The notes beneath the pieces are model-generated. The model saw nothing but the letters and a program-made list of their open reading frames with translations, did no database searches and was not told the DNA's origin. The position numbers and the translations under genes were made by a program. DNA of 64,000 nt from Paramoeba atlantica (taxonomy: Eukaryota; Protista; Discosea): NCBI GenBank assembly GCA_977017575.1, contig CDRNVI010000156.1, positions 248,001 through 312,000 of the forward strand, given 5' to 3'. Positions 1 through 64,000 of this stretch are shown here, piece after piece. How positions within the stretch are numbered: position 1 is the stretch's first letter; every line of letters starts with the position of its first letter.

Positions 1-2
1 GC

Positions 3-551
3 GAATTTGATCCAAGAATCCACTTCGCTTTGGTGTGTGGTGCAAAGAGTTGTCCACCAATTCGTGTCTTTTCTTCTGAGATTGTCAATGATGCTTTGGA
101 TTGGGCCACAGAGGCTTTTGTTTCTGAGGAGGTGAGCGTTGATGTTGAAAAAGGGAGGGTGAAAATGAGTATGTTATTTAAATGGTATTTTTCTGATTTT
201 GGGAAGAGTGAAGAAGAGGTGCTGAAGTGGATCTTGTTGTATTTATCTCCAGAAAAGGGTTTGAAGACTTCTTTTAAGGTAACGGTTTTTTGGAATGATT
301 TTTCTCTTTCCTCTCTTTGACGAACTTTATTAATTTTTCTCAAAAAAAATTAGATCACCTATTTTGAATACAATTGGGACCAAAACGGAAGAGGGGAGGA
401 TGAGAAAGAAGAAAGCCAAGTCATGCCAGGAGAAAACCAAATCAGTCCTAATCAGTCTGCAAATCACCTTAATGAATATGAGTTTTCGGATGATGATGAT
501 TATTTGAAGAGCAATGTTGATTATTTATGTGACTTGGCGAAGTGGTATTGA
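3..551 (+). CDS. 3' end of a DUF547-domain protein (5' part outside the window; intron ~279-353)
   Basis: The frame reads EFDPRIHFALVCGAKSCPPIR...LFKWYFSDFG; after a GT-AG intron it continues ITYFEYNWDQN...KWY*. These are characteristic DUF547 motifs. Confidence 0.85.
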
Positions 552-685
552 AAGTTCGAAATTTTCTCAAATGCCGAACAAAGAATCAGAAAGCAACATT
601 TTGAAACAAAATATTTTTATTGGAGGAACAATTAAATTATCCCAACATCCTCTCAAAATCTTTCTCTTGCCACTCTTCGAGCAGA

Positions 686-806
686 GACACCAAAAAGAAG
701 AGGCGGGACACCAAATAAGCGGGACACCAAAAAAAACGGACACCTTTCGAATTTTCTCGGAATCTTCTGGGAACGGAACCCTCTTTTTGTTTCTGGGAAC
801 GGAACC
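686..806. promoter_or_regulatory. Repeated motifs upstream of the Sel1 gene: 4x GACACC and 2x TTCTGGGAACGGAACC
   Basis: GACACC starts at 686, 707, 723 and 739. The 16-bp direct repeat is at 765-780 and 791-806. All lie within ~180 bp of the ATG at 868. Confidence 0.4.
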
Positions 807-867
807 TTCTTTTCGTTTTTGAAAAATTTCAAATTTTTTTGTGTGGGATTGAGACCTTGCCGGGAGG

Positions 868-1701
868 ATGTCTTCCATTCTTTTGGAAAATGCGCTTCAA
901 GTCATCCAATTGATGAATCAGGGGAAATTTGACACAGCCTTTTCAAGTGCCAAAAGGTACACAGAAGACCGTGATGACGATGGCGATTGCGCTGCTTGTC
1001 TTGCATTCTGTTTTTACTTTGGATACGGAACCAAAATCTCGTTGGATGGGCGTGATGTGTGGATTAAAAAAGCGGTGGAGAAGGGATCAACTTTGGGAAA
1101 AGGCTTTGCCTTGTATGTGGCGGAAAGATGGAATGAAGTGATCTCAACTCTTCAACCCTTTGCAAATGGCGAATGCAGTCTCGCGAATTGGATGCTTTGC
1201 CATTCTTATCTGGGCCTTAAGGAAGAGAGGAAAGGGTTTGAATTTTGCGAAAAGGCAGCAAACCAAGGACTCCTTAGAGGTCTGATGAGTCTCTCATTCT
1301 GTTACCATGAAGGAAAAGGTGTTTCTAAAAACGCTGAGAAAGGATTTCTCTTTGCTAAAGAAGGTGCGGACAAAGGTGATGCGAGCGGGCAAAGAAATGT
1401 GGCATATGATTACATTCTTGGAGAAGGATGTACTCCAAATGAAGAACTTGCGTTTCAATACATCAAGAAAGCAGTTGCCCAAAATGATCGAGTGGCACAA
1501 GCCAACTTAGGAGTCTGTTATTTGTATGGGAGAGGATGTAAAGTGAATTATAATCTTGCTTTTCATTTCATGAAACTGGCTGCAGATCAAGATGATAAGG
1601 AGAGTCGAGCCATGTTAGCTTCCTTCTATCTTGATGGGGTTGGGTGTGAACCAAATCATGAACTTGCACTTCAATATTCTGTGGATTTGTTCTCGTGTTG
1701 A
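868..1701 (+). CDS. Sel1-like repeat (SLR) protein
   Basis: 277-aa ORF with repeated A...LG.CY..G.GC..N...AF motifs (e.g. AQANLGVCYLYGRGCKVNYNLAFHFMKLAADQ). The extreme C-terminus may be spliced differently. Confidence 0.85.
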   Translation: MSSILLENALQVIQLMNQGKFDTAFSSAKRYTEDRDDDGDCAACLAFCFYFGYGTKISLDGRDVWIKKAVEKGSTLGKGFALYVAERWNEVISTLQPFANGECSLANWMLCHSYLGLKEERKGFEFCEKAANQGLLRGLMSLSFCYHEGKGVSKNAEKGFLFAKEGADKGDASGQRNVAYDYILGEGCTPNEELAFQYIKKAVAQNDRVAQANLGVCYLYGRGCKVNYNLAFHFMKLAADQDDKESRAMLASFYLDGVGCEPNHELALQYSVDLFSC

Positions 1702-1926
1702 CTATTTTCTTTTTCTCTTCTTTTCTTTCTTCCCTCTTTCTCTTGTAAAAAAAGAAAGACACAAATAAAAATGAAAATCATGAGAATCCGATTATTCAAA
1801 CTCACGATTTATTTAAGAAACAAAAAGTTGTTTTTGTGTTTTCTTTTCGGGGAAGACCAGAAAGAAGAGAGTGGAGAGAGAAAGAGAAAGAGAAAAGAGG
1901 AAAAAAAGAGGAAAGAGAAGAGTAGA

Positions 1927-3744
1927 ATGGATGATGAATTGAGAGGAACAACTTTTATTCCGTATGTTCAGTCCACTTTGGAATCGTTTTCTCAAGAAAG
2001 GGCAAACTCAATGGATGCACAATCTGCTGTGGGTCTCTTCTTCTTCTTTCCTTTTCTGTTGAGCTAATTCTTTCTCTGATGTCTCTTCTTTTTCTTTTCC
2101 CCCTCCCCTGTCTCTCTTTTATCTCTTTTCTCTTTTATTTTAGTCAAACTTTCTGACCTAGAAGACCTCCGAACCAAAACCCAAATCTTGATAGAAAGAT
2201 CTCTTGAGAGAGGAGAAGATGGGAGAGTTGGGGTCCTTTTGACAATCCACGATCGACTCTCTCAAGTAATTGATTCTTATCAACTTCAAGTTTCTCAATT
2301 GGGGGAGGATCCTGGAATTCAAATTGGCGATTCCTCTCCCCAACTTCAGAAAGAAGAAGGAAGAGATGATGGAGAAAAAGATATCAAAGAAAATCCAAAA
2401 GAAGAAGAAGAAGATGGCGATGAAGATTTTGAGTGTCCAATATGTTATTGTGATTATAAAAAGAGAGAGACAACCACCCTTCAGTGTGGGCATCAGTATT
2501 GTGACACATGTATTCGTCAATATCTCAGTGGTCTTATTGCTGAAGCAGAAGTCGAAAATCTTCTTTGCCCTGATCTCGAGTAAGAGTTTTTCTCTTCTCT
2601 TCTCTTTTCAACTCTTATTGCCGCCTCTTCTCAATCTTATTACCACTCTCTATCAATCTCTCTCTCTTCTTTCACCTCTGAAAATTTTTCTTCTTATTAG
2701 TTGTGGACAAACAATCCACTACGGAGACTTAAAAAGAATTGTGGACCAAGACACTCTTCAAAAGTATGATCGCTTTGCTCTCTTAGCTTGTCTAAAAAAC
2801 GATCCAACAACTCGTTGGTGTCCAAACCCAGAATGTGAGATGGCTTATACAGGTCTTGAGAGCTCTTCTTATTTTTAATCTTTATTTTTTTTATTCTTCG
2901 ACCTGAGATTCATTGCCGTGTTAGAAGAGAAAGGGAATGATTTTGCTTTTGCATCAATTTTTTGATTTGTTTCTTGCTTTTAGGTGAATTAGCAGATCCA
3001 GAAAATCCCCGGATTGTTTGTGGTGAATGTGGTCAAGCCTATTGTTACAATTGTAAAGATCCTTGGCATGAAGGAAAGAGTTGTGCAGATTTTCAAGTTC
3101 ATTTTTCTTTTGTTTGACCATTTTTTTTTTTGTCATCTCAACTTGAAGTGATTTAGGGGAGTTTGAAGCCTGTTGATAAGAAAACCCAGAGATGGATGAA
3201 ACGGTTCATCTTTTTTTCCAATTTATTTTCTCTTTCATTATTTATTGATAAAATTGTTTTGTAGACAAGGGGTTCAAAATTGCCCTCATTGTGGGTTACC
3301 AACCATCAGAACGACTGGGTGTCGTGATATGAGATGTACGAATTGTAAAAAGGATTGGGAATGGAAAGGAGAAGCAGATGAAACAACACTTGAAAAGGTT
3401 CCCTCTCACTTTTTTTCTTTCTCTCAACCTCGCTCATTCTTTTTCAAAAGATCGCCTATTTTTACCCAAGAACTGTCAAATATGTTGCTACAAGTCGAGA
3501 AGCACATGAAGATGACGAAGGCACGCTCGATGAAATCAAAACAAATGTGGTTGCAGGAACATTTGCAGCAGTGATTCTCTCTCCTGCTCTTCTTGTTACA
3601 GTTCCCACTCTCCTTCCTGCTCTGGTAGTTACTGCTGGGAGAAAAGCAAAACATGGAATCCAGGATTTCAGGGAGTGGATGAACGAGAGCGATGATGAGG
3701 AACCAAAAGAAAAAAAAGAGGAAAATAAAGAAGAAGAGACATGA
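1927..3744 (+). CDS. RBR (RING1-IBR-RING2) E3 ubiquitin ligase with an N-terminal GAT-like helix bundle and a C-terminal hydrophobic segment; multi-exon
   Basis: RING1 CPICYCD...CGHQYCDTC...CPDLE/C; IBR WCPNPEC...CGECGQAYCYNCKDPWHEGKSC; RING2-like CPHCGLPTIRTTGCRDMRCTNC; C-terminal VVAGTFAAVILSPALLVTVPTLLPALVV. Confidence 0.85.
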
Positions 3745-3829
3745 GGGAAAAATAAATTAAGAAAAAAATAGGAAATGATCAAATGTTTTGGTTCCTTTAT
3801 TCTCTTCCATTATTTGGAATATGGAATAT

Positions 3830-6800
3830 TTATTGGCAACCTATCATGCAACCCCTAGCATCTGATTGAAAGGAGAAAATCATGGTGTGGTCTTTCAGAT
3901 CCTCACAAGTTCTTGCTGGGAGACACATTCGTTCTTGTGTTTCGGTTTGAACATACACACAACAGAGTAATACAAAAGGGGTTGGGGTTGGAATTGGGGG
4001 TGTTGGGGTTGGAGTTGGAGTTGGTGTTGGAGTTGGGGTTGGAGTTGGGGTTGGTGATGGAATAGGAGTTGGAGTAGGAGTTGGTGTTGGAGCTGGTGCT
4101 GGGGTTGGGGTTGGTGTTGGAGTTGGGGTTGGGGTTGGTGATGGTGATGGTGATGGGGTTGGAGTTGGGGTTGGAGTTGGGGTTGGAGTTGGAGATGGGG
4201 TTGGCGTTGGAGATGGGGATGGGGGAGTACAAAAAGAATAACACATTGGTTCATTGACCCAGGAAGAAGATACGAAATCCCAACCTTCTCCTTCACGATG
4301 GATGTCACAAGAAGAACGATCTGTGGGCACACAATCTAAAATTGAAGGTCGAGAGATCCATGAATAAAGACAACAATTTCGAATTGGGAATGGGGTTGGT
4401 GTTGGGGGTGGAGTGGGGATTGGAGTTGGAGTTGGGGTTGGAGTTGGAGTTGGAAATGGAGTTGGTGTAGGTGTAGGAGTTGGTGTTGGTATCGGAATTG
4501 GGTTTGGTGTTGGAGTTGGGGTTGGTGTGGGAGAGGGTGAAGGGGGATAACAAAATCTGCAGTCACTATTGTGTCGCACATAATCGACTTCCCAATTAAT
4601 TAAACTGATACATTCTGTATGGAGCTCCAAACATTGTTGACGAGAGGGGTCTTTGAACGAGTGATATACACAACAATTTGTTGGAGCAGGAGAAGGGGTT
4701 GGAGTTGGAGTTGGAGTTGGAACTGATGTTGGAACTGGCGCTGGTACTGGAGTGGGGGGAGCACAAAATAAATAGCATTCATCCTCATAATGGTTCATTA
4801 ATTCATCGATGAGCTCCCACTTTGGTAGATCTGGGCACTTGTTTCCCAGAGTCAAACATTGTTTCACAGAGTGCTCACTTTTATAAGAATAAACACAGCA
4901 ATTTGATCTGCTTCGCTCCGGCGCGGGAGCGGGGATTGGGGCTGGATGAGGTGTTGGTGTAGGTACCGAAGAAGGAGTTGGTATGGGAGATGAAGGAGTA
5001 ACCAATGAATAGGTATTGAGAGTCAATTCAGATGAACGAAGCGTGCCATAATCACCAGCAGTTAAGTCACTGATTTCGATGGTCCATGTTCCTATTTCAA
5101 TTTATGAACATCACTCAATATTACAAGTTGAACAACAAAGAAAAAGAGGAGAGGAGATTGACCTGAGACAGGTTCTCGCCAATGTTTTGTTGAGGAGAAT
5201 TTCCAATTCTCAAATGATAGAGGCATTTTTTCGATTTTTTGACTCGGTTCGACACTCATCGTGTGTCCTCTTGCGGTCCATAAAAGTAACCGAAAGTCAC
5301 TTGGAGTGACAGAATAAGCGGGGATTCCTCTCAGATGTGGTTCATAGATTTCATGCTCCTCTAAAATTGAGAGTGGTTATTGAACTGCAAAGTCAGATTG
5401 AAAAGAGAACTTCCGAACCAACAACAATTGCGTCAGGACCGAGATGGTGGCCCTTTGGGTCGAGTATTTCAACAATCTCTTCGTGTTGAGTGCACATTTG
5501 ATGTTTCTCAAGCAACAATAACGCAGTCACTCCAGGAGTTTTTCTAATTTTGGAAAAAGATTAATTCAACGAATGTGTTTTGGAACAAGCGAAAGAAAAA
5601 ACCGTGGGAGAGTAAATGAGCAGGAACTTCTCTTGCAACAATTTCCCGACTTCGTTGTTGAATACAAAACCACTTCACCTCCTTCCCATGTATCTCCAGC
5701 TGGCCAAGATTTAGAGATCAAAATTTTGAATTAATTTGAATCCATCAGCTTAAAATTGAACCTTGAGTTAGAGACACAACTGGAATCGGAGTTTTTGCGC
5801 GATTTGGCAAATGGAACACCAGAGAAAACTTTTGAATATCAATTAAAATCATTTTCCAAACAGATATGAAAGAAAAGTGAAGAAAAACCTCTTCAGATTT
5901 TTGGCTTCTAGGAGAAACCAACTCACTCCGTGTACCAGAAGGTGAAATCAGCGAAATCCCCAAATCACTCGGTTGTTCATGAAGAATATTGACTTGCAAT
6001 GTGACCTATCAAATTAAAAATCATTTCAAAATGAAATCATGAGAACTGAAATATCATATCTCTTTTCAAACCCAATCAACAAAGCGATTTGTTGTTCTCT
6101 TGACAACCAGAGGAATACTAATCGTGCCAGGATCAGGAATAGATTTCGTCACTGAGGTGTTCACAACAATATCCTAAGAATAATGTGTCAAAAAAAAGAG
6201 AACATCAATTTTTTGTGGAGAGAAAAAAAGAACGAACATCTTCTGGGGTGAAAGTATAAGGGAGGCTATCCTCTGCTGCCATTCTGACAGCTTTTGTGGC
6301 ATCGATTGGACCAAATCCAAGCTGAGAAAAAAAAGAGTGAATAAGGAAGGAACACAAATATTGTCCACCTAATTATGATCTTCTTCTTCAAAGAAATAAG
6401 TATTTACTTGACTTTCAAAATAAAGACCAGCTCCATTTTTCTGAAGATTGGGATAATCTTCTGGAAAAGAAGAAGTTGCAACAAGAATATGAGCAATTTC
6501 TCGAGGAGTCAATGGCTTTGAACTCGCTTGTATCATCAATGAGACCACTCCAGCTACAAATCAAAAGATATCTTTAATTTTTGATGAAAAGAGGAGAGGA
6601 AGTGTTAAAGAGAAGCAAACCAACAATTGCAGCAGAATATTGACCACCTATTCGTTCAGAACACGATTTTCCATCACCATAAGGAGTTGGTATCCCTTGG
6701 AGTGAAGATCCTCCAGGAGCAGAGACCAACTAAAAACAAGAATTACAAAAAATAACATGGTTAAAAAAGTGATTTGAAAAGATCTTAAAAAAAACCGCAT

Positions 6801-7890
6801 TTGCACAAGGTTCTCCAAAATCACTTGGATGACCACCTAACATATGAGGTCCCACAGAGATTGAAAATGGGTGATTGGAGTACATATCATAATTACAATT
6901 ATCTCGCCTTCCTCCATTCCCTAAAAAAAAGTAAAATTGAATCATTTTTCTCTTTTGATTTGGTCATTTCTCTGTAAGAAACGTCATCTTGAGGAACCTG
7001 TAAAAGAAATGACAACGACCCCACGAGCGACAGCATTTCGCACAGATTCCCAACAAGCGTCGCAAGGAACATTACCATAACCCCCATCAGTGGCAGTGAA
7101 AGTTTGAAGAAAGATGTCAGGAGAATCCAAATTCAAAAATTTCAAATCAAGAGCATTCGCAGATCCAAGACCAACAATAGAATAAGATGCTCCATGAGCC
7201 ACTCCTCTTGTACAAGCACCGTTAAAGGCGGTTCCAACAGTAGTCCCAATGACAGATGTTGCTACTTGGGAAGGATTCTTGACAGAAACCTGGGAAAGAT
7301 ATTTTGGTTTTTCTTCCTCCATTGGAAAGAAGGAAAAGAAGAGATATCAAAACTGACCTCTGGGTTCATGTGACCAATAAGATCTCTGTGATTTGGGTTT
7401 GGGCCAACGAAACTGATTGCGATTCGAGTTCCTATGAATATGTTTGTGAATCTTTTTGCAAAAATTTTGAGATTCAGAGTGTTTCCTGAGGACAAAACTA
7501 AGATTTGAAAAGGGAAACCTTCTCCAGTAAATCCCATCTCCCAGACCCGTTCCACATTGATATGTCCTTGTTTCCGAATGATCAGAAAGAAACGAAAAAA
7601 TCAAGAAAAAGGGAATCAAGAAACAAGAAAAAGAAAAACTGACCATCAAGTTTGGCATATGGGTCAGTCGACTCCTCATAAGCAATGGTATGGAGATGCC
7701 AAGAAGAAGGAAAGAGGGGATCAAGATCATCAAACTTTGGGTGCTCCTCTTCCCATTCGGGTTCATCTCCCCACGAAATCCCTCGAGTAGGATGAACAGG
7801 AGAGTCTTGCCAAGAAAACTCAACAAAACTTGCTGAAGGGATAAGGAGGGTAACCACCAAAGAAACCCAAAGAGAGAATGAGAGTTTCAT
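3830..7890 (-). CDS. Secreted kexin/furin-like pseudoprotease 1 (S8B + P-domain with insertion + PT stalks + 4 six-Cys modules); multi-exon
   Basis: Signal peptide [19 protein letters not shown]; [11 protein letters not shown]; [17 protein letters not shown]; [16 protein letters not shown]; [25 protein letters not shown]; P-domain [21 protein letters not shown]...[14 protein letters not shown]; tail ORF 3830-5026. Confidence 0.85.
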
Positions 7891-8145
7891 TGGTGAGAAA
7901 GAAGGAGTCCCACAAAGAAAGGAGAAAGAAAAGCGACTCAAACGCAACAACAAGAAACGAAGCGAAAAAAAAAGCGAGAAAAAAGGATTTTCTTTACAGA
8001 ATCGTTGAAAGAAAAATGCACGGAAATCCTTAAGTGAAAAAAAATATTCAAAACACAGAAAACGAAAGCAAGTTTGCTTGGGCAAATGATGAGGTTTTCT
8101 CTTTTTTTTTTGATTCTATTTGGGGTCCAATCATTTCTTCAAATT

Positions 8146-11100
8146 TTATTCTTGACATCCGCTCATACAATTCTCATAACTCGCTTCAAAGGTGAGAGAC
8201 AAGACATACTCATCATCCATAACTTTACATTTTTTCTCGGGGATACACATTTTCTCTCCAGTTCCTTTTTGGAGGTAAATACAACACATTAAGGGAAATG
8301 GAGTTGGGGTTGGAGTTGGTGTTGGAGTTGGTGTTGGGGTTGGAGTTGGTATTGGAGTTGGTGTTGGTGTTGGAAATGGTGTCGGAGTTGGGGTTGGTGT
8401 TGGACTTGGAGATGGTGTTGGAGTTGGGGTAGGGGTTGGAGTTGGTGTCGGAGTTGGAGTTGGTGTTGGAGTTGGAGTGGGAGTGGGAGTTGGGATTGGA
8501 GTTGGGGTTGGAGTTGGTGTAGGTGATGGAGATGGAGATGGAGTTGGGGTTGGTGTTGGGGTTGGTGTAGGTGACGGAGATGGAGATGGAGTTGGGGTAG
8601 GGGTTGGAGATGGAGATGGTGTCGGTGTTGGCACTGGTGTTGGTGTTGGAGTGGGAACTGGAGTTGGAGTTGGAGTGGGAGTTGGGGTTGGAGTTGGGGT
8701 GGGAGTTGGAGTTGGAGTTGGTGTTGGAGTTGGTGTTGGAGTCGGTGTAGGAAAGGGTGTTGGGGTTGGTGTTGGTGTAGGGGTTGGTGATGGGGTTGGG
8801 GTGGGAGTTGGAGTTGGGGTTGGTGTTGGAGTTGGGGTTGGTGTTGGGATAGGAGTGGGAGTTGGAGTTGGTGTTGGAGTTGGAGTTGGAGTTGGGTATG
8901 GAGAGGGAGTTGGAGTTGGAGTTGGAGTTGGGGTTGGAGAGGGAGCACATTGTAAAAAGCAGTCCTCATCATATCCTTCAGTTTCAGAAATGAGATGCCA
9001 CTTTTGTAAGTTATGGCAGTCATTCTCCAGTGTCAAACATTGTTTGACTGAAGGATCATTTAAAAAGGCATATACACAACAAAAAGATCTGGTTCGAGTT
9101 GGGGTTGGAGTCGGGGTTGGGGTTGGGGTTATTGGAGTTGGAGTTGGAACTGGTGAGGGTAAGAAGTGGCTAAAAGGATAAACTGTGATTTTAAAGTTAT
9201 CTACTCTTCCTTGATCACCATAGACTTGGTCTTCAATAACAAATGCCCAATTTCCTGAAGGATTTTCATTCCAATATTTTGTTGAAGAAAATTTCCAGTT
9301 CTCAAAAGAGAGGCCTGGAATTTTGTTGACTTGCTTGCGGATTTCGATTCTCGCATTCTCCACAATTGGATCAATTGTTCTGGAAAAGATTCAACTGAAT
9401 TGGGCGACAATATATACATTACAAAAGCGAATAGAATCAAAAAAAAAACCTGAATTCACTAGAAGGGACACCATAAACTGCGACCCCAGTCCTCTCTGAT
9501 TCGTCTGCTAACGTTCGATATCCATCTAAAATGTATTTTTAAAAAGGGATGGGAAGAAAGAAAGAAAACGAGAAAAAGTCAAGAGGACCAACGAAAACAA
9601 CATCTGGGATGATTTGACTCGCTTTTTGATCAAAGATTACCCGAATTTCAACATTTGGAGAACAGATACCATGGTTTTTGAGAAGAAGGATATAAGTTGA
9701 CCCTTGTCTGAAAATGAAGACTTTTTCAGAAGAAAGAAAAAGGACAACTTTAAAAAGAGAAATAAAAAAAGAAACCCTGTGTAAGTAAAAGAACATCCGT
9801 TTCGTTTGCAGCAGGCACCATCTGAAGCGGGGGAAACAAAGGTAATATCTTCTTGTCCTTTCCATGAACGTGCCGCTAGTAGTGAGAGAATTTTTTTTAG
9901 ATTTTTACTTACACCACGAAAAAAAAATCAAAAACACCTGAATTAATTGGTTCAATTCTGAAAGAATAAGATTTCTGTTTTCCAACAACACTCGCTTCAA
10001 GCTATTGTTTTTTTTTTTAATGAAGAGGAAAAAAGAGAAAGAAAAGGTGGTTCAAACTTGATCGGTAAAAGTTTGTCTCATCTTTGCAAAGACACTCTTC
10101 ATTCCAGAAGGAGATATCAGTGAGATTTCCAAATCACCTGGGTTTGGGTGTTTTATATCTACTTCCACAGTCACCTGTGTGTGTGTGGAAAAATATGAAT
10201 AAAAAATGTTTTGTTTTTGAGAGGCACCTTTCAAAAATCAAATTCAAACCCAATCAATGGGATGGATTGAATTTAATCCTACTTCAAAAGTTACTGATCC
10301 AACTTCAGGGATGTCACGACCGACCATTGTATGGTACATAATTGGCTAAAAATAAAAGATAAATAATACAGATCCCAAGCAAAACAAAAAAGAATTTTTT
10401 GTTTTTTTGTTTTCAAACCTCTGGGTAAGATAGTCCAGGAAAAATAACAGCTTTACTCACAGCCTTTCCAGCATCAATATTTCCAAATCCAATCTGCTCA
10501 TTATATTCCAATCCAGCTCCATTTTTCTCGCTTGGAACTCCTGATGGTAAAGTAGCAGACTCAACGAGTAGGTGGGCGATATCACGAGGAGACAGGTTGT
10601 GATTGGTTGCCTCTAACATTAGGGCAACAACCCCAGCTGTGCACAAAAGAAGGAAAAAATGAGTTTAGTTTCAAAGAAGAAAAGGATGAAAAAAATATTC
10701 ACCTGTATTTGCTGCTGCATATGGACCACCAATTCGGTCTGCACAAACTTCATTTTGATAATAAGCTGCGGGAATTGGATGTCTTTGATCTCCCCCAGGA
10801 GCAGAAACAAGCTAAGATCAAAACAAAGAGAGAAAGTGAGGAAAGAGAGAGAGAACTATTTTGTCAAAGAAGACAAAGACTTACAATGGCTGCACAAGGT
10901 TCAGAATAGAAAGCAGGAACACCCCCACTTGTGTGGGACCCAACAGTTATGAGAAAGGGAGCGTTGGAAAACATGTCATAATTGCAGTTGTCTTCTTCAC
11001 CGCCATTTCCTTTTCAAAAAAAAAAGTGGGTTACAAAAAAGAAAATGGACAGAGGAATTGAAAATGAATATTCACCGGCATAGCCAATAACAGCTCGCTC

Positions 11101-11897
11101 AAGTGCAGTAATTTCCCTGATGTTCTCCCAACAACTCACGCCTGCCCATGAAAAATAAGGACCTCTTCAAACTCTTAACAATAAAAGCAAAGATATTACA
11201 TGGTGCATGAGAATTGGGGCTCTCATTTCCAGCGAAATCTTTGAGATAAAGGTCGACTGGGACTTTGCTTTGCAGAAACTTCAGTTCAGCTGCACTCTGT
11301 GGTGTTTTTAAAGTATTGAATAATAATTTTGGCATCAAAAAGGGGAAAAAGAAAAAGGTCCGTACCTCTGCTCCCAAACTCACCATTGAAAAGCGAGCTT
11401 GATAAGCAACACCACGACTACAAACACTATTAAAGGCATTTCCCACGGCCACAGCCACTACTGATGTTGTGGCGTTTTGGAGAGATTCCGAGGTAATTCG
11501 GAGAGACTAAAGAGAGTTAAAAATAAAAGAGGGTTGGTGAGGGAGGTCACTCAATTTTTGCAATCTTTTGAAAAAGAGAAACCTGAGGACTTAATCTCCC
11601 ATCAAGATCCAAGTGATTATAAAAAGGAGCATTAAAACCAAGGCCAATTGTCACTCCTTCAAAGGAAAAATAAAATTCAGTCCTAAAATTTTTTCTCTTC
11701 TTTTCTTTTTGTGGCGAACCTTTTCCTGTGAAACCAAAGGACCAGGCTCCGTCAGCATTGAGGTGACCAGTCCGAACAGTTTTCGTTGGTCGGAGATTCC
11801 AAGCACGGTGATATTCTGGATCTAACTCTTCCCCTCTATGTTTTGTTGAGCAAAAGCATCCAGACAAGAGAAAAAGGAAAAGAACAAATCCTCTCAT
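8146..11897 (-). CDS. Secreted kexin/furin-like pseudoprotease 2 (long PT stalk, 2 six-Cys modules); multi-exon
   Basis: [16 protein letters not shown] signal; [10 protein letters not shown]; [17 protein letters not shown]; [16 protein letters not shown]; [25 protein letters not shown]; [15 protein letters not shown]; [20 protein letters not shown]; tail ORF 8146-9363. Confidence 0.85.
8290..8945 (-). repeat. Coding (Pro-Thr)n hexamer tract, (CCAACH)n-like
   Basis: GGAGTT/GGTGTT/GGGGTT hexamers on the + strand, in frame with ORF 8146-9363. Confidence 0.9.
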
Positions 11898-12111
11898 CTC
11901 TTTCTCTCCACACCGTCAGGCGAGAAGCAACAAGCGACGCACGAACCAAAAAACAGAAAAACCGTGTGAGGGATAGGGTAGTGGATTTTTTGATTTTTAA
12001 ATGTTTTGATTTTCATAAAAAGGAAAAAACAAAAAAACTTCGCGCTTTTTTTCTTTTCGAGTTTTCTCTCTTTGGGTTTTTGGGCAAGATCAAAAAAAAA
12101 AGGGAGGGGGG

Positions 12112-13344
12112 ATGAGGCTTGTTGTTCTTTTCTTTTCAATCTTGGCTCTCTCTGGTTCTCATTGCTCCAAATCCGCGAGTAGTAACGATGAGAACCAAAA
12201 GTCATCTTCGTTAAACGCCACCACACAACAAGGAATTCCCAAATCGATGCCTCGAAACAGGTTTTTGTGTTGCCGCTACTCGTTCCTTAGTGATCCGTCC
12301 ATCACACAATGCTTATCTCTCGTCGGAGATTGCTTAAATCTTCAGAAGTGGCAACTTCTTTCAGCGACTCTAGAATCTGGTGATGAGTGTGATTTACTTT
12401 GTTATTCCCCAACACCATCACCTACCCCAGTTCCGAGCCCCACCCCAACTCCAACCCCATCACCAACTCCAACTCCAACTCCAACCCCAACCCCAACCCC
12501 AACACCAACTCCAATACCAACACCTACCCCAACTCCAACTCCAACTCCAACACCCACCCCAACTCCAACGCCAACGCCAACGCCAACACCAACTCCAACA
12601 CCAACACCAACGCCAACACCAATGCCAACTCCAACTCCAACACCAACACCAACACCAGAACCATCTCCATCTCCAACTCCTACACCAACACCAACACCAG
12701 CACCATCTCCATCTCCAACTCCTACACCAACTCCCACACCAACACCAACACCAACACCAACACCATCTCCTTCACCATCTCCAACTCCAACTCCAACTCC
12801 AACTCCAACACCTTTTCCCACACCCACACCCACACCAACCCCAACCCCAACCCCAACTCCTACCCCAACTCCTACTCCAACTCCAACTCCAACTTCATCT
12901 CCCTCACCAACTCCTACCCCAACACCAACTCCAACTCCAACGCCAACACCAACACCAACACCAACTCCAACACCAACTCCAACCCCAACCCCAACTCCAA
13001 CTCCAACTCCAACTCCTACTCCAACACCCACCCCAACACCAACACCAACACCAACTCCAACACCAACACCTACACCAACGCCAACACCTACACCAACACC
13101 AACTCCAACACCGACACCGACCCCGACACCAACAGTTCCAGCTCCAACACCAACACCAACACCTCCCACCCCCTCTCCAACCCCAACCCCAACCCCATTT
13201 GCATTGCAATGTTGTATCTATCTGCAAAGAGGAAGTGACGAGAAAATGTGTATCCCACAGAAGAACTGTTATCCCTTAGAAGACTATGATTTGATTCTCA
13301 CATTTGAGACCAATTATGAATATTGCCTGAGTGGATGTCAATGA
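12112..13344 (+). CDS. Secreted protein: signal peptide + six-Cys module + ~260-aa PT stalk + six-Cys module; no protease domain
   Basis: Single 410-aa ORF: [19 protein letters not shown]...[15 protein letters not shown]...(PT)n...[14 protein letters not shown]...CLSGCQ*. Confidence 0.9.
12410..13200 (+). repeat. Coding (Pro-Thr)n hexamer tract
   Basis: CCAACT/CCAACA/CCAACC/CCAACG repeats in frame with ORF 12112-13344. Confidence 0.9.
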
Positions 13345-13595
13345 GAATCAATGAACTTGTGCATTTTTTCCGACCAAAAATTGATCGGAGAAATTCCATT
13401 TTTAACAAATTAAAAGAAAAGAAAACAGAACTTGCATTTTGGAACCAAAAATCAATGAATGAATTTCAAAAAACTCTGTGCTGGTGGTTTTTTTGATGAA
13501 TTCTTTTGAGCACAAAAAAAATCAAAATCGATAATTTCGCACTTTCAAAAAGAAAACCGGTTCTTCTTTTTGGTTCGGGCCTTTGGAAGGAGAGG

Positions 13596-16500
13596 ATGAA
13601 GGGAAATTTTTTTTTTCTCCTTCTCGTTTTTCTTCTTGGGGGAACTGCTCAACTTCATAATCAACAAATCCTCAGAGCAGACTCAAGTGATCCAAACTAT
13701 CCAAATGCTTGGAACATCCATGAAACTGCAAAAGCTCCTTTAGGTACGTCAAAGCCCAAACAAACAAAACACTCTGATTGAACAACTTTTTTTTGATGAC
13801 TCAAGATAGGTCATATGAATGTCGAAGAAGCTTGGAATCTCGGATATACAGGGGAAGGTTTTTTTCTGTTCCCCATTTTTCTGTCATTTTTCCTTCTCTC
13901 TCATTTTTGTTCTCATGAAAAGGGGTAACGATTGGGTTTGGTTTGACCGCCCCTTTACCTGATCATTTGGATCTCAGTGGGAAGTTGAGCCCCCAGGTTA
14001 GCAAGAGAACCCCTTTTCCATTCTATTCCTTTGTTTTTGATAGATTAAAAAAAATTCACTTCTTCCTCTAGTCCCTCGGAACCACAATTAAAGATCAAGC
14101 AAACCTTTCAACTTCAGTTGTTTCAGTCGCTGTAGGGAAAGCGTTTAATGGCGTTTGTAGTCGTGGTGTTGCTTATGGAGCAAATTATTCAATGGTTGGA
14201 TTGGGACAGAAGGTTGTCTCTCTTCACCTCAAAATGATGAGAATCTAATTATTAACCTCCTCTTTTGGCAGTCAGTAGCTCGCTTCAAGTTTTTGGAAAG
14301 TGATGTTCCAGTCTCCATGTATGTCAGAGATTTTACTGGGAGTGACAAACCTTCTCGCCATAACCATTGTATCTTTCAAAGAAAAAGAAATCAATTTGTT
14401 GAACTTTTCTGTTTAACTCCTTCATGTAGGTCCAGAGTGTTGGGAAAGGGTTCAAAAAGCCATCTCCGAAAACAAAATTATCATTGGATATAATGGTTCC
14501 TCTTTCTTCTTCTCAATTAAAATGGTTTTTGTTTTTTAAAACTTGGAACTCCTCTCTTAGGAAATGGGGGTATGCAAGACAATTGTAATTATGATATGTA
14601 TTCAAATCCACCTTTTGTCATCAATATCGGATCTCACAAAGCTAATGGACTCCCTGTTTCATATTCTGAAGTTTGCTCGAGTATTGTATGCTTTCCTCAC
14701 ATTTTTCCTTTGAATTTTTATTTTTTGAGAAATGAAAATTTTTTTTAGCTTGTTTCTTCTCCTGGAGGAGATAGAACTACTCCAATCCCAGCGTCCTATG
14801 CCAGCAATGAAGAGTGTTCGAATCGACTTGGGGGGACTTATGCAGTAGCAAGTGCAGGTCTGTTTTCTTCCTGAATTTTATTCAACTGTTCTCTCAAATT
14901 CAATAATTTTCGTGAAAAAAGCTGGGGTCGTTGCGCTCATGTTGGAAGCAAGTAATCATCGCCTCTCACCTCGCGACATTGCCCATATTCTTGTGGAGAC
15001 TTCAACATTTTCTCCCCAAGTTAAGGGTCAAGAAAATGGAGCTGGAAAGTTGTATCATGACCAAGTGGGGTTTGGGTATATCAATGCTGGAGAAGCTGTA
15101 CGAAAGTCTGTGAGCTTTCCTGGAATAACAAGCGAAGAGGTCACTATTTCTTTTTTACATTTACATTTACATTTACATTCTTTTCTCAAGTGCCCTCTTT
15201 TTCTTAGCCATTATTTTATCAATTGGAAGAAAGTCATGAAATCCCAGATCGAGGAATCTTGACTTTGGATGCTACTTTTTTCAACTCGAATTATCAAGTT
15301 GATTGGGTTGGAATCTTTGATTTGGAAACATTTCATCAAGATGTTGACTAAGATTTCTTCTTTGAATGTTTAGGTAGCTATTGAAGCAGATATTGTGCAC
15401 CCATATCCCGGTGATTTGGAAATATCTCTGGTTTCTCCTTCTGGAATGAAGAGTGCCTTTACAAGAATGAGACATTATGCGACAAATGAAGTAATCATAA
15501 TTTTATCTCTTTGAGTCTCTTTCTATTGATATTATTTTAACTTTCTTATCTTTTCGGCAATGATAGAAAGAAGCTGAAGTCGCTGAAGGGGTCAATATTT
15601 TCTCATTTAAAGTTGAACCAATCAATAAGGGTTTGGTTTTGATATATTTGGTCCACTTATGCACAAATGAAAACTCTTGTGAATTTTTTTTTTTTGAAAG
15701 TTGCTCGTTCTTGGAAGGGGAGTAAGAAAGTTTACTTTGTTTCTCCTTCTGAAGATGGTGTTTGTTGTGAGAAAAAATTATGCTCTTTGACTTTTACTGG
15801 GTTTTGTTTTTCTTTTCGAATGATCAAACTAAAAGGTATGATATATTCAATGTCATTTTTTTCACAGACAGCGCGATCCTGGGACGGCTTATATTCTTCT
15901 CCTCAAAAAACATGGATTTTGTACGCCAGATATGGAAATTTATATCATCTACGAACGTCTCAAACAATTGCTCCCGCGAGCCGCTTTCATTGGTCTCTTT
16001 TCTTTTCTATCTCCATCTTTTTTTCTCATTGAATACAAATGAATACAATTGCTAGAGGGAAATTTTACTTCTGACGAGCTAGTTGAGAGGAGTAATGTAT
16101 ATCTTATGAATGTGCCTTCAGCTGATTTCAGGTTTTTGGATTTCTATTTTTTTACCCCGATGATGGCAAGCTTTAAAATTTGGATGAAATCAGACGAATT
16201 GATCCAAATGTGAAATTCGGTGAATTGGAAATCCTTAACCGGTTTAAGAAAATCCCAAATCTCTCTTTGGAAAACTGGAAATTTTCTTCAGCAAAGTATT
16301 GGAATGAAAATCCGTCAGGTTTCTTTCTCTAAATTAAGTTTTTTTGTAACATAACCATTTTGATCTTTTATTTCCCAGGGAACTGGCAATTTATTCTAGA
16401 AGATCGAGACAAAGGTGATGTTGGAAGAATTCAGAACTTCAAAATCACACTTTATCTTTTCAGTCTCACTCCAGAAGTAATCCCCTCACCTGCCCCTTCA

Positions 16501-16722
16501 CCAACACCAACACCAACACCAACACCAACACCAACGCCAACACCAACAACTGTCCCACCACCCACTCGAAATAGATCTTTTTGTTGCCGATACTCATTTT
16601 TGGGTGACTCATCCATCACACAATGCTTAACTCTCCAAGATTGCTTCAATATTCAGAATTGGCAGCTCCTTTCAAAAACTGTAGAATATGATGATGAGTG
16701 CTATTTACTTTGTGATTCTTGA
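13596..16722 (+). CDS. Secreted kexin/furin-like pseudoprotease 3 (short tail, 1 six-Cys module); multi-exon
   Basis: MKGNFFFLLLVFLLGGTAQ signal; DPNYPNAWNIH; GHMNVEEAWNLGYTGEG; [16 protein letters not shown]; YSEVCSS; [25 protein letters not shown]; GDLEISLVSPSGMKS; [18 protein letters not shown]; ends CYLLCDS*. Confidence 0.85.
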
Positions 16723-16972
16723 TCTCTCACAATCCACCAACCAATTCCCCCAAAACTCCCAACACTAAAAATGTTTTCCTTTGGACTTAATTTTGACTGG
16801 AAGATCTTCTTCTCTTTCAGACAGAAGATATCCTCTTCTGGCTCAGCAAAAATAAAACGCAAAACCCCAAAAATGGATTTCAACCAAAACGGAACCCAAA
16901 ACTTCGTGCTTGCTTTTTCGTTTTTCGTTTTTCGTTTTTTCGTTCTTCCCGTTCGTGGAAGAGAGAGAGGAG

Positions 16973-19900
16973 ATGAAGGGAAATCTCTTTCTCGGAATCA
17001 CTCTCTTTTTCTTTTTCTTTCTTTTTAAAGGAACAGCTCAACTTCAAGACCCCGAGTATCCAAACGCTTGGAACTTACACGGGACTGAAGAAGCTCCTTC
17101 AGGTATTCTCCAAAATGGCTTCTTCTGTTGATCACACCAACCTTTTCTCCTTATCTTTGAAACTACAGCACATTTGAATGTGGAACCTGTTTGGGAGAGA
17201 GGAATCACTGGATCAGGTATCTAGATTATTAAACCAAACCCAAGAGAAGATGGCTCAAAAAGAAAAGATTAGAATTTGAGTCAAATAAAAGATTTTTGTT
17301 GAGTCAGAGAATAACACAAAAAAAACAGGAATTGTCATTGGAATTGGACACCATTCTCCACATGTTTCTCATTTGGAGTTTCAAAACCGCCAAAGTTCAC
17401 ATCAGGTTTTTTTTCTTTCATTACTGTTAAGAAAAAGGAAACTCAAAATTACAAGATGGAAGGCATCGATGATTCATCTGTATCACAAACAACAACTGCA
17501 TTTCTGTCAGCAGCTTTGGGAAATTCTGGAAACAATGTTTGTTCTCGTGGAACTGCTCCTTCATCTTCATTTTTCGTCATTCAAACAGGATCACAGGTTC
17601 TTTTGTTTGTTTTTTCTCTTTTCTTCAAATTATTCAAAAAAAGACTTTTTCATTGTCAAGACCTGATGACGAAACAGGCAGCAAATGGTCTCAATTTTTT
17701 GAGAGAGAGAAGAGCAGAATACGCGGACGTTATTCTCTTGAACATTGAAGGAACTGATCCTGAGATTAACAACACTTTTTGTTGGCCTTTTCTTTCCTTT
17801 TCCCTATTTCGTTTCAGAAGTGTATTTTTATTGGGTGAAACAGGTGAAACATGTTGGGAGAATGCTGAAATGTGTGTAGCTCGACAAAAAGTATTGGTTT
17901 CTTCTTCAGGTTCCCCCTTTTTTTGCTTTCAAAATCACCAAAAAAAATCTTAATTTTGGAAATCTCGATTAAAAATACAAAAAGGGAGTGGAGGAGAAAG
18001 TTGGAATTGTAATTATGATTTGTACTCCAATTCTCCACACATCATCACAGTTAGTTCTCATACTTTTCAAAATGCCCCTTCTTCTTCTTCTCCAATCTGT
18101 CCTTCAGTGGTAATTTTTTCATTTTTTTTGTTCTTTTCTTTTGATTCTCTCTTCTCTCTTTTATCAATTTCTCATTTTTTTTTTGAAAAAATTCTTTTTT
18201 GGGGAAAAAAAGCTTGTTTCAGGGCCAGGTGGTGATGATGAGAAAGGAATTCCTGTTGCATTTGGAGAGTATGATGAATGTTTAATGCGAGGTGGACCTC
18301 AATTTGCTTCAGCTCTAATTGGTTTCTCTTTTTCATTTATTTTTTTCTCTTCCTTTTAATTTTAAAAAAAAATGAAAATAAACAGCTGGAGTGATTGGAT
18401 TGATGATGGAAGCAAGCCCAAGAAAATTAACACACAGAGAAATTGCTCACATTTTAGTTGAGAGTTCAACAATTATTGAAGAAGAGAAAACTGAAATGAA
18501 TGGAGCGGGGTTTCGTCATCACCCCATTGTTCATTTTTTAATTTTTTTTCTTTTTTTTTTTTTTCAATCCTGAGTTTTTTTACTTTTCAAGTTGGGATTT
18601 GGGAGAGTAGATGCTGACAAAGCAGTGAAATTTGCAGCTGGTTCTCGAAGTTGGTCCCATATTTTTAATGGAGAGGTAAACGTTTCTTCTCAATTCCCCT
18701 TTTAGATCAGCTACTAAATTCCAAGAAACAACTTTGTTCTGTGTCCTCATAAATTGAGGATAGATTATCAAAGAATCATCAAATCCAAGACATCATATTC
18801 TCAGCTCTGGTCGAAATATTTCGGTTTCAATATTAATTGAGAATGTGCCAACTTCAAGTCGAATTGATTATGTGATTGTGGAAACACAAATCGAACATCA
18901 AAAAGCTGGAGATCTCAGATTAACTTTGATTTCACCTTCTGGGACAAGGAGTGAATTGGCTTCTCCTCGTGTTATTGAACAACCAGATTCTCCATTAAAG
19001 TTTGGTTTCATGGAATTTGGAGAAGGACTCCCATATCAATTTGGATTGAGACTTCAGAATAATGGTTCTTTTTTCTATCTCAAAAACTTTTTTGTTGCGA
19101 CACTGATATCTGAATATTTGGAGCAGCGGAGACTTATTCAGTTGATCAAGAACCGCTCTCTTCATCTTTTTATCTTCCTTCTCATGAGGTACCATTTTCT
19201 CTCTTTTTTTCATACTCAGCACTTCATTTTTGAAACAAATAGGGAGGCTGTTGTGTGAAATCAACTTGTTCTTTGAATCTCTTTTCGTCCAGGTTTTCTT
19301 TTTTATAAGAAGATGGGAAATAGTTTTTAATCAAAAAAAACAGTTCTCAAAGTGAGATTTCAATCTTGTTGTTGCCGGAAGTGAGCAATTGTACTTCAAT
19401 TCTTCAAATCACAAATATTATTGCAGGGGCGATTGTACCTGATCTCTTTTTTGTTGGTCAGTAATTTTGTTATTTCAGGGTCCATTTCAGATCCTCAAAA
19501 TCACCCTTTCATTTTTGTTAGAAAATGTTCAATTTTCCGCGGATGAGATCAATGAAGTAACGGCAACAACCCCAATCTTTAGGATTTCATCTTACACCTA
19601 TTTATCTCTCACCCAAAAGATATCACTTTCGCCTGAAAACACATTTACATTGAAGAAATATTATGTGAAACCAGATGTAAGTTATGAAAATTGGAAGTTT
19701 TCATCAGTGAAGCATTGGGGAGAAACAGTTGCAGGTTTCTCTTTCCCATTCTAATTCTTTTCTTTTATTTTGGACTTTTTGACTCTTTATTAGGGGAATG
19801 GACAATGGTAATTTCGGATGAGATTCGCGGTGATGGAGGGGCTGTCAATTCTCTTTCACTCTCTTTTTCCACATACAATTATTTCACACCGACACCAACA

Positions 19901-20254
19901 CCCACACCAACACAGACACCAACACCAACGCCCACACCAATCCAAGCACCAACACCAACACCTACACCAATCCAAACACCAACACCAACACCCACACCAA
20001 TCCAAACACCAATCCAAACACCAACACCAATACCCACACCAATCCAAACTCCAGCACCCACACCCACACCTACACCAGTGCCAACACCAGTTTCCATGGG
20101 AAAAATAACTTACTGCTGTGTGTATTTGGACTTGTTAACCCGAACCAAACGATGTTTGCCACGAGATGATGAATGTCTCTCATACAAGGATATGGAGTTA
20201 GTGTTGTTCTTTCCTTCAAAAAGGGAGGAATGTCAATATGGGTGTCCAAAATAA
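16973..20254 (+). CDS. Secreted kexin/furin-like pseudoprotease 4 (type-B unit, PT stalk, 1 six-Cys module); multi-exon
   Basis: [13 protein letters not shown]...[17 protein letters not shown]; [17 protein letters not shown]; [16 protein letters not shown]; [25 protein letters not shown]; [21 protein letters not shown]; [14 protein letters not shown]; ends CQYGCPK*. Confidence 0.85.
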
Positions 20255-23200
20255 CTCAATAAAGGTTGAAATACATTTCGAATGTTTTCATTCATTTTGA
20301 AGTCGCGCTCCTTTTCGAAAAGGTCGAAAAAGAAAGAAAGACTTTTCGGACCTCGAAAAAGTATTTTGAGTTTTTTTTCGTGTCTTGAAAATTCTTTTTG
20401 TTTTCTGGGAAGCAAAAGAAGAAAAAGGGAGAGATGAGAGGAAATCTTTTCTCTCTTGATATCATTTTCTTTCTCTTTCTTTTTCTTCTTGGAGGGAAAG
20501 CCCAATTTGAAGTTCGTGACCTCCAAAGAACAGGGGGTGACCCGCTCTACGAGACCGCATGGAACCTCCACTCAACACCTTTGTATCAGAATGGTTCTTC
20601 CTTTCCTTTCTCTTTCTCTTTTCTTTTTTGATAGTTCTTTGAAAGGACATATGAACGTTGAGAGTGCGTGGTTTCTTGGTGCGACTGGAGATGGTTTCTT
20701 TTTTGATTCTTTTCTCTCTTTAAAACCAAATTTTTCTGATCTTTTCTTTTCTTTTCTTTTCTCTTTCTCTTCTTTTTTCGTTGCTAGGAGTGACCCTTGG
20801 GTTTGCTTTTCAAGGTCCCAAAGATCACCAAGACCTCCGCTCAAGCTTAAACCAGGTCCTTATCTTTAGAAAACCCATTGTATAAAAATTTTCATTTCTT
20901 TTAAAAACAAAACTCTGGGCAGGAAGGATCAGCAAACATTGGATATGAAATGAAATCAAGCCAAAAAACTTCTGTTATTGCCGCTGCTGTTGGGGAAGGT
21001 TATAATCAAGTTTGTAATCGAGGAGTTGCATATAATGCTCAATATGCTGTCACTCAGACCGGAGCTGAGGTTTGTTTGAAGGGAGAGAAAGAGAGGAGAG
21101 GAGGAAACAACAGAGAGAACATCACCGTTGGGAACACCACAGATTTTATTGACTTTTGTTTTTTTCCTTTGACAAGGCCTTGACTGATTACTCTTTTCTG
21201 GAGAATGGAAAGTTTGCTGATATTTTTGTGATTGATTTTACTGGGCCAAATGGGCCAAATGTTCATTTTCCATGTTTGTTTTTTTGTTTATCGATTTTTT
21301 CTGGAGACATTAAAGGATGAAATTTTAGGTGAAAAATGTTGGAAAAGAGTTGAAAATCTTTTCAATCAAAACAGAGTTGTTGTTGGATTTTCAGGTTTCT
21401 GTCTTTTTTTTTTGAGTTTTTGTGAACAAAAATTGATTCAAAAAAAATTACAAAAAAAAGGAAATGGAAATGAAGAAGATAATTGCAACTATGACATGTA
21501 TTCCAATGCACCACTCAGAATTACAGTTGGCGCTCATGAACCTGGAGGTGAACCAAGTTTATTTACTGAAACATGTGCCAGTGTGGTATTTTTTAATTTT
21601 TCTTTTCTTTTTCAATATTATTATTTTCTTTGTTTGAAAAAAGAGCCTATTTTTTTATTGTGATTGTTTGATAATTGTTAGCTTTGAATTGTTTGATAAT
21701 TTTTGTTGGTTAGCTTGTTTCAGTTCCTGTTGGATCAAATGTTGGAATCAATGTTGCGTATGGGAGTGGTGTATCTTGTTCTGAGAGAACTGGTGGGCAA
21801 TATGCAGCTTCGCAAGCAGGTTCTTTTTTCTAATCTTCTCTTTTTCATATTCCATTTAATTTTTGGTTCTTAGCTGGAGTAATTGCATTAATGCTTGAGG
21901 CAAATTCAACATTGACTCCGAGAGAGATTGCACATATTTTAGTTGACACAGCTGATTTTTTAATTCCAAAATTTGGGCAGATTCAAAACGGAGCAGGATA
22001 TTATTTTGATGAGAGGGTTTTTTATTTATTTAATGAATTTTTCTTCTATTTTTCCTTCCCTCTTTTTTTTATACTTTGTCCTCAAAGAAAAAATAGATTG
22101 GATTTGGAAATATTAATGCTGGAAAAGCTGTTCAAATGGCTGCTGGTCTTCTTCCCCGAAAACTTATTCAAAACACGAGAGTTTGAACTTTCTGTATTTT
22201 CTTCTGATGTAAATCTCTAACCACCTCAACTAGCCACACACGAGGAAGATCAACAAACAAGCCAATATAAATGATCATGAAACTATTGAAATTCAGATCC
22301 CGATGCAAGCAGATTCTGTGACCAGAGTTGATTGGGTGAATCTTTAACTTCAATTTTCCTTTCTCCAAAGAAACTGTTTTTTGAATGAATTGTGCGTAGG
22401 TTGCCCTCAAAGTGGATATCACCCATTCATCACCAGGAGATTTGCGAATCACTTTGACATCTCCATCTGGAACAACAACCACTTTTGTCTTTCCAAGAAT
22501 TAATGAAGGAGAAGAAAAACCTCATTTGGCAAGCCTTGAACCATTTGGATTTTCTACAACAAAGAATTGGATGGAAGGAGCTCAAGGTATTCATTTTTTT
22601 TTGATTTTTATGTCTTTGGTTTGATTAACCTGGCGCTAGGTGGATGGGTGGTTAGAATTTCAGACGAAGCCTCAAGGGATCAAGGAGTTCTGAAGAGCCT
22701 CGAAATTACGCTCCACACTTTTACAACTCCCGATTATCCCTATGAAGTGTTTCCCATTCCATCTCCAACTCCAACTCCAACCATGACTATCGAACCCACC
22801 CCGATTCCAACATTAACTCCAACACCAATGCCAACTTTAACTCCGACTCCAGTTCCCTATTCTATTGGAGTTGATCCGGAATATCCAAATGCTTGGAATT
22901 TACATAAAACAAAAGAAGCTCACTCAGGTAATCTCCAAAAACTCAATCCTGTTCGGCACCGTTCTAATTTTTTTCTCTGTTTCTCAAGCACATTTGAATG
23001 TGGAACCAGTTTGGGGAAGAGGAGTCAGCGGATCAGGTAGATTTTCAAACAATAAATGATGATAAATGAGTCAGAGAATAACACAAACAACAGGAATTGT
23101 CATTGGAATTGGACATCATTCTCCACATTTTTCTCATTTGGAGTTTCAAAACCGCCAAAGTGTCTATCAAGTTTGCCTTTCTTTCTCCCTTTTCCAGTTT

Positions 23201-25660
23201 TCCTCCATTAAATAGAAGAAAAATAAGATGGGAGACATCGATGATTCATCTGTATCACAAACAACAACTGCATTTCTGTCAGCAGCTTTGGGAAATTCTG
23301 GAAACAATGTTTGTTCTCGTGGAACTGCTCCTTCATCTTCATTTTTAGTCATTCAAACAGGATCACAGGTTCTTTTGTTTTGTTTTTTCTCTTTTCTTAT
23401 TTGTTGCTTTTAATTTTTATCTTTGAATAATTCAGGCAGCAAATGGTCTCAATCTTTTGAGAAATTTTCATGCTCAATTAGCTGACGTTGTACTCTTGAA
23501 CATTGAAGGAACTGATCCTGAGATTAACAACACTTTTTGTTTGCTTTTTCTTTCTTTTTTCTTTTGATTTTTGTTTTGCAAGTGAATCTACATATCACTC
23601 TTATTGGTGAAAATTTTAAAAAAAATGAAACAGGTGAAACATGTTGGGAGAATGCTGAAATGTTTGTAAATCAAAACAAAGTATTGGTTTCTTCTTCAGG
23701 TTCCCCCTTTTTTTTGCTTTCAAAATCACCAAAAAAAAAGTTGGATTTTAATTTTGGAAATCTCAATTAAAAAATTACAAAAAAGGGAGTGGAGGAGAAA
23801 ATTGGAATTGTAATTATGATTTGTACTCCAATTCTCCACACATCATCACAGTTAGTTCTCATACTTTTCAAAATGCCCCTTCTTCTTCTTCTCCAATCTG
23901 TCCTTCAGTGGTAATTTTTTCATTTTCTTTTTTTGTTCTTTTCTTTTGATTCTCTCTTCTCTCTTTTATCAATTTCTCATTTTTTTTTTGAAAAAATTCT
24001 TTTTTGGGGAAAAAAAGCTTGTTTCAGGGCCAGGTGGTGATGATGAGAAAGGAATTCCTGTTGCATTTGGAGAGACAGATGACTGTTCCATTCAAAGTGG
24101 GTCTCGCCTTGCTTCAGCTCAAATTGGTTTCTCTTTTTCATTTATTTTTTTCTCTTCCTTTTAATTAAAAAAAAAATGAAAATAAACAGCTGGAGTGATT
24201 GGATTGATGATGGAAGCAAGCCCAAGAAAATTAACACACAGAGAAATTGCTCACATTTTAGTTGAGAGTTCAACAATCATTGACGCCGGGCAAACCAAGT
24301 GGAATGGAGCGGGATTTCGCCATCACCCCATTGTTCATTTTTTAATTTTTTTCTTTTTTTTTCTATCCTGATTTTGTCTTTCTTTTTAGTTGGGATTTGG
24401 AAGAGTAGATGCTGACAAAGCAGTGAAATTTGCAGCTGGTTCTCGAAGTTGGACTCATATTGTGGAGGAACTAGTTTGCTTTTCTTTTCAGTTTTTTTTG
24501 CTGTCTGTTCTGTCTCTTAAGCAATTGAATCTAGGTGATCAAAGCATCATCAAATCCAATTCAACATATTCCAAGCTTTGGAAATATTTCGGTTTCAATG
24601 TCTCCCGTGAATGTACCAAGTACAAGTCTAATTGATTATGTGACTGTGGAAACACAAATCGAACATCGAACTGCTGGAGATCTCAGATTAACTTTAATTT
24701 CACCCTCTGGAACAAAGAGTGAATTGGCTTCTCCTCATGTTATTGAACAACCAAATTCTCTGGTAAAGTTAGGTTTCATGGAATTTGAAAAAGGGAGAGC
24801 TTTTCAGTTTGGATTGAGACTTCAGAATAATGGTTCCTTTTTCTATTGTGGAAAATGAGATTAAATTATTGTCAAACTGATCTGTGATTGTAGGAGCAGA
24901 GCGTTATCCAGTGAATCAAGAACCACTTTCCCCATCTTTTTATGTTCCCCCTGAGGTTGTTCTTTTTTCTTCATTATTTTGGAACTAAACTCATATTTTT
25001 TCGGAAATAGGGAGCTTGTTGTTTGAAATCAACTTGTACTCTGAACCTCTTTTCATTCAGGTTTTATTTCCTCTTTCTTTTTTGAAAAAGGACAGCTTTT
25101 TAATTTAAAAAAAAACCAGTTCTCAAAGTGAGATTGCAATCTTGTTGTTGCCAGAAGTGGGTGATTGTACTTCAATTGTTCAAATCACAAATATTGTTGA
25201 AGGAGCAATTGTTCCTGATATAATTTTCGTTGGTAAGTTGTTCAACAATTCTTGGTTATTTCACGTCCACTTGACATCCACTCACAAATACGTTTTAATA
25301 GAAAATGTTTTGTATTCGCAACAGATGTACAATGAAGTAACCGCAACAATCCCAATCTTTCGAATCTCGTCACGCTTGTATTCATCGCTCACCCAAAAGA
25401 TATCAAATTCACCTGTGAACACATTTACATTAAAGAATAATTATGTGAAACCAGATGTAAGTTATGAAAATTGGAAGTTTTCAACAGTGAAATATTGGGG
25501 AGAAACAGTTGCAGGTTTCTCTTTCCCATTCTAATTGTTTTCTTTTGTTTTTCGACTTTTTGACTCTTTGTTAGGGGAATGGAAAATGGAAATTTCGGAT
25601 GAAGTTTGGGGTGATGGAGGGGCTGTCAATTCTCTTTCACTCTCTTATCACACATACAGT
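16990..25660 (+). repeat. Direct segmental duplication: ~17.0-19.9 kb vs ~22.9-25.7 kb (type-B unit, introns included)
   Basis: Near-identical exon and intron sequence at an offset of ~5.8 kb, e.g. 18040-18260 vs 23840-24065. Confidence 0.85.
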
Positions 25661-25837
25661 TATGCAGTTCCTCCAGCCCCAACTCCATTCTCAATCCAAT
25701 GTTGTGTCTTCATCCAACAATACACACACGAGAAAACCTGTGTCCCTCAAATGGAATGTCTTCCTCTTGACGACCATCTTCTTGTTTTATCTTTTCCTTC
25801 AAACCCTGATGGGTGTTTGAGTGGATGTCAATCATAA
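20434..25837 (+). CDS. Double pseudoprotease 5: S8/P unit A - PT linker - S8/P unit B - six-Cys module; multi-exon
   Basis: MRGNLFSLDIIFF signal; DPLYETAWNLH; [16 protein letters not shown]; the P-domain ends ITLHTF and runs in frame through PTPTPT...[16 protein letters not shown] (ORF 22567-23040) into a second complete S8/P unit; ends CLSGCQS*. Confidence 0.8.
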
Positions 25838-25959
25838 TAAATGGAAAAATTATCAGTTTACAAAAAAGATTGGTTTTTTATCCTAATTTTTGTCATTCAA
25901 CAGCTCACTCTTTTGGTGAACTACTTTTTTAATGAAAAAATTGCCATGGCCATCAGACT

Positions 25960-26895
25960 CTATTTCCTACAACCGAGAAGGCATTCATGACTTTCTGCGG
26001 GAAAGACCATCAGTAACGCGTAGCCATCGTATGGAGGACAATAATCATCTTTTCGTGGAAAACATCGTTTGGCGTTTGTTGAGAATTCTAAATAAACACA
26101 ACATCGAACAAAAGCAAAGGGAGTTGGCGTTGGTGTCGGCGTTGGTGTTGGTGTTGGTGGTGGAATTGGAGTTGGGGTTGGTGTTGGGGTTGGGGTTGGA
26201 GTTGGTGTTGGAGTTGGGATGGATGTTGGGGTTGGTGTTGGTGTTGGAGTTGGTGTTGGCGTTGGGGTTGGGATTGGAGTGGGTGTAGGAATTGGAGATG
26301 GGCTTGGAGTTGGAGTTGGTGTTGGAGTTGGCGTTGGTGATGGGCTTGGAGTTGGAGAAGGAATTGGAGTTGGCGTTGGGGATGGTGATGGTGTTGGAGT
26401 TGGTGAGGGAACTGGAGGAGTTGGTGTCGGAGATGGAGTCGGGCTTGGGCTTCTACTTGGTGTTGGTGATGGTGTTGGAGTTGGTGTCGGTGTTGGGCTT
26501 GGACTTGGACTTGGGGTTGGGGTTGGGGTTGGTGTTGGTGTTGGGCTTGGGCTTGGTGCTGGAGTTGGTGTTGGTGTTGGGCTTGGGCTTGGGCTTGGAG
26601 TTGGAGTTGGGGTTGGTGTTGGGGTCGGAGATGGCGTGGGACTTGGGGGAGTTGGAGTTGGGGTTGGACTTGGTGCTAGGCATAAGAGTTTACATTCTAG
26701 AGGAGAGAGATCTTCACTGTAAGCAAGAACCCAATCAGGTAGATCCGGACAAGCAAATTGAAACGAGACACATTCAGAAGTGGAGAGATTCTTTTGGTGA
26801 GCATAGAGGCAACAATGCGAAACAATCTCAGATCTAACAGAGAGACAAAGAATGAATCCAAGAAGAAAAAAGAAGGAGGTTTTTAGTCCTCTCAT
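25960..26895 (-). CDS. Secreted protein: signal peptide + six-Cys module + PT/PS stalk + six-Cys module
   Basis: 311-aa single ORF: [22 protein letters not shown]...CCLYAH...C...(PT)n...CCVYLEF...CLLGCRK*. Confidence 0.9.
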
Positions 26896-27115
26896 AAGAC
26901 ACCAACACCACGAACGCCCAACCCGAAAAACGCGAAAAGAATGAATTTTGTCGAAAAAAATCTCAAAAGTCGATTTTCACGCGAAACGACTTCCTGTTGT
27001 CGAGAGGTCTCTTTCTTGGTTATTCATTTTGACTTGTGGACTTTCTTTGGAAAATTATTTTTGAAAGACATTAGAAATCAAAAATCAATTCAGTTTTAAT
27101 AAAATTATATTTTTT

Positions 27116-27940
27116 TCAACCACAAGCACGGTTACATGTATCTCTATCACCTGAGAACATTGAGACTAATGTTGTTCCGGTCATACTTGGACAACCAGGT
27201 GAGACGAAGGAAAAACACTGCTTCACTCCATTTGCGTGTGTATAAACACAACAAGTATATACAAGAAAAGGAGATGGTGTTGGTAGTGGTGTTGGTGTTG
27301 GTGTTGGTGAGGGAATTGGACCTGATGAATAGCACCGTTCAATACACTCCTTTTTCGAGACAGAAAGAACGTAAAGGTAATCCCATCCTGAAAGTTCAGG
27401 GCACTGCCAATTATCCCAAACGAGGCATTGTGTTACTGCTGTATTTGCTTGAAATTGGTAATTACAACAGGGTTTCACAGCAATAGGAGTTGGTGTTGGT
27501 GATGGGAAAGGAGAAGGGGATGGAGATGGAGATGGCGTTGGTGTTGGTGTTGGAGTTGGGGATGGAGAAGGGGATGGAGTTGGTGTTGGTGTTGGCGTTG
27601 GGGTTGGAGTTGGAGTTGGGGTTGGTGTCGGGGTTGGAGTTGGTGAGGGCGTTGGGGTTGGTGTTGGACTTGGAGTTGGAGTTGGAGAGGGCGTTGGTGG
27701 GAAGCAAAGCTCCAGGCAACTTGCTGAGGAGATAGAATCTCGGTAAACCAAATGCCAAAAGGGAAGAGAGGGGCAACCCTCAAAAGTTTCGAAAACGAGG
27801 CATTGCTGAATGGTAATATCTTTTTCACTCACATAAACACAGCAATTTTGGATGCGAGTCGAATTTGAATTTGGAGTTGAAGAGACCACAGATATTGCAA
27901 ATCCCAGAAGAAGAAAGGAGAGGAGGACTTTCACCTCCAT
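27116..27940 (-). CDS. Secreted protein: signal peptide + three six-Cys modules separated by PT stalks
   Basis: 274-aa single ORF: [21 protein letters not shown]...CCVYV...CCNYQ...CCVYT...CNRACG*. Confidence 0.9.
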
Positions 27941-28115
27941 CCTTCTTCTCTCGCCTCTTCTGTTCTCTCAAAACGCCAGACAAAGCCGCACGAGAGAACA
28001 AGAAAAAGCAGAAAAAGTGTTGCTTCAAATTTAGTGCCCTTTTTTTTGGCTTTTTTATTGTTTTCTTCTTTGTCTTGTGTGTTGGCATTGTGAGGAAAGA
28101 TTATTCTTTTTCTTT

Positions 28116-31100
28116 TTACTCACAGCCACTCATACAACGATCAAAACTTGCTTCAAAAGCTATTGAGAGGGTATACCCTTCAAAATAGTGACAATAGGAT
28201 TGAGGAACGCACATTCGATGATAAGTTTCAGAATGAACATACACACAACATTTCAGGTTGTAGGGCGTTGGGGTTGGTGTTGGAGTTGGAAATGGAGTTG
28301 GAGTTGGTGAAGGAGTTGGTGTTGGTGATGGAGTTGGAATTGATGTTGGTGTTGGAGTTGGATGTGGAGTTGGAGTTGGAGTGGGGGTTGGAAAGGGAAG
28401 TGGTGAAGGTGTTGGAGTTGGAGTTGGTAGAGGGGTTGGTGCTGTGGTTGGTGTTGGCGTGGGAACTGAAGTTGGAATTGGTGTTGGAGTTGGAGTTGGG
28501 ATTGGAATTGGAACTGGAGTTGGTGTTGGAACTGGAAGTGGAGTGGGAGACGGTGCTGCGGTTGGAGTTGGTGATGGGGTTGGGGTAGGTGATGGGGGAG
28601 GATAATAATAATGGAAGGTGTGAAAGGAGACTAATAGGGATCGAAGAGTTCCTGCGTCATTGACTTCTTCATCAGAAATTACCATCGTCCATTTTCCTAT
28701 TTATTGAAAAAAATATCTCATTTCACCAAGAACTTTAAATGACATGAAAAAAGAGAATAGAAAACCTGGAACTGATTCTCCCCAATGTTTCACTGTTGTG
28801 AACTTCCAATGCTCAAAACTCACATCTGGTTTCACAAAACTATTCTTCAAAGTAAATGTATTTTCTGGAGAAATTGTGATTTTGTTGGTGAGTCTTGAAT
28901 ATGAATACGAAGACACCCGAAATATGGGGATTGTTGTTGTAACTTCGTTGTAAACATCCATCGAATCGGGACCATTTTCTACAACAAAAAAAGTAAATGT
29001 GGGCCAGATAATATCGAAAAAATTCAACACAAAAAAATTGTACCAATAAAGATCAAATTAGGTCGGCCAGCCCCTTCAATGATATTTGCGATTTGAACAA
29101 CTGAAGTACAATTGTCTATTTCAGGTAACAGTAAAATAGCAATTTCGCTGTGAGAACTATTTGTATTTTTGGTGAGAAAAAAGACTCTCCTGTCACAAGA
29201 GAAAGAAGTCATACCCGAACGAAAAAGGGTTCAGAAAACAGGAGGATTTGACACAACAAGCTCCCTATTTGAAAACCGCTTGAGTTTTTTAGCAGAGAAA
29301 CAAAAAGAATATGAGAAAAAAACAACCTCAGAAATGGGAATATAAAAAGATGAATAACGTGGTTCTTGACCAACTGCATAACCCGCAGCTCCTACAAAAT
29401 AATCAAATAAATACAACAATCCCAATCCCACTTTCTGAAGAGAAAAGGCTTACCATCATTTTGGACCTTCAATCCAAATTGATATGGGGCTCCTCCTTCA
29501 AATTCCATGAAACCTCTCTTTAATGGAGAATTTGGTTGTTCAATAACACGAGGAGAAGCCAATTCACTCTTTGTTCCAGAAGGTGAAATTAAAATTAATC
29601 TGAGATCTCCAGCAGTTCGATGTTCGATTTGTGTTTCCACAGTCACATAATCAATTAGACTTGTACTTGGTACATTCTTAATCGATATTGAAACCGAAAT
29701 ATTTCCACCATAACTTGGGATCCGTTGATTTGGATTTTTTGATTCTTTGATAATCTAGATTCAATTGCTTAGGACACTAAATAGACAGCAAAAATCAAAT
29801 ACAAAAGAAAGAAAAGTTTACAGTTCCATCCACAAGACGAGTCCAACTTCGAGAACCAGCTGCTGATTTCACTGCTTTGTCAGCGTTCACTTTTCCAAAT
29901 CCCAACTTCACAAAAATTGTTCAAAAATAGTATTTCGTAGGAAATAAGAGAATGAAAAAGAACCACAGGATGATGCAAAAATCGGGGCCCAATGGGTGTT
30001 GCGGTTTCAACCAAAATGTGAGCAATTTCTCTGTGTGTTAATTTTCTTGGGCTTGCTTCCATCATCAATCCAATCACTCCAGCTGTTTATTTTCATTTTT
30101 TTAATTAAAAGCAAAAGAAAAAAATAAATGAAAAAGAGAAACCAATTTGAGCTGAAGCAAATTGAGGTCCACCTCGCATTAAACATTCATCATACTCTCC
30201 AAATGCAACAGGAATTCCTTTCTCATCATCACCACCTGGCCCTGAAACAAGCTTTTTTTCCCCAAAAAAGAATTTTTTCAAAAAAAAAATGAGAAATTGA
30301 TAAAAGAGAGAAGAGAGAATCAAAAGAAAGAACAAAAAAAGAAAATGAAAAAATTACCACTGAAGGACAGATTGGAGAAGAAGAAGAAGGAGTATTTTGA
30401 AAAGTATGAGAACTAACTGTGATGATGTGTGGAGAATTGGAGTACAAATCATAATTACAATTCCAATTTTCTCCTCCACTCCCTTTTTTGTATTTTTTTA
30501 ATTGAGATTTCCAAAATTAAAAACCAACTTTTTTTTTGGTGATTTTGAAAGCAAAAAAAAGGGGGAACCTGAAGAAGAAACCAATACTTTGTTTTGATTT
30601 ACAAACATTTCAGCATTCTCCCAACATGTTTCACCTGTTTCATTTTTTTTAAAATTTTCACCAATAAGAGTGATATGTAGATTCACTTGCAAAACAAAAA
30701 TCAAAAGAAAAAAGAAAGAAAAAGCAAACAAAAAGTGTTGTTAATCTCAGGATCAGTTCCTTCAATGTTCAAGAGTACAACGTCTGCGTAATCTGCTCTT
30801 CTCTCTCTCAAAAGATTGAGACCATTTGCTGCCTGTTTCATCATTGAAAACTTTTCTTTTAAAAAGAGAAACAAAAAAAAATGACCTGTGGTCCTGTTTG
30901 AATGATGAAGAAGGAAGATGAAGGAGCAGTTCCACGAGAACAAACATTGTTTCCAGAATTTCCCAAAGCTGCTGACAGAATTGCAGTTGTTTTTTGCGAG
31001 ATATATGAATTATTAATGTCTTGCTTTAAAGTTTGTCGGTTTTGAAACTCCAAATGAGAAAAATGTGGGGTACGATGTCCAATTCCAATAACAATTCCTG

Positions 31101-33903
31101 TTGTTTGTGTTATTCTCTGACTCATCTATCATCATTTATTGTTTGAAAATCTACCTGATCCACTGATTCCTCTCTCCCAAACTGGTTCCACATTCAAATG
31201 TGCTTGAGAAACAAAAAAAGAAATTAGAACGGTGTCGAAAAGGATTGAGTTTGGAGATTACCTGAGGGAGCTTCTTCTGTTTCATGTAAATTCCAAGCAT
31301 TTATATACTCCAGATCGAATCCGACCTTTGGGGGTGGGATTGGGCTCGGGATTGGAGTCGGAACTGGCGTTGGAGTCGGAGTTGGAGTTGGAGTAGGAGT
31401 TGGGGATGGGCTTGGTGTTGGTGTTGGGCTGGGTATTGGGGTTGGGGTTGGGGTTGGAGGTGGAGTTGGTGTTGGTGAGGGAGATGGGAAAAACGGATGA
31501 TCGATGATTTTAAAGGTGTGAAGCGTGATTTCGAGACTCTTAAGGACTCCTTCATCTCCTGAAAACTCATCTGAAATTTTGAGAACCCATTCCCCTATTC
31601 AAAGTTAACATTTTTTGCTTGAAAGAAGATGAAAAGTTGTCAACAAACCTTTGGCTTGTTCCATCCAATTTTTCGTTGTTGAAAACCCAAAAGGTTCGAA
31701 ACTAGCTAAATTAACTTTTTCTCTGCCCCCGTTTCTTGGGGAGACAAATGTGGTTTGTGTTCCAGATGGTGATAACAAGGAAATTTTCAAATCCCCTGGT
31801 GCTGAATGGGGGAGATCCACTTTGAGGGAGACCTGTTACAAGAAAAGTAAACCAAATTGAACAGAAGGAATGTCAGCAAAGTGAAAGTTGAATCACCCAA
31901 TCAACTCGAATATCATCATCAGCGGTACAAGGGAGCTTAAAATCAATGGTCTCATAGTCATGAATTTCAACACGTGGGGTCATCTTCAATTTAAGTGGCT
32001 GAAATCAAAGAAATATAAGTTTGGAATTTGATTTCGCCAGAAAAAGAAAAATGGCCAACCACTGCAGTGTTTTTGACATAAGTGCGATGGAGAATACCAG
32101 CAGCCATTTGAACAGCTTTTCCAGCATTAATATTTCCAAATCCAATCTAACCTCTTTCTGTGAGGAAAAACTGTGGAGAAATAACAACAAACAACAAAAA
32201 CAAATATAGGAATTTAAAAAAAAATAAAAAACCCTCTCATCAAAATAATATCCTGCTCCGTTTTTACTCAGCTTGGTTTTTGAAATTAAAAAATCAGCTG
32301 TGTCAACTAAAATATGTGCAATCTCTCTTGGAGTCAACATTGGATTTGTTTCGAGCATTAATGCAATTACTCCAGCTAAGAACCAAAAATTAAATGGGAT
32401 ATGAAAAAGAGAAGATTAGAAAAAAGAACCTGCTTGAGAAGCTGCATATTGCCCACCAATTTGTTCAGTACAAGCGAGACCGCTCCCAGATGCAACATTG
32501 ATTCCAATCTTTGATCCAACAGGAACTGAAACAAGCTAACCAACAAAAATTATCAAACAATCACAATAAAAAAAAAATAAACATCTTTAATTTAACTTTC
32601 GAAACTTTGAGGCTCTTTTTTCAAAACAAAGAAAATAATAAGATTGAAAAAGAAAAGAAAAATTAAAATACCACATTGGCACATGTTTCAGTAAACAAAC
32701 TTGGTTTACCTCCAGGTTCATGAGCACCAACTGTAATTCTGAGTGGTGCATTGGAATACATGTCATAGTTGCAATTATCTTCTTCATTTCCATTTCCTTT
32801 TTTTTGTAATTTTTTTTAATACAACTTTTGTTCAATCCAGTCCCAAAAAACTCCGAAAAAAAAGAAAAAAGAACAAAACCTGCAAATCCAACAACAACTT
32901 TTTTTTGATTGAAAAGATTTTCAACTCTTTTCCAACATTTTTCACCTAAAAAGTTTCCTGGTCAAAACAAATTTCCAAAAAGAGAATGAAAAATCAACAA
33001 ACATGGAACATGAACATTTGGCCCATTCAAAGCAGTAAAATCAATCACAAAAATATCAGCATCTTTTCCATTCTCTAAAAAAGAGTAATCCAATAATGCC
33101 TATTTCACACTCAATATTCCTTTCTTGTTCAAAGAAAGGGAAGAGGAAATCTCTCTAAACAAACAAAAACCTCTTTTCCAGTTTGAGTAATAGCATATTT
33201 GGAATTATAAGCGACCCCTCTACTACAAACTCGATTGAAACCTTCCCCAACAGCAGCTGCGATGACTGAAGTTTTTAAGTCTGAAATCATATCGAGTGGA
33301 ATATCGACTGTCGACTCCTGTTTGATGAAAAGAAATGAATTCGAGAGAAAAATCCTCTTATTTCATCATTTCTTTTTTCTCAGACAAATTTTCTGATCTC
33401 ATCCTCTTCTTTTTTCAAAAGATCAAGAATGAAATCAAACCAAATTCATACGTTCTGAGAGATCATAATGACCAGGAGGGCTTTGATACCCAAACCCAAT
33501 GATCAAGCCTGAAACAAAAACAATGAGAAGAGTTAAAAGGAAAAGAAGAAAGGAAATGGACCGAATCCTGTGGCGCCAAGAGACCAAGCAGTCTCAATGT
33601 TCATGTGACCTTTAAAAAAATATTCAACAGACTCAAAGACAAAAAGAAAAACGAAACGAAGAAAAGAGAGGAGATTGTTTGTTTGGAAACAACAACGAAG
33701 AAAGAAAGAAAAAGAAAATTCCAAAGACCATGAGGGTACTTTTCAGTTTCATGGAGATTCCAAGCAGAATCGTACAAGGGGTCCACATGCCCAAAACCTA
33801 ACCCCCGATTGTTCTCTGTTTTCCCTCCATCAACATCGAAATTGATCTTTCCTTCAATTTGGAGGAGAAAAACACCAAGAAAGATCAGAGAAAGGGATAG
33901 CAT
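28116..33903 (-). CDS. Double pseudoprotease 8: S8/P unit A - PT linker - S8/P unit B - PT stalk - six-Cys module; multi-exon
   Basis: [18 protein letters not shown] signal; [11 protein letters not shown]; [15 protein letters not shown]; in-frame linker [21 protein letters not shown]...[15 protein letters not shown]; the second unit resembles gene 4; ends RCMSGCE*. Confidence 0.8.
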
Positions 33904-34216
33904 TGAAAAGAGTCAAGAGTTGAGAGGATTCTCCTCAAAAGAAACTTTTTCCTCGTCTTTCTTCTTCCTCTCTCTCTTGTGCTCTCGCCTTTGTCTCGCT
34001 CTGTTTGTTGCTTTTTTTCCAAAAAAGGTTTTTGGGTCTTTTTTGCTGACTTAAAAAATATCTAAAAAAGGGAAAAAATTCTCTGGTATCATTTTTTCGT
34101 TGAAAGAAAGTTTTGTTTCGTTGAAATTGTCTCAGAAAAGACGCCTTTTGTTTTTTCACTTTACTTTTTCTTTTTCTTTTTTGCACTTCAAAAACAAAAG
34201 CGTGTACGTGGAAAAA

Positions 34217-35542
34217 ATGGCTGCTGAAGGCGCTCAATTGGTAACTGTGGAAGGTCATGTCGGTCCTTCCGCAGTCCTGAAAGGAATTAAAAATCAAGTT
34301 CATGTCTATTTCGAAACGGTAACAGGTGAATCTGCGGAAGAAGGCCGCCCTCCAGTCGATTTATGTCTTGTCCTGGATCGTTCTGGATCCATGAGATCGA
34401 AAAATAAGATGTCAACCGCTAAAGCTGCCATCAAAGGCCTTGTTGAAAAGTTGTCAGAAGGGGATCGATTGGCTTTGGTTGTTTATGATACAAAGGTTTC
34501 TGTTGTGATGGGTTTTGATGACTATTCTGTGACTGATATTTCTGGTATCTTTGGTTGTATTGATCGTGTTGATTGCCAAGGAACCACAAATCTTCACGGG
34601 GGATTGAAAGAAGGATTTAATTTATTCAAGAAAATTGAAGAAACTGGTGGGACAACAGGACGAAACAAGAAAATCTTCCTCTTTAGTGACGGTTTGGTGA
34701 ATGCCGGAGAGACAGATCCCACAAAAATTTGTAATTTTGTTTCAACAATCGCTGATTCTGGAATTACAGTTGATTCTTTTGGAATTGGGGATGATTTCAA
34801 TGAAGACTTAATGCAAAATATTGGAGAGTTTGGTTGTGGTCGATTTCTGTTTATCGAGTCCTCGGAGGCAATGGATCAGTTTGTTTCTTTCGCTTTGAAA
34901 GGTGTGCTCCGTTTAGTCGCTCGTCAAGCAACATTGAAAGTTCGAGGAGCAGGCCCATCAATTGCTGAGAGAGTATATGATGGAGACCTGGTGAGTGGAT
35001 TTGCCCTCAATGACCTGACAGCAAAGAATACTCGTGGTGTGTTGGTGGAAGTGTCTTGTTCTCCAAGTGCCGAAGAATCTCGAGATCGAGTGGAGTTATT
35101 GAAATGGGAGCTTGATTTCATCAATACAAATGGAGACCCTGTTTCTTTGAAAGGGACAGTGGATGTCATGGTAACTGATGATGATTCTAAACTCCCCAAA
35201 TCAAAGAATCCTGCGGTTGCTGTTGCCCTCCTGGTTCGAAGATCATCCGAAATTGACGAAAAAGCCGACGCGCTTCTCGAGAGTGGAAAAAGAAAAGAAG
35301 CTACAGCATTGAAAGAAGAATTACTGGCTGAGATGACTGAACTCTCAGTTTTGGCTCCGGATAATGTCAAGTTGAAATCTCTTCTCATCGCACAAAAGAG
35401 GTCTGTTCAGGAACTGAAAGATACTCAGACAAGTGTCAAGAAGAATCAGAAGATCAGCAAGAAGAACCAGTATCGAAATCGCCGTGATTCAATGGATTAC
35501 TGCATGAATGATATGGTTTGGGAATGTCAGAATTTGGATTAA
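34217..35542 (+). CDS. von Willebrand factor type A (VWA) domain protein, intronless
   Basis: MAAEGAQ... ORF with PVDLCLVLDRSGSM (MIDAS DxSxS), GTTNL..GL, IFLFSDGLVNAG and FGIGDDFNEDLM..I..G.G motifs. Confidence 0.9.
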   Translation: MAAEGAQLVTVEGHVGPSAVLKGIKNQVHVYFETVTGESAEEGRPPVDLCLVLDRSGSMRSKNKMSTAKAAIKGLVEKLSEGDRLALVVYDTKVSVVMGFDDYSVTDISGIFGCIDRVDCQGTTNLHGGLKEGFNLFKKIEETGGTTGRNKKIFLFSDGLVNAGETDPTKICNFVSTIADSGITVDSFGIGDDFNEDLMQNIGEFGCGRFLFIESSEAMDQFVSFALKGVLRLVARQATLKVRGAGPSIAERVYDGDLVSGFALNDLTAKNTRGVLVEVSCSPSAEESRDRVELLKWELDFINTNGDPVSLKGTVDVMVTDDDSKLPKSKNPAVAVALLVRRSSEIDEKADALLESGKRKEATALKEELLAEMTELSVLAPDNVKLKSLLIAQKRSVQELKDTQTSVKKNQKISKKNQYRNRRDSMDYCMNDMVWECQNLD

Positions 35543-35640
35543 AAAAAAAAAATAAAACTATTTTATAATTTGAGACAAAATCCTCCTTGTAATCTAAAAT
35601 GGGAGAATTCGTGGAAAGGACGTTTATTTTCAAAAAAGCA

Positions 35641-38018
35641 CTAGTCCTGTTGCCCATCAGAGGGACAATTTTTTTTGAGATGACCAGTTTGGCCACATTT
35701 CCAACATTTTCCACGATCTTTGCTTTTGCTTCGTTCTCCATTTTCACTTTTTTGTCCATTTCGAGCTCGCCCACTGCAATCAAAATGTGAAAATGAGCAA
35801 TCAGAAAGAAAAAAAAGAAAAGAGAAAATATACCGAGGTTTCCTTTCCTTTTCTTGAGAGAGGAACAGAGATGGTTGATTTTCAATCTTTCCTTTTGGAA
35901 TTGAGTTGCGTGCCAATGCTGCATAGCTTCCAGTAATGACCTTGGGTGCAGGAGACGGTGATGGGGCTGATGATGATGCTGATGAAGATGAAGGAGATGG
36001 AGAAGAGGAGGAGGGCGAGGGAGATGGGGAAGGTGAGGGAGAGGAGGAGGAGGAAGAGGAAGAAGAGGAAGAAGAGGAAGAAGAGTTTTTTGGTGGAGAT
36101 GGAGAAGACACAGATATCTTTGGATTTTTCCCTTTCTTACCTTTTTTTTTGGCGGGTTGTGACCGGGCAGGAGCTGGAGCAGGAGATGGTTGAGCAGGAG
36201 ATTCTGGCTTAGCAGGAGATTCTGGTTTAGCGGGAGATTTTGGTTTAGCGGGAGATTTTAATTTCGCAGATTCTGGCTTAGCAGAAGATTCTGGCTTAAC
36301 AAGAGATGGTTTAGCAGGAGGAACAGGAGATTCAGATGCAGGTTTAGCCGGAGATTTGTCTTCTTCTGCAGGTGTTGAGGAAGGAGATCGAGAGCGAGAA
36401 CGAGAACGAGATTTAGATCGCTTTCTGTTTCGCCCACGAGGAGACAAAGATGGCGAAGATGGAGGCTGACCAGAAGGATTGGGAGCTAAAGAAGAGGAAC
36501 TTGATTGCTTCTTCTTCTCATAAATTTTGATGATACACAAGAGCTATAAACAGGTTGTTCAGGAATTAAGCTTTTTCCTACTAAAATCATTTTTGAATTT
36601 AAAATCAAGGAACCTGCCCATGGTCACTCTTGGTCTGATCTCTTCGATCCCGGACCAAAGTTTCATCATAAACATGGTCATTGAAAACACGAAGGAGAGA
36701 GACCTCGCCAATTCGATGAGGATTGGTAATGCTGGAATTACAGATTCAACTCCTGGAATATTCACTTCGCAAGAGTTAAGAAAGAAAAAGGAAACCTAAA
36801 TTCTTGACTGACGAGAATGTGGTCGAGTGCTTCATACTCGTGATTAAAGATATGAGTATAGATTGTGTCTCTTGAATTAGCCAACTGTCCAGTTTTAAAA
36901 GTGTCACTTAACTGATAAATCCCCAATCATTGTTGTTTTCTAAAAAAATAAAGAACCCTCTTTTGAATATTTTGGGTGGACCAGAGTAATACATCCCAAA
37001 TTTTGAGCTTTTGTTCTTTGGGGAGCATCTCCCAAGGCGGCTGTCCGGAGATAATCTGCGTTGTATCACTCTTGAAACAATCGTTCATATCCCCAATCAA
37101 AACCAAAGGCTTTAAAAATGTTTTTTTCAGGAAAAATAAGCAGAACGAGTATTTACATGTCGAAAAATCAATAAACCTGAGCATTTTCTTGCATTTCGTC
37201 AACCAAAATATGACGCAGGGCAACACTCTCAGCAGCTCGGAGAATCAAGCTGCAAGACCTCTCATTTTTAGGAAAAAGATAAATGAAGTGAACTAATTGA
37301 AAGATTAATTGACCTCTTTGCTGATCCCACAGCTTGTTTTTTCTGGTCATGGCGATCTTGAGAGGACACAATAGGCCGTTTGCTCTTCAAATGAACAACC
37401 ATGAAGCATATCACAGTATCCTTGACTTGGATTCGAACTTTGAGAACTGGTCGGGAAAATTTTTTGATTGGAAGAGGCCCTAAGTCTTCAAAATCGATGA
37501 GGGATTCTTTGGGAAAGTCTTCCAAACTTTCGACTGAAAGCTGTTTCCGAAAGGAGAGAGGAGCATGAATATTCACATAATTTTCATTCAAAAAGAAATA
37601 AAATACAAACAATGGGGTATTTTGAAGCGAGAGCAACTACAGGTGAACCGCCAGACGCTCCTTCGCAAATGAGTCGATTTCCGCTCGCTTCATAAACTCC
37701 TGAAAGCTTGATGGCTTTCATCAACTCTTCTGGATGAAAAACCTAAAAATATTTCTTGATGAGAAAGAGGTTGAAGAGAAAAAGAATTTGGGAATAAAAC
37801 CTCTTGAAACCCAATCACATCAGCATCCATCTCCTTCAATTGATCTGCGATCCATTCCGCTTTCTTCCCGGCTTTCTCCTCAGATAACCCTGTTAACAAA
37901 CATCAACAGGAAATCAAGAGACTAAAAATAGGGGAGGAAACAAACCTGGGCGATTATATACAACTGAATTTGGTTTTGCAAGGTTCAACAAATTGAACGT
38001 TCCCACTTTGAACTTCAT
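35641..38018 (-). CDS. Endonuclease/exonuclease/phosphatase (EEP) family protein with a Ser/Pro/RS-rich tail and a C-terminal CCHC zinc knuckle; multi-exon
   Basis: MKFKVGTFNLLNL; DADVIGFQEV; VVHLKSKRP; LIGDMND; YEALDHILVSQE; KSDHGQV; tail with RSKSRSRSRSRSPS and CWKCGQTGHLKKNC. Confidence 0.85.
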
Positions 38019-38257
38019 CTTTTGAGCCTTTCTGTTCTTTCACCAAACCGAAAAGAGAAAAAGAAAAGCGAAAAAGACAAAAAAAAGAAAAAGAAACCCA
38101 AAAAAATAGTGCCCTATTTAAACGTATTTTATTATTGTGGCGAAATTCCGATGAATTCTCATCCAATTCTAGTCCAATTTTTTCGACCGAACTTTTTTTT
38201 TGTTTGGGCGGTTGGGGTGCTGTTTTTGTTTTTGTGATATCTTTGTTGTTCATCGTA

Positions 38258-40946
38258 ATGTTTCAGAAAAAGAAAAAGAAAACAGCAGATATCGACTTGA
38301 GTTTTCAAAAGAAAAATATTACTGATTGGACAGTTCGAGATGTTGGGATGTGGTTAAGGTATTGTAACTTGGACGAATATCAAGAGGCTTTCTTCTTCAA
38401 TGAGGTTTCTCTTTTTCTGACTTCGTTTTTCCTGGAAAAAATTGGATGACAAGACATTTGAAAAGGTTGATGGTGAGATGCTCCTCGACATTGACGACGA
38501 TGATTTAATTGCAATTCCGATTGAAAAGATTGCACATCGAAAAAAAATTCTTCGAAAGATCGGAATCTTAGTCGGGAGGCCTCCTTCCTCTTCGTCCTTT
38601 ACCAGGTCTTTGCCTCTCTTCAATTCCTTTCTCTTTCTTTTTTCAAAAAACTCAAAAAACTATAACCTTGTAGTCGATCAATGAGTTCGATGACTGGCGG
38701 TTTTGCAGCCTTTTCGGATGACGGGACGATGACAGATTGTACTTCTCTTTCTGAGGATAAAGTCCATATTAAATGTGTGTATCATTCTGACATTCGAACG
38801 TTTACTCTTCAACCCCTGGAAACATTTGAAGAATTTGCTCGCAAAATTGAGGTTTCAAAGTTCTCTAATTATCCAATATTTTCTCTTTTCCTGAATATTT
38901 TAATAAAAAGGAAGAGTTTGGGCATCACAAATCAGCAAAATATCAAGATGAAGAGGGAGACCTCTTAACAATTAGGAATACAGAAGATATTAGAGCTGTT
39001 ATTAGAGCCTCAAGGGTATGTACAAAAGAAAATAGATTCTTATTTTTTTTCTGACGTTTCTCTTAGGTTCGAAAAGTTCGATTGATCATTTTTACCCATC
39101 GCAAGAGCAAACATTCAAAAGAGAAAAAGAAGAGAAGGTTTGTTTTTTTCTCCTTTTTTCTCTTCTTCAAGATTCATTTTCAATGAATAAGAGAAACTTC
39201 AAAAAAAAAAAGAAACTCATCCCAATTACCATCCAAAAAACTCTCTCCCCTTGCAGTAGGAGCAAGAAGAAATCTTCGAATTCGTCAGTCACCGAAGAAG
39301 GAGATGTTTTGGAACATTTTGTGGATGCAGTGGCGATTTCCAATCGCAGAGGAATCATCACTTTCTTCAACGCTGCAGCTGAAACGATGTTTGGATGGCC
39401 TCGAGAAGAGGTTATTGGAAAAAATGTTTCAATTTTGATGGTTGAGGCCGTTGGATCTCGCCATAATGCTTACATGAGACGATATCGCAGGTTTTGTCTT
39501 GAACAAATTCTTTCTCTTTTGATTTTGGCTGTTCTTCTAATATTTTAGATATCAAGAGAGGGAAATTCGAAGATTATTGGACAGAATCGCCGTGTACAAG
39601 GGCTTCACCAGAATGGTGAAGTATTTGATCTTTACATCACTCTCTCGGAGTCGAGCAGGAGCTTCACTGCCACGATGAAGCTTATCCCAAAGAAGGGCGC
39701 GGAAGCACCCATTGTTGAACAATTACAGAAAAAAAAGGAGAACACGCTTGAAGGGATTGCGAGCGAATTGAACGCGCTTGAAGAATATCGAGAAAGTATC
39801 ATTGTTGTTGATTCAGAAGGCACAATTCACTATGCAAACAAAATTGCCCATGCTGAGCTAGACTATGAGCCAAAAGGACTTGTGGGTCTTTCTGTGAGCA
39901 CGATTTGTGATGCAATCCGAAGTGAAGATGAGAGCCATGACTTGCTTTTTGACTACCAGGCGAGCAAAGATGATCCAAATCGAACAAGAGAACTGTTAGA
40001 TGATAAAAATCGTCGATGTGTGATTTGTCTAAATTCAAAACGGCAATTCAGAGCTTATGAGGCCGAGTTTTCTGATCTTTCTTATCGGGACCACCAGCTC
40101 TACACGATTCATCTCCGAAAACAAGGGGTGACCTCGAAATCAGCTGTCGCAGCAAGTGCCAGTATTCTAGATATTCAAAGGGATGTGATCAGTAGTCTTG
40201 TGGTTCCTGGCATCATTCTTGACTCTGACTCAATTATTCAAGGAACCAATCTCGCTTTCTCAGAACTCTTTGGTTGGTCATTCAGTGAATTGCTTGGTCG
40301 CTCTGTGAACATGTTAATTCCCCCCGGAGATGTACGTGACAATCATCTCAAATGGATGAAGAATTATGCTCGTACTGGGAGAGGTCGCAGCTCAAATGGA
40401 ACCTCAGAAGTTGTAGGGAAAGGAAGAGAAGTTATTGCAATGAAAAAGAACGAAACTCAAATTCGTGTGCAGCTTTCTGTCTCTGTGATTCAAAATTCTG
40501 ATGAGAAAATCTTTATTGGAATTGTGCAATACCGAGGCGATGTTGAGGCTGGAGGTGCTGGGGATGTGCAAGTTAAATCTCAAATGTTGGATGTCCAAGT
40601 CCAAGTCATCTCTTCGTTAGCGATCCCAGCTTGTATCATCACTGGGGATTCGGTAATTCGAGCCTTTAATCAATCTTGTCAAGATCTCTTTGGCTACAGT
40701 TTGAAGGAAGTTGAGTTTCAAAAGGTAGAGCTTTTAATGCCACCAGGAGAAATTCAGGAGAAACACGAAACTTTTGTCCACAATTTTGTCTCTGGGAAGA
40801 AAAATCCCAGTGAGTCAATTGTAGTTGGAAAAGGAAGAAGGGTTATTGGCCGCCATAAGAATGGCCATAATATCTCAATAATGATCTCTGTGACACAGAG
40901 GCGGGATGGTGATGTCGTCATATTTACAGCAATTTTTACTCCTTAA
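38258..40946 (+). CDS. SAM + PB1 + four PAS domains (three FixL-type heme-PAS); multi-exon
   Basis: SAM: DWTVRDVGMWLRYCNLDEYQEAF...VDGEMLLDIDDDDL...HRKKILRKI. PB1: HIKCVYHSDIRTF...KYQDEEGDLLTI. PAS1: FNAAAETMFGW...SRHNAYMRRY. Further PAS domains lie in ORF 39675-40946. Confidence 0.85.
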
Positions 40947-41078
40947 ATAATAATAATATTTCTTTATTCATTTTGAATGAAAAGAGTTTATTCTTTTTTG
41001 TGGTTCTTTTTTGGATAATGTTAAATAAAAGAAAAGGAAAATTAAATTTGATAAAAAGATTCATCATCATGACTCTTT

Positions 41079-44000
41079 TTAAAATTCATCACTCAAACAG
41101 CCATCATCAGAAGAATCAGAATCAGAAGAATCAGAAGAATCAGAAGAATCAGAATCGCCTTCATTTTCATAAGGATCCAATTCATACTCTCCCATTTTGA
41201 TGTCTTCATCTTCATCTTCTTCATCTTCATCTTCATCTTCATCTTCATCTTCATCTTCATCTTCATCTTCATCTCTCTCTTTCATCTCTTCATCTTGTTT
41301 GGGTTCTTCTTTAGTTTCCTCTGTTTTGAAATCTTTTTTTTCGAACTTCTCTTCCACTTTTTCTTCCGCGTTTCCTCCTTCTGTTCCGTCTTTTGGGTTT
41401 TCACTTTTTTCTTTCTCACAACCAGCTCCCTTCTCTTCTCTTCCCCCATCAGTTTTTTCTTGGTCAATACTTTCTTCCTCTTTTCCTTTTTTTTCTTCCC
41501 CCTTTTCCTCATTTTGTTCTTCAATTTGAGCTGCCTTTTCAACTCTTATGTCCTCTTTCTCTTCTTTTTTTTCTTCTGGTTTCATTTCTCCCTTCTCCTC
41601 GGATTTTTCTTCTCTCTTCTCCTCTGATTTTTCTTCTCTTTTCTCCTCTTCCCTCTCGTTCTCCCTCTCTTCTCTACTCTCACCGAGGCCAGCTGTTTTT
41701 TCAACCTGATCCACCTCAACCTCACCTTTGTCTTCTTTTTCCTTTTTGTCATCCTCTTCTTTCTCCTCTCTTTTTTCTCCCTTTCCTCCTTTCTCATCAT
41801 CATGGTATTTTTTGAGATTCTCAACAAATTTCTCTTCTTTCACAGTCCCGACTGCCGATGGAAATCGTTTCGAATTTCTTGTTTGATCGACAATTTCAAC
41901 AATATCTCCTAGCACAATCGGTTTTGTTCCTTTTTTTTCAAAAACGATCATAATTTCATCTTCGTCATCCACTGGGGCAGGAGGTGGCGTCTTTCTTTTC
42001 GTTTCTTCCGGATGAGATGTGGTATGGATGGGAGCAGCTGTTTCAGTTGACACTCCTGGGGAGATATTCTTTGAAATTGGCCTTGGAGTGGAAGTTGGGG
42101 GGGTTAAATTTGGAGAGATAGGTGTGGGCGTTGAATTTGGGATTGGGGTAAGTGTTGGTACTAGGGGGGATGGTGTGGGTGAGAGAGACGGAAGAGCAGA
42201 GGGAGCTGTTAAAGATGTTGAATGTTGTTGAGTTGCTGGAGAGAGTGATGATGATGGAGATGAAGTTGGCTGTGAGGACGATGGATGAAATTGTGGTGCC
42301 ACTAAAACCTGCGATTGCAGGGGAGACGGGAAAGGTGATGGCAATGGAGGTTGTGATGGGAATTGTGGTTTGGATGTTTGAGAGGATGTTGATGTAGCCG
42401 CAGGCGCAGTTTGCGCACCAATCGGTGCCCAAGAAGGCGGTTCAGAAGTGCCTGAAGAAACAGATGATGGGGATGGAGAAGGAGAAGGAAAAGGAGATGG
42501 GGAAGATTTTTGAAGAAGACCAACAAGTTCTGATTTTTCAATACAACCAGAAAAATCAATTTTCTTCTTTTTCAACTCATTTTTCAGCTCTGAGACTTTC
42601 ATATTTTCAATTGGAACTTCAGCAGAAGAAACAGACGGAGAAGAAGAGTTTTTAGGAAGAGCAGGAACAGAAGGGGAAAAGGAGGGAGACGGGGAGGGGG
42701 AAGGTGAGGGGAGAGAAGAAGGAACAGAGGTCATGACAACAGAAGGGGAAAGATTAGACGCCTGGGAGGAGTGGTGAGCAGGAGGATAAGAAGAGCTTCG
42801 AGAAGAAGAAGAGGAAGATGGTGATGGTGAGGGAGAGAGAGAAGCAACTCTTTTCTCTTCCTTGGCTTTGACGGAGATTGAAGATTGATTGGATAAATTC
42901 ATTTTTTGGTGTTCCATCTTGAGATCCTATTTTAAATGAATAAAAAATTAAGGGATAAAAAGAATCTTAAAAATAAACCTCTTTTGAGTGTGGAGATTCC
43001 TCAGGGCGATCATCATACATAGTCGCATCAAGAGGACAATTCTCCAAGCTTTCGAGGGACTTTTTCATTATTGAATTGGAAGAAGTTTCTTTGACCTGCT
43101 TTATATGGTCATCAACGATCGGAGCAAGCTTTTTGAGAGATTCCTGTGGGGAAAAGAGATCAAAAAGTTGGACTGACAAATTACAAATTACCAAAAAGAA
43201 AATTAAAATTATCTAAACAAACTATCAAAAATAATGAAAATAAATAAATTAATTGTAAAATAGAAGAGAACAATCGAAGTTTGGAGTTTAGAGCTACAAA
43301 GAGGCTCTACCAAGGACACCAAGAAGGAAATACAATGTTGATTTAATGGTTTAACCATGGTGTGGATTGAGGTTTCCAATGATTTTAAATCCTGTAAAAT
43401 AAAAAAGAATAAATTTTTCACCATATTTTTGTGCCCAACTTGTCGAGAATGATATTGAGATGAGAAACCTTAATCAAAATATTGACTGCTTGATCAAACA
43501 TGACAAGCCTCTCTTTCTCTGTGTGCGCATGAATATGTCCTTTGATTCTTGCATAACACCCCGGTCCAGACTCTTCTTTGGCACGAAGAAAACCTGGGAG
43601 CATTTTCTCTTGAATATGAGGCGCAACTACCCGACTGACATCTTTTTGTTGATCTTTTACCGAACTTAAAATAGATTCAAAGAGGTGGCTGAGACGATGA
43701 TTGACATAATCGAGTAGCACAGGCTTCAGTCTCTTTACACGATCTGATTCAACTCCCAATAAGATTACTTCGTTGGCCAAAACTTCAAATGTTCGAAGTA
43801 TATCAGCTTTAAAATGTGCATTGAGATCTTTGAGGATACGAGGGAGATCACTGGAAAAGATACGGTCCCAGAAAACAGAGAAGATGCGATAAACAGGCTC
43901 CGCAAATTCTTCAGGTATGTTGATGACACCCCATGTTGGACTTGAGGAGAGAACACATTAAAAATTAAAATTTGATAAAAAACTGGATTTCTCTTCCACT

Positions 44001-47000
44001 TCTAAAAAATTCTAATCGGAAAATGATCTTTGGTGTTTTTGACTTTAAAGAGTCATACCTTGTGTACACACCATCTCGACGAACCATTGCTCTGTAAGTC
44101 GAAAAGTGAAGACCGCCAGACTTTTTGTCTTTTGAATTGTAAGTTCGACCATAATTTGTTATCAAGGCCATGGCCTATTTTATCTCTAAACTCATTGTGG
44201 AGAAGAAGATACCATATTTTTCAAATGGAAAGATTTGAAGCATTTACTTCAAGAAAGAAATAAATATTCTTGGTAGAGAGATTATCTCTTCAAAAACAAT
44301 CAAGAAAAAAAATTACCTCAGTAGATGCTAAATTGACCCCTTCTCGAATTTTAGGACACAGTTGTCGGTTAATAAGATCATCTAACACCGCTTCCATTCT
44401 CACAACTTTTAATTGTAGAGTCCCCTTCAGTTCTTTGGTTTTTCTTTGAAGAGATTGGAGAATTGATTCTCGAAGAACCTGGCATTGTGTTCCTGGAAAA
44501 TCAAGGTAAGTTGTAGAACGAAAGAAAGATGAAAATGTGCTTTTTCTGACTTCCCCTTTTCTCTCTTTTTTAACCTGAATCACTCAGATAAGTATGGATT
44601 GCAGTTAACACATGCTCAGTGGATTTAAAGGCTCGTTCAACAACATAGTTTCTTCTCCGTTCTGACAGATCCGAAATAAAACGAAGTAAAGCAGGAACTT
44701 CTGTATCTTCAGCATCTTCAAAAGTTTTTGTCTGTCCGTCTCTTTGGAGTTTCCCAATAAGTTTGAGATACTCATAACTTGAAACCGCAAAAACATCAAT
44801 TGAGCCCCCTCCCTCTTCTTCGTCTTCCCCTTCATGCTCTTCTTCTTCCTCTTCAATTTGTGTTCTCAACTCTTCCATTTCAAAATCACTTAACGCAACA
44901 CCAGAACTCTTTCCTGCACTGGCTTTTGCCATCATGATCATTTCTCTCCTCCCTTTTCGAAAATCAATCTCAATTTGAGTTTTTGAAAACGAATTTCGAG
45001 CTCTTGCACAAATTCCGCTCAAAGTCCTCTGATAATTTTCGATCTGAGAGTTCAGCATCCATGATGTTTCAGTTAATTGCGTCACTTCTGGTTCAAGTTC
45101 GCGAATTTGGGCCTCACCTTTCGGGATCAGATCTTCAATGAATTCTTTGATCTCTTCAAAACTTTCACGGATCTCTTGGGATGGAGTGTCATAATTATCA
45201 ATGAGATCAACAATCTTTGCCAAAATAACTGGAGGATGATCTTGGATTGGATGGGTAATTAGCGTTTTTGCGAACATTTTTGTTATAGCTCTAGTTTGGG
45301 AAATCCTCTTTGGGATCTCATCCCAAGTCGTGTACATGAGCCGAACAAGATGCCATATGTTCGACCACGTATCAGCACAGAGCCAGAGGATATCATTGAT
45401 CGAAGAATCTTCTTCAGGAGGGGTCATTGAGGTAGACAGGAATACATGGAATGAGAGGACAAGTTCAAATTGACGACCCAACTGGAGACGAAGAAAGACG
45501 TGAGTAAAACAAAAAGGGGAAAGAGAATGAAAGAAAGATAACCTGTCTCAGAATTGTCGTAATAACTTGCAGATCATTCTCTGGTCTCCAATCCAGATTG
45601 ACAACTGAAAAATCAATCAATTTTCAAGTAATTTCAAAGGCGATTCATATGAAAAGAAAGTAAAACCTTTGGTAAAATCCATCAACTCTTTAACTTGGAC
45701 TGAACTCCTTTTAATCCAACGTTGAAGCTTTACTTCATCCCACTCTACTTCGGAAGGATCCTGGGGTACAACATCGAATTCTTCCTCTTCTTCCACGTCA
45801 CTCATCGAGACACCATCTTCACTATCTTCTTCTTCAGAAGGTCGATTCACCATTGTAGATATCAACTGATGATAATATGTCATCCGTTTGACAACTTCTT
45901 TGTTTAAGTCAACTTCATACGATTTTTCTTGGATTTGATTTTGAGTTTCATATTCATTCGCACGAAATTCTTCCAACTTTTCTTCTAAAGGGCGTACCTA
46001 AATAACAAAAAGATGAATCAATTTTGGTCTTTTTCAATTGATGAGAAGAAAAAAACTCAGCACCTCATCTTCCAAACCAAACGCCCGAACAGTTTCAGAT
46101 ACGCTAATGACATCTGTTTTTGTTGCAATAAAAGCCAAATTCCCCTCCATTTTTCCATCCATCATGAGCTGTCTTCTGAATGTTTCTCCTAATAAATCCT
46201 TGGCAGTTTTATCATCCACAGCTCGAGTAATATTCGCCACAATCCAAACAACTTCACAAGTCTAATTTTAAGGAGAGAAGTAAGGAAAGAGAAAATATCT
46301 ATTGAGCTGTGGAAAAAGGTCTTTTTTTTTCAATGGAAAAATCCACGAAAAAAAAAAGACCTTTTTCCACAACTCATATTTAAAAAGGGGTTTGATTAAG
46401 TAAAGAAATAATAATACTTTCAGATATTCTCGAGCGATTGCATCTCGGGCTGCATTTGAATCTCGAACTCCTGGAAGATCAACAAGTCGAACACCAGTTT
46501 TAAGTGATTCAAATGGCCCCCTCAATTGAACCTTGAAAGAATAATAGGGTAAGAGAAAGGAACAGAGGGACGATATCCAAGAGAGGAATCTCAAAAAACC
46601 TTTTTCACTATTGGCCAAAATGCTTTTTTCTCTGTCCTTCCAGCAAGAACCGCGGCATCGTCACTCGTACTGTCAACATAATTGTCTAGGATTTTTCGAA
46701 AAGTCTTGGGATCCTGTTCACGAATTTTTTTGACTGTTCCGAGATGTCTCGTAATGTCACGCTTGAGAAGAAAGGAATTGTCAATCAAAAAGAATGAGAC
46801 AAAAAAACCAACCAAATTTGAACCTTGTATTTTAGGACTTCATAGGGAGCGCACGATCCATAAACGGTAATGATTTTTGCCATAGAAACTCCTACATCAC
46901 TCTTCGGATCAAATATTCTTTTTGGCTTGCCTTTATCATTGATTGCATCAGAAAGCAAACTTCGGAGTTCCCGATCCCATTCATCTTCTTCTAAAAAATG

Positions 47001-49155
47001 AATATCTGCCTCATAATGATAATCTTCCTCTTTAAAAAAAAAGTCTCGTTAGTCTATGAAAAATAATAAGAAAATAAAGAGAAAAAGTACCAGACTCAAA
47101 TTGGCTCATATCAAGGGCAGATATTTCTGTGACCACTGCTGTACACGCTCTCATCCCTGAGGTGGGGAGGATGTCTTCTTCTCCCAAAATTGAGTTAATG
47201 AGGCTAGAAAAATAAAGTCAATCTTTAAATTAAACCAATAATTCTGCACTCTGAAAGAAATTAACCTCGATTTTCCAGCCCCAGTGTCCCCCAGCACTGC
47301 AATGACTGTTTCAGGCGACATGCAAGTATTAATAACCCTCGACAAATCTTCTTGCCAAGCATCAACTCTCAAAGGGTTATTGATTTGTGTTCGAAAGGTA
47401 TTGAGGTGCTCTTTCATTGAGATTAAAATTTCAGAACAAGTGTTCAACTGCGTCTCCGCACTCTTTTGAGCCAATATATCATCTGCAATTTCTTTCTTCC
47501 GAATAATTTGAGGTGAAGGTGTCGATGAACTTGGCGAGGAAGGCGAAGGAGGTGACCCACAAGCAAAATGGGAAGGGGGGGAAAGAGAACGAGAAGGAGA
47601 TCGAGAAGGTGACGGAGTTCGTGAAGAAGAAGATCGAGTTTGGAAAGACGAATGAAACCCAGAAAAAAATGATGAAGATGGTGAAGTCTGGGATTGCTTG
47701 GATGTTGGCGAGGCTCTAGTTGGTGATGCTTTCTCTGGGGAACTTGTATTTGAAGTTGAAATTGAACTTTCCTGCGGAGATGGGAGTGGAGACTGAGCTG
47801 GAACTGACCCTGAATCTGAAACAACAGTCGAATCTGAACTTGATTTTGATGGGGAGGTGGCAGTTGGAGATTGGTGTGCTAGAGATGAGGGTGGAGAACT
47901 GGAAATTACAGCCAAGGGAGATGATGAAGATGACTCTTTTAGAGTTTGAGGTGGAGGAGGAGTTGGAAGAGAAGAAACCTGAACTGACTTTTGATCATCT
48001 GAGGGAGCTTGTTCAATAATTGGCTCTGGGGGTGAATATGAGACTGGATCTTGAGCTTGTATCGGAATTGAAGAAGAATCACCAATTCCTTCATCCATAG
48101 GAACGGATGAAGTTGGCTCAGGAGAGAGGGATTGAGTTGGGGTCAGTGAGGAGACAACAGGAGCAAGAGTAGAGTCAGGAGAAGGTACAAAGTTATTTTT
48201 GGATGGAGATGAAGCTGGGAGTGAAGCAATTTCTGAAACAACTGATGGAGTTGGAGTTGGTGAAATCGAAGGAGGTGCTGAAGAAGGTGCTGATGTCTCT
48301 AATAGAGTTGGTGAAGGGTTTGTGTGCTCTTGTAAAGTTGCTTGGGGAGCAGGGGTTGGTATTAATTCTGCCTTGATAACCGGAGCAGGTGAAGGTGAGG
48401 GTGAAGATGCGACTGAAGGTGAAATTTCTTTCTTCGGAGATTCCATTTTGATTTTCTTTGGTTCTGGTGTCGCAAATTTTTCTGGCTCTGCTTTTCTTTT
48501 GCGATCATCAAGCTAGAAGACAAAAGATAAGCTCTTGAACTTTTCTTTCACAAAGACGAAAAACTGAAAAGATACTTTTTCAGGCGCCCTTTCAACAATA
48601 TAATTAAATTCAGACTGAGGTTGACGGAAATTGGTTCCAGGCTTCATCTTTCCCCCTCCTCCAAAGGTGATTAGATCTCCCTTCAAAGAATAAGTTAAGT
48701 GAGAGGGAGAAATTCTTTTTGGAAGGAAAAAGTTGTGTCTGAAAGATCAAAAAAAAGAACCTCATTGAGTGAGATGGGTTTGTTTGCAGGAATCCGAATA
48801 TTGTTCACAAACACACCATTCATCGACAAATCACAAATTTGGATGGAACCTGGAGAGACAAATTGGTTCGGACAAAGAAGGAAAAGAGAAAGAAAAGATC
48901 TGAAAATGACCTTCAGAAGATGAAACTCGAGCATGAAGTCGAGATATTGAAGCTTTTACACGTTTTGAATCCAAAACAACCTGACATGTTTGTGGGTTTC
49001 GACCGATCAGAGTTGTCGGCTGTGCCAATCTAAAAGAAAGAATCAGACAAGAAAGGAAAAAAGAGAGAAGAGAGAGAAATCATTTCTACTGACTTGATCA
49101 AACGAGGAATGTCACATGATGGTTGAACAGAAGAAACCAACCGAAACTGAAACAT
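41079..49155 (-). CDS. NUGGC: Large FHA + dynamin-superfamily GTPase of nuclear GTPase SLIP-GC type + SAP/HeH-like motif + acidic tail; multi-exon
   Basis: FHA: TLIGRNPQTC...SISRLHA...DLSMNGVFVN. G1: VLGDTGAGKS, then LPTSGMRACTAVVTEI. G3: LVDLPGVRDSNAAR. G4: FIATKTD. Also VANITRAVDDKTAKDLLGETFRRQLMMDG. Splice ...SKE/DLKMEHQK joins ORF 41079-42917. Confidence 0.8.
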
Positions 49156-49288
49156 CGCCTCATCGAACCCCCCCCAAGACGAACAGACAAAAAAAACACA
49201 AAAAAAACGGGCACTCCCTTCTTGGAAGAGAACTTGATGCACTTTTGTCTTCTCTCTCTCTTTCCTTCTTTCTCTCTTTGGGATCTTG

Positions 49289-49850
49289 ATGGATGAAAGA
49301 ATCAAGATCACTGTCACAGGACCAAACACAGACTACAGTCCGAAAGTAAATGGTACCTTTTTACAAGTTGATGATTTTCTTAGAAATGGGAAGTACTGTT
49401 TTTCGAAACTTGAAGGAAAGGGACAGGTGAACAACATATTTCCCTTTTCTTCTTCCAGTTCTTTTTGTGATTTCCTCACAGTTTTTTTTAGCGTGGCATA
49501 GTTCAAGGAGCGATCTTCTTTGATGGAAAACATTGGAAAATTTCTTCAGTAGGAGAAGGAAAAACGGAAAAAGGTTGGGATTACAGGTATTTTATCTTTT
49601 GAAGAACCCTTTTGTACCATTTTTTTACTTGACAAAATACAAGCCAACTTCCAACCAACCCCGATGATTTGTTGCCTCCTTTTGGTCTTTGGGAAAAAAA
49701 CTTGGCAACCTCCGAATTCCCTGTCGATTACTCCAACTTTTTGGTTGAACTGGTTTCAAAATTCTTTTTCTTCATCGAGTGTTCAATTTGACAAAAATAA
49801 ATAATTGGACGAAACAGGAGGAAGTCTTTCTGAAGCCAGCGAAAAAGTAA
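49289..49850 (+). CDS. Small uncharacterised protein, tandem copy 1 (4 exons, ~125 aa)
   Basis: Spliced: MDERIKITVTGPNTDYSPKVNGTF...GKGQ/RGIVQGAIFFDGKHWKI...GWDYS/QLPTNPDDLLPPFGLWE...VEL/EEVFLKPAKK*. Confidence 0.75.
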
Positions 49851-50018
49851 ATAAACAACTAACTTAAGAATATCAATCGTCTCCCCAAAGTCATGCTCAA
49901 CCACCAAAACACAAAACAGAAAAAGACAAAAAGGGAAAAATTGGGTGAACTCAACGGTTTTGTTTGTTTCGTCTTTTCCCCTTTCTTCTCCGCCTTTTTT
50001 TGGTTGAGAAAAAAAAAG

Positions 50019-50597
50019 ATGGAAGAAGGAATCAAAATCACTGTCACAGGACCAAACACAGACAAGAGCCCAAAAGTAAATGGTATCTTTTTACAAGTTG
50101 ATGATTTTCTGAGAAATGGGAAGTACTGTTTTTCAAAACTCGAAGGAAAGGGACAGGTGAACAACAGATTTCCCTTTTCTTCTTCCAATTCTTTTTATGA
50201 TTTCCTCACAGTTTTTTTGAACAGGGTGGTGCACTTCAAGGAGCAATCTACTTTGATGGAAAATATTGGAAAATTTGTCAAGCAGGAGAAGGAAAGACAG
50301 AAACTGGATGGAATTACAGGTATTTTATCTTTTGTTACAGAAGAACCCTTTTGTACCTTTTTTTACTTGAACAAATCAAGTCAACTTCCTGCCAACCCCA
50401 ACCCTGCTGATTTGTTGCCTCCTTTTGGTCTTTGGGAAAAAAAATTGGCCACTTCTGAAAAACCTGAAGATTACTCCAACTTTTTGGTTGAAAGGGTTTC
50501 AAATTCTTTTTCTTCATCTTCAGTGTTCTATTACAAAAATAAAATTGAATGTTGTTCAAAACAGGAGGAAGTCTTTCTGAAGCCAGCGAAAAAGTAA
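50019..50597 (+). CDS. Small uncharacterised protein, tandem copy 2
   Basis: Spliced: MEEGIKITVTGPNTDKSPKVNGIF...GQ/GGALQGAIYFDGKYWKICQAGEGKTETGWNYS/QLPANPNPADLLPPFGLWE.../EEVFLKPAKK*. Intron 1 is 50157-50224. Confidence 0.75.
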   Translation: MEEGIKITVTGPNTDKSPKVNGIFLQVDDFLRNGKYCFSKLEGKGQVNNRFPFSSSNSFYDFLTVFLNRVVHFKEQSTLMENIGKFVKQEKERQKLDGITGILSFVTEEPFCTFFYLNKSSQLPANPNPADLLPPFGLWEKKLATSEKPEDYSNFLVERVSNSFSSSSVFYYKNKIECCSKQEEVFLKPAKK

Positions 50598-50803
50598 ATA
50601 AAACAACTAAGTTAAAATAGATCGATCATCTCCCTAAAGTCATGCTCACTCCCCCAAGTTGGGATCTGTTTGGTGGTCCTCCCCCATTCTCAATCCCAAA
50701 ACACAAAACAGAAAAAGACAAAAAGGGAAAAAAACTGTTTGAACAAATTTGTTTGTTTTGTCTTTCCCCTTTCTTCTCCGCCTTTTTTTGGTTGAGAAAA
50801 AAG

Positions 50804-51386
50804 ATGGAAGAAGGAATCAAGATCACTGTCACAGGACCAAACACAGACAAGAGCCCAAAAGTAAATGGTATCTTTTTACAAGTTGATGATTTTCTGAGAA
50901 ACGGGAAGTACTGTTTTTCAAAGCTCGAAGGAAAGGGACAGGTGAACAACAGATTTCCCTTTTCTTCTTCCAATTCTTTTTATGATTTCCTCACAGTTTT
51001 TTTTTGAACAGGGTGGTGCACTTCAAGGAGCAATCTACTTTGATGGAACCTATTGGAAAATTTGTCAAGCAGGAGAAGGAAAGACAGAAACTGGATGGAA
51101 TTACAGGTATTTTATCTTTTGTTACAGAAGAACCCTTTTGTCCCTTTTTTTTACTTGAACAAATACAAGCCAACTTCCTGCCAACCCCAACCCTGACGAT
51201 TTGTTGCCTCCTTTTGGTCTTTGGGAAAAAAAATTGGCCACTTCCGAAACACCTGAAGATTACTCCAACTTTTTGGTTGAAAGGGTTTCTATTTCTTTTT
51301 CTTCATCTTCAGTGTTCTATTACAAAAATAAAATTGAATGTTGTTCAAAACAGGAGGAAGTCTTTCTGAAGCCAGCGAAAAAGTAA
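50804..51386 (+). CDS. Small uncharacterised protein, tandem copy 3
   Basis: Same exon structure and an open spliced frame as copy 2. Confidence 0.75.
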
Positions 51387-51592
51387 ATAAAACAACTAAG
51401 TTAAAATAGATCGATCATCTCCTTAAAGTCATGCTCACTCCCCCAAATTGGGATCTGTTTGGTGGTCCTCCCCCATTCTCAATCCCAAAACACAAAACAG
51501 AAAAAGACAAAAAGGGAAAAATTGGGTGAACAAATTTGTTTTGTTTCGTCTTTTCCCCTTTCTTCTCCGCCTTTTTTTGGTTGAGAAAAAAG

Positions 51593-52167
51593 ATGGAAGA
51601 AGGAATCAAAATCACTGTCACAGGACCAAACACAGACAGGAGTCCAAAAGTAAATGGAATCTTTTTACAAGTCGATGATTTTCTGAGAAATGGGAAGTGC
51701 TGTTTTTCGAAATTTGAAGGAAAGGGACGGGTGAGCAACACAGATTTCCCTTTCTTCTTTCAGTTCTTTTTATGATTTCCTCACAACTTTTTTTAAAGGA
51801 TGATAAACTTCAAGGAGCAATCTACTTTGATGGAAAATATTGGAAAATTTGTCAAACAGGAGAAGGAAAGACGGCAACTGGATGGAATTACAGGTATTTA
51901 ATCTTTTGTTCCAGAAGAACCCTTTTGGACCTTTTTTTTACTTGAAAGAATACAAGCCAACTTCCTTCCAACCCTGATGATTTGTTACCTCCTTTTGGTC
52001 TTTGGGAAAAAAAATTGGCCACTTCCGAAACACCTGAAGATTACTCCAACTTTTTGGTTGAACTGGTTTCAAATTCTTTTCCCTCATCTTCCCCTCTGTT
52101 TGACAAAAATAAAATTGAATGTTGTTCAAAACAGGAGGAAGTCTTTCTGAAGCCAGCGAAAAAGTAA
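51593..52167 (+). CDS. Small uncharacterised protein, tandem copy 4
   Basis: Same exon structure; exon 2 begins DDKLQGAIYFDGKYWKI. Confidence 0.75.
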
Positions 52168-52377
52168 ATAAAACAACTAAGTTAAGAAGATCAGCTCCTT
52201 CAAGTGATGCTCAATCATCAAATGAGGATCTATTTTGTGGTTCTCCCCCATTCTCAGACCCCAAAACACCAAACACAAAACAGAAAAAGACAAAAAGGGA
52301 AAAAAACTGTTTGAACAAATTTGTTTGTTTCGTCTTTTCCCCTTTCTTCTCCGCCTTTTTTTGGTTGAGAAAAAAAG

Positions 52378-52945
52378 ATGGAAGAAGGAATCAAGATCAC
52401 TGTCACAGGACCAAACACAGACAAGAGTCCAAAAGTAAATGGTACCTTTTTACAAGTTGATGACTTTCTGAGAAACGGGAAGTACTGTTTTTCGAAACTT
52501 GAAGGAAAGGGACAGGTGAGCAACATATTTCCCTTTTTTTCTTCCAGTTCCTTTGTGATTTCCTCACAGTTTTTTTTGAACAGCGTGGTGAACTTCAAGG
52601 AGCAATCTTCTTTGATGGAACCCATTGGAAAATTTGTCAAGCAGGAGAAGGAAAAACGGAAGGTGGTTGGAATTACAGGTATTTTATCTTTTGAAGAACC
52701 CTTTTGGACCTTTTATTTACTTGAAAGAATGCAAGCCAACTTCCTACCAACCCTGATGATTTGTTACCTCCTTTTGGTCTTTGGGAAAAAAAATTGGCAA
52801 CCTCCGAAATCTCTGTCGATTACTCCAACTTTTTGGTTGAAAGGGTTTCAAATTCTTTTCCTCCCTTTTCAGTGTTCAATTAGACAAAATAAAATTGAAT
52901 TGTTCGAAACAGGAGGAAGTCTTCCTGAAGCCAGCGAAAAAGTAA
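52378..52945 (+). CDS. Small uncharacterised protein, tandem copy 5
   Basis: Same exon structure; exon 2 begins RGELQGAIFFDGTHWKI; ends KPAKK*. Confidence 0.75.
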
Positions 52946-53015
52946 ATAAAACAACTAAGTTAAGAAAATGTTCAATTGATGATGGTTTTAACTCTTCCCA
53001 AAAATGAATGATCAA

Positions 53016-56000
53016 TTAGCAAATGGGACCAGGTCCTCCAAATCCTCCACGTCCAAATGGAGAATTAAGATGAGGTCCATTCCCACCAAATCCATTTCCA
53101 CCACCACCACCACCAAAATCTCGATCTGGTTTTTGATTTCTCTTTGGGAAATCTGGAATCATCTGTTTCAGGTGATCTTTGTTCTCTTTTTCAATTTCCA
53201 TTCTCAATTGATCAGGAAGGCAGAATATCTTCTCATTTCTTTCATCTTTTAAAAACTTCTCCCTCTCTTTGGATTTCTTCTGGTCTGTTGCTTCTGTTTC
53301 AGTGGATTGAGCCTCCTCGTTTGTCAGATGGTCCCCACGAAATCGAGAATAAAAAAGGAGATAGGGTGTATCCGACTTGGAAGTAAGAATTGTCTTTTGA
53401 GTCAACTCAAAGGGATGTGAATAAACAGAAGAATCATTGTAACATTTCCAAGACCCTTCTTCTGATGTTGCGTTTGAAGAATTACAACCAAATGCATAAT
53501 AATGACCAGAGTGAGGAGTGGTTCCAACATGCATTACAATTCCATATAAGATATAGTGCTCTTCAACAATCTTCCAGGAAGAAAGGGATTGACTTTCTTC
53601 AGTTGGAGTGAGATTTGGTGGTCGCTGGACAACTGGGATCGTCAGAATCTTTGGGATCCGAATTCGAGTAAAATCTTTCATTCGTTCGCCACCCCTATTC
53701 TAAGAATTAGCAATGCCTGGTGATCATCAGTATTGATTTTAAAAAAAAAAGTCAAAAACCGATAAGCAAATCGAAGAAGTGTTAGCATCATGATTGGTGG
53801 GGAATCTGAGAGAAGAGTATCTCTCTCAGCATCAACATTTCGATCACATTTTTCACAGAAGTATTGGTTCTCTCCTAAAAAAAAATATTTGGGAAAGAAA
53901 AAAAAAAAACAGCAAAACAGAAATTACAGACCTGTAAGTACCTCGGGCTCAAAGAAGCGGAGTAAAAGATCTTGAAGAGAGACCCCTTCAAATAACGGAA
54001 CAGCGATATCATTAAATTTTTCTTCTTTTAACCTGGAATTCAATCAGTCACAGTCAAAAGTTGATTTTCAGGAAATTAAACGAGTAAAATACCTGACAGA
54101 ATGGCACTCTTGACATTTAACTCTCATCAATTGAGTACCTTCAAATGGTGAGACCAATGATTGGAATTGCTGATCGCAAAGTTCAAAAAAATTCCAAAAA
54201 ATCGAAAAAAGGGATAGGAAAAACCTTATTTTTTGAAGAACTTTTTGCTAAAGTGTCGCAATAATCAAGGAAATATTTAATATATTCACCTGCATCCTTT
54301 AGATATGGGCCATCAGCAGAAACTAAAAGGAGAAATAAAAAAGAAAAGAAATACTTGTTGATGAAACGAAACAAAGTGTGATGGCATCGCTCGAATAAGA
54401 GGAGTAGGGGGAATTACACTCCTCTTTAAACTGAAAGACAAGCGACCAAATAATTGTTGAATGGCTCGCATAAGCAAAAAAGATCTCTCTGTTTCTTCAC
54501 TATTTTTTTTGAAATCAGTTTGCGTTTGAGGCGTTCGTTCAGGAGCATAGGGATTTTCCAATTCATGTTGAGGGGATAAAGAAGAGAGACAATTTGGAGA
54601 TAATTGCGAAGGTGGTGAGGAAAAGTAATCATAATAAAGGATTGCATGGCGGACAGGGCTTGTTCTATGCAGGATCTGCATCACACTGAATTGGATAAAA
54701 GATCAGATAATTTTTTGGAATGAAATCGGGAATTCAGCAGAAAAAACCTATTAAAAAAACAAGTATTTCCGATATTAGAGATCCCCACATTCCCTAAAAA
54801 ACGATATTCCATCAGGAAAAAAATCAAGAAAAAGGCGAAGAGAACAAACCAGAGTTTTTCTCGAAAGATGAAGAATCAGGCTGTTGGAGGAATGACTCGA
54901 TTCCACCCACAAGGTCAGGTAATCGTATGGAACTTTTCTCAAAAGAAATAAGATCCGACTTTAAATCAGTCAATCTAAAATAAAAAGTAAGAAAAAGAAA
55001 ATTTATTTGACGCAAGAAAGAATGGTACCCAATTTCAGAAACAAGAATATGATTAAGATTAGCGACATCTAAGTATAAAAAGAACAAAAATGAGAAGAAA
55101 TAGAAGGGAAAGGAAGCCAAAAAAAACAAAACTGGAGTGAGAAGATGAAGTATAATGTCCAATCAAAGGAAACAAAATCGAGCCAAACTTCTCAAGAGTT
55201 TGCAAATATCCTAACTCGACAAAAAAAGGGGCACTTGTGATCTCAGATTTCATTGACGAAGCAAACAAAAACTCTTTCATTGTCATGACACCTTCAGATT
55301 GTGAGAAAAGTGGAAGAGAAAGAGTCTCTTCAAACCAATCCCCAATCCCACTCCATTCTCTCTTCGAAAGAAGGGATGTCGCATGGCAAACACAAAAAGG
55401 GTTTAATCCTGAAATAATTTTTTCCTTTCCTTCCTGAGCGAAGGAAGAAACCTTAAATTAAGAATCCAAAAAAAAAAGAAATCAATGCGAAATTACAAAC
55501 ATGATATAAAAACCGAAGAACTGATCCAAAGAGTGGTGCCAATGAAACAAACAAATACACTAAACAAAAAGAGATGTTACTAAAGGAACATAAATCCATT
55601 CTTTTTTTTTGAAAAGCAACCTGAACGAATTTGATGCAACAAAACCTCCAAGATTTTCAAAGCCCCTATCTTGAAATAAGAAACGAAAAGATAGAAAAGA
55701 TGAAAAGAAAAAAAAAAAGAAAACCTTTTCTCAGAGAAGGAAATAAGAGTTGGAGAGTCGCAGACACAATAATCTTCATTGCCACTTTTTCGACTACCTA
55801 AAAATGGTTTGAGGGAATCACATTTTAATTAAAAGATAAAATTGAAAAGAAAAAAAAAAGAAAAAACCTCAAAACGAGAATTTTTCAGCAGACCAGTCAA
55901 TAATGCATACAAAAGTCCGTTCTGTTCATTGACAGTCTGTTTTTCAGTGTTTTCGATTCCTTCTTTCGCAGAATCTTGTACACCACCTACCTCCTGATCA

Positions 56001-57538
56001 ATTTTGTGTTCTTCTGAGATCTGGTCTGGAGAGGGCGAGAGTATAAAGAGAGGCCAAGAGGAAATCAAATTCAAGAGATAACACACATTCCCTTCAGAAC
56101 TAAATTTTGTCCCTTTGAGTATTACTTGGTGTTATTATCATCCATCATAAGAATAAAAAGAATAAAATAAAAAGAATAAAAAAGAATAAAATAAGAATAA
56201 AATAAAAATAAAAAAGGATAAAAAGAACCTGATTTGGTTAAATTTCGTATAATTTTTTGTTGTACAGAGGGAACCAACATTGAAAAAAAAAGAGAGAATG
56301 ATTGACTAATTTCCCTTTCAGTGGAGAGTAAAATGGAGAGAACTTGAACTGCCACTCGAACCTCCTCTACACCATTCATCGAATTTGTCGGAAAGAGAGT
56401 AAAAGAGTCGAGATTGGAAGAAGGGGGGAAAGTTGAGGAGCAAGGTAAAAAAGAGAGACAATTTAAAGAAAGTAACTTGAAAGTCAGTTCCAAAAATTGA
56501 AAGAAAAGAAAAGCTCGATTTTCCCTTTCCTTTTCCTAAACCAAATTGAAAATCAGAAAAAGATATCATCAAACAAAAAGAAGAAATTCAAATGAACAGA
56601 ACCTCTTTGTCAAAGTGAAAAGAAGAAAATCGGCGCATCACCAATTCAATGACATCGCACCCTCCTGGTACACTCTTGTTTCTTTTTGTTATTGAGAGAA
56701 AGGCTCAAGAAAGAGAAAAAGGAAAAAGGAAAAAGGAAAAAAACCTCTGGGTGATTGACAAATAATCGAAGTAAGGAGACCTAAAAAAAGAAAAGAGATT
56801 AAGAAAAGATCCATTTTTGAATGGAAATGAGAATCAAAAATAACAAAAAGAAGAAGAAGAACCTGAAGAGAGATCTTTGGGACACTTGCAGCATCACTCC
56901 ACGATTTTGTTCGAACCAAAACACCAAGAGAGTCTTTCAACTTATTACAAACATTCTCTTGTTCTCTTTCTTTTGATTTTCTCAGATCAAGAAGAAAGGA
57001 GATGAAGTCAATGGCAAGGGAAGCACAAAGGAAACTCTTTTTTGCTCCTCGATTAAATATTGCTCCAATTTGATCTAAAAAAAAAAAAAAAGAAGTTCAC
57101 AACAAAAAATCTGAACTCTCTTTCCAAAGAAAAATAAAAGAAAAAAGAAAAAAGAAAAACCTGAAGTAATCATTCCCAGAAAAAGATCTTTCGAATCCTG
57201 ACAATCAGACAAAAATCGCACAACCTCTTGCCCACAAAGACGATAACAATCTTTTGTTTTGAGAACCTCCAACTCTTTCTCTTTCTCTTTTGTTTCGGAA
57301 GGAAGGAAAAGAGACCACGAGATTGAAGTTTCAAAAAAAGTTGCAATTGTTTTTGTTTGTTTAAAGAGCCCTTTCTTTTCTACAGCAGCCACAGTTCTCT
57401 TTACCAATAAAACCTATTTTTCTTTTCTCAATGAGTAAAAAAAAAAGAAATAAAATCAAGAACCAATTTGAGAAAAAGAAAAACCTTGATCTCAATTGCT
57501 TGCTCTGAAGCTAGAATCTTATCAAGAGAAGAAGCCAT
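53016..57538 (-). CDS. Ubiquitin-specific protease (C19), USP35/USP38-like; multi-exon
   Basis: N-terminus MASSLDKILASEQAIEIK resembles MDKILE.. of USP35/38. Cys box GISNIGNTCFFNS/VMQIL (~54750-54795); His box GIVMHVGTTPHSGHYY...YNDSSV...TPYLLFY; Gly-rich C-terminal tail. Confidence 0.85.
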
Positions 57539-57882
57539 AATCACTCCTTCTCTCTCCTCTCCTCTCCTTTTTCTTTCTCTTCTCTCTTCGACAGTTCTCC
57601 TCTTTATTGTCGAGAATCAACAATAAAGGAATAGTTTTCTTGTTCAAAGGAAAGGAAAAAAACAACAAAAGGCCCACCCACTTGGAAAATTGTAAAACCA
57701 CAACAAAACTTGTGATAAAATCCAAAAAGATAACCAAAAATATTGCAAAGTTTCCCAAAAAAACGAAAGAAAAAAGTTTTTTTGAAAGAAGATCGAAAAT
57801 TTTCAGAGAAACAATTTCTTTTTTGTTTTCAAATTATTTGTTGTTCGATTAAATAGTTGTTGTTCAAGATTTGTAAAATAAG

Positions 57883-58563
57883 TTATGTCTTTGTTTGGAA
57901 GGGAAAACAACAAAAGGCCAACTTCGCGATTTGTAAAACCGCTAAACTTGAGATAAAATCAAAAAGGATGCTTATCTCAAAATCCCACACTTCGAGATCT
58001 TTTTTGAAAATCAGAAAAAGAGCCACCAAGAATCCCAATCCAAAGAAAAGATAATTCAAAGTTTTTTTTTTGAACTTGAAGGCGAGGAAGACGGAAAAAA
58101 TTGAGGGGTAGATGGCCCTTAAATAAAAAAAAAGACAAAAAATAATTAGATCTGACCAGAAAAAGAAGGAAAAGAAGGAGATTTGAAAAAATGAGAAAAA
58201 ACAGGATTGATGGGTATTGGACGGGGTGCCCCAAATATTGGGCAAACAAAAAAGTCCAGAAAAGTAAGAAGCAGCATCTGATCAACAAATTGAGGCCTTC
58301 AGAAAAACAGGAGTGTGAATAAAAGGGGAAAAAAAGAGAGAGAAAGACGTACAATATTGTTTCTCTTCATCATTTTCTTTCTTTTTCTGTCCTGCAATCT
58401 CTTCTCTCAACTGTTCTCTCAGCTGTTCGATATTTCTTCTCTCTCTTTTCTCCTTTTGTGCAATCTCTTCTCGAAACTGTTCCTCCCTTTGCGCAATCTC
58501 TTCTCTCATCTCCTCTCTCATCTCTGCTCTAAGGAGTGCAATCTGTTGTTGGTCAACTGACAT
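57883..58563 (-). CDS. Small putative membrane protein with an N-terminal coiled coil; multi-exon
   Basis: MSVDQQQIALLRAEMREEMREEIAQ... followed, via plausible GT-AG introns, by hydrophobic exons (LLIRCCFLLFWTFLFAQYL; AIYPSIFSVFLAF...LFFGLGFLVALFLIF...). The exon model is tentative. Confidence 0.45.
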
Positions 58564-58908
58564 TTTGAATTCAAAATGAGGAAGGAAAACGAAAAAAGGC
58601 ACCAAAACACAACCACGTGTGGTGTGGGAGGGTGTGCCGGTGCGGACCGTTCTTTCTCTGTTTTCGTGTTGTAAAACCACAAAACACTTTTCCTTTTTTG
58701 CCGAAAATGGAAGGAGGGAACTTTTTTTCGAAACTCTGAATTGTTTCGAAAACAATTTTTTCGTATGTTTTTTTTTTCGGTATGTTTTTTTCTTGAGATA
58801 ATCCCAGAAAAAAACTTTTGATTTTGAGCTTTTGGTTATTATTTCACGCGGTTGTTGCGAGGAGTTTTGGACAACGCGTTGATCTCCTCACAAAAGCTTT
58901 TGGTTGTG

Positions 58909-60490
58909 ATGGATCCTGAGAAAATCTGTTCTGATGGGGCCAGTATGAGACTTGATATTCTTTTGGGACTTTTTCTCTTTTTCTCTTACTTTTATTTTTT
59001 TTTGAAGGAAATCCTCAACCTGTCTGTTTCACTTCCGTTGTCCTCTTTTGGGTGATGATCGCCATGAACGCATGTTGAACTCTCCCCCTTTCTCCGCTTA
59101 CCTCCAATTCTTCTCACGATTGAAAAGATAGGTCTCTTCATTTCTTGTTGCACCATTATGTATTATGCTTTGAGAACAGAAAAACAATGGAAAGTTACGA
59201 AATTCGTGAAGGTTCTTTTATCTTTTTCTCTTTTTTTTCAACATCAACAAATGAATGAGTTTTTCAACAAAAGTTTTTCAACAGGTCTTGATCCCCCTAC
59301 TCCCAACTTTTCGTTTAATTAACATGGCCATCATTGGCAAATACTTTTTTGTTCAGGTTGAATCGTGCTCTTCCTTTTTGAAATTTTTTTTTATTTATTA
59401 TTTAATTCACTCTGCTGATTCATTCTTCGAAGGATGGAAGGTATGCAGCCAACCAAAATATGTGGGCGATCGTCACTGGTGGGATCACTGGCTACATATT
59501 TATTTCTATTTATTCTCTCTTAGTGATCTTCTGGTAGGAGTTTTTGATGAACTTTTTTTGTCTGAAGTCTTCAAAGCCCAACACTCCCTCCTCCACACCC
59601 TTATTCACATCACACCCTTCTCATTCAAGGTTCCTTCTGTACAACATGGCCAACACAGAGAGATACAGGATTGTTCAAACAATGAAAAGGGTTGGTTGTT
59701 TTGAGTTTTTTAGGCTTCCTTTTTTCTCCTTCTTCTCTCATTTCATTTTTAGACCGCGATTGGATTGAACGTTCTGATGTACGGTATTTGGCTGACTCTC
59801 ATTATCCTGATGGCAACCTTGAATGAGAAAAAAGAGGTCAATTAAAATCTCATATATTTTCTTTTATTTTTCTTTTGAGATTGAAAAATCAATCCTCATT
59901 TCCCAAGGAGATTCATACTGTGGAAGCTTGTTATGCTGCAAGTTTGGACATCATTGTTGCGGTGGTATGTGTTTTTCATTTTTTTTGGGTTCTTTGGTTG
60001 TTGTTTTACGAATTCTTAAAAACGAAAAATAATAATCCTCTCAAGGCTTTTCTCCTTTTTGGGGGTCGACTTCATTTTCAACTCACTCGAATGTCGATAA
60101 TCTCTCCTGAGTCTCTAAAAATTGGACGAAAAGTTGGAGCGCTGACGATCATATGTGCGGTGGTGTTTTCTGCGAGATCAATCCTTCTCTTTCTCGACGT
60201 ATTTTATTTTTCAACAGCGATTGAGTTTATTGCATCAACAATTTGTTTCAACCTTCTTTGTGAGGTAAACATTTTTTTTGTTTTTTTTTTAAAAAAAAAA
60301 AGTTCTCTTTTTTTTGGTTCCTCTCTCTCACGGTTTTACTGGCAAGACTTTTCCAACTGTCCTGATCATGTTCATCCTCTCCGCTGAATATTTCCAGGCG
60401 TTTTCTTTTCCAAGAGCACAGGAGACCGAAGAAAGCGAACAGCTGGTTAACACACTCTCGAGCGAATTGTCATCATTCTCTTCCCACTAA
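58909..60490 (+). CDS. THH1/TOM1/TOM3-family (GPR137-like) multi-pass membrane protein; multi-exon
   Basis: FLLFGGRLHFQL...KVGALTIICAVVFSARSILL...E/TFPTVLIMFIL matches the TOM1-family pattern FL.YGGRL...VG.VT.IC..CF..R...E..P...LFIL. Confidence 0.7.
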
Positions 60491-60547
60491 AGAGGAGAAA
60501 ATTCTCCTTTTCAGAGAAAAGAAAAAAAGACAGGAAAGGAGGGGGGG

Positions 60548-60661
60548 GATCAGATTGGGTAAAGCTGGCCAAGTAACAAGGAATTTGGGGTGCCCAGCTC
60601 ATCAAGCATGAAAGTCTTGATGTTCCCGCTCATCATGTTGGTGTAGAACACCGGATGGATC
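60548..60661 (-). ncRNA. SNORD13: Box C/D snoRNA, U13/SNORD13/snR45-type (SSU rRNA helix-45 acetylation guide)
   Basis: Minus strand: GATCCATCCG...ATGATGA (box C, 60630-60636)...AGCTGG-GCACCC...CCTTGTTAC (60573-60581)...CCAGCT-TTACCCAATCTGA (box D, 60550-60553). Two elements are antisense to the SSU rRNA 3' end (GTAACAAGG and CGGA[A/T]GGATC), in the same layout as human U13. TATAAAAA lies upstream at 60713-60720. Confidence 0.8.
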
Positions 60662-61061
60662 TTTAAAAAAAAAAGAAAAAGAAAACTTTGTGACCTTGGA
60701 GGTCGATGAGTCTTTTTATATTTTTGGTCTATTTGAATTTGGTGTGAAAAAAAATACAAAAAAAACAACATTTTTTTGTGACGAATGACGTCGAGAGAAC
60801 GTTTTATTGGACGTATTTTGAATGTCAAAAAAAGAAAACGCTTTTTTGCGTTTCTAAAATTTTGCGCTCACAAAAACACACACAATTTTTGTTCTGTTTA
60901 TCACAACGGACCTCGGGAATTTTTCTCTTCTCTCCCTCCTCTCTTTCTCTTTCTCTCTCTCTCTCGACTTTGTCTCTTGAGAGGCTCAAATATTGGTGAC
61001 AATTCTCCCTCTAACAATTTGTTTCATCTTCTTTTTGTAACCTCATCTTCTGTGGAGGGAG

Positions 61062-64000
61062 ATGGGGAATCAACAAGGGAGATTGTTGGAGACAACACAA
61101 AAATTTGAAAAAGGTGAACATCTGTCCCTCCGAGACACCAAACTCGGCAAGAAGGAGATTCAAGAGGGAATCCAATTTATCAAAGAGAAACTTCCGACCC
61201 TTTCTTCCTTAGAATGTTTGATTTTTCGATTTTGATCCACCCTTTTTTTTTGTTTTTATCTTTTTGTTTGTTTTTATCTTTTTGTTTGTTTGAACCAAAC
61301 ACCCTCCCCTCTCCAAATCACTGACTTCTCTAAAATATTTTTTTTTTTTAGTAATTGGATGTCGAGTCAAAGCATGTCCTCCTGAGATTGGAGAAATTAA
61401 TCATCTTCTTTCTTTGAAAGTCCCTCATAATTCTCTTTCCACTCTCCCTCCTTCTCTCCCTTTGTCCCTTCTCGAGCTCGACCTTTCAAACAACAAGTTT
61501 GATGAGATGCCAATTAAGAATCCAGATGGATTACAATCTCTTCGATTCCTCAACCTCAGTCACAATTCTCTTTCTTCTCTCCCCTCTTCTCTTCATTTTC
61601 GAAACCTCGAGATCTTAGATCTTTCTTCAAATGGAATCTCCTCTCTTCCGGAGTCTCTCTTTCAACTCACTTCACTCACACACCTCGATTTGTCAAGAAA
61701 TAAGATCAAAGAAATCCCAATTCACGTTTCTTCTCTAAGTCAATTAGTAACGTTGACTCTCTCCGAGAATAACCTTGGATCTTTCCCGATCTCAATCGCT
61801 TCCCTATCCAATCTTCGGCATCTCAGTCTTGGATCAAATGGTTTGAAAGAACTCGCACCAGAAATTTCGGCCCTTATCTCTCTTGAGCAATTAGAACTTC
61901 AACACAATCACTTAACCGGTTTACCTATTGAATTTTTTCGCCTTGGGAGCTTAAAGATTCTTAAATTGTATGATAATGAAATTGGAGTCCTCTCAGAAGA
62001 GTTTGGCAAGCTTGAGGAACTCACAGAAATCTTTTTCCAAGAGAATCAACTTTCTCGTCTTCCAAAAAAGATTGGTTTTCACTTTTGATTTTGATTTTTT
62101 TTTTTTTTGGAAATTTAAGAACCTAACGGTGGTTGAAAACAGGAAAATTGAAGAAACTGCGAAAACTATTTTTGGAATTTAACCAACTCATCTCGATCCC
62201 AGACTCACTCGCTCACTTATCTAAATTGGTTTCACATTTTTCACATTTCTTCAGTCGAAAATTTCCAATTTGTTGAACAAATTGTTTCTCCTAGGTGGTT
62301 TTAATGCTCCATAATAACAAATTTGATCGAATCCCACCAGTTTTATATGAAATGAAATCACTTCTTCGTTTTTCTTTAGATCACAACCCAATGGAATTTG
62401 AATCTTCTGACACTCGGTAAGTCTCATTCACACTTTCTTCCATTTTTTTTTTGATCTTTCACCTTTTCACGAACTTTTGAATTCTAGGAGCAAATTAAAA
62501 GATAGTACAAAAGCATTGGCTGTGATTTCCACACAACCACGAACTCCAATTGCATCAGAGTGTGGAAGTGTTCGAATTCATGCAAAGGATCGAGAATCTC
62601 TGTATGAATCTTTCTTTGTCTCTTTTCGACCTTACCCTTACTCATTAAACGCGTGAACAATAGAAAATTGAATTCTTCAACACTTCCGGGAAGATTAAGA
62701 GGACGAAGATCGTCAGTTGCGGATACAAGAGAGATTAATTTACCATCACCATCATCAAAAGCAAAACATTTGGGTGTTGAGCTAACAGCTTCGATGAATA
62801 GCTCCTCGAGTGAGTCTATCCCTACAAGGTTCTCCCTTATTCTTATTTTCTTTCAATTATCGAACAACTTTAATGTTGTTACTTTCTTATTCTCTTTTAA
62901 ACTTCCACTCATTGTTTTTTTTGTTTTAGCAAAAAACTTGCAAGAATGTCAACTTTTGCGTTATCCTCTTCTGAACCCCCAACAGGGGCTGCTCCTTCTT
63001 ATAGTAAATTCAAAGGTTTTTTCTCTTTTCTTTTTATCTACACCAAACGATCCAAACAATTGGATTAATTTAATTTTTATTCTTTTTTTTAGATGCGTTT
63101 GCAAGTTTTGTTGATCAACAAGATTTTTCGCAACCCCGAAAAAAACACCTGGAAAAACTCAGCGCACAAGAGAAATGGAGCCTCTTAAGCACTTACAAGG
63201 GTTCTTCTGTTGATCTTCTTCGTCTTGATAAGAAACCTGGTATCTTTTTTTCACACTTACTTTTTCTTTGTCCCTTTTATTGTAAAATTAATAACCATCT
63301 CCTTCCCTCTTTTTAACAACATCAAAAAATAGTGAAAGGAGAGAAACAAGAGAATCCATCAGACTTCATAAAGACCTTTGCAGCTCGGATCCCAACAGTG
63401 ATGGAATTAACACGTCTCAATGAGGCTATTCATAAAAGTAGTGATTTTGCAAAGTCCAATTTTGTGGATGCTGGTTTGTTTTGTTTTCTTTTCTTTTTTG
63501 TTGTGTTAAAAAAATGGCCCCATTAATTTCTTTTCATGTTTGTAAATAATACCTGTTTTTTAATTGAACGAAACAGGTGGTATGGTCGCTCTTACGAGTT
63601 TGTTAATTGGGACCAAAAAGAGTGTAATCAAGGTGAGCAATCAGGAAGCTGTTGCTGTTGAAACGCTCCAGATCATTTTGTATCTTTGTAACCTGAGTGT
63701 TAAATGGTTAATCACAACCACTGGTTTGTTTTTTCCTTTTTAACAAAAGACATTTTTTGTTGGAATGCTTCTCCTCACCTAGATTATTTTTTATCAACAG
63801 ACGCAATTTCTGCGATTGTAGGATGTCTCGATTATGGGGATCCAGAAATTAAGTCAATTGTTTTCAACATCTTAGAGATGGTCTGTTATATTCACTATGT
63901 CGGTCCATCCCTGATTCTTGAAGCCCTCACCGCTCGTGTAACGAAGATTGCTGCTCCTGAAGCGACTTCAAGCCCATCTCCCTCCCCCAAAACCAACCAA
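61062..64000 (+). CDS. Leucine-rich-repeat protein with a formin GBD/FH3-like region (3' end outside the window); multi-exon
   Basis: MGNQQG start; many LxxLxLxxNxLxxLP repeats (61414-62088 and onward); later PSDFIKTF...LTRLNEAI...FVDA/GGMVALTSLL and AISAIVGCLDY...IVFNILEMVCY..GPSLILEAL resemble the diaphanous GBD/FH3 region. Confidence 0.7.

Follow-up and report, generated by a model that had tools for sequence, protein, structure and literature searches.

A tandem cluster of triad-less furin/kexin-type proteins with proline/threonine stalks in Paramoeba atlantica, candidate components of an extracellular coat

The furin/kexin convertases (MEROPS S8B; furin 1p8j/4omc, Kex2 1ot5) are the best sequence and fold relatives of the gene cluster described here. 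A profile of close relatives from the cluster family matched the solved furin structure 1p8j at E=1.4e-46 and Kex2 at 3.8e-35, co-linearly across the entire catalytic domain in both cases. As in furin and kexin, a P domain (Pfam PF01483) follows the catalytic domain, and Foldseek places it on the furin/Kex2 P domain. The N-terminal DPxY..W, an NNGVC-like segment, GNGG, the CN.D.Y.N segment and the helix after the nucleophile are likewise kept. Unlike furin and kexin, however, every cluster unit has the catalytic Asp, His and Ser all replaced and is without a prodomain, an autocleavage site or the acidic P2/P4 positions. The cluster family also has its own C-x2-C-W pair and a PA-like domain nested in the P domain, some of its genes hold two units, and the C-terminus is a proline/threonine-rich (PT) stalk with an apparently novel Cys module, whereas furin and kexin end in a Cys-rich, TM or amphipathic tail.

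Other comparable systems share single aspects of this layout. PCSK9 is a secreted convertase-family protein that binds non-catalytically via its catalytic-domain surface and C-terminal Cys-rich domain. It was a weak PDB match to the family profile and differs from the cluster in its intact triad, its need for one autocatalytic cleavage, its retained prodomain, its lack of a kexin P domain as a member of the proteinase K-like branch, and its status as a single-copy vertebrate gene. In PA-bearing subtilases and receptors (plant SBT3-type, C5a peptidase, VSR1, ZNRF3) a PA fold is inserted in a protease-family scaffold, as appears to be the case here; known subtilases have the PA domain within the catalytic domain, whereas the cluster insert splits the P domain. 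Fungal cellulases with CBM1 and Acanthamoeba cyst-wall lectins join a globular head to a small, disulfide-bonded module at the terminus via a linker that is rich in Pro/Thr and presumably O-glycosylated. The cluster follows the same modular logic, but its head is a triad-less protease and its module is without similarity to a known CBM or lectin.

The only S8 pseudoproteases found in literature searches were CspC and CspA of Clostridioides difficile, subtilase-fold proteins that function despite the loss of catalytic residues, acting via binding and signalling and not cleavage (PMC7200643, PMC12880746). They differ from the cluster in being bacterial and S8A rather than kexin type, in lacking a P domain, stalk and Cys modules, in working inside the spore, in keeping the prodomain and in showing no tandem multi-copy expansion. 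These searches gave no description of a kexin-type pseudoprotease family, in agreement with the first-pass annotation, which knew of no described triad-less kexin family with this architecture. The cluster would thus be a kind of protease-derived non-enzyme not found described, with a triad-less kexin head, a mucin-like stalk and a putatively new Cys module.

The window is the whole 64,000-nucleotide stretch of DNA analysed. Gene models were made with a custom protein-to-DNA spliced aligner, and the g3 splice model was made manually. Spliced alignment rebuilt six complete genes at 3830-33903, each running from Met to stop with no internal stop, which together encode eight furin/kexin-type S8 plus P-domain units, with two each in g5 and g8. 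Position 3830 is the first base of the g1 stop codon and 33903 the A of the g8 ATG (both minus strand), so that the extent and the count of eight S8 domains in six genes given by the first-pass annotation fit the models exactly. All introns across the six genes (104/104) are GT-AG and 50-136 nt long; the open segments and conserved splice sites that it had described are therefore present throughout. In g1, 14/14 exon junctions are gap-free against the mRNA-derived paralogue P0014 (54.6% identity over the full length), and in both g5 and g8 the two units are linked within a single exon. The first units of g5 and g8 (u5A and u8A) are 73% identical and the second (u5B and u8B) 77%.

The cluster also holds three single-exon genes with a PT stalk and Cys module (g2b, g6 and g7), non-protease genes that were missed in the first reading. 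A Pfam search found no family in them, and g2b is without a protease-like domain. The features are listed below; for each unit, the residues aligned with furin Asp153, His194 and Ser368 are given in that order with their codons.

g1, 3830-7890, minus strand: 15 exons, 1030 aa; signal-like N-terminus, triad-less S8 unit u1 and P domain, in which a PA-like insert is nested, followed by four PT tracts that alternate with four Cys modules, of which three are internal and one is terminal (3833-3976, 4223-4387, 4544-4687, 4757-4912)
u1, 5006-7722, minus strand: F 7409-7411, V 7263-7265, Q 6640-6642; oxyanion Asn 6916-6918
g2, 8146-11897, minus strand: 15 exons, 937 aa; triad-less S8 unit u2, P domain with PA-like insert, short PT tract, internal Cys module, PT tract of ~210 aa, terminal Cys module (modules at 8149-8298, 8941-9093)
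PT stalk of g2, the longest there, 8299-8940, minus strand: ~210 residues of (P-T/S)n, encoded by near-perfect short repeats
u2, 9169-11822, minus strand: F 11634-11636, A 11471-11473, P 10722-10724; oxyanion Asn 11005-11007
g2b, 12112-13344, plus strand: single exon, 410 aa; signal-like N-terminus, internal-type Cys module, PT tract of ~260 aa, terminal Cys module (modules at 12256-12408, 13198-13341)
g3, 13596-16722, plus strand: 17 exons, 691 aa, introns 59-76 nt; triad-less S8 unit u3 (exon 9 aligns to solved furin), P domain with PA-like insert, short PT tract, one Cys module at the C-terminus (16570-16719)
u3, 13689-16464, plus strand: L 13943-13945, L 14105-14107, T 14836-14838; oxyanion Asn 14563-14565
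PA-like insert of g3, as an example, 15567-16250, plus strand: between the two P-domain halves
g4, 16973-20254, plus strand: 16 exons, 736 aa; triad-less S8 unit u4, P domain with PA-like insert, PT tract, terminal Cys module (20102-20251)
u4, 17048-19879, plus strand: H 17349-17351, T 17489-17491, Q 18300-18302; Ser at the oxyanion position, 17987-17989
g5, 20434-25837, plus strand: 28 exons, 1165 aa; a single reading frame with two units: u5A with plain P domain, PT linker, u5B with P domain and PA-like insert, terminal Cys module (25688-25834)
u5A, 20539-22725, plus strand: F 20808-20810, Q 20962-20964, Q 21798-21800; oxyanion Asn 21463-21465; without PA-like insert
g5 exon, 22640-22927, plus strand: runs from the last part of unit A through the linker into unit B
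u5B, 22873-25660, plus strand: H 23114-23116, T 23261-23263, R 24105-24107; Ser at the oxyanion position, 23788-23790
g6, 25960-26895, minus strand: single exon, 311 aa; signal-like N-terminus, internal-type Cys module, PT tract, terminal Cys module (modules at 25963-26115, 26674-26826)
g7, 27116-27940, minus strand: single exon, 274 aa; signal-like N-terminus, three Cys modules between PT tracts (27119-27265, 27326-27481, 27698-27856)
g8, 28116-33903, minus strand: 27 exons, 1277 aa; inverted paralogue of g5, with u8A (plain P domain), PT linker, u8B (P domain with PA-like insert), PT tract, terminal Cys module
Cys module of g8, terminal type, the copy modelled, 28119-28262, minus strand
u8B, 28611-31316, minus strand: H 31075-31077, K 30991-30993, Q 30162-30164; Ser at the oxyanion position, 30478-30480
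u8A, 31509-33783, minus strand: Y 33486-33488, L 33276-33278, Q 32449-32451; oxyanion Asn 32792-32794; without PA-like insert

The six multi-exon and three single-exon genes all have signal-like N-termini, and TM segments and hydrophobic C-tails are absent from them. PT stalks were found in 9/9 genes, with a P+T+S fraction of 0.22-0.70 in the whole proteins. The cluster contains 17 Cys modules of the pattern CC-x-Y-x(10-12)-C-x(5-8)-C-x(16-21)-C-x3-C, in which five Cys are invariant and one is nearly so. At the sequence level, these results bear out the signal peptides, PT stalks, shared C-terminal Cys modules and missing membrane tail reported by the first-pass annotation. AlphaFold modelled the 6-Cys module of g8 with a beta-beta-beta-alpha fold (pLDDT 91.7); there was no PDB match below E=1 and no Pfam match, and on this model it appears to be a new small cysteine module.

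We consider there to be about an even chance that this tandemly expanded, lineage-restricted set of predicted secreted furin/kexin pseudoproteases of the marine amoebozoan Paramoeba atlantica represents non-catalytic head-stalk-anchor proteins of an extracellular coat. Each protein would be made without a prodomain and enter the secretory pathway via an N-terminal signal peptide. A triad-less S8 domain packed on the P domain, mostly with a nested PA-like domain, would form a globular head, carried by an extended, probably O-glycosylated Pro/Thr stalk that terminates in the small disulfide-rich beta-beta-beta-alpha module. Since g2b, g6 and g7 combine the same stalk and terminal module with a Cys-module head, the terminal module may serve all of these proteins for anchoring or assembly, and the heads may be binding surfaces that can be exchanged for one another. 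In this case the proteins would be structural and adhesive parts of the coat (glycocalyx), not enzymes.

It is possible, though we think it unlikely, that the proteins instead belong to the wall or matrix of a resting stage or to another extracellular structure, in which the 6-Cys modules would be carbohydrate-binding modules that attach the proteins to a polysaccharide, as in enzymes with a catalytic head, PT linker and CBM. The layout found in 9/9 genes, with a PT linker between the head and a small Cys-rich module at the terminus, the compact disulfide-rich fold modelled with high confidence and the comparable layouts of fungal cellulases and Acanthamoeba cyst-wall lectins would suit such a role. 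Against this, the Cys module showed no similarity to Pfam families or solved structures, including known carbohydrate-binding modules, and both transcribed paralogues come from an ordinary culture transcriptome. Moreover, Paramoeba species are not known to form true cysts.

For the heads, it was found that no unit has a prodomain, with only 25-56 residues ahead of the catalytic-domain start DPxY..W. The S8_pro-domain gave no Pfam match in relatives, whereas canonical PCs do match. The alignment gap pattern showed an insert of ~150 aa splitting the P domain in u1, u2, u3, u4, u5B and u8B; u5A and u8A lack it. The equivalent region of P0014 was modelled by AlphaFold at pLDDT 79, and Foldseek with this model returned first the P domain of furin/Kex2 and next, at E ~1e-4, PA domains from ZNRF3, VSR1 and PaAP. 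The PA domain is barely seen by Pfam, with 22.7 bits in the relative P0015 and no match in the clade of the window units. The P0014 model thus points to a PA-like domain nested in the P domain. Neither this domain nor the absence of a prodomain was mentioned in the first reading.

These heads could also belong to soluble secreted binders or regulators, in which a remnant of the substrate cleft captures peptides, inhibitors or partner proteases, whether from prey, from a host or from the amoeba, as decoys or modulators that act by binding like PCSK9 or CspC/CspA. The equivalents of furin Asp306/Tyr308 (in the NCNYD.YSN motif), which we take to be the S1 pocket, are kept in all units and relatives in the alignment, and the oxyanion Asn is kept in 5/8 units (Ser in u4, u5B and u8B). 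The absence of a membrane anchor and the VSR1 and ZNRF3 matches, which suggest peptide-ligand binding as by PA domains elsewhere, also favour this role. However, in the alignment the acidic residues that presumably form the furin P2/P4 subsites are not conserved and the loop preceding His194 is shortened, and residues of unrelated chemistry (Q, P, T, R) occupy the nucleophile position; in addition, the long mucin-like stalks and shared terminal module suit a tethered better than a diffusible protein. We regard soluble binding as doubtful, and the earlier suggestion of an RxKR peptide-binding decoy retains its S1 equivalents but is weakened by the lost acidic positions.

Returning to the coat reading, the eight units and six database proteins form one wholly triad-less clade (SH-aLRT 100), nested in a wider triad-less clade of 22 domains. 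The triad-less clade includes environmental relatives and sequences from other samples, and the same assembly has at least two further loci of the family; this spread well beyond the window was missed in the first reading. One protein encoded in the window has 100% identity to a peptide of MMETSP0151, which identifies the organism as Paramoeba atlantica. Transcripts of this species in MMETSP0151 include the paralogues P0014 and P0009, and P0016 is located on a 2.5-kb mRNA-like contig. The stalk and Cys module occur again with pseudo-kexin heads in P0014, P0016, P0018 and locus L004. No match was returned for g2b, g6 and g7 in exact look-ups, nor by a targeted protein search.

Among unsaturated pairs, pairwise dN/dS was 0.31-0.51, with 200/200 bootstrap replicates per pair below 1, and intron divergence was close to dS and 2-3 times dN. 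The units evolve under purifying selection, although values of ~0.3-0.5 indicate moderate constraint only. Introns of u4, u5B and u8B are 97-100% identical, and the similarity among these units is partly due to recent gene conversion. The paralogue comparison thus supports function and, together with the intact frames over 104 introns, the supported triad-less clade and the two paralogues in the species transcriptome, upholds the view of the first-pass annotation that these are maintained non-catalytic proteins. Decaying pseudogenes left from a burst of convertase duplications are strongly disfavoured: the loss of all catalytic residues, the moderate constraint and the lack of a direct transcript match for the window copies in look-ups and protein search would fit decay, but six ORFs of 691-1277 codons have no frame break, all bootstrap replicates are below 1, and the same losses are common to a deep clade with transcribed members.

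Every triad substitution previously listed was reproduced in 8/8 units, and solved furin and named PCSK6 sequences were used to check the columns. Listed for u1, u2, u3, u4, u5A, u5B, u8A and u8B in turn, the Asp153 equivalents are F, F, L, H, F, H, Y, H, the His194 equivalents V, A, L, T, Q, T, L, K and the Ser368 equivalents Q, P, T, Q, Q, R, Q, Q. The canonical members among 150 database relatives, aligned by HMM, have D (DDG), H (HGT), N and S (GTS) at these positions, MAFFT with NCBI-named PCSK6 proteins gave identical triad columns, and in the 1p8j alignment F faces chain residue D46 (+107 = Asp153) and Q faces Ser368. The motifs [ILV]DDG[ILV], HGT..AG and GTS..P had 0 occurrences in six frames across 3.8-34 kb, which excludes a restoration of DDG/HGT/GTS by splicing. 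It is very improbable that the proteins are active after all via missed splice forms or a relocated catalytic set: Thr at the nucleophile position of u3, the His-rich GHHSPH.SH at the Asp153 position of u4, u5B and u8B and the computational nature of the gene models would allow it, but no frame of the cluster has a canonical exon of this type, the triad positions lie inside exons with conserved residues on both sides, exon junctions match mRNA-derived paralogues and the prodomain is absent. Indeed, the replacements differ between paralogues, so there is no alternative conserved catalytic set. The fold-defining motifs described earlier are conserved overall, with the exceptions that AW..G.TG.G reads VW in four units and that NCNYD.YSN is NCNYDMFSN in u2.

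The DNA under study has a G+C content of about 38 %, is eukaryotic and is rich in short GT-AG introns. Its record is ctg3968l (102 kb) in the ENA assembly ERZ24900291, for which only exon fragments are recorded because gene calling relied on a prokaryotic tool. Searches with single exons were uninformative: short exons from the window gave no match to the Pfam S8 family, being too short to score, and a 97-aa fused exon had no match in the PDB. Gene modelling therefore used a purpose-written dynamic-programming aligner that matches protein to DNA and keeps track of phase across GT-AG introns, and database relatives were used as proxies in the searches. The gene g3 was spliced by hand (17 exons, introns of 59–76 nt) and then served as the reference for the remaining genes, with closer paralogues added later as further references. 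Six multi-exon genes, each starting with an ATG and a hydrophobic signal-like segment and ending in a stop codon, were modelled alongside three single-exon genes.

Genes of the cluster
3830-7890, minus strand: g1, 1030 aa, complete model
8146-11897, minus strand: g2, 937 aa, complete model
12112-13344, plus strand: g2b, single exon with signal peptide, Cys modules and Pro/Thr (PT) tracts, without protease-like domain
13596-16722, plus strand: g3, 691 aa, complete model
16973-20254, plus strand: g4, 736 aa, complete model
20434-25837, plus strand: g5, 1165 aa, complete model
25960-26895, minus strand: g6, single exon with signal peptide, Cys modules and PT tracts, without protease-like domain
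27116-27940, minus strand: g7, single exon with signal peptide, Cys modules and PT tracts, without protease-like domain
28116-33903, minus strand: g8, 1277 aa, complete model

The complete spliced models reproduced the eight S8 units in six genes described in the first-pass annotation. Its observation of open segments and intact splice sites also held, with no internal stop in the six models and GT-AG boundaries at all introns (104/104). Both g5 and g8 contain two units, each a catalytic-like S8 domain with a P domain, fused within one exon, the PT linker running directly into the next DPxY..AWNLH start. In the g1 computational model, all 14 exon junctions matched the transcript P0014 gap-free within six residues either side, as did all g3 junctions covered by a second transcript, P0009. 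The computational models are thus supported by mRNA-derived paralogues.

The catalytic positions were compared using an HMM built from the S8 parts of the eight units, which share 32–81 % pairwise identity, with the best 150 database relatives aligned to it. Canonical relatives carry D (of DDG), H (of HGT), N and S (of GTS) in the triad and oxyanion columns of the units. The triad Asp, His and Ser were all replaced in 8/8 units, as the earlier reading had reported residue by residue, and the oxyanion Asn was retained in five (u1, u2, u3, u5A and u8A) and was Ser in u4, u5B and u8B.

Residues of the eight units at the triad and oxyanion positions (furin numbering)
Asp153 equivalent: u1 F, u2 F, u3 L, u4 H, u5A F, u5B H, u8A Y, u8B H
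His194 equivalent: u1 V, u2 A, u3 L, u4 T, u5A Q, u5B T, u8A L, u8B K
Asn295 (oxyanion) equivalent: u1 N, u2 N, u3 N, u4 S, u5A N, u5B S, u8A N, u8B S
Ser368 equivalent: u1 Q, u2 P, u3 T, u4 Q, u5A Q, u5B R, u8A Q, u8B Q

Identical columns were obtained when a furin-like protein, a canonical protist kexin and PCSK6 proteins named as such at NCBI were aligned with the units by MAFFT. The solved structures of furin (1p8j, E=1.4e-46) and Kex2 (E=3.8e-35) were also matched by a profile built from seven close relatives; in the 1p8j alignment the F of the family faces chain residue 46 (+107 = Asp153) and the Q faces Ser368. Correct splicing did not restore the canonical motifs, and a six-frame scan of 3.8–34 kb gave no matches to [ILV]DDG[ILV], HGT..AG or GTS..P, so that the triad is not restorable by an alternative exon.

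The units are co-linear with canonical kexins and PCSK6, and the close relatives P0014 and P0016 scored above the gathering score of Pfam PF00082 (37.9 and 42.5 bits respectively). By homology the family is a branch of the S8B convertases. Since the units lack both triad and prodomain, they do not pass as S8B on function and are therefore to be filed as a non-peptidase homologue (pseudoprotease). The units show what characterizes pseudoproteases, an enzyme fold minus its catalytic residues, and are predicted to be inactive.

Two further motifs were observed in the S8 domains. A family-specific C-x2-C-W motif stands in place of the canonical WGP..DG..VDGP region in 8/8 units (e.g. 14360-14450 in g3) and in the relatives P0013, P0014, P0016, P0019 and P0021, and is absent from P0017 and P0024; a new disulfide or a metal site may be formed here. 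The second motif, GHHSPH.SH or GHRTPH.SH, is rich in His and lies at the furin catalytic Asp and the following loop in u4 (17349-17375), u5B (23114-23140) and u8B (31051-31077) and could be a metal site.

Counting the signal peptide, only 25–56 residues lie ahead of the conserved catalytic-domain start, leaving no prodomain. Likewise, the prodomain model PF16470 (S8_pro-domain) had no match in the relatives P0014, P0016 and P0021 and was matched in the canonical P0035 and PCSK6 proteins. The P (Homo-B) domain directly follows the catalytic domain (Pfam PF01483, E=6.7e-9 on the exon at 5748-6005); PF01483 also matches the relatives, in two stretches divided by an insert. In u1, u2, u3, u4, u5B and u8B, about 150 residues are inserted between the P-domain halves. 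An AlphaFold model of the corresponding region of the paralogue (P0014:358-626, pLDDT 79) retrieved the furin/Kex2 P domain first in Foldseek, followed by the PA domains of ZNRF3, VSR1 and PaAP (E=1e-4 to 1e-3, probability 1.0). Pfam PA (PF02225) scored 22.7 bits at the insert position in the relative P0015, below the 23.9 cut-off, and had no match in P0014 and P0021. On the basis of the modelled fold, the insert is most likely a PA domain nested inside the P domain.

The cluster contains 17 copies of a Cys module in which five Cys are invariant and the sixth nearly so. Internal and terminal subtypes were distinguished; the terminal one ends 8/9 genes, and that of g2b, g6 and g7 is the same as in the pseudo-kexin genes. 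AlphaFold predicted three strands and a C-terminal helix (beta-beta-beta-alpha) with a pLDDT of 91.7. The module had no match in Pfam and no Foldseek neighbour in the PDB below E=1; MbtH-like beta-beta-beta-alpha look-alikes are generic, with E above 1, and were not taken as homology. The combined P, T and S fraction reached 0.70 of the protein, and PT tracts reached about 260 aa; their composition is mucin-like and O-glycosylation is predicted. A Kyte–Doolittle scan with a 19-residue window detected no transmembrane segment and no hydrophobic C-terminal tail, the only hydropathy peaks being the N-terminal signal and one borderline strand in the PA insert, with the last 19 residues at ≤0.6. 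This agrees with the earlier statement that the proteins lack a transmembrane segment or GPI tail. At the DNA level, the PT tracts (3830-5091, 8146-9379, 12112-13344 and 25960-28700) are near-perfect short repeats, open in several frames on both strands and with strong local GC skew. Such repeats are hard to assemble from short reads, and PT-tract lengths likely vary between individuals.

Selection was estimated as dN/dS by NG86 for unsaturated pairs. The dS of deep pairs was above 1.1 and was treated as saturated, so weight was placed on young pairs only.

dN/dS and dS between units
u5A and u8A: dN/dS 0.31, dS 0.57
u4 and u8B: dN/dS 0.41, dS 0.34
u5B and u8B: dN/dS 0.45, dS 0.33
u4 and u5B: dN/dS 0.50, dS 0.22
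u2 and u3: dN/dS 0.32, dS 1.1

Overall values were 0.31–0.51, with bootstrap 95 % upper bounds of ≤0.66 and a top single replicate of 0.87. All bootstraps were thus below 1, indicating purifying selection. Jukes–Cantor intron divergence was 0.09–0.26 in the S8 part and 0.45–0.67 in the P part; it follows dS and is two- to three-fold above dN. The constraint is real yet moderate, and moderate constraint is common in extracellular proteins. A gene with two units was duplicated in inverted orientation to give g5 and g8. Within the S8 part, the middle introns of g4, g5B and g8B were 93–100 % identical, several of them 97–100 % (17844-18321, 23634-24126 and 30143-30634 respectively), and P-part introns of the same copies were about 46–80 % identical, with one at 93 %. 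This pattern points to recent gene conversion among these three copies.

Relatives were sought with a profile of the longest conserved exon against 1.84 billion representatives, which returned 4189 proteins at E≤1e-3. A maximum-likelihood tree was built from 86 near-complete S8 domains; in it the eight units formed one clade with P0014, P0016, P0017, P0019, P0021 and P0024 (SH-aLRT 100), every member of which lacks the triad. The enclosing group of 22 domains (support 94), including five from P0001, two from P0015 and P0042, is likewise entirely dead, and its closest canonical neighbours in the tree are furin-like. P0014 and P0009 are P. atlantica transcripts, 55–57 % identical to g1, g2 and g3. 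P0014 was considered as a cross-species orthologue of g1, which would have given evidence of conservation, and was rejected: the transcriptome that contains P0014 (MMETSP0151) also has a peptide with 100 % identity to a window protein, and P0014 and P0009 are therefore same-species paralogues. At the level of these paralogues the family is expressed. Exact look-ups of g2b, g6 and g7 and a region-restricted protein search for g2 transcripts returned blanks, which do not signify absence given a length filter and fragmentary transcripts. The earlier view of the genes as maintained rather than decaying is borne out by their intact reading frames and splice sites, dN/dS below 1 and the transcribed paralogues.

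PT stalks and Cys modules also occur in P0016, a full-length ORF on a 2.5-kb mRNA-like JGI contig, and in P0018; in annotated proteomes, a word-indexed search with P0014 returned only canonical convertases at 27–30 % identity. The family therefore seems limited to a poorly sampled lineage.

Further family loci were found in the same assembly. One (ERZ24900291 ctg3944l, 2400-16400) has an uninterrupted ORF of 3332 codons; this ORF and those beside it encode at least seven triad-less S8-P units of another kind, with Gly in place of the catalytic Asp and Glu or Asp in place of Ser. The locus has no Cys modules and adjoins LANC-like, AMP-binding and ketoacyl-synthase genes. Another (ERZ24900291 ctg3904l, 1-10966) adds at least three genes to the family, along with five Cys modules. 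P0014 and P0009 are encoded by neither locus, and therefore yet more copies lie elsewhere in the genome. The family is thus large in one amoeba, with eight units in this cluster, the genes and units of the two other loci and two transcribed paralogues, and has environmental relatives too.

Taken together, the proteins are very probably non-catalytic, maintained and secreted. A specific role in a coat or in adhesion is more tentative. The terminal module is common to genes with pseudo-convertase heads and genes with a mere Cys-module head, and for this reason we propose that it serves all of them for anchoring or assembly and that the heads are exchangeable binding surfaces. The PT tracts would be O-glycosylated, extended rods, and the whole would form a head–stalk–anchor system of an extracellular coat. 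The most specific version of this reading is speculative and rather unlikely as it stands: the family and the stalk/module-only genes would form a protein scaffold of the Paramoeba cell coat, holding dead-convertase/PA heads tens of nm off the membrane on glycosylated PT rods, tethered through the previously unknown beta-beta-beta-alpha Cys module and adhering to prey or, in relatives that infect fish (P. perurans, for example), to the host's epithelium. If this is true, an entire protease fold would have been turned into a surface adhesin, and the Cys module would be a new anchoring domain.

Other readings compete with the coat scaffold. The proteins might act in a wall or matrix, with the Cys module as a carbohydrate binder, or as a soluble decoy or regulator. 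For the peptide-binding decoy proposed earlier, the multibasic version is weakened: in the alignment, the equivalents of furin Asp306 and Tyr308, which we take to form S1, are conserved in the units, but the acidic P2/P4 positions (Asp154, the Asp191 loop and Glu236, presumably among the acidic subsites) are not. Decaying pseudogenes are strongly disfavoured by the intact ORFs and introns, the dN/dS bootstraps, an intron divergence above dN and the junction support, and cryptic catalytic activity equally so by the complete models, the empty six-frame motif scan and junctions matching mRNA-derived paralogues.

Pseudoproteases are already established as a concept. What is new here is the subfamily, its architecture, the prodomain loss, the nested PA domain, the Cys module and the scale of expansion; no described family combining triad loss, prodomain loss, a P-nested PA domain, mucin-like stalks and a new 6-Cys module was found in the literature. 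Subtilases normally need a prodomain for folding, and the family is thus a natural test of subtilase folding without this chaperone. The Cys module is a new small disulfide domain for characterization. The genus Paramoeba includes the agent of amoebic gill disease, and the family provides concrete candidates for its poorly known surface coat and adhesion machinery. For Paramoeba, the literature searches returned only one protein labelled S8/S53, from a P. perurans exoproteome. On S8 pseudoproteases they returned Clostridioides CspC/CspA (PMC7200643, PMC12880746) and general pseudoenzyme reviews, with nothing kexin-type found, in line with the first-pass annotation, which knew of no described triad-less kexin family with this architecture. 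CspC and CspA are bacterial S8A proteins that keep the prodomain, whereas the present family is kexin-type and without one.

The remainder of the window has ordinary neighbouring genes, encoding a PAS-domain protein (39549-40943, plus strand) and a Sel1-repeat protein (853-1698, plus strand), together with a UCH-type deubiquitinase fragment (53019-53699) and an LRR protein (61294-62085). The product of a single-exon VWA-domain gene (34217-35539, plus strand) matches a P. atlantica EukProt/MMETSP0151 peptide (P0196) at 100 % identity across its full 441 residues, the next named match being Paramoeba aestuarina at 51 %. This assigns the window to P. atlantica (Amoebozoa, Dactylopodida) or to a strain indistinguishable from it. 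At 49500-53000 a unit of about 787 bp is repeated in tandem at least four times; the copies are 65–94 % identical, each carries similar short ORFs on both strands, and the array looks like a small tandemly repeated gene.

What the first reader, a model, noticed from the sequence alone, without database searches (positions are those of the whole stretch)
38258..40946. SAM-PB1-(PAS)x4: a multi-heme-PAS gas-sensor candidate with scaffold domains but no catalytic output
Seen: PAS1 reads SRHNAYMRRYRREGNSKIIGQNR, with His and Arg exactly 20 residues apart. PAS3 (NHLKWMKNY...VVGKGR) and PAS4 (KHETFVHNF...VVGKGR) keep both residues; PAS2 lacks the His. The ORF ends right after PAS4. Established: B. 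japonicum FixL (SRHDSYISRY...IIGIGR) uses H200 as proximal heme ligand and R220 to stabilise O2. SAM and PB1 are hetero-oligomerisation modules typical of MAPKKK/scaffold signalling (Ste11/Ste50, MEKK2/3). Inference: a eukaryotic O2/CO/NO sensor adaptor that signals by SAM/PB1 docking. I know of no described protein with this architecture.
Basis: partly seen in the sequence, partly recalled or inferred. Interest (0 to 1): 0.7.

Follow-up and report, generated by a model that had tools for sequence, protein, structure and literature searches.

The report
Amoeba haem-sensor-like scaffold protein
This amoeba gene encodes two protein-docking domains followed by four sensor domains, three of which closely resemble the haem pocket of the bacterial oxygen sensor FixL; it has no enzyme part, and it belongs to a widespread family of amoebae for which I found no functional study.

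Summary
A seven-exon gene on the + strand (38258-40946, 754 codons) encodes SAM, PB1 and four PAS domains. Spliced contigs of run X1 show all six introns. A transcript-derived protein of the same species (P0032) matches every exon and ends at the same residue.

PAS1, PAS3 and PAS4 have only haem-PAS structures (FixL, DosP) as significant PDB matches. PAS1 aligns without gaps to B. japonicum FixL at about 40% identity (E 1.6e-18). The proximal His and the O2-contacting Arg are invariant in 13 family members. PAS2 is a confident PAS fold that lacks the His. No kinase, cyclase or other output domain exists: the stop codon is followed by a convergent gene, and transcript-derived and intronless orthologues end at the same place.

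The uniqueness claim does not hold. The same architecture occurs in Paramoeba atlantica and P. aestuarina. A three-PAS version occurs in Acanthamoeba castellanii, Mayorella and Pharyngomonas, and Balamuthia has a PB1 plus three-PAS protein. Relatives carry PP2C, kinase or cyclase outputs. This scan had already noted two paralogues on other DNA of this genome (s1-381707, s1-381681).

I found no functional study of the family. Haem binding, the ligand and SAM/PB1 signalling remain inferences. Verdict: a new variant of a known kind.

The parts
38258..38404 (+). Exon 1 (aa 1-49): start ATG, basic N-terminus, first half of SAM
   Evidence: SAM_2/SAM_1, weak on this half. It is 100% identical to P0032 residues 17-65. 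The GT..AG joint to 38466 is seen in run X1.
38466..38605 (+). Exon 2 (aa 50-95 plus 2 bases of codon 96): second half of SAM
   Evidence: Pfam SAM_2 E 8.7e-9 on an earlier, 12-base-longer version of this exon (38454-38603). It is 46/46 identical to P0032 residues 66-111. Joints on both sides are seen in X1.
38674..38851 (+). Exon 3 (aa 96-155): Ser-rich linker and PB1 strands beta1-beta2, with the basic Lys129 (38771-73)
   Evidence: It is 56/58 identical to P0032 residues 113-170. Lys129 and Cys130 are invariant in 13 family members. Joints are seen.
38911..39015 (+). Exon 4 (aa 156-190): PB1 core with the acidic OPCA-type motif KYQDEEGDLLTIR (38938-38976)
   Evidence: Pfam PB1 E 3.8e-5, 24.0 bits against a cut-off of 23.6. 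D168, G171, D172, I176 and R177 are invariant. Joints are seen.
39067..39137 (+). Exon 5 (aa 191-213 plus 2 bases): last PB1 strand and the start of a Lys/Arg-rich linker
   Evidence: It is 100% identical to P0032. In the AF2 model the strand is 195-200 and residues 203-235 are disordered. Joints are seen.
39257..39490 (+). Exon 6 (aa 214-291 plus 2 bases): basic linker and the N-terminal half of PAS1, including proximal His283 (39462-64)
   Evidence: Pfam PAS E 1.3e-12. BjFixL 1dp6 matches at E 1.7e-12. Joints are seen.
39557..40946 (+). Exon 7 (aa 292-754 plus stop): rest of PAS1 (Arg303 at 39588-90), then PAS2, PAS3, PAS4, and TAA at 40944-46
   Evidence: It is 97% identical to P0032 and ends at the same residue.
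38297..38579 (+). SAM domain (aa about 14-87, spans intron 1)
   Evidence: Pfam. The AF2 model shows a helical bundle with pLDDT 82-89.
38756..39102 (+). PB1 domain (aa about 124-202, spans introns 3 and 4); it has both the basic Lys and the acidic OPCA motif (type AB by sequence)
39297..39689 (+). PAS1 (aa about 228-336, spans intron 6): the most FixL-like domain, with His283, Arg289 (FixL R206 position) and Arg303
   Evidence: E 1.6e-18, ungapped over 94 aa. His lies in an alpha helix and Arg in a beta strand of the AF2 model, the elements that correspond to FixL's F-alpha and G-beta.
39741..40121 (+). PAS2 (aa about 354-480): PAS fold without the haem His; it has its own invariant set (Y369, G380, N386, D420, L421, D424, N443, R445, C449, F463)
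   Evidence: The AF2 domain model has pLDDT 91. The best Foldseek matches are the FG214 haem PAS, RmFixL and DosP.
40158..40547 (+). PAS3 (aa about 493-622): His555, Arg582, and a 7-residue insertion in the FG loop relative to FixL
   Evidence: BjFixL E 3.1e-9.
40572..40943 (+). PAS4 (aa about 631-754): His695, Arg719, and a 4-residue FG-loop insertion; it is the C-terminus of the protein
   Evidence: FixL E about 1e-8.

Best explanation
The gene encodes a cytosolic sensor protein with no enzymatic domain. It is built from a SAM domain, a PB1 domain that carries both the basic Lys and the acidic OPCA motif, a disordered Lys/Arg-rich linker, and four PAS domains.

PAS1, PAS3 and PAS4 are descendants of the FixL/DosP haem-PAS lineage. 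They most likely each bind one haem b through the conserved His on the F-alpha helix. The conserved G-beta Arg and the hydrophobic distal residues would then form a FixL-like, probably five-coordinate, gas pocket for O2, with CO or NO as alternatives. PAS2 is a degenerate copy that has lost the His and probably serves as a structural or dimerisation module.

Ligand binding is inferred to shift the F-helix and FG loop, as it does in FixL. Because there is no enzyme, this shift would be read out as a change in self-association or in partner recruitment through the SAM and PB1 modules.

Shown here: the gene model, transcription and splicing, the domain architecture, conservation of pocket residues, the absence of an output domain, and membership of a wide protist family.

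Inferred: haem binding, which gas or redox signal is sensed, and the SAM/PB1 read-out.
For: Gene model and expression:
- Six GT..AG joints are present in contigs of run X1.
- The transcript-derived protein P0032 matches all exons in order.

Domains: Pfam finds SAM, PB1 and PAS. The AF2 model shows six folded domains joined by disordered linkers.

Haem-PAS identity:
- All significant PDB sequence matches of PAS1, PAS3 and PAS4 are FixL or DosP haem domains, apart from one weak non-haem hit for PAS1.
- His and Arg are invariant in 13 family members that share 41-60% identity.
- In relatives, 92 of 98 PAS domains keep both residues, including all three domains of the Acanthamoeba and Balamuthia proteins.
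- Positions equivalent to FixL I215, I216, L236 and I238 stay hydrophobic (alignments).
- In the AF2 model His lies in a helix and Arg in a strand, at the positions that correspond to FixL's F-alpha and G-beta.
- Xing et al. 2023 (PMC10468136) report that this His is the primary determinant of haem binding in the FixL/DosP PAS cluster.
- The nearest bacterial relatives are proteins named FixL sensor kinases.

No output domain: the stop codon is followed 132 bases later by a convergent gene. P0002, P0009 and P0032 come from transcripts, and the intronless genes in L001 and L002 end right after PAS4.

PB1 type: Lys129 and the OPCA residues are invariant.
Against: - No biochemical datum exists for any member. 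Haem binding cannot be read from sequence with certainty.
- Only PAS1 keeps the FixL R206 position. FixL H214, a haem-propionate ligand, is Lys in PAS1, Glu in PAS3 and Ile in PAS4.
- PAS3 and PAS4 have longer FG loops than FixL.
- In this particular paralogue the otherwise near-invariant Lys-Gly before the PAS1 Arg reads Gln-Asn.
- The AF2 model gives no defined arrangement between domains (pTM 0.27), so any allosteric path to SAM/PB1 is conjecture.
- No partner protein is identified.
Confidence: 0.6

Rival explanations
1. The haem is bound, but the physiological signal is not O2. The protein would sense NO, CO or the cellular redox state (ferric/ferrous haem), or it would report the availability of labile haem itself.
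For: FixL-type domains bind O2, CO and NO; PDB titles list all three complexes among the matches. The related FG214 haem PAS acts as a redox-controlled monomer-dimer switch (bioRxiv 10.64898/2026.03.15.711900). Three pockets that differ in their FG loops could have different ligand preferences.
Against: The Arg equivalent to FixL R220, which in FixL stabilises bound O2 (established knowledge), is invariant in all three domains. There is no Met at the position of the DosP distal ligand, where these domains have Gln or Lys. Both points argue for a FixL-like, O2-capable pocket.
Confidence: 0.2
2. The PAS domains bind no haem. They would act as protein-protein interaction or small-ligand modules, and the conserved His and Arg would be inherited or used for another ligand.
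For: Human PASK PAS-A descends from the same cluster but binds other compounds (PMC10468136). Forty percent of that cluster lacks the His. Only PAS1 keeps the R206 position, and H214 is changed in all three domains (Lys in PAS1). PAS2 shows that loss of the haem site is tolerated.
Against: Here the His is strictly kept in three domains across 13 proteins, and in 92 of 98 domains of distant relatives, together with the Arg and the H-D-x-Y-x-x-x-Y context typical of FixL. That is hard to explain without the cofactor.
Confidence: 0.12
3. The gene model is incomplete or the locus is a decaying copy, and the true functional protein carries an output domain encoded elsewhere or produced by alternative splicing.
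For: Relatives with PP2C, protein kinase or cyclase domains exist. The X1 contigs listed stop at 40883, about 60 bases before the stop codon.
Against: P0032 (same species, from a 2358-base contig that lacks the introns) ends at the same residue. Thirteen homologues from transcripts and from intronless genomic ORFs end at the same place. A convergent gene starts 132 bases downstream. The reading frame is intact and all six introns are spliced.
Confidence: 0.03

Closest known systems
Bradyrhizobium japonicum / Sinorhizobium meliloti FixL (haem-PAS oxygen-sensing histidine kinase; PDB 1dp6, 1drm, 1d06, 8js5)
   Same: PAS1 aligns without gaps over 94 residues at about 40% identity. The proximal His (H200), R206, Y203/Y207, I215/I216, R220 and the L236/I238 positions are all kept. 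PAS3 and PAS4 keep His, Arg and the hydrophobic distal residues. The nearest bacterial hits to the wider family are proteins named FixL kinases.
   Different: There is no HisKA/HATPase transmitter and no FixJ-type partner. There are three putative haem domains per chain instead of one. SAM and PB1 domains of eukaryotic type sit at the N-terminus. PAS3 and PAS4 have longer FG loops.
Escherichia coli DosP / EcDOS (haem-PAS c-di-GMP phosphodiesterase; PDB 1v9y, 1s66, 9cdr)
   Same: It is the second-best group of solved relatives. The His-to-Arg spacing is the same (spacing from established knowledge).
   Different: There are no GGDEF/EAL domains. The position of the distal Met ligand of DosP is Gln or Lys here, so a six-coordinate DosP-type haem is not expected (inference).
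SAM-PB1-(FixL-like PAS)x3 proteins of other amoeboid protists, for example Acanthamoeba castellanii Neff 'PAS domain S-box domain containing protein' (P0185), Mayorella sp. (P0088) and Pharyngomonas kirbyi (P0122, P0130)
   Same: They are colinear with this protein: SAM, PB1, then FixL-like PAS domains that keep His and Arg, and most end right after the last PAS.
   Different: They have three PAS domains, usually all with His. The Paramoeba-type subfamily that includes this gene has four. By position its PAS2 is the degenerate second domain. PAS3 and PAS4 are sister duplicates of the third domain (SH-aLRT 93; quick tree). None has a published function that I could find.
Mastigamoeba balamuthi FixL-like histidine kinases acquired by lateral transfer (PMC8136499)
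   Same: They are FixL-derived sensors in an amoebozoan, proposed to sense O2 through haem.
   Different: They keep the bacterial PAS-HK-receiver architecture. The protein here has swapped the kinase for SAM and PB1. I did not compare the sequences.
Chlamydomonas reinhardtii FXL proteins (from my memory of Murthy et al. 2012, FEBS Lett; not retrievable here)
   Same: They are eukaryotic FixL-homologous PAS domains reported to bind haem and O2, with loss of haem on mutation of the His.
   Different: I do not recall a SAM or PB1 domain in them.
PAS kinase (PASK) and the PH-PAS-protein kinases of protists (P0011; L004:813-2729)
   Same: Their PAS domains come from the same FixL/DosP cluster (PMC10468136). 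P0011 keeps His and Arg in both of its PAS domains.
   Different: They carry a Ser/Thr kinase output, and human PASK has lost the His. The protein here has no kinase.

Membership tests
FixL/DosP-type haem-binding PAS domain (Pfam PAS PF00989; cluster 3 of Xing et al. 2023) | PAS fold | tested here: met
   Pfam PAS/PAS_9 hits on exons 6 and 7. The AF2 models show PAS topology for all four domains.
FixL/DosP-type haem-binding PAS domain (Pfam PAS PF00989; cluster 3 of Xing et al. 2023) | Closest sequence relatives are proven haem-PAS domains | tested here: met
   PAS1: FixL at E 1.6e-18 and DosP at about 1e-10. PAS3: FixL at 3e-9. PAS4: FixL at 1e-8. Apart from one weak non-haem PAS hit for PAS1, no other family scores significantly. 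PAS2 has no significant sequence match.
FixL/DosP-type haem-binding PAS domain (Pfam PAS PF00989; cluster 3 of Xing et al. 2023) | Proximal His on helix F-alpha (BjFixL H200) | tested here: met
   His283, His555 and His695 are invariant in 13 members and lie in helices 277-293, 550-565 and 690-703 of the model, which correspond to FixL's F-alpha. The feature is not met in PAS2.
FixL/DosP-type haem-binding PAS domain (Pfam PAS PF00989; cluster 3 of Xing et al. 2023) | Arg on strand G-beta that contacts bound O2 (BjFixL R220) and hydrophobic distal residues | tested here: met
   Arg303, Arg582 and Arg719 are invariant. The I215/I216/L236/I238 positions are Ile/Ile/Ile/Leu in PAS1 and Val/Val/Leu/Val in PAS3 and PAS4.
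FixL/DosP-type haem-binding PAS domain (Pfam PAS PF00989; cluster 3 of Xing et al. 2023) | Binds haem b and a diatomic gas | not testable with these tools
   This needs spectroscopy of the purified domains.
FixL protein (two-component sensor kinase) | HisKA and HATPase_c transmitter downstream of the haem PAS | tested here: not met
   No such Pfam hit on any exon. The ORF ends after PAS4. It is therefore not a FixL orthologue; only the sensor domain is FixL-type.
SAM domain (PF00536/PF07647) | Profile match and helical-bundle fold | tested here: met
   Exon 2 (earlier version 38454-38603) scores SAM_2 E 8.7e-9 and exon 1 scores E 0.014. Full domains in homologues score 1e-14 to 1e-19. The AF2 model shows helices at 15-85 with pLDDT above 80.
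PB1 domain (PF00564), type AB | Profile match, plus the basic Lys on beta1 and the acidic OPCA motif | tested here: met
   Exon 4 scores PB1 at 24.0 bits against a cut-off of 23.6. Homologues score 1e-8 to 1e-14. Lys129 and Y-x-D-E-E/D-G-D-x-x-x-I are invariant or nearly so. Actual homo- or hetero-oligomerisation was not tested.
Protist SAM-PB1-(haem-type PAS)n family, unnamed | Colinear SAM, PB1 and two to four FixL-like PAS domains with no further domain | tested here: met
   Profile and word searches with domain mapping.
PAS kinase (PASK) | C-terminal Ser/Thr protein kinase domain | tested here: not met
   No Pkinase hit.

The most novel reading that the evidence does not exclude
The protein is a direct oxygen receptor of amoebae. 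It would carry three haem sites on one chain and two head-to-tail polymerising modules (SAM and an AB-type PB1). Ligand-dependent changes in the PAS array would then assemble or dissolve a signalling polymer or condensate that recruits the PP2C, kinase and RasGAP relatives. This would give amoeboid cells a non-enzymatic, cooperative O2 switch, for example for aerotaxis or hypoxia responses.
Probability: 0.15. Interest if true: 0.8.

Novelty: new variant of a known kind. Interest (0 to 1): 0.55.

Why it matters
Direct haem-based O2 sensors of the FixL type are textbook bacterial devices. In the library I could search, I found no paper describing a eukaryotic FixL-type sensor that lacks an enzymatic output.

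This gene is one member of a conserved family found in Amoebozoa (Paramoeba, Mayorella, Acanthamoeba, Balamuthia) and in a heterolobosean (Pharyngomonas). In this family, two to four FixL-like domains are grafted onto eukaryotic docking modules.

If the domains bind haem, the family offers a concrete candidate for how free-living and pathogenic amoebae perceive oxygen or NO. It can be tested directly in Acanthamoeba castellanii, which is culturable. It would also be a natural example of a bacterial sensor domain rewired from enzymatic to scaffold-type signalling.

Tried and rejected
- My first exon model placed the intron-1 acceptor at 38453. The spliced contigs of X1 and the homologues showed 38465, so I corrected it.
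Each exon was searched by reference. For full-length work I used the natural transcript-derived protein P0032 and its homologues.
- The first word-based protein search suggested a family of only about 16 clusters restricted to Paramoeba. The exhaustive profile search overturned that picture.
- The ESM Atlas feature search returned only generic single-PAS clusters and was uninformative.
- Literature searches for the Chlamydomonas FXL paper failed, as did a search for any paper combining PB1, SAM and PAS domains. Searches for haem-PAS in Acanthamoeba, Naegleria or Paramoeba found no functional study.
- The domain tree does not resolve whether the eukaryotic domains arose from one or several bacterial transfers. 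I make no claim about a donor.
- I considered a DosP-like six-coordinate haem and rejected it as less likely, because the Met position is Gln or Lys.
- The species of the window was not determined. Its closest named relative for this protein is Paramoeba atlantica, at about 60% identity.
Full report
**Observation**

The window is eukaryotic DNA with about 38% G+C and short introns.

I built an exon model from the sequence and tested it with public reads. Contigs of run X1 lack six GT..AG segments of 61, 68, 59, 51, 119 and 66 bases. This gives these exons:
- 38258-38404
- 38466-38605
- 38674-38851
- 38911-39015
- 39067-39137
- 39257-39490
- 39557-40946

The total is 754 codons. Only the first acceptor differed from my first guess.

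P0032 is a 770-residue protein in the same 90% cluster as the window's long ORF. It comes from a 2358-base contig that lacks the introns, so I take it as transcript-derived. Its residues 17-770 match the exons one after another at 97-100% identity, and it ends at the same residue, FTAIFTP. The gene is therefore transcribed, spliced as modelled, and complete.

Exons were searched one by one by reference. For whole-protein analyses I used P0032 and other natural homologues.

**Domains**

Pfam finds SAM on exons 1-2, PB1 on exon 4, and PAS domains on exons 6 and 7. An AlphaFold model of P0032:17-770, made with a 13-sequence alignment, shows six folded domains:
- SAM, residues 14-87
- PB1, residues 124-202
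- PAS1, residues 236-336
- PAS2, residues 354-480
- PAS3, residues 493-622
- PAS4, residues 631-754

The domains are joined by disordered linkers. One linker, between PB1 and PAS1, is rich in Lys and Arg. The model defines no arrangement between domains (pTM 0.27).

**Haem-PAS character**

Against all PDB sequences, the significant matches of PAS1, PAS3 and PAS4 are FixL and DosP haem domains, apart from one weak non-haem PAS hit for PAS1. PAS1 aligns without a gap to B. japonicum FixL over 94 residues. It has 38 identities by my count of the printed match line (E 1.6e-18).

PAS1 keeps these FixL positions:
- H200, Y203, R206 and Y207
- I215 and I216
- R220
- L236 and I238, which remain hydrophobic

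H214 is replaced by Lys.

PAS3 and PAS4 keep the His, the Arg and the hydrophobic distal positions. They have Asn at the R206 position, and their FG loops are 7 and 4 residues longer.

In the model, each His lies in a helix and each Arg in a strand, the elements that correspond to FixL's F-alpha and G-beta. His283/Arg303, His555/Arg582 and His695/Arg719 are invariant in 13 family members that share only 41-60% identity.

According to Xing et al. 2023, this His is the primary determinant of haem binding in the FixL/DosP cluster (PMC10468136).

PAS2 has no significant sequence match. It nevertheless folds with high confidence as a PAS domain (pLDDT 91). Its nearest structures are haem PAS domains: FG214, RmFixL (TM 0.71) and DosP. 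It lacks the His and has its own invariant residues.

**No output domain**

- No exon gives a kinase, cyclase, phosphatase or other catalytic hit.
- The stop codon is followed 132 bases later by the end of a convergent gene (41079-42917, minus strand).
- Transcript-derived orthologues from Paramoeba atlantica (P0002) and P. aestuarina (P0009, P0024) end right after PAS4. So do the intronless genomic ORFs on a 211-kb contig (L001) and a TARA metagenome scaffold (L002).

Word-based searches found about 16 clusters with the identical architecture. The named ones are all Paramoeba.

An exhaustive profile search of 1.84 billion representatives added about 35 further representatives with SAM and/or PB1 followed by two or three FixL-like PAS domains. 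Most of them end right after the last PAS. Among their 98 PAS domains, 92 keep both His and Arg.

Named members are:
- Mayorella sp., Amoebozoa
- Pharyngomonas kirbyi, Heterolobosea
- Acanthamoeba castellanii Neff, annotated only as 'PAS domain S-box domain containing protein' (P0185)
- Balamuthia mandrillaris (P0201), which has PB1 and three PAS domains but no SAM hit on record, and is labelled a histidine kinase although no kinase domain is on record for it

Relatives with catalytic outputs also exist:
- SAM-PASx3-PP2C (P0150, P0151)
- a RasGAP fragment followed by SAM-PB1-PASx2 (P0162)
- PH-PAS-protein kinase (P0011)
- PASx3-cyclase (P0207)

These were found. One 8.4-kb contig carries a kinase form, a PP2C form and a PAS-only form side by side.

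After the eukaryotic proteins, the next-best hits are bacterial proteins named FixL kinases. They have two tandem PAS domains that keep His and Arg.

A quick domain tree places PAS3 and PAS4 as sisters (SH-aLRT 93). They sit inside the clade of the third domain of the three-PAS proteins (SH-aLRT 83). PAS1 groups with the first domains. PAS2 is a long unresolved branch at the position of the second domain. The tree does not resolve the bacterial origin.

This scan had already noted two SAM-PB1-4xPAS paralogues on other pieces of this genome (s1-381707 and s1-381681).

**Mechanism**

The best-supported reading is a haem-based gas or redox sensor without enzymatic output. Three FixL-type pockets would bind the ligand.

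The conserved Arg, together with the absence of a DosP-type distal Met, favours an O2-capable, five-coordinate haem. This is an inference from established FixL and DosP biochemistry.

The read-out would be a change in self-association or partner recruitment through SAM and PB1. The PB1 domain has both the basic Lys129 and the acidic motif, so by sequence it is of the type that can chain head to tail (type definition from established knowledge).

The existence of paralogous architectures with PP2C, kinase and RasGAP parts suggests which enzymes such a scaffold might engage. No partner is shown.

Haem binding, ligand identity and the read-out are all untested.

**Literature**

I found no paper that describes this architecture or any member of the family.

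The closest published eukaryotic cases I could read are two:
- FixL-like histidine kinases of Mastigamoeba balamuthi, acquired by lateral transfer (PMC8136499)
- the statement that PASK PAS domains of Acanthamoeba, Thecamonas and Capsaspora fall in the haem-PAS cluster (PMC10468136)

From memory, Chlamydomonas FXL proteins were shown to bind haem and O2 (Murthy et al. 2012). I could not retrieve that paper, so it is a lead only.

**Verdict**

This is a new variant of a known kind: FixL-type haem-PAS sensor domains on a eukaryotic SAM-PB1 scaffold. It belongs to an uncharacterised but widespread protist family, and it was seen before by this scan in paralogues.

Noticed in passing
L004:813-7073 (Logan DRR438522 contig): Three genes with FixL-like PAS domains lie side by side in an unidentified organism: PH-PAS-protein kinase (813-2729, minus), SAM-PASx3-PP2C (3001-5535, plus, P0151) and a PASx3-only protein (5562-7073, minus). 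All are called as uninterrupted ORFs.
   Followed up: partly
P0033-P0070; L003:504-7841: These are giant proteins of 1.6 to 5.5 thousand residues made of 13 or more FixL-like PAS domains and nothing else that Pfam recognises. P0033 lies on NCBI assembly GCA_963693005.1 next to an acetyl-CoA carboxylase carboxyltransferase-like gene, with overlapping gene ends, so it is probably bacterial.
   Followed up: partly
window 39256: Run X3 (same organism code, another sample) has G>A at the G of the intron-5 acceptor AG. The next AG lies 3 bases downstream (39258-59), so an in-frame shift of one codon is expected in that strain. This was not checked with RNA of that strain.
   Followed up: no
L001:3001-5196 and L002:3001-5274: Orthologues with the same six-domain architecture are intronless in two other organisms (a 211-kb ENA contig and a TARA Oceans scaffold). 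The window's gene has six short introns, three of which split domains (SAM once, PB1 once more inside the domain, PAS1 once).
   Followed up: partly
P0201 (Balamuthia mandrillaris, NCBI): It is named 'PAS domain-containing sensor histidine kinase', but the Pfam hits on record are only PB1 and PAS. All three PAS domains keep His and Arg. This is probably an annotation carried over from bacterial FixL.
   Followed up: partly
window 39741-40121 (PAS2): The His-less PAS2 has its own invariant residues (Y369, G380, N386, D420, L421, D424, N443, R445, C449, F463), including a D-L-x-x-D-Y/F motif where the haem His would be. This suggests a retained but different function. In Pharyngomonas and in P0096 the second PAS has also lost the His or the Arg.
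   Followed up: partly
window 41079-42917 (-): The convergent downstream ORF of 612 aa is extremely Ser/Pro-rich in its N-terminal half and Glu/Lys/Asp-rich in its C-terminal half. It has a weak ARMET_C (SAP-like) match at residues 102-140 (E 4e-4, below the cut-off).
   Followed up: partly
window 34100-35542 (+) and 35641-36540 (-): Upstream neighbours are an ORF with a von Willebrand factor A domain (E 1e-16) and a Ser/Pro/Lys-rich ORF that ends in a CCHC zinc knuckle.
   Followed up: partly
window 38050-38290: In the DNA-like runs X2, X3 and X5, many contigs break or join at an A/G-rich low-complexity stretch in the 5' region of the gene. This gives spurious joints and very high summed depth, so it looks like a dispersed simple repeat.
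   Followed up: no

Follow-up and report, generated by a model that had tools for sequence, protein, structure and literature searches.

A predicted U13/SNORD13-type box C/D snoRNA gene of an AT-rich unicellular eukaryote, with a 5′ antisense element matched to a rare base of the host 18S rRNA

U13-type snoRNAs serve as guides of acetylation near the end of the small-subunit rRNA, a role that experiments have demonstrated for the homologues of human and yeast. In its published form, SNORD13 combines boxes C and D with two antisense elements, one 5′ and one internal, and with three scaffolding stems, while the masking of the 5′ element in a 3′-extended precursor, through stems IV and V, is less conserved (PMC9670809). 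Yeast snR45 and Arabidopsis snoR105/108/146 are likewise box C/D RNAs whose two antisense elements bracket helix 45 of 18S rRNA and which guide Kre33/NAT10; compared here by description only, they differ from SNORD13 in architecture and are poorly conserved with respect to it in sequence (PMC9226516, PMC9670809). For Drosophila, a 2022 survey describes a SNORD13-like RNA that guides helix-45 ac4C (PMC9226516); this RNA lacks a 5′ antisense element, whereas the RNA reported here has a strong one. In the same survey, a slime mould, ciliates and a microalga were found to carry ac4C in helix 45, and no SNORD13 was identified in unicellular eukaryotes, algae or most fungi (PMC9226516). The survey thereby left two options, namely that the guide is ancient but hard to detect, or that NAT10 acts alone in these organisms. 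In the literature we found no later report of SNORD13 in unicellular eukaryotes.

The DNA analysed here, referred to as the window, is a single stretch of 64,000 nt. By direct reading of the sequence, all the motifs listed in the preliminary description were found on the minus strand, and motif reading combined with alignment to Rfam and to a covariance model of our own (R1, described below) showed that positions 60548-60661 encode a 114-nt box C/D RNA with a U13/SNORD13-like layout. We number the RNA from the G at position 60661; its ends are approximate, with the 5′ and 3′ limits inferred only from where conservation stops. From 5′ to 3′, the RNA comprises a terminal antisense element, box C, three stems, the internal element CCUUGUUAC presented in a loop, and box D. 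The features of the locus and its surroundings are as follows.

60387, plus strand: end of the last exon of a THH1/TOM1-domain gene, a neighbour of the snoRNA locus
60548-60661, minus strand: predicted U13/SNORD13-type box C/D snoRNA (RF01210 alignment 60548-60660; R1 alignment 60548-60661, 58.4 bits)
60550-60553, minus strand: box D CUGA, RNA nt 109-112, within UUACCCAAUCUGA (DNA TTACCCAATCTGA), read in the sequence and aligned to the boxes of RF01210 and R1
60557-60559, minus strand: 3′ strand of stem I, CCC, RNA nt 103-105 (constrained fold, covariation)
60563-60599, minus strand: stem III AGCUGG/CCAGCU, RNA nt 63-68 with 94-99, plus the enclosed loop (folds); the strands 60599-60594 and 60568-60563 enclose GCACCCC...CCTTGTTAC
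60573-60581, minus strand: internal antisense element CCUUGUUAC (DNA CCTTGTTAC), RNA nt 81-89, complement of 18S nt 2068-2076
60600-60622, minus strand: stem II hairpin CAUCAAG/CUUGAUG, RNA nt 40-62 (folds; the homologous hairpin, helix 3, covaries)
60625-60627, minus strand: 5′ strand of stem I, GGG, RNA nt 35-37, pairing with CCC 60557-60559 in the constrained fold
60630-60636, minus strand: box C AUGAUGA, RNA nt 26-32, read in the sequence and aligned to box C of RF01210 and R1
60640-60652, minus strand: 5′ hairpin H1 GGUGU/ACACC, RNA nt 10-22 (MFE and constrained folds)
60652-60661, minus strand: 5′-terminal antisense element GAUCCAUCCG (DNA GATCCATCCG), RNA nt 1-10, a 10-nt perfect complement of host 18S CGGAUGGAUC
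60665-60685, minus strand: T-rich tract of 21 nt between the candidate TATA box and the RNA 5′ end, from sequence alone
60713-60720, minus strand: TATAAAAA, candidate promoter element (TATA box), likewise
from about 61414, plus strand: LRR gene, the other neighbour of the snoRNA locus

In the folds, the pairing of stem I (nt 35-37 with 103-105) brings the two internal helices together in a three-way junction; box D lies 19 nt downstream of the internal antisense element. The fold-energy z-score of the RNA is only -1.67.

Alignment to the RF01210 consensus of Rfam shows that the parts follow the same order as in vertebrate U13, just as had been claimed from the motifs. The likeness extends to the 5′ AUCC..., the GGG after box C, the hairpin, the stem around GC-CCC...CCUUGUUAC and the segment UUACCC-N-UCUGA, with GGG and CCC at the same sites in the vertebrate consensus. 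Both RNAs, moreover, target the two sides of helix 45 around CCG and adopt a three-stem fold (PMC9670809). Several features set the window RNA apart from vertebrate U13. Its 5′ element, GAUCCAUCCG, pairs perfectly over 10 nt, free of G-U pairs and bulges, and has A at position 6 (A6); an extra hairpin stands between this element and box C. The internal pairing covers 9 nt, whereas the vertebrate consensus adds GAC after CCUUGUUAC. A 3′ extension complementary to the 5′ end is missing, and the Rfam score stays under the family cut-off.

At gathering thresholds, Rfam gave no match anywhere in the window. In a relaxed scan of 501 nt, RF01210 (snoU13) aligned over all 104 model positions with 32.2 bits and an E-value of 5.3e-5, about 0.007 when rescaled to the 64-kb window; the alignment as printed shows no base pairs, the score reflecting primary sequence. 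The covariance-model check suggested in the preliminary description was thus borne out as regards an end-to-end match at a low E-value, but not as regards the curated cut-off of 46 bits, under which the RNA falls. With 32 bits against a cut-off of 46, annotation pipelines would miss the gene, and on this ground it is likely unannotated. Across the entire 45.7-Mb assembly, the locus is the best RF01210 candidate, and the snoRNA gene is present as a single copy. A search of the 45.7 Mb for the bipartite combination of antisense elements (10-mer, 30-80 nt, 9-mer) gave a single match, and the control with the reversed pattern gave none.

The assembly holds two eukaryotes, a kinetoplastid-type organism and the AT-rich organism that owns the window (example stretches are C76:1663-100182 and C149:207169-548989, respectively), so genome-wide presence or absence must be called per organism. 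In the AT-rich type, 40 copies of 18S read GCGGATGGATCATTA and one more differs by a single base; they lie on contigs C137-C244, sampled pieces of which have 32-39% G+C, like the contig of the window (C156). The kinetoplastid 18S form, GCAGCTGGATCATT, is found in 13 copies on contigs C26-C136, with 42-50% G+C in sampled pieces, and the kinetoplastid-type contig C76 carries a tandem 11-kb rDNA array. The 40 rDNA copies of the AT-rich organism are not arranged in tandem: they are spread over at least 15 contigs at distances of 35-90 kb and share one orientation within each contig.

We also searched the assembly for partner proteins. NAT10, fibrillarin and Nop56/58 were found on kinetoplastid-type contigs only, and none of them on AT-rich contigs. 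The NAT10 on kinetoplastid-type contigs carries four Pfam domains; an assignment of NAT10 to the window's own organism was withdrawn, as both copies sit on those contigs. Actin was found on AT-rich contigs, so the protein search does reach them, and the AT-rich part of the assembly is incomplete, given that the partner proteins are missing there though actin is present. The actin on AT-rich contigs is a conventional one with 501 bits, and the best actin-family match below C137 reaches only 129 bits (432 aa); the kinetoplastid may be without conventional actin.

Called for the AT-rich organism, the 18S rRNA ends ...CGGAUGGAUCAUUA in 40 of 40 copies (in longer readings of the tail, ...CTGCGGATGGATCATTA and ...GTAACAAGGTATCCGTAGGTGAACCTGCGGATGGATCATTA), and this end pairs 10/10 with the RNA 5′ end. 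The AAGG form of the tail was found in 0 copies in the assembly. From the 5′ element, a host 18S terminating in ...CGGATGGATC instead of the usual ...CGGAAGGATC had been predicted, and this is true for all 40 copies of the AT-rich organism. RNA nt 1-10 complement 18S 2095-2104 (10/10), just 3′ of helix 45, and CCUUGUUAC complements 18S 2068-2076 (9/9), just 5′ of helix 45 and five nt before the target C. Helix 45 itself keeps 5′-CCG-3′ (18S ...GGUAUCCGUAGG..., with C2081 as the middle C), which upholds the further claim that the two antisense elements lie either side of an SSU helix 45 containing this motif.

The 5′ pairing involves a matched change of bases. Among 21 aligned members of the family, position 6 of the RNA is A in the window and U in all 20 other relatives, and this A6 matches the rare U of the host 18S. 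Judged from the aligned guides and the host tail, A6 and the 18S U represent a double change, the guide and its target compensating for each other. One 18S copy, at G000:C182:61760-61785, has GCAGATGG in place of GCGGATGG, a G-to-A variant that falls within the U13 pairing site on the 3′ strand of helix 45.

Environmental relatives were sought by scanning metagenomes with the pattern ATCCWTCC, gap, RTGATGA, gap, CCTTGTTAC, in which box D was not asked for; this pattern was derived from the candidate itself, and about 24 matched bases are therefore shared by construction. The scan returned 54 loci (L017-L070). About 40 of them, representing at least 14 sequence types, carry U13 features that the pattern did not contain, namely box D, a GGG/CCC-type stem beside the boxes, a hairpin after box C, a stem around the internal element, and a C-rich tail, which comes after box D; the relatives also carry a GCCCC motif. 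Stems I-III appear in constrained folds of the window RNA and of nearly all relatives, and the environmental RNAs have the same full architecture of boxes and stems as the window RNA. Their box D follows CCTTGTTAC at a spacing of 18-20 nt mostly, and of 12-13 nt in three types. Twelve other scan loci, all without box D, were rejected as chance matches to the pattern. The internal CCUUGUUAC is invariant across all family members, as the search pattern itself required. Every true relative has ATCCTTCC at the 5′ element; the environmental RNAs thus read AUCCUUCC, implying the common 18S form GGAAGGAU, from which the window differs. When 12 environmental loci were scanned with RF01210, it matched 3 at only about 33 bits, under the Rfam threshold, so such genes stay unannotated.

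In 13 of 16 relatives, a 3′-flank segment up to about 80 nt past box D is complementary to the RNA's own 5′ element; it often reads GGAAGGAT(C) and agrees with the published mask of pre-SNORD13. This mask is absent in the window, where the best duplex of the 5′ element with the 90-nt downstream flank reaches -4.4 kcal/mol; 298 of 300 shuffles give a stronger one. The 3′-extension mask is an accessory, not a defining, feature of the SNORD13 family.

We further built the covariance model R1 from 11 environmental sequences, with the window left out. R1 matches the window from one end of the model to the other, with 58.4 bits (E 4.6e-13), a score that tops all other sequences outside the training set, and across the 45.7-Mb assembly the window is its only match (E 3.3e-10). 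The 12 chance loci, which meet the same pattern, gave no R1 match at E<=1, so the shared search pattern does not explain the R1 score. Covariation was assessed on 22 sequences in a model-guided alignment, which was fitted to the model structure and hence offers support, not proof: 82.6% of cells were paired, the corresponding figures being 54% for shuffles and 35-48% for controls with slid partners, and double changes affecting both sides were present in 21 of 21 pairs. By element, all three stem I pairs covary across relatives, double changes occur in 6/6 pairs of the H1-equivalent hairpin, which most relatives possess, and the stem III homologues (helices 4-5) show them in 7/7 pairs. RNAalifold on a plain MAFFT alignment (A1) gave no pairs, with the hairpins misaligned, and was replaced by the constrained folds and the model-guided alignment.

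Taken as a whole, the minus strand of the window at 60548-60661 is probably a U13/SNORD13/snR45-type box C/D snoRNA gene of the assembly's AT-rich eukaryote. The analysis shows that its sequence is unique, that it complements 18S at two sites with a compensatory change at one of them, and that it is related to a family whose stems covary; by analogy with the studied human and yeast homologues the RNA would be expressed, assembled into a snoRNP and engaged in acetylation. A kink-turn made of box C (nt 26-32) with box D (nt 109-112) would bring in the core box C/D proteins, and the GGG/CCC of stem I would close the three-way junction, the arms of which are the stem II hairpin and stem III. The loop of stem III would display CCUUGUUAC and, through it, pair with 18S nt 2068-2076 immediately before helix 45. 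Immediately after the helix, 18S 2095-2104 would be bound by the free first ten nucleotides of the RNA (nt 1-10), which would thereby invade the three closing base pairs of helix 45. Both duplexes would thus clamp the pre-18S 3′ end, with C2081 staying unpaired for N4-acetylation by NAT10/Kre33. When the RNA was cofolded in silico with the 3′-terminal 55 nt of the host 18S, both intermolecular helices formed, helix 45 went from 10 to 5 pairs, and U2077-C2081 became single-stranded with the target C exposed. When the 18S tail was given its common AAGG form, only 5 pairs of the 5′ duplex formed and helix 45 retained 8.

A role as chaperone was the first proposal for vertebrate U13. The window RNA could accordingly be a genuine U13-type snoRNA that acts solely in folding and processing at the 18S 3′ end/ITS1 junction and guides no acetylation. 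Its pairing either side of helix 45 would be the evidence for this, and pairing alone fits both roles; NAT10, too, was not found on the AT-rich contigs, and the 18S of C. elegans is unacetylated despite NAT10 (PMC9226516). We nevertheless consider a pure chaperone unlikely. The 5′-CCG-3′ acetylation motif is retained in helix 45, helix-45 ac4C has been detected in a slime mould and other unicellular eukaryotes (PMC9226516), and loss of SNORD13 in human cells and zebrafish removes ac4C with no processing or growth defect (PMC9226516). It is more improbable still that the locus is an unexpressed or decaying U13 relic: it is the sole copy in the assembly, its boxes and stems are all intact, and its 5′ element tracked the host 18S change, for which selection for pairing is needed. 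These points outweigh the facts that the window lacks the 3′-flank mask of most relatives, and that the promoter elements are unconvincing, the CGACC shared with the host U2 being too weak.

In methylation guides, box D or D′ immediately follows the antisense element, and the fifth paired nucleotide is methylated. The window RNA does possess boxes C and D, and a 9-nt rRNA complement is typical of such guides. However, its internal element stops 19 nt before box D and has no D′ box after it, and its second element lies upstream of box C; from these positions relative to boxes C, D and D′, neither antisense element can direct fibrillarin. An assembly of motifs by chance is excluded by the unique bipartite pattern, by the R1 match, and by the 12 chance loci that gave no R1 match. 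That the locus is either an ordinary 2′-O-methylation box C/D guide of 18S or such a chance assembly is hardly credible.

The predicted snoRNA gene lies antisense between two plus-strand neighbours. Upstream of it, no minus-strand ORF of at least 70 aa was found as far as 63600, so the snoRNA is not an obvious passenger of a sense-strand intron, and independent transcription of the gene is at best plausible from the layout of the locus. The upstream TATAAAAA that had been reported at a distance of about 50 is present, but its position had to be corrected to 59 to 52 nt before the proposed 5′ end; at -59 to -52, a TATA box would be further upstream than usual. A minus-strand ORF of 92 aa at 60550-60828 was dismissed as an artefact of the RNA gene and the T-rich spacer and represents no gene. 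For promoter comparison, Rfam searches of the assembly for U3, U4 and U5 gave no matches. The AT-rich organism has one U2 gene, the upstream region of which shares at most CGACC with that of the snoRNA, too weak to count. This U2 gene (L072, 211 nt) is without a divergent upstream tRNA gene, and the short 150-nt U2 genes of the kinetoplastid-type contigs, L073 (G000:C56:311086-311235) and L074 (C79:79914-80063), have one just upstream, an arrangement known for trypanosomatid snRNA genes.

About 40 nt past box D, the minus strand contains an imperfect hairpin, AAAGGAGAA / UUCUCCUCUUU (window 60476-60523), which could be a 3′-end or termination signal of the snoRNA gene or of the convergent plus-strand gene. 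A second snoRNA downstream was considered and rejected: an ATGATGA is present at 60476-60470, with no box D after it, and the relaxed Rfam scan gave near this site a 17-bit match to snR13 that we judged to be chance.

The window RNA belongs to a known family, in a group where this family was sought and missed, and is no new kind of system. Together with the at least 14 environmental types, it can be retrieved by a simple pattern and a covariance model, all of them being sub-threshold in Rfam, and the R1 and pattern search provides a working model for finding the SNORD13 gene elsewhere. A SNORD13-type gene in a unicellular eukaryote, accompanied by many environmental ones, favours the option that the guide is ancient but hard to detect. 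The A/U swap, a natural compensatory mutation, is an argument that the 5′ clamp matters for function, a point left ambiguous by mutagenesis in human cells (PMC9670809). The chances seem to us about even that SNORD13 extends beyond animals, land plants and budding yeasts as an ancient eukaryotic RNA, with a three-stem, two-clamp design common to supergroups. If true, the perfect, unmasked 5′ clamp with its co-evolved A6 would be natural in-vivo evidence of selection on the 5′ pairing.
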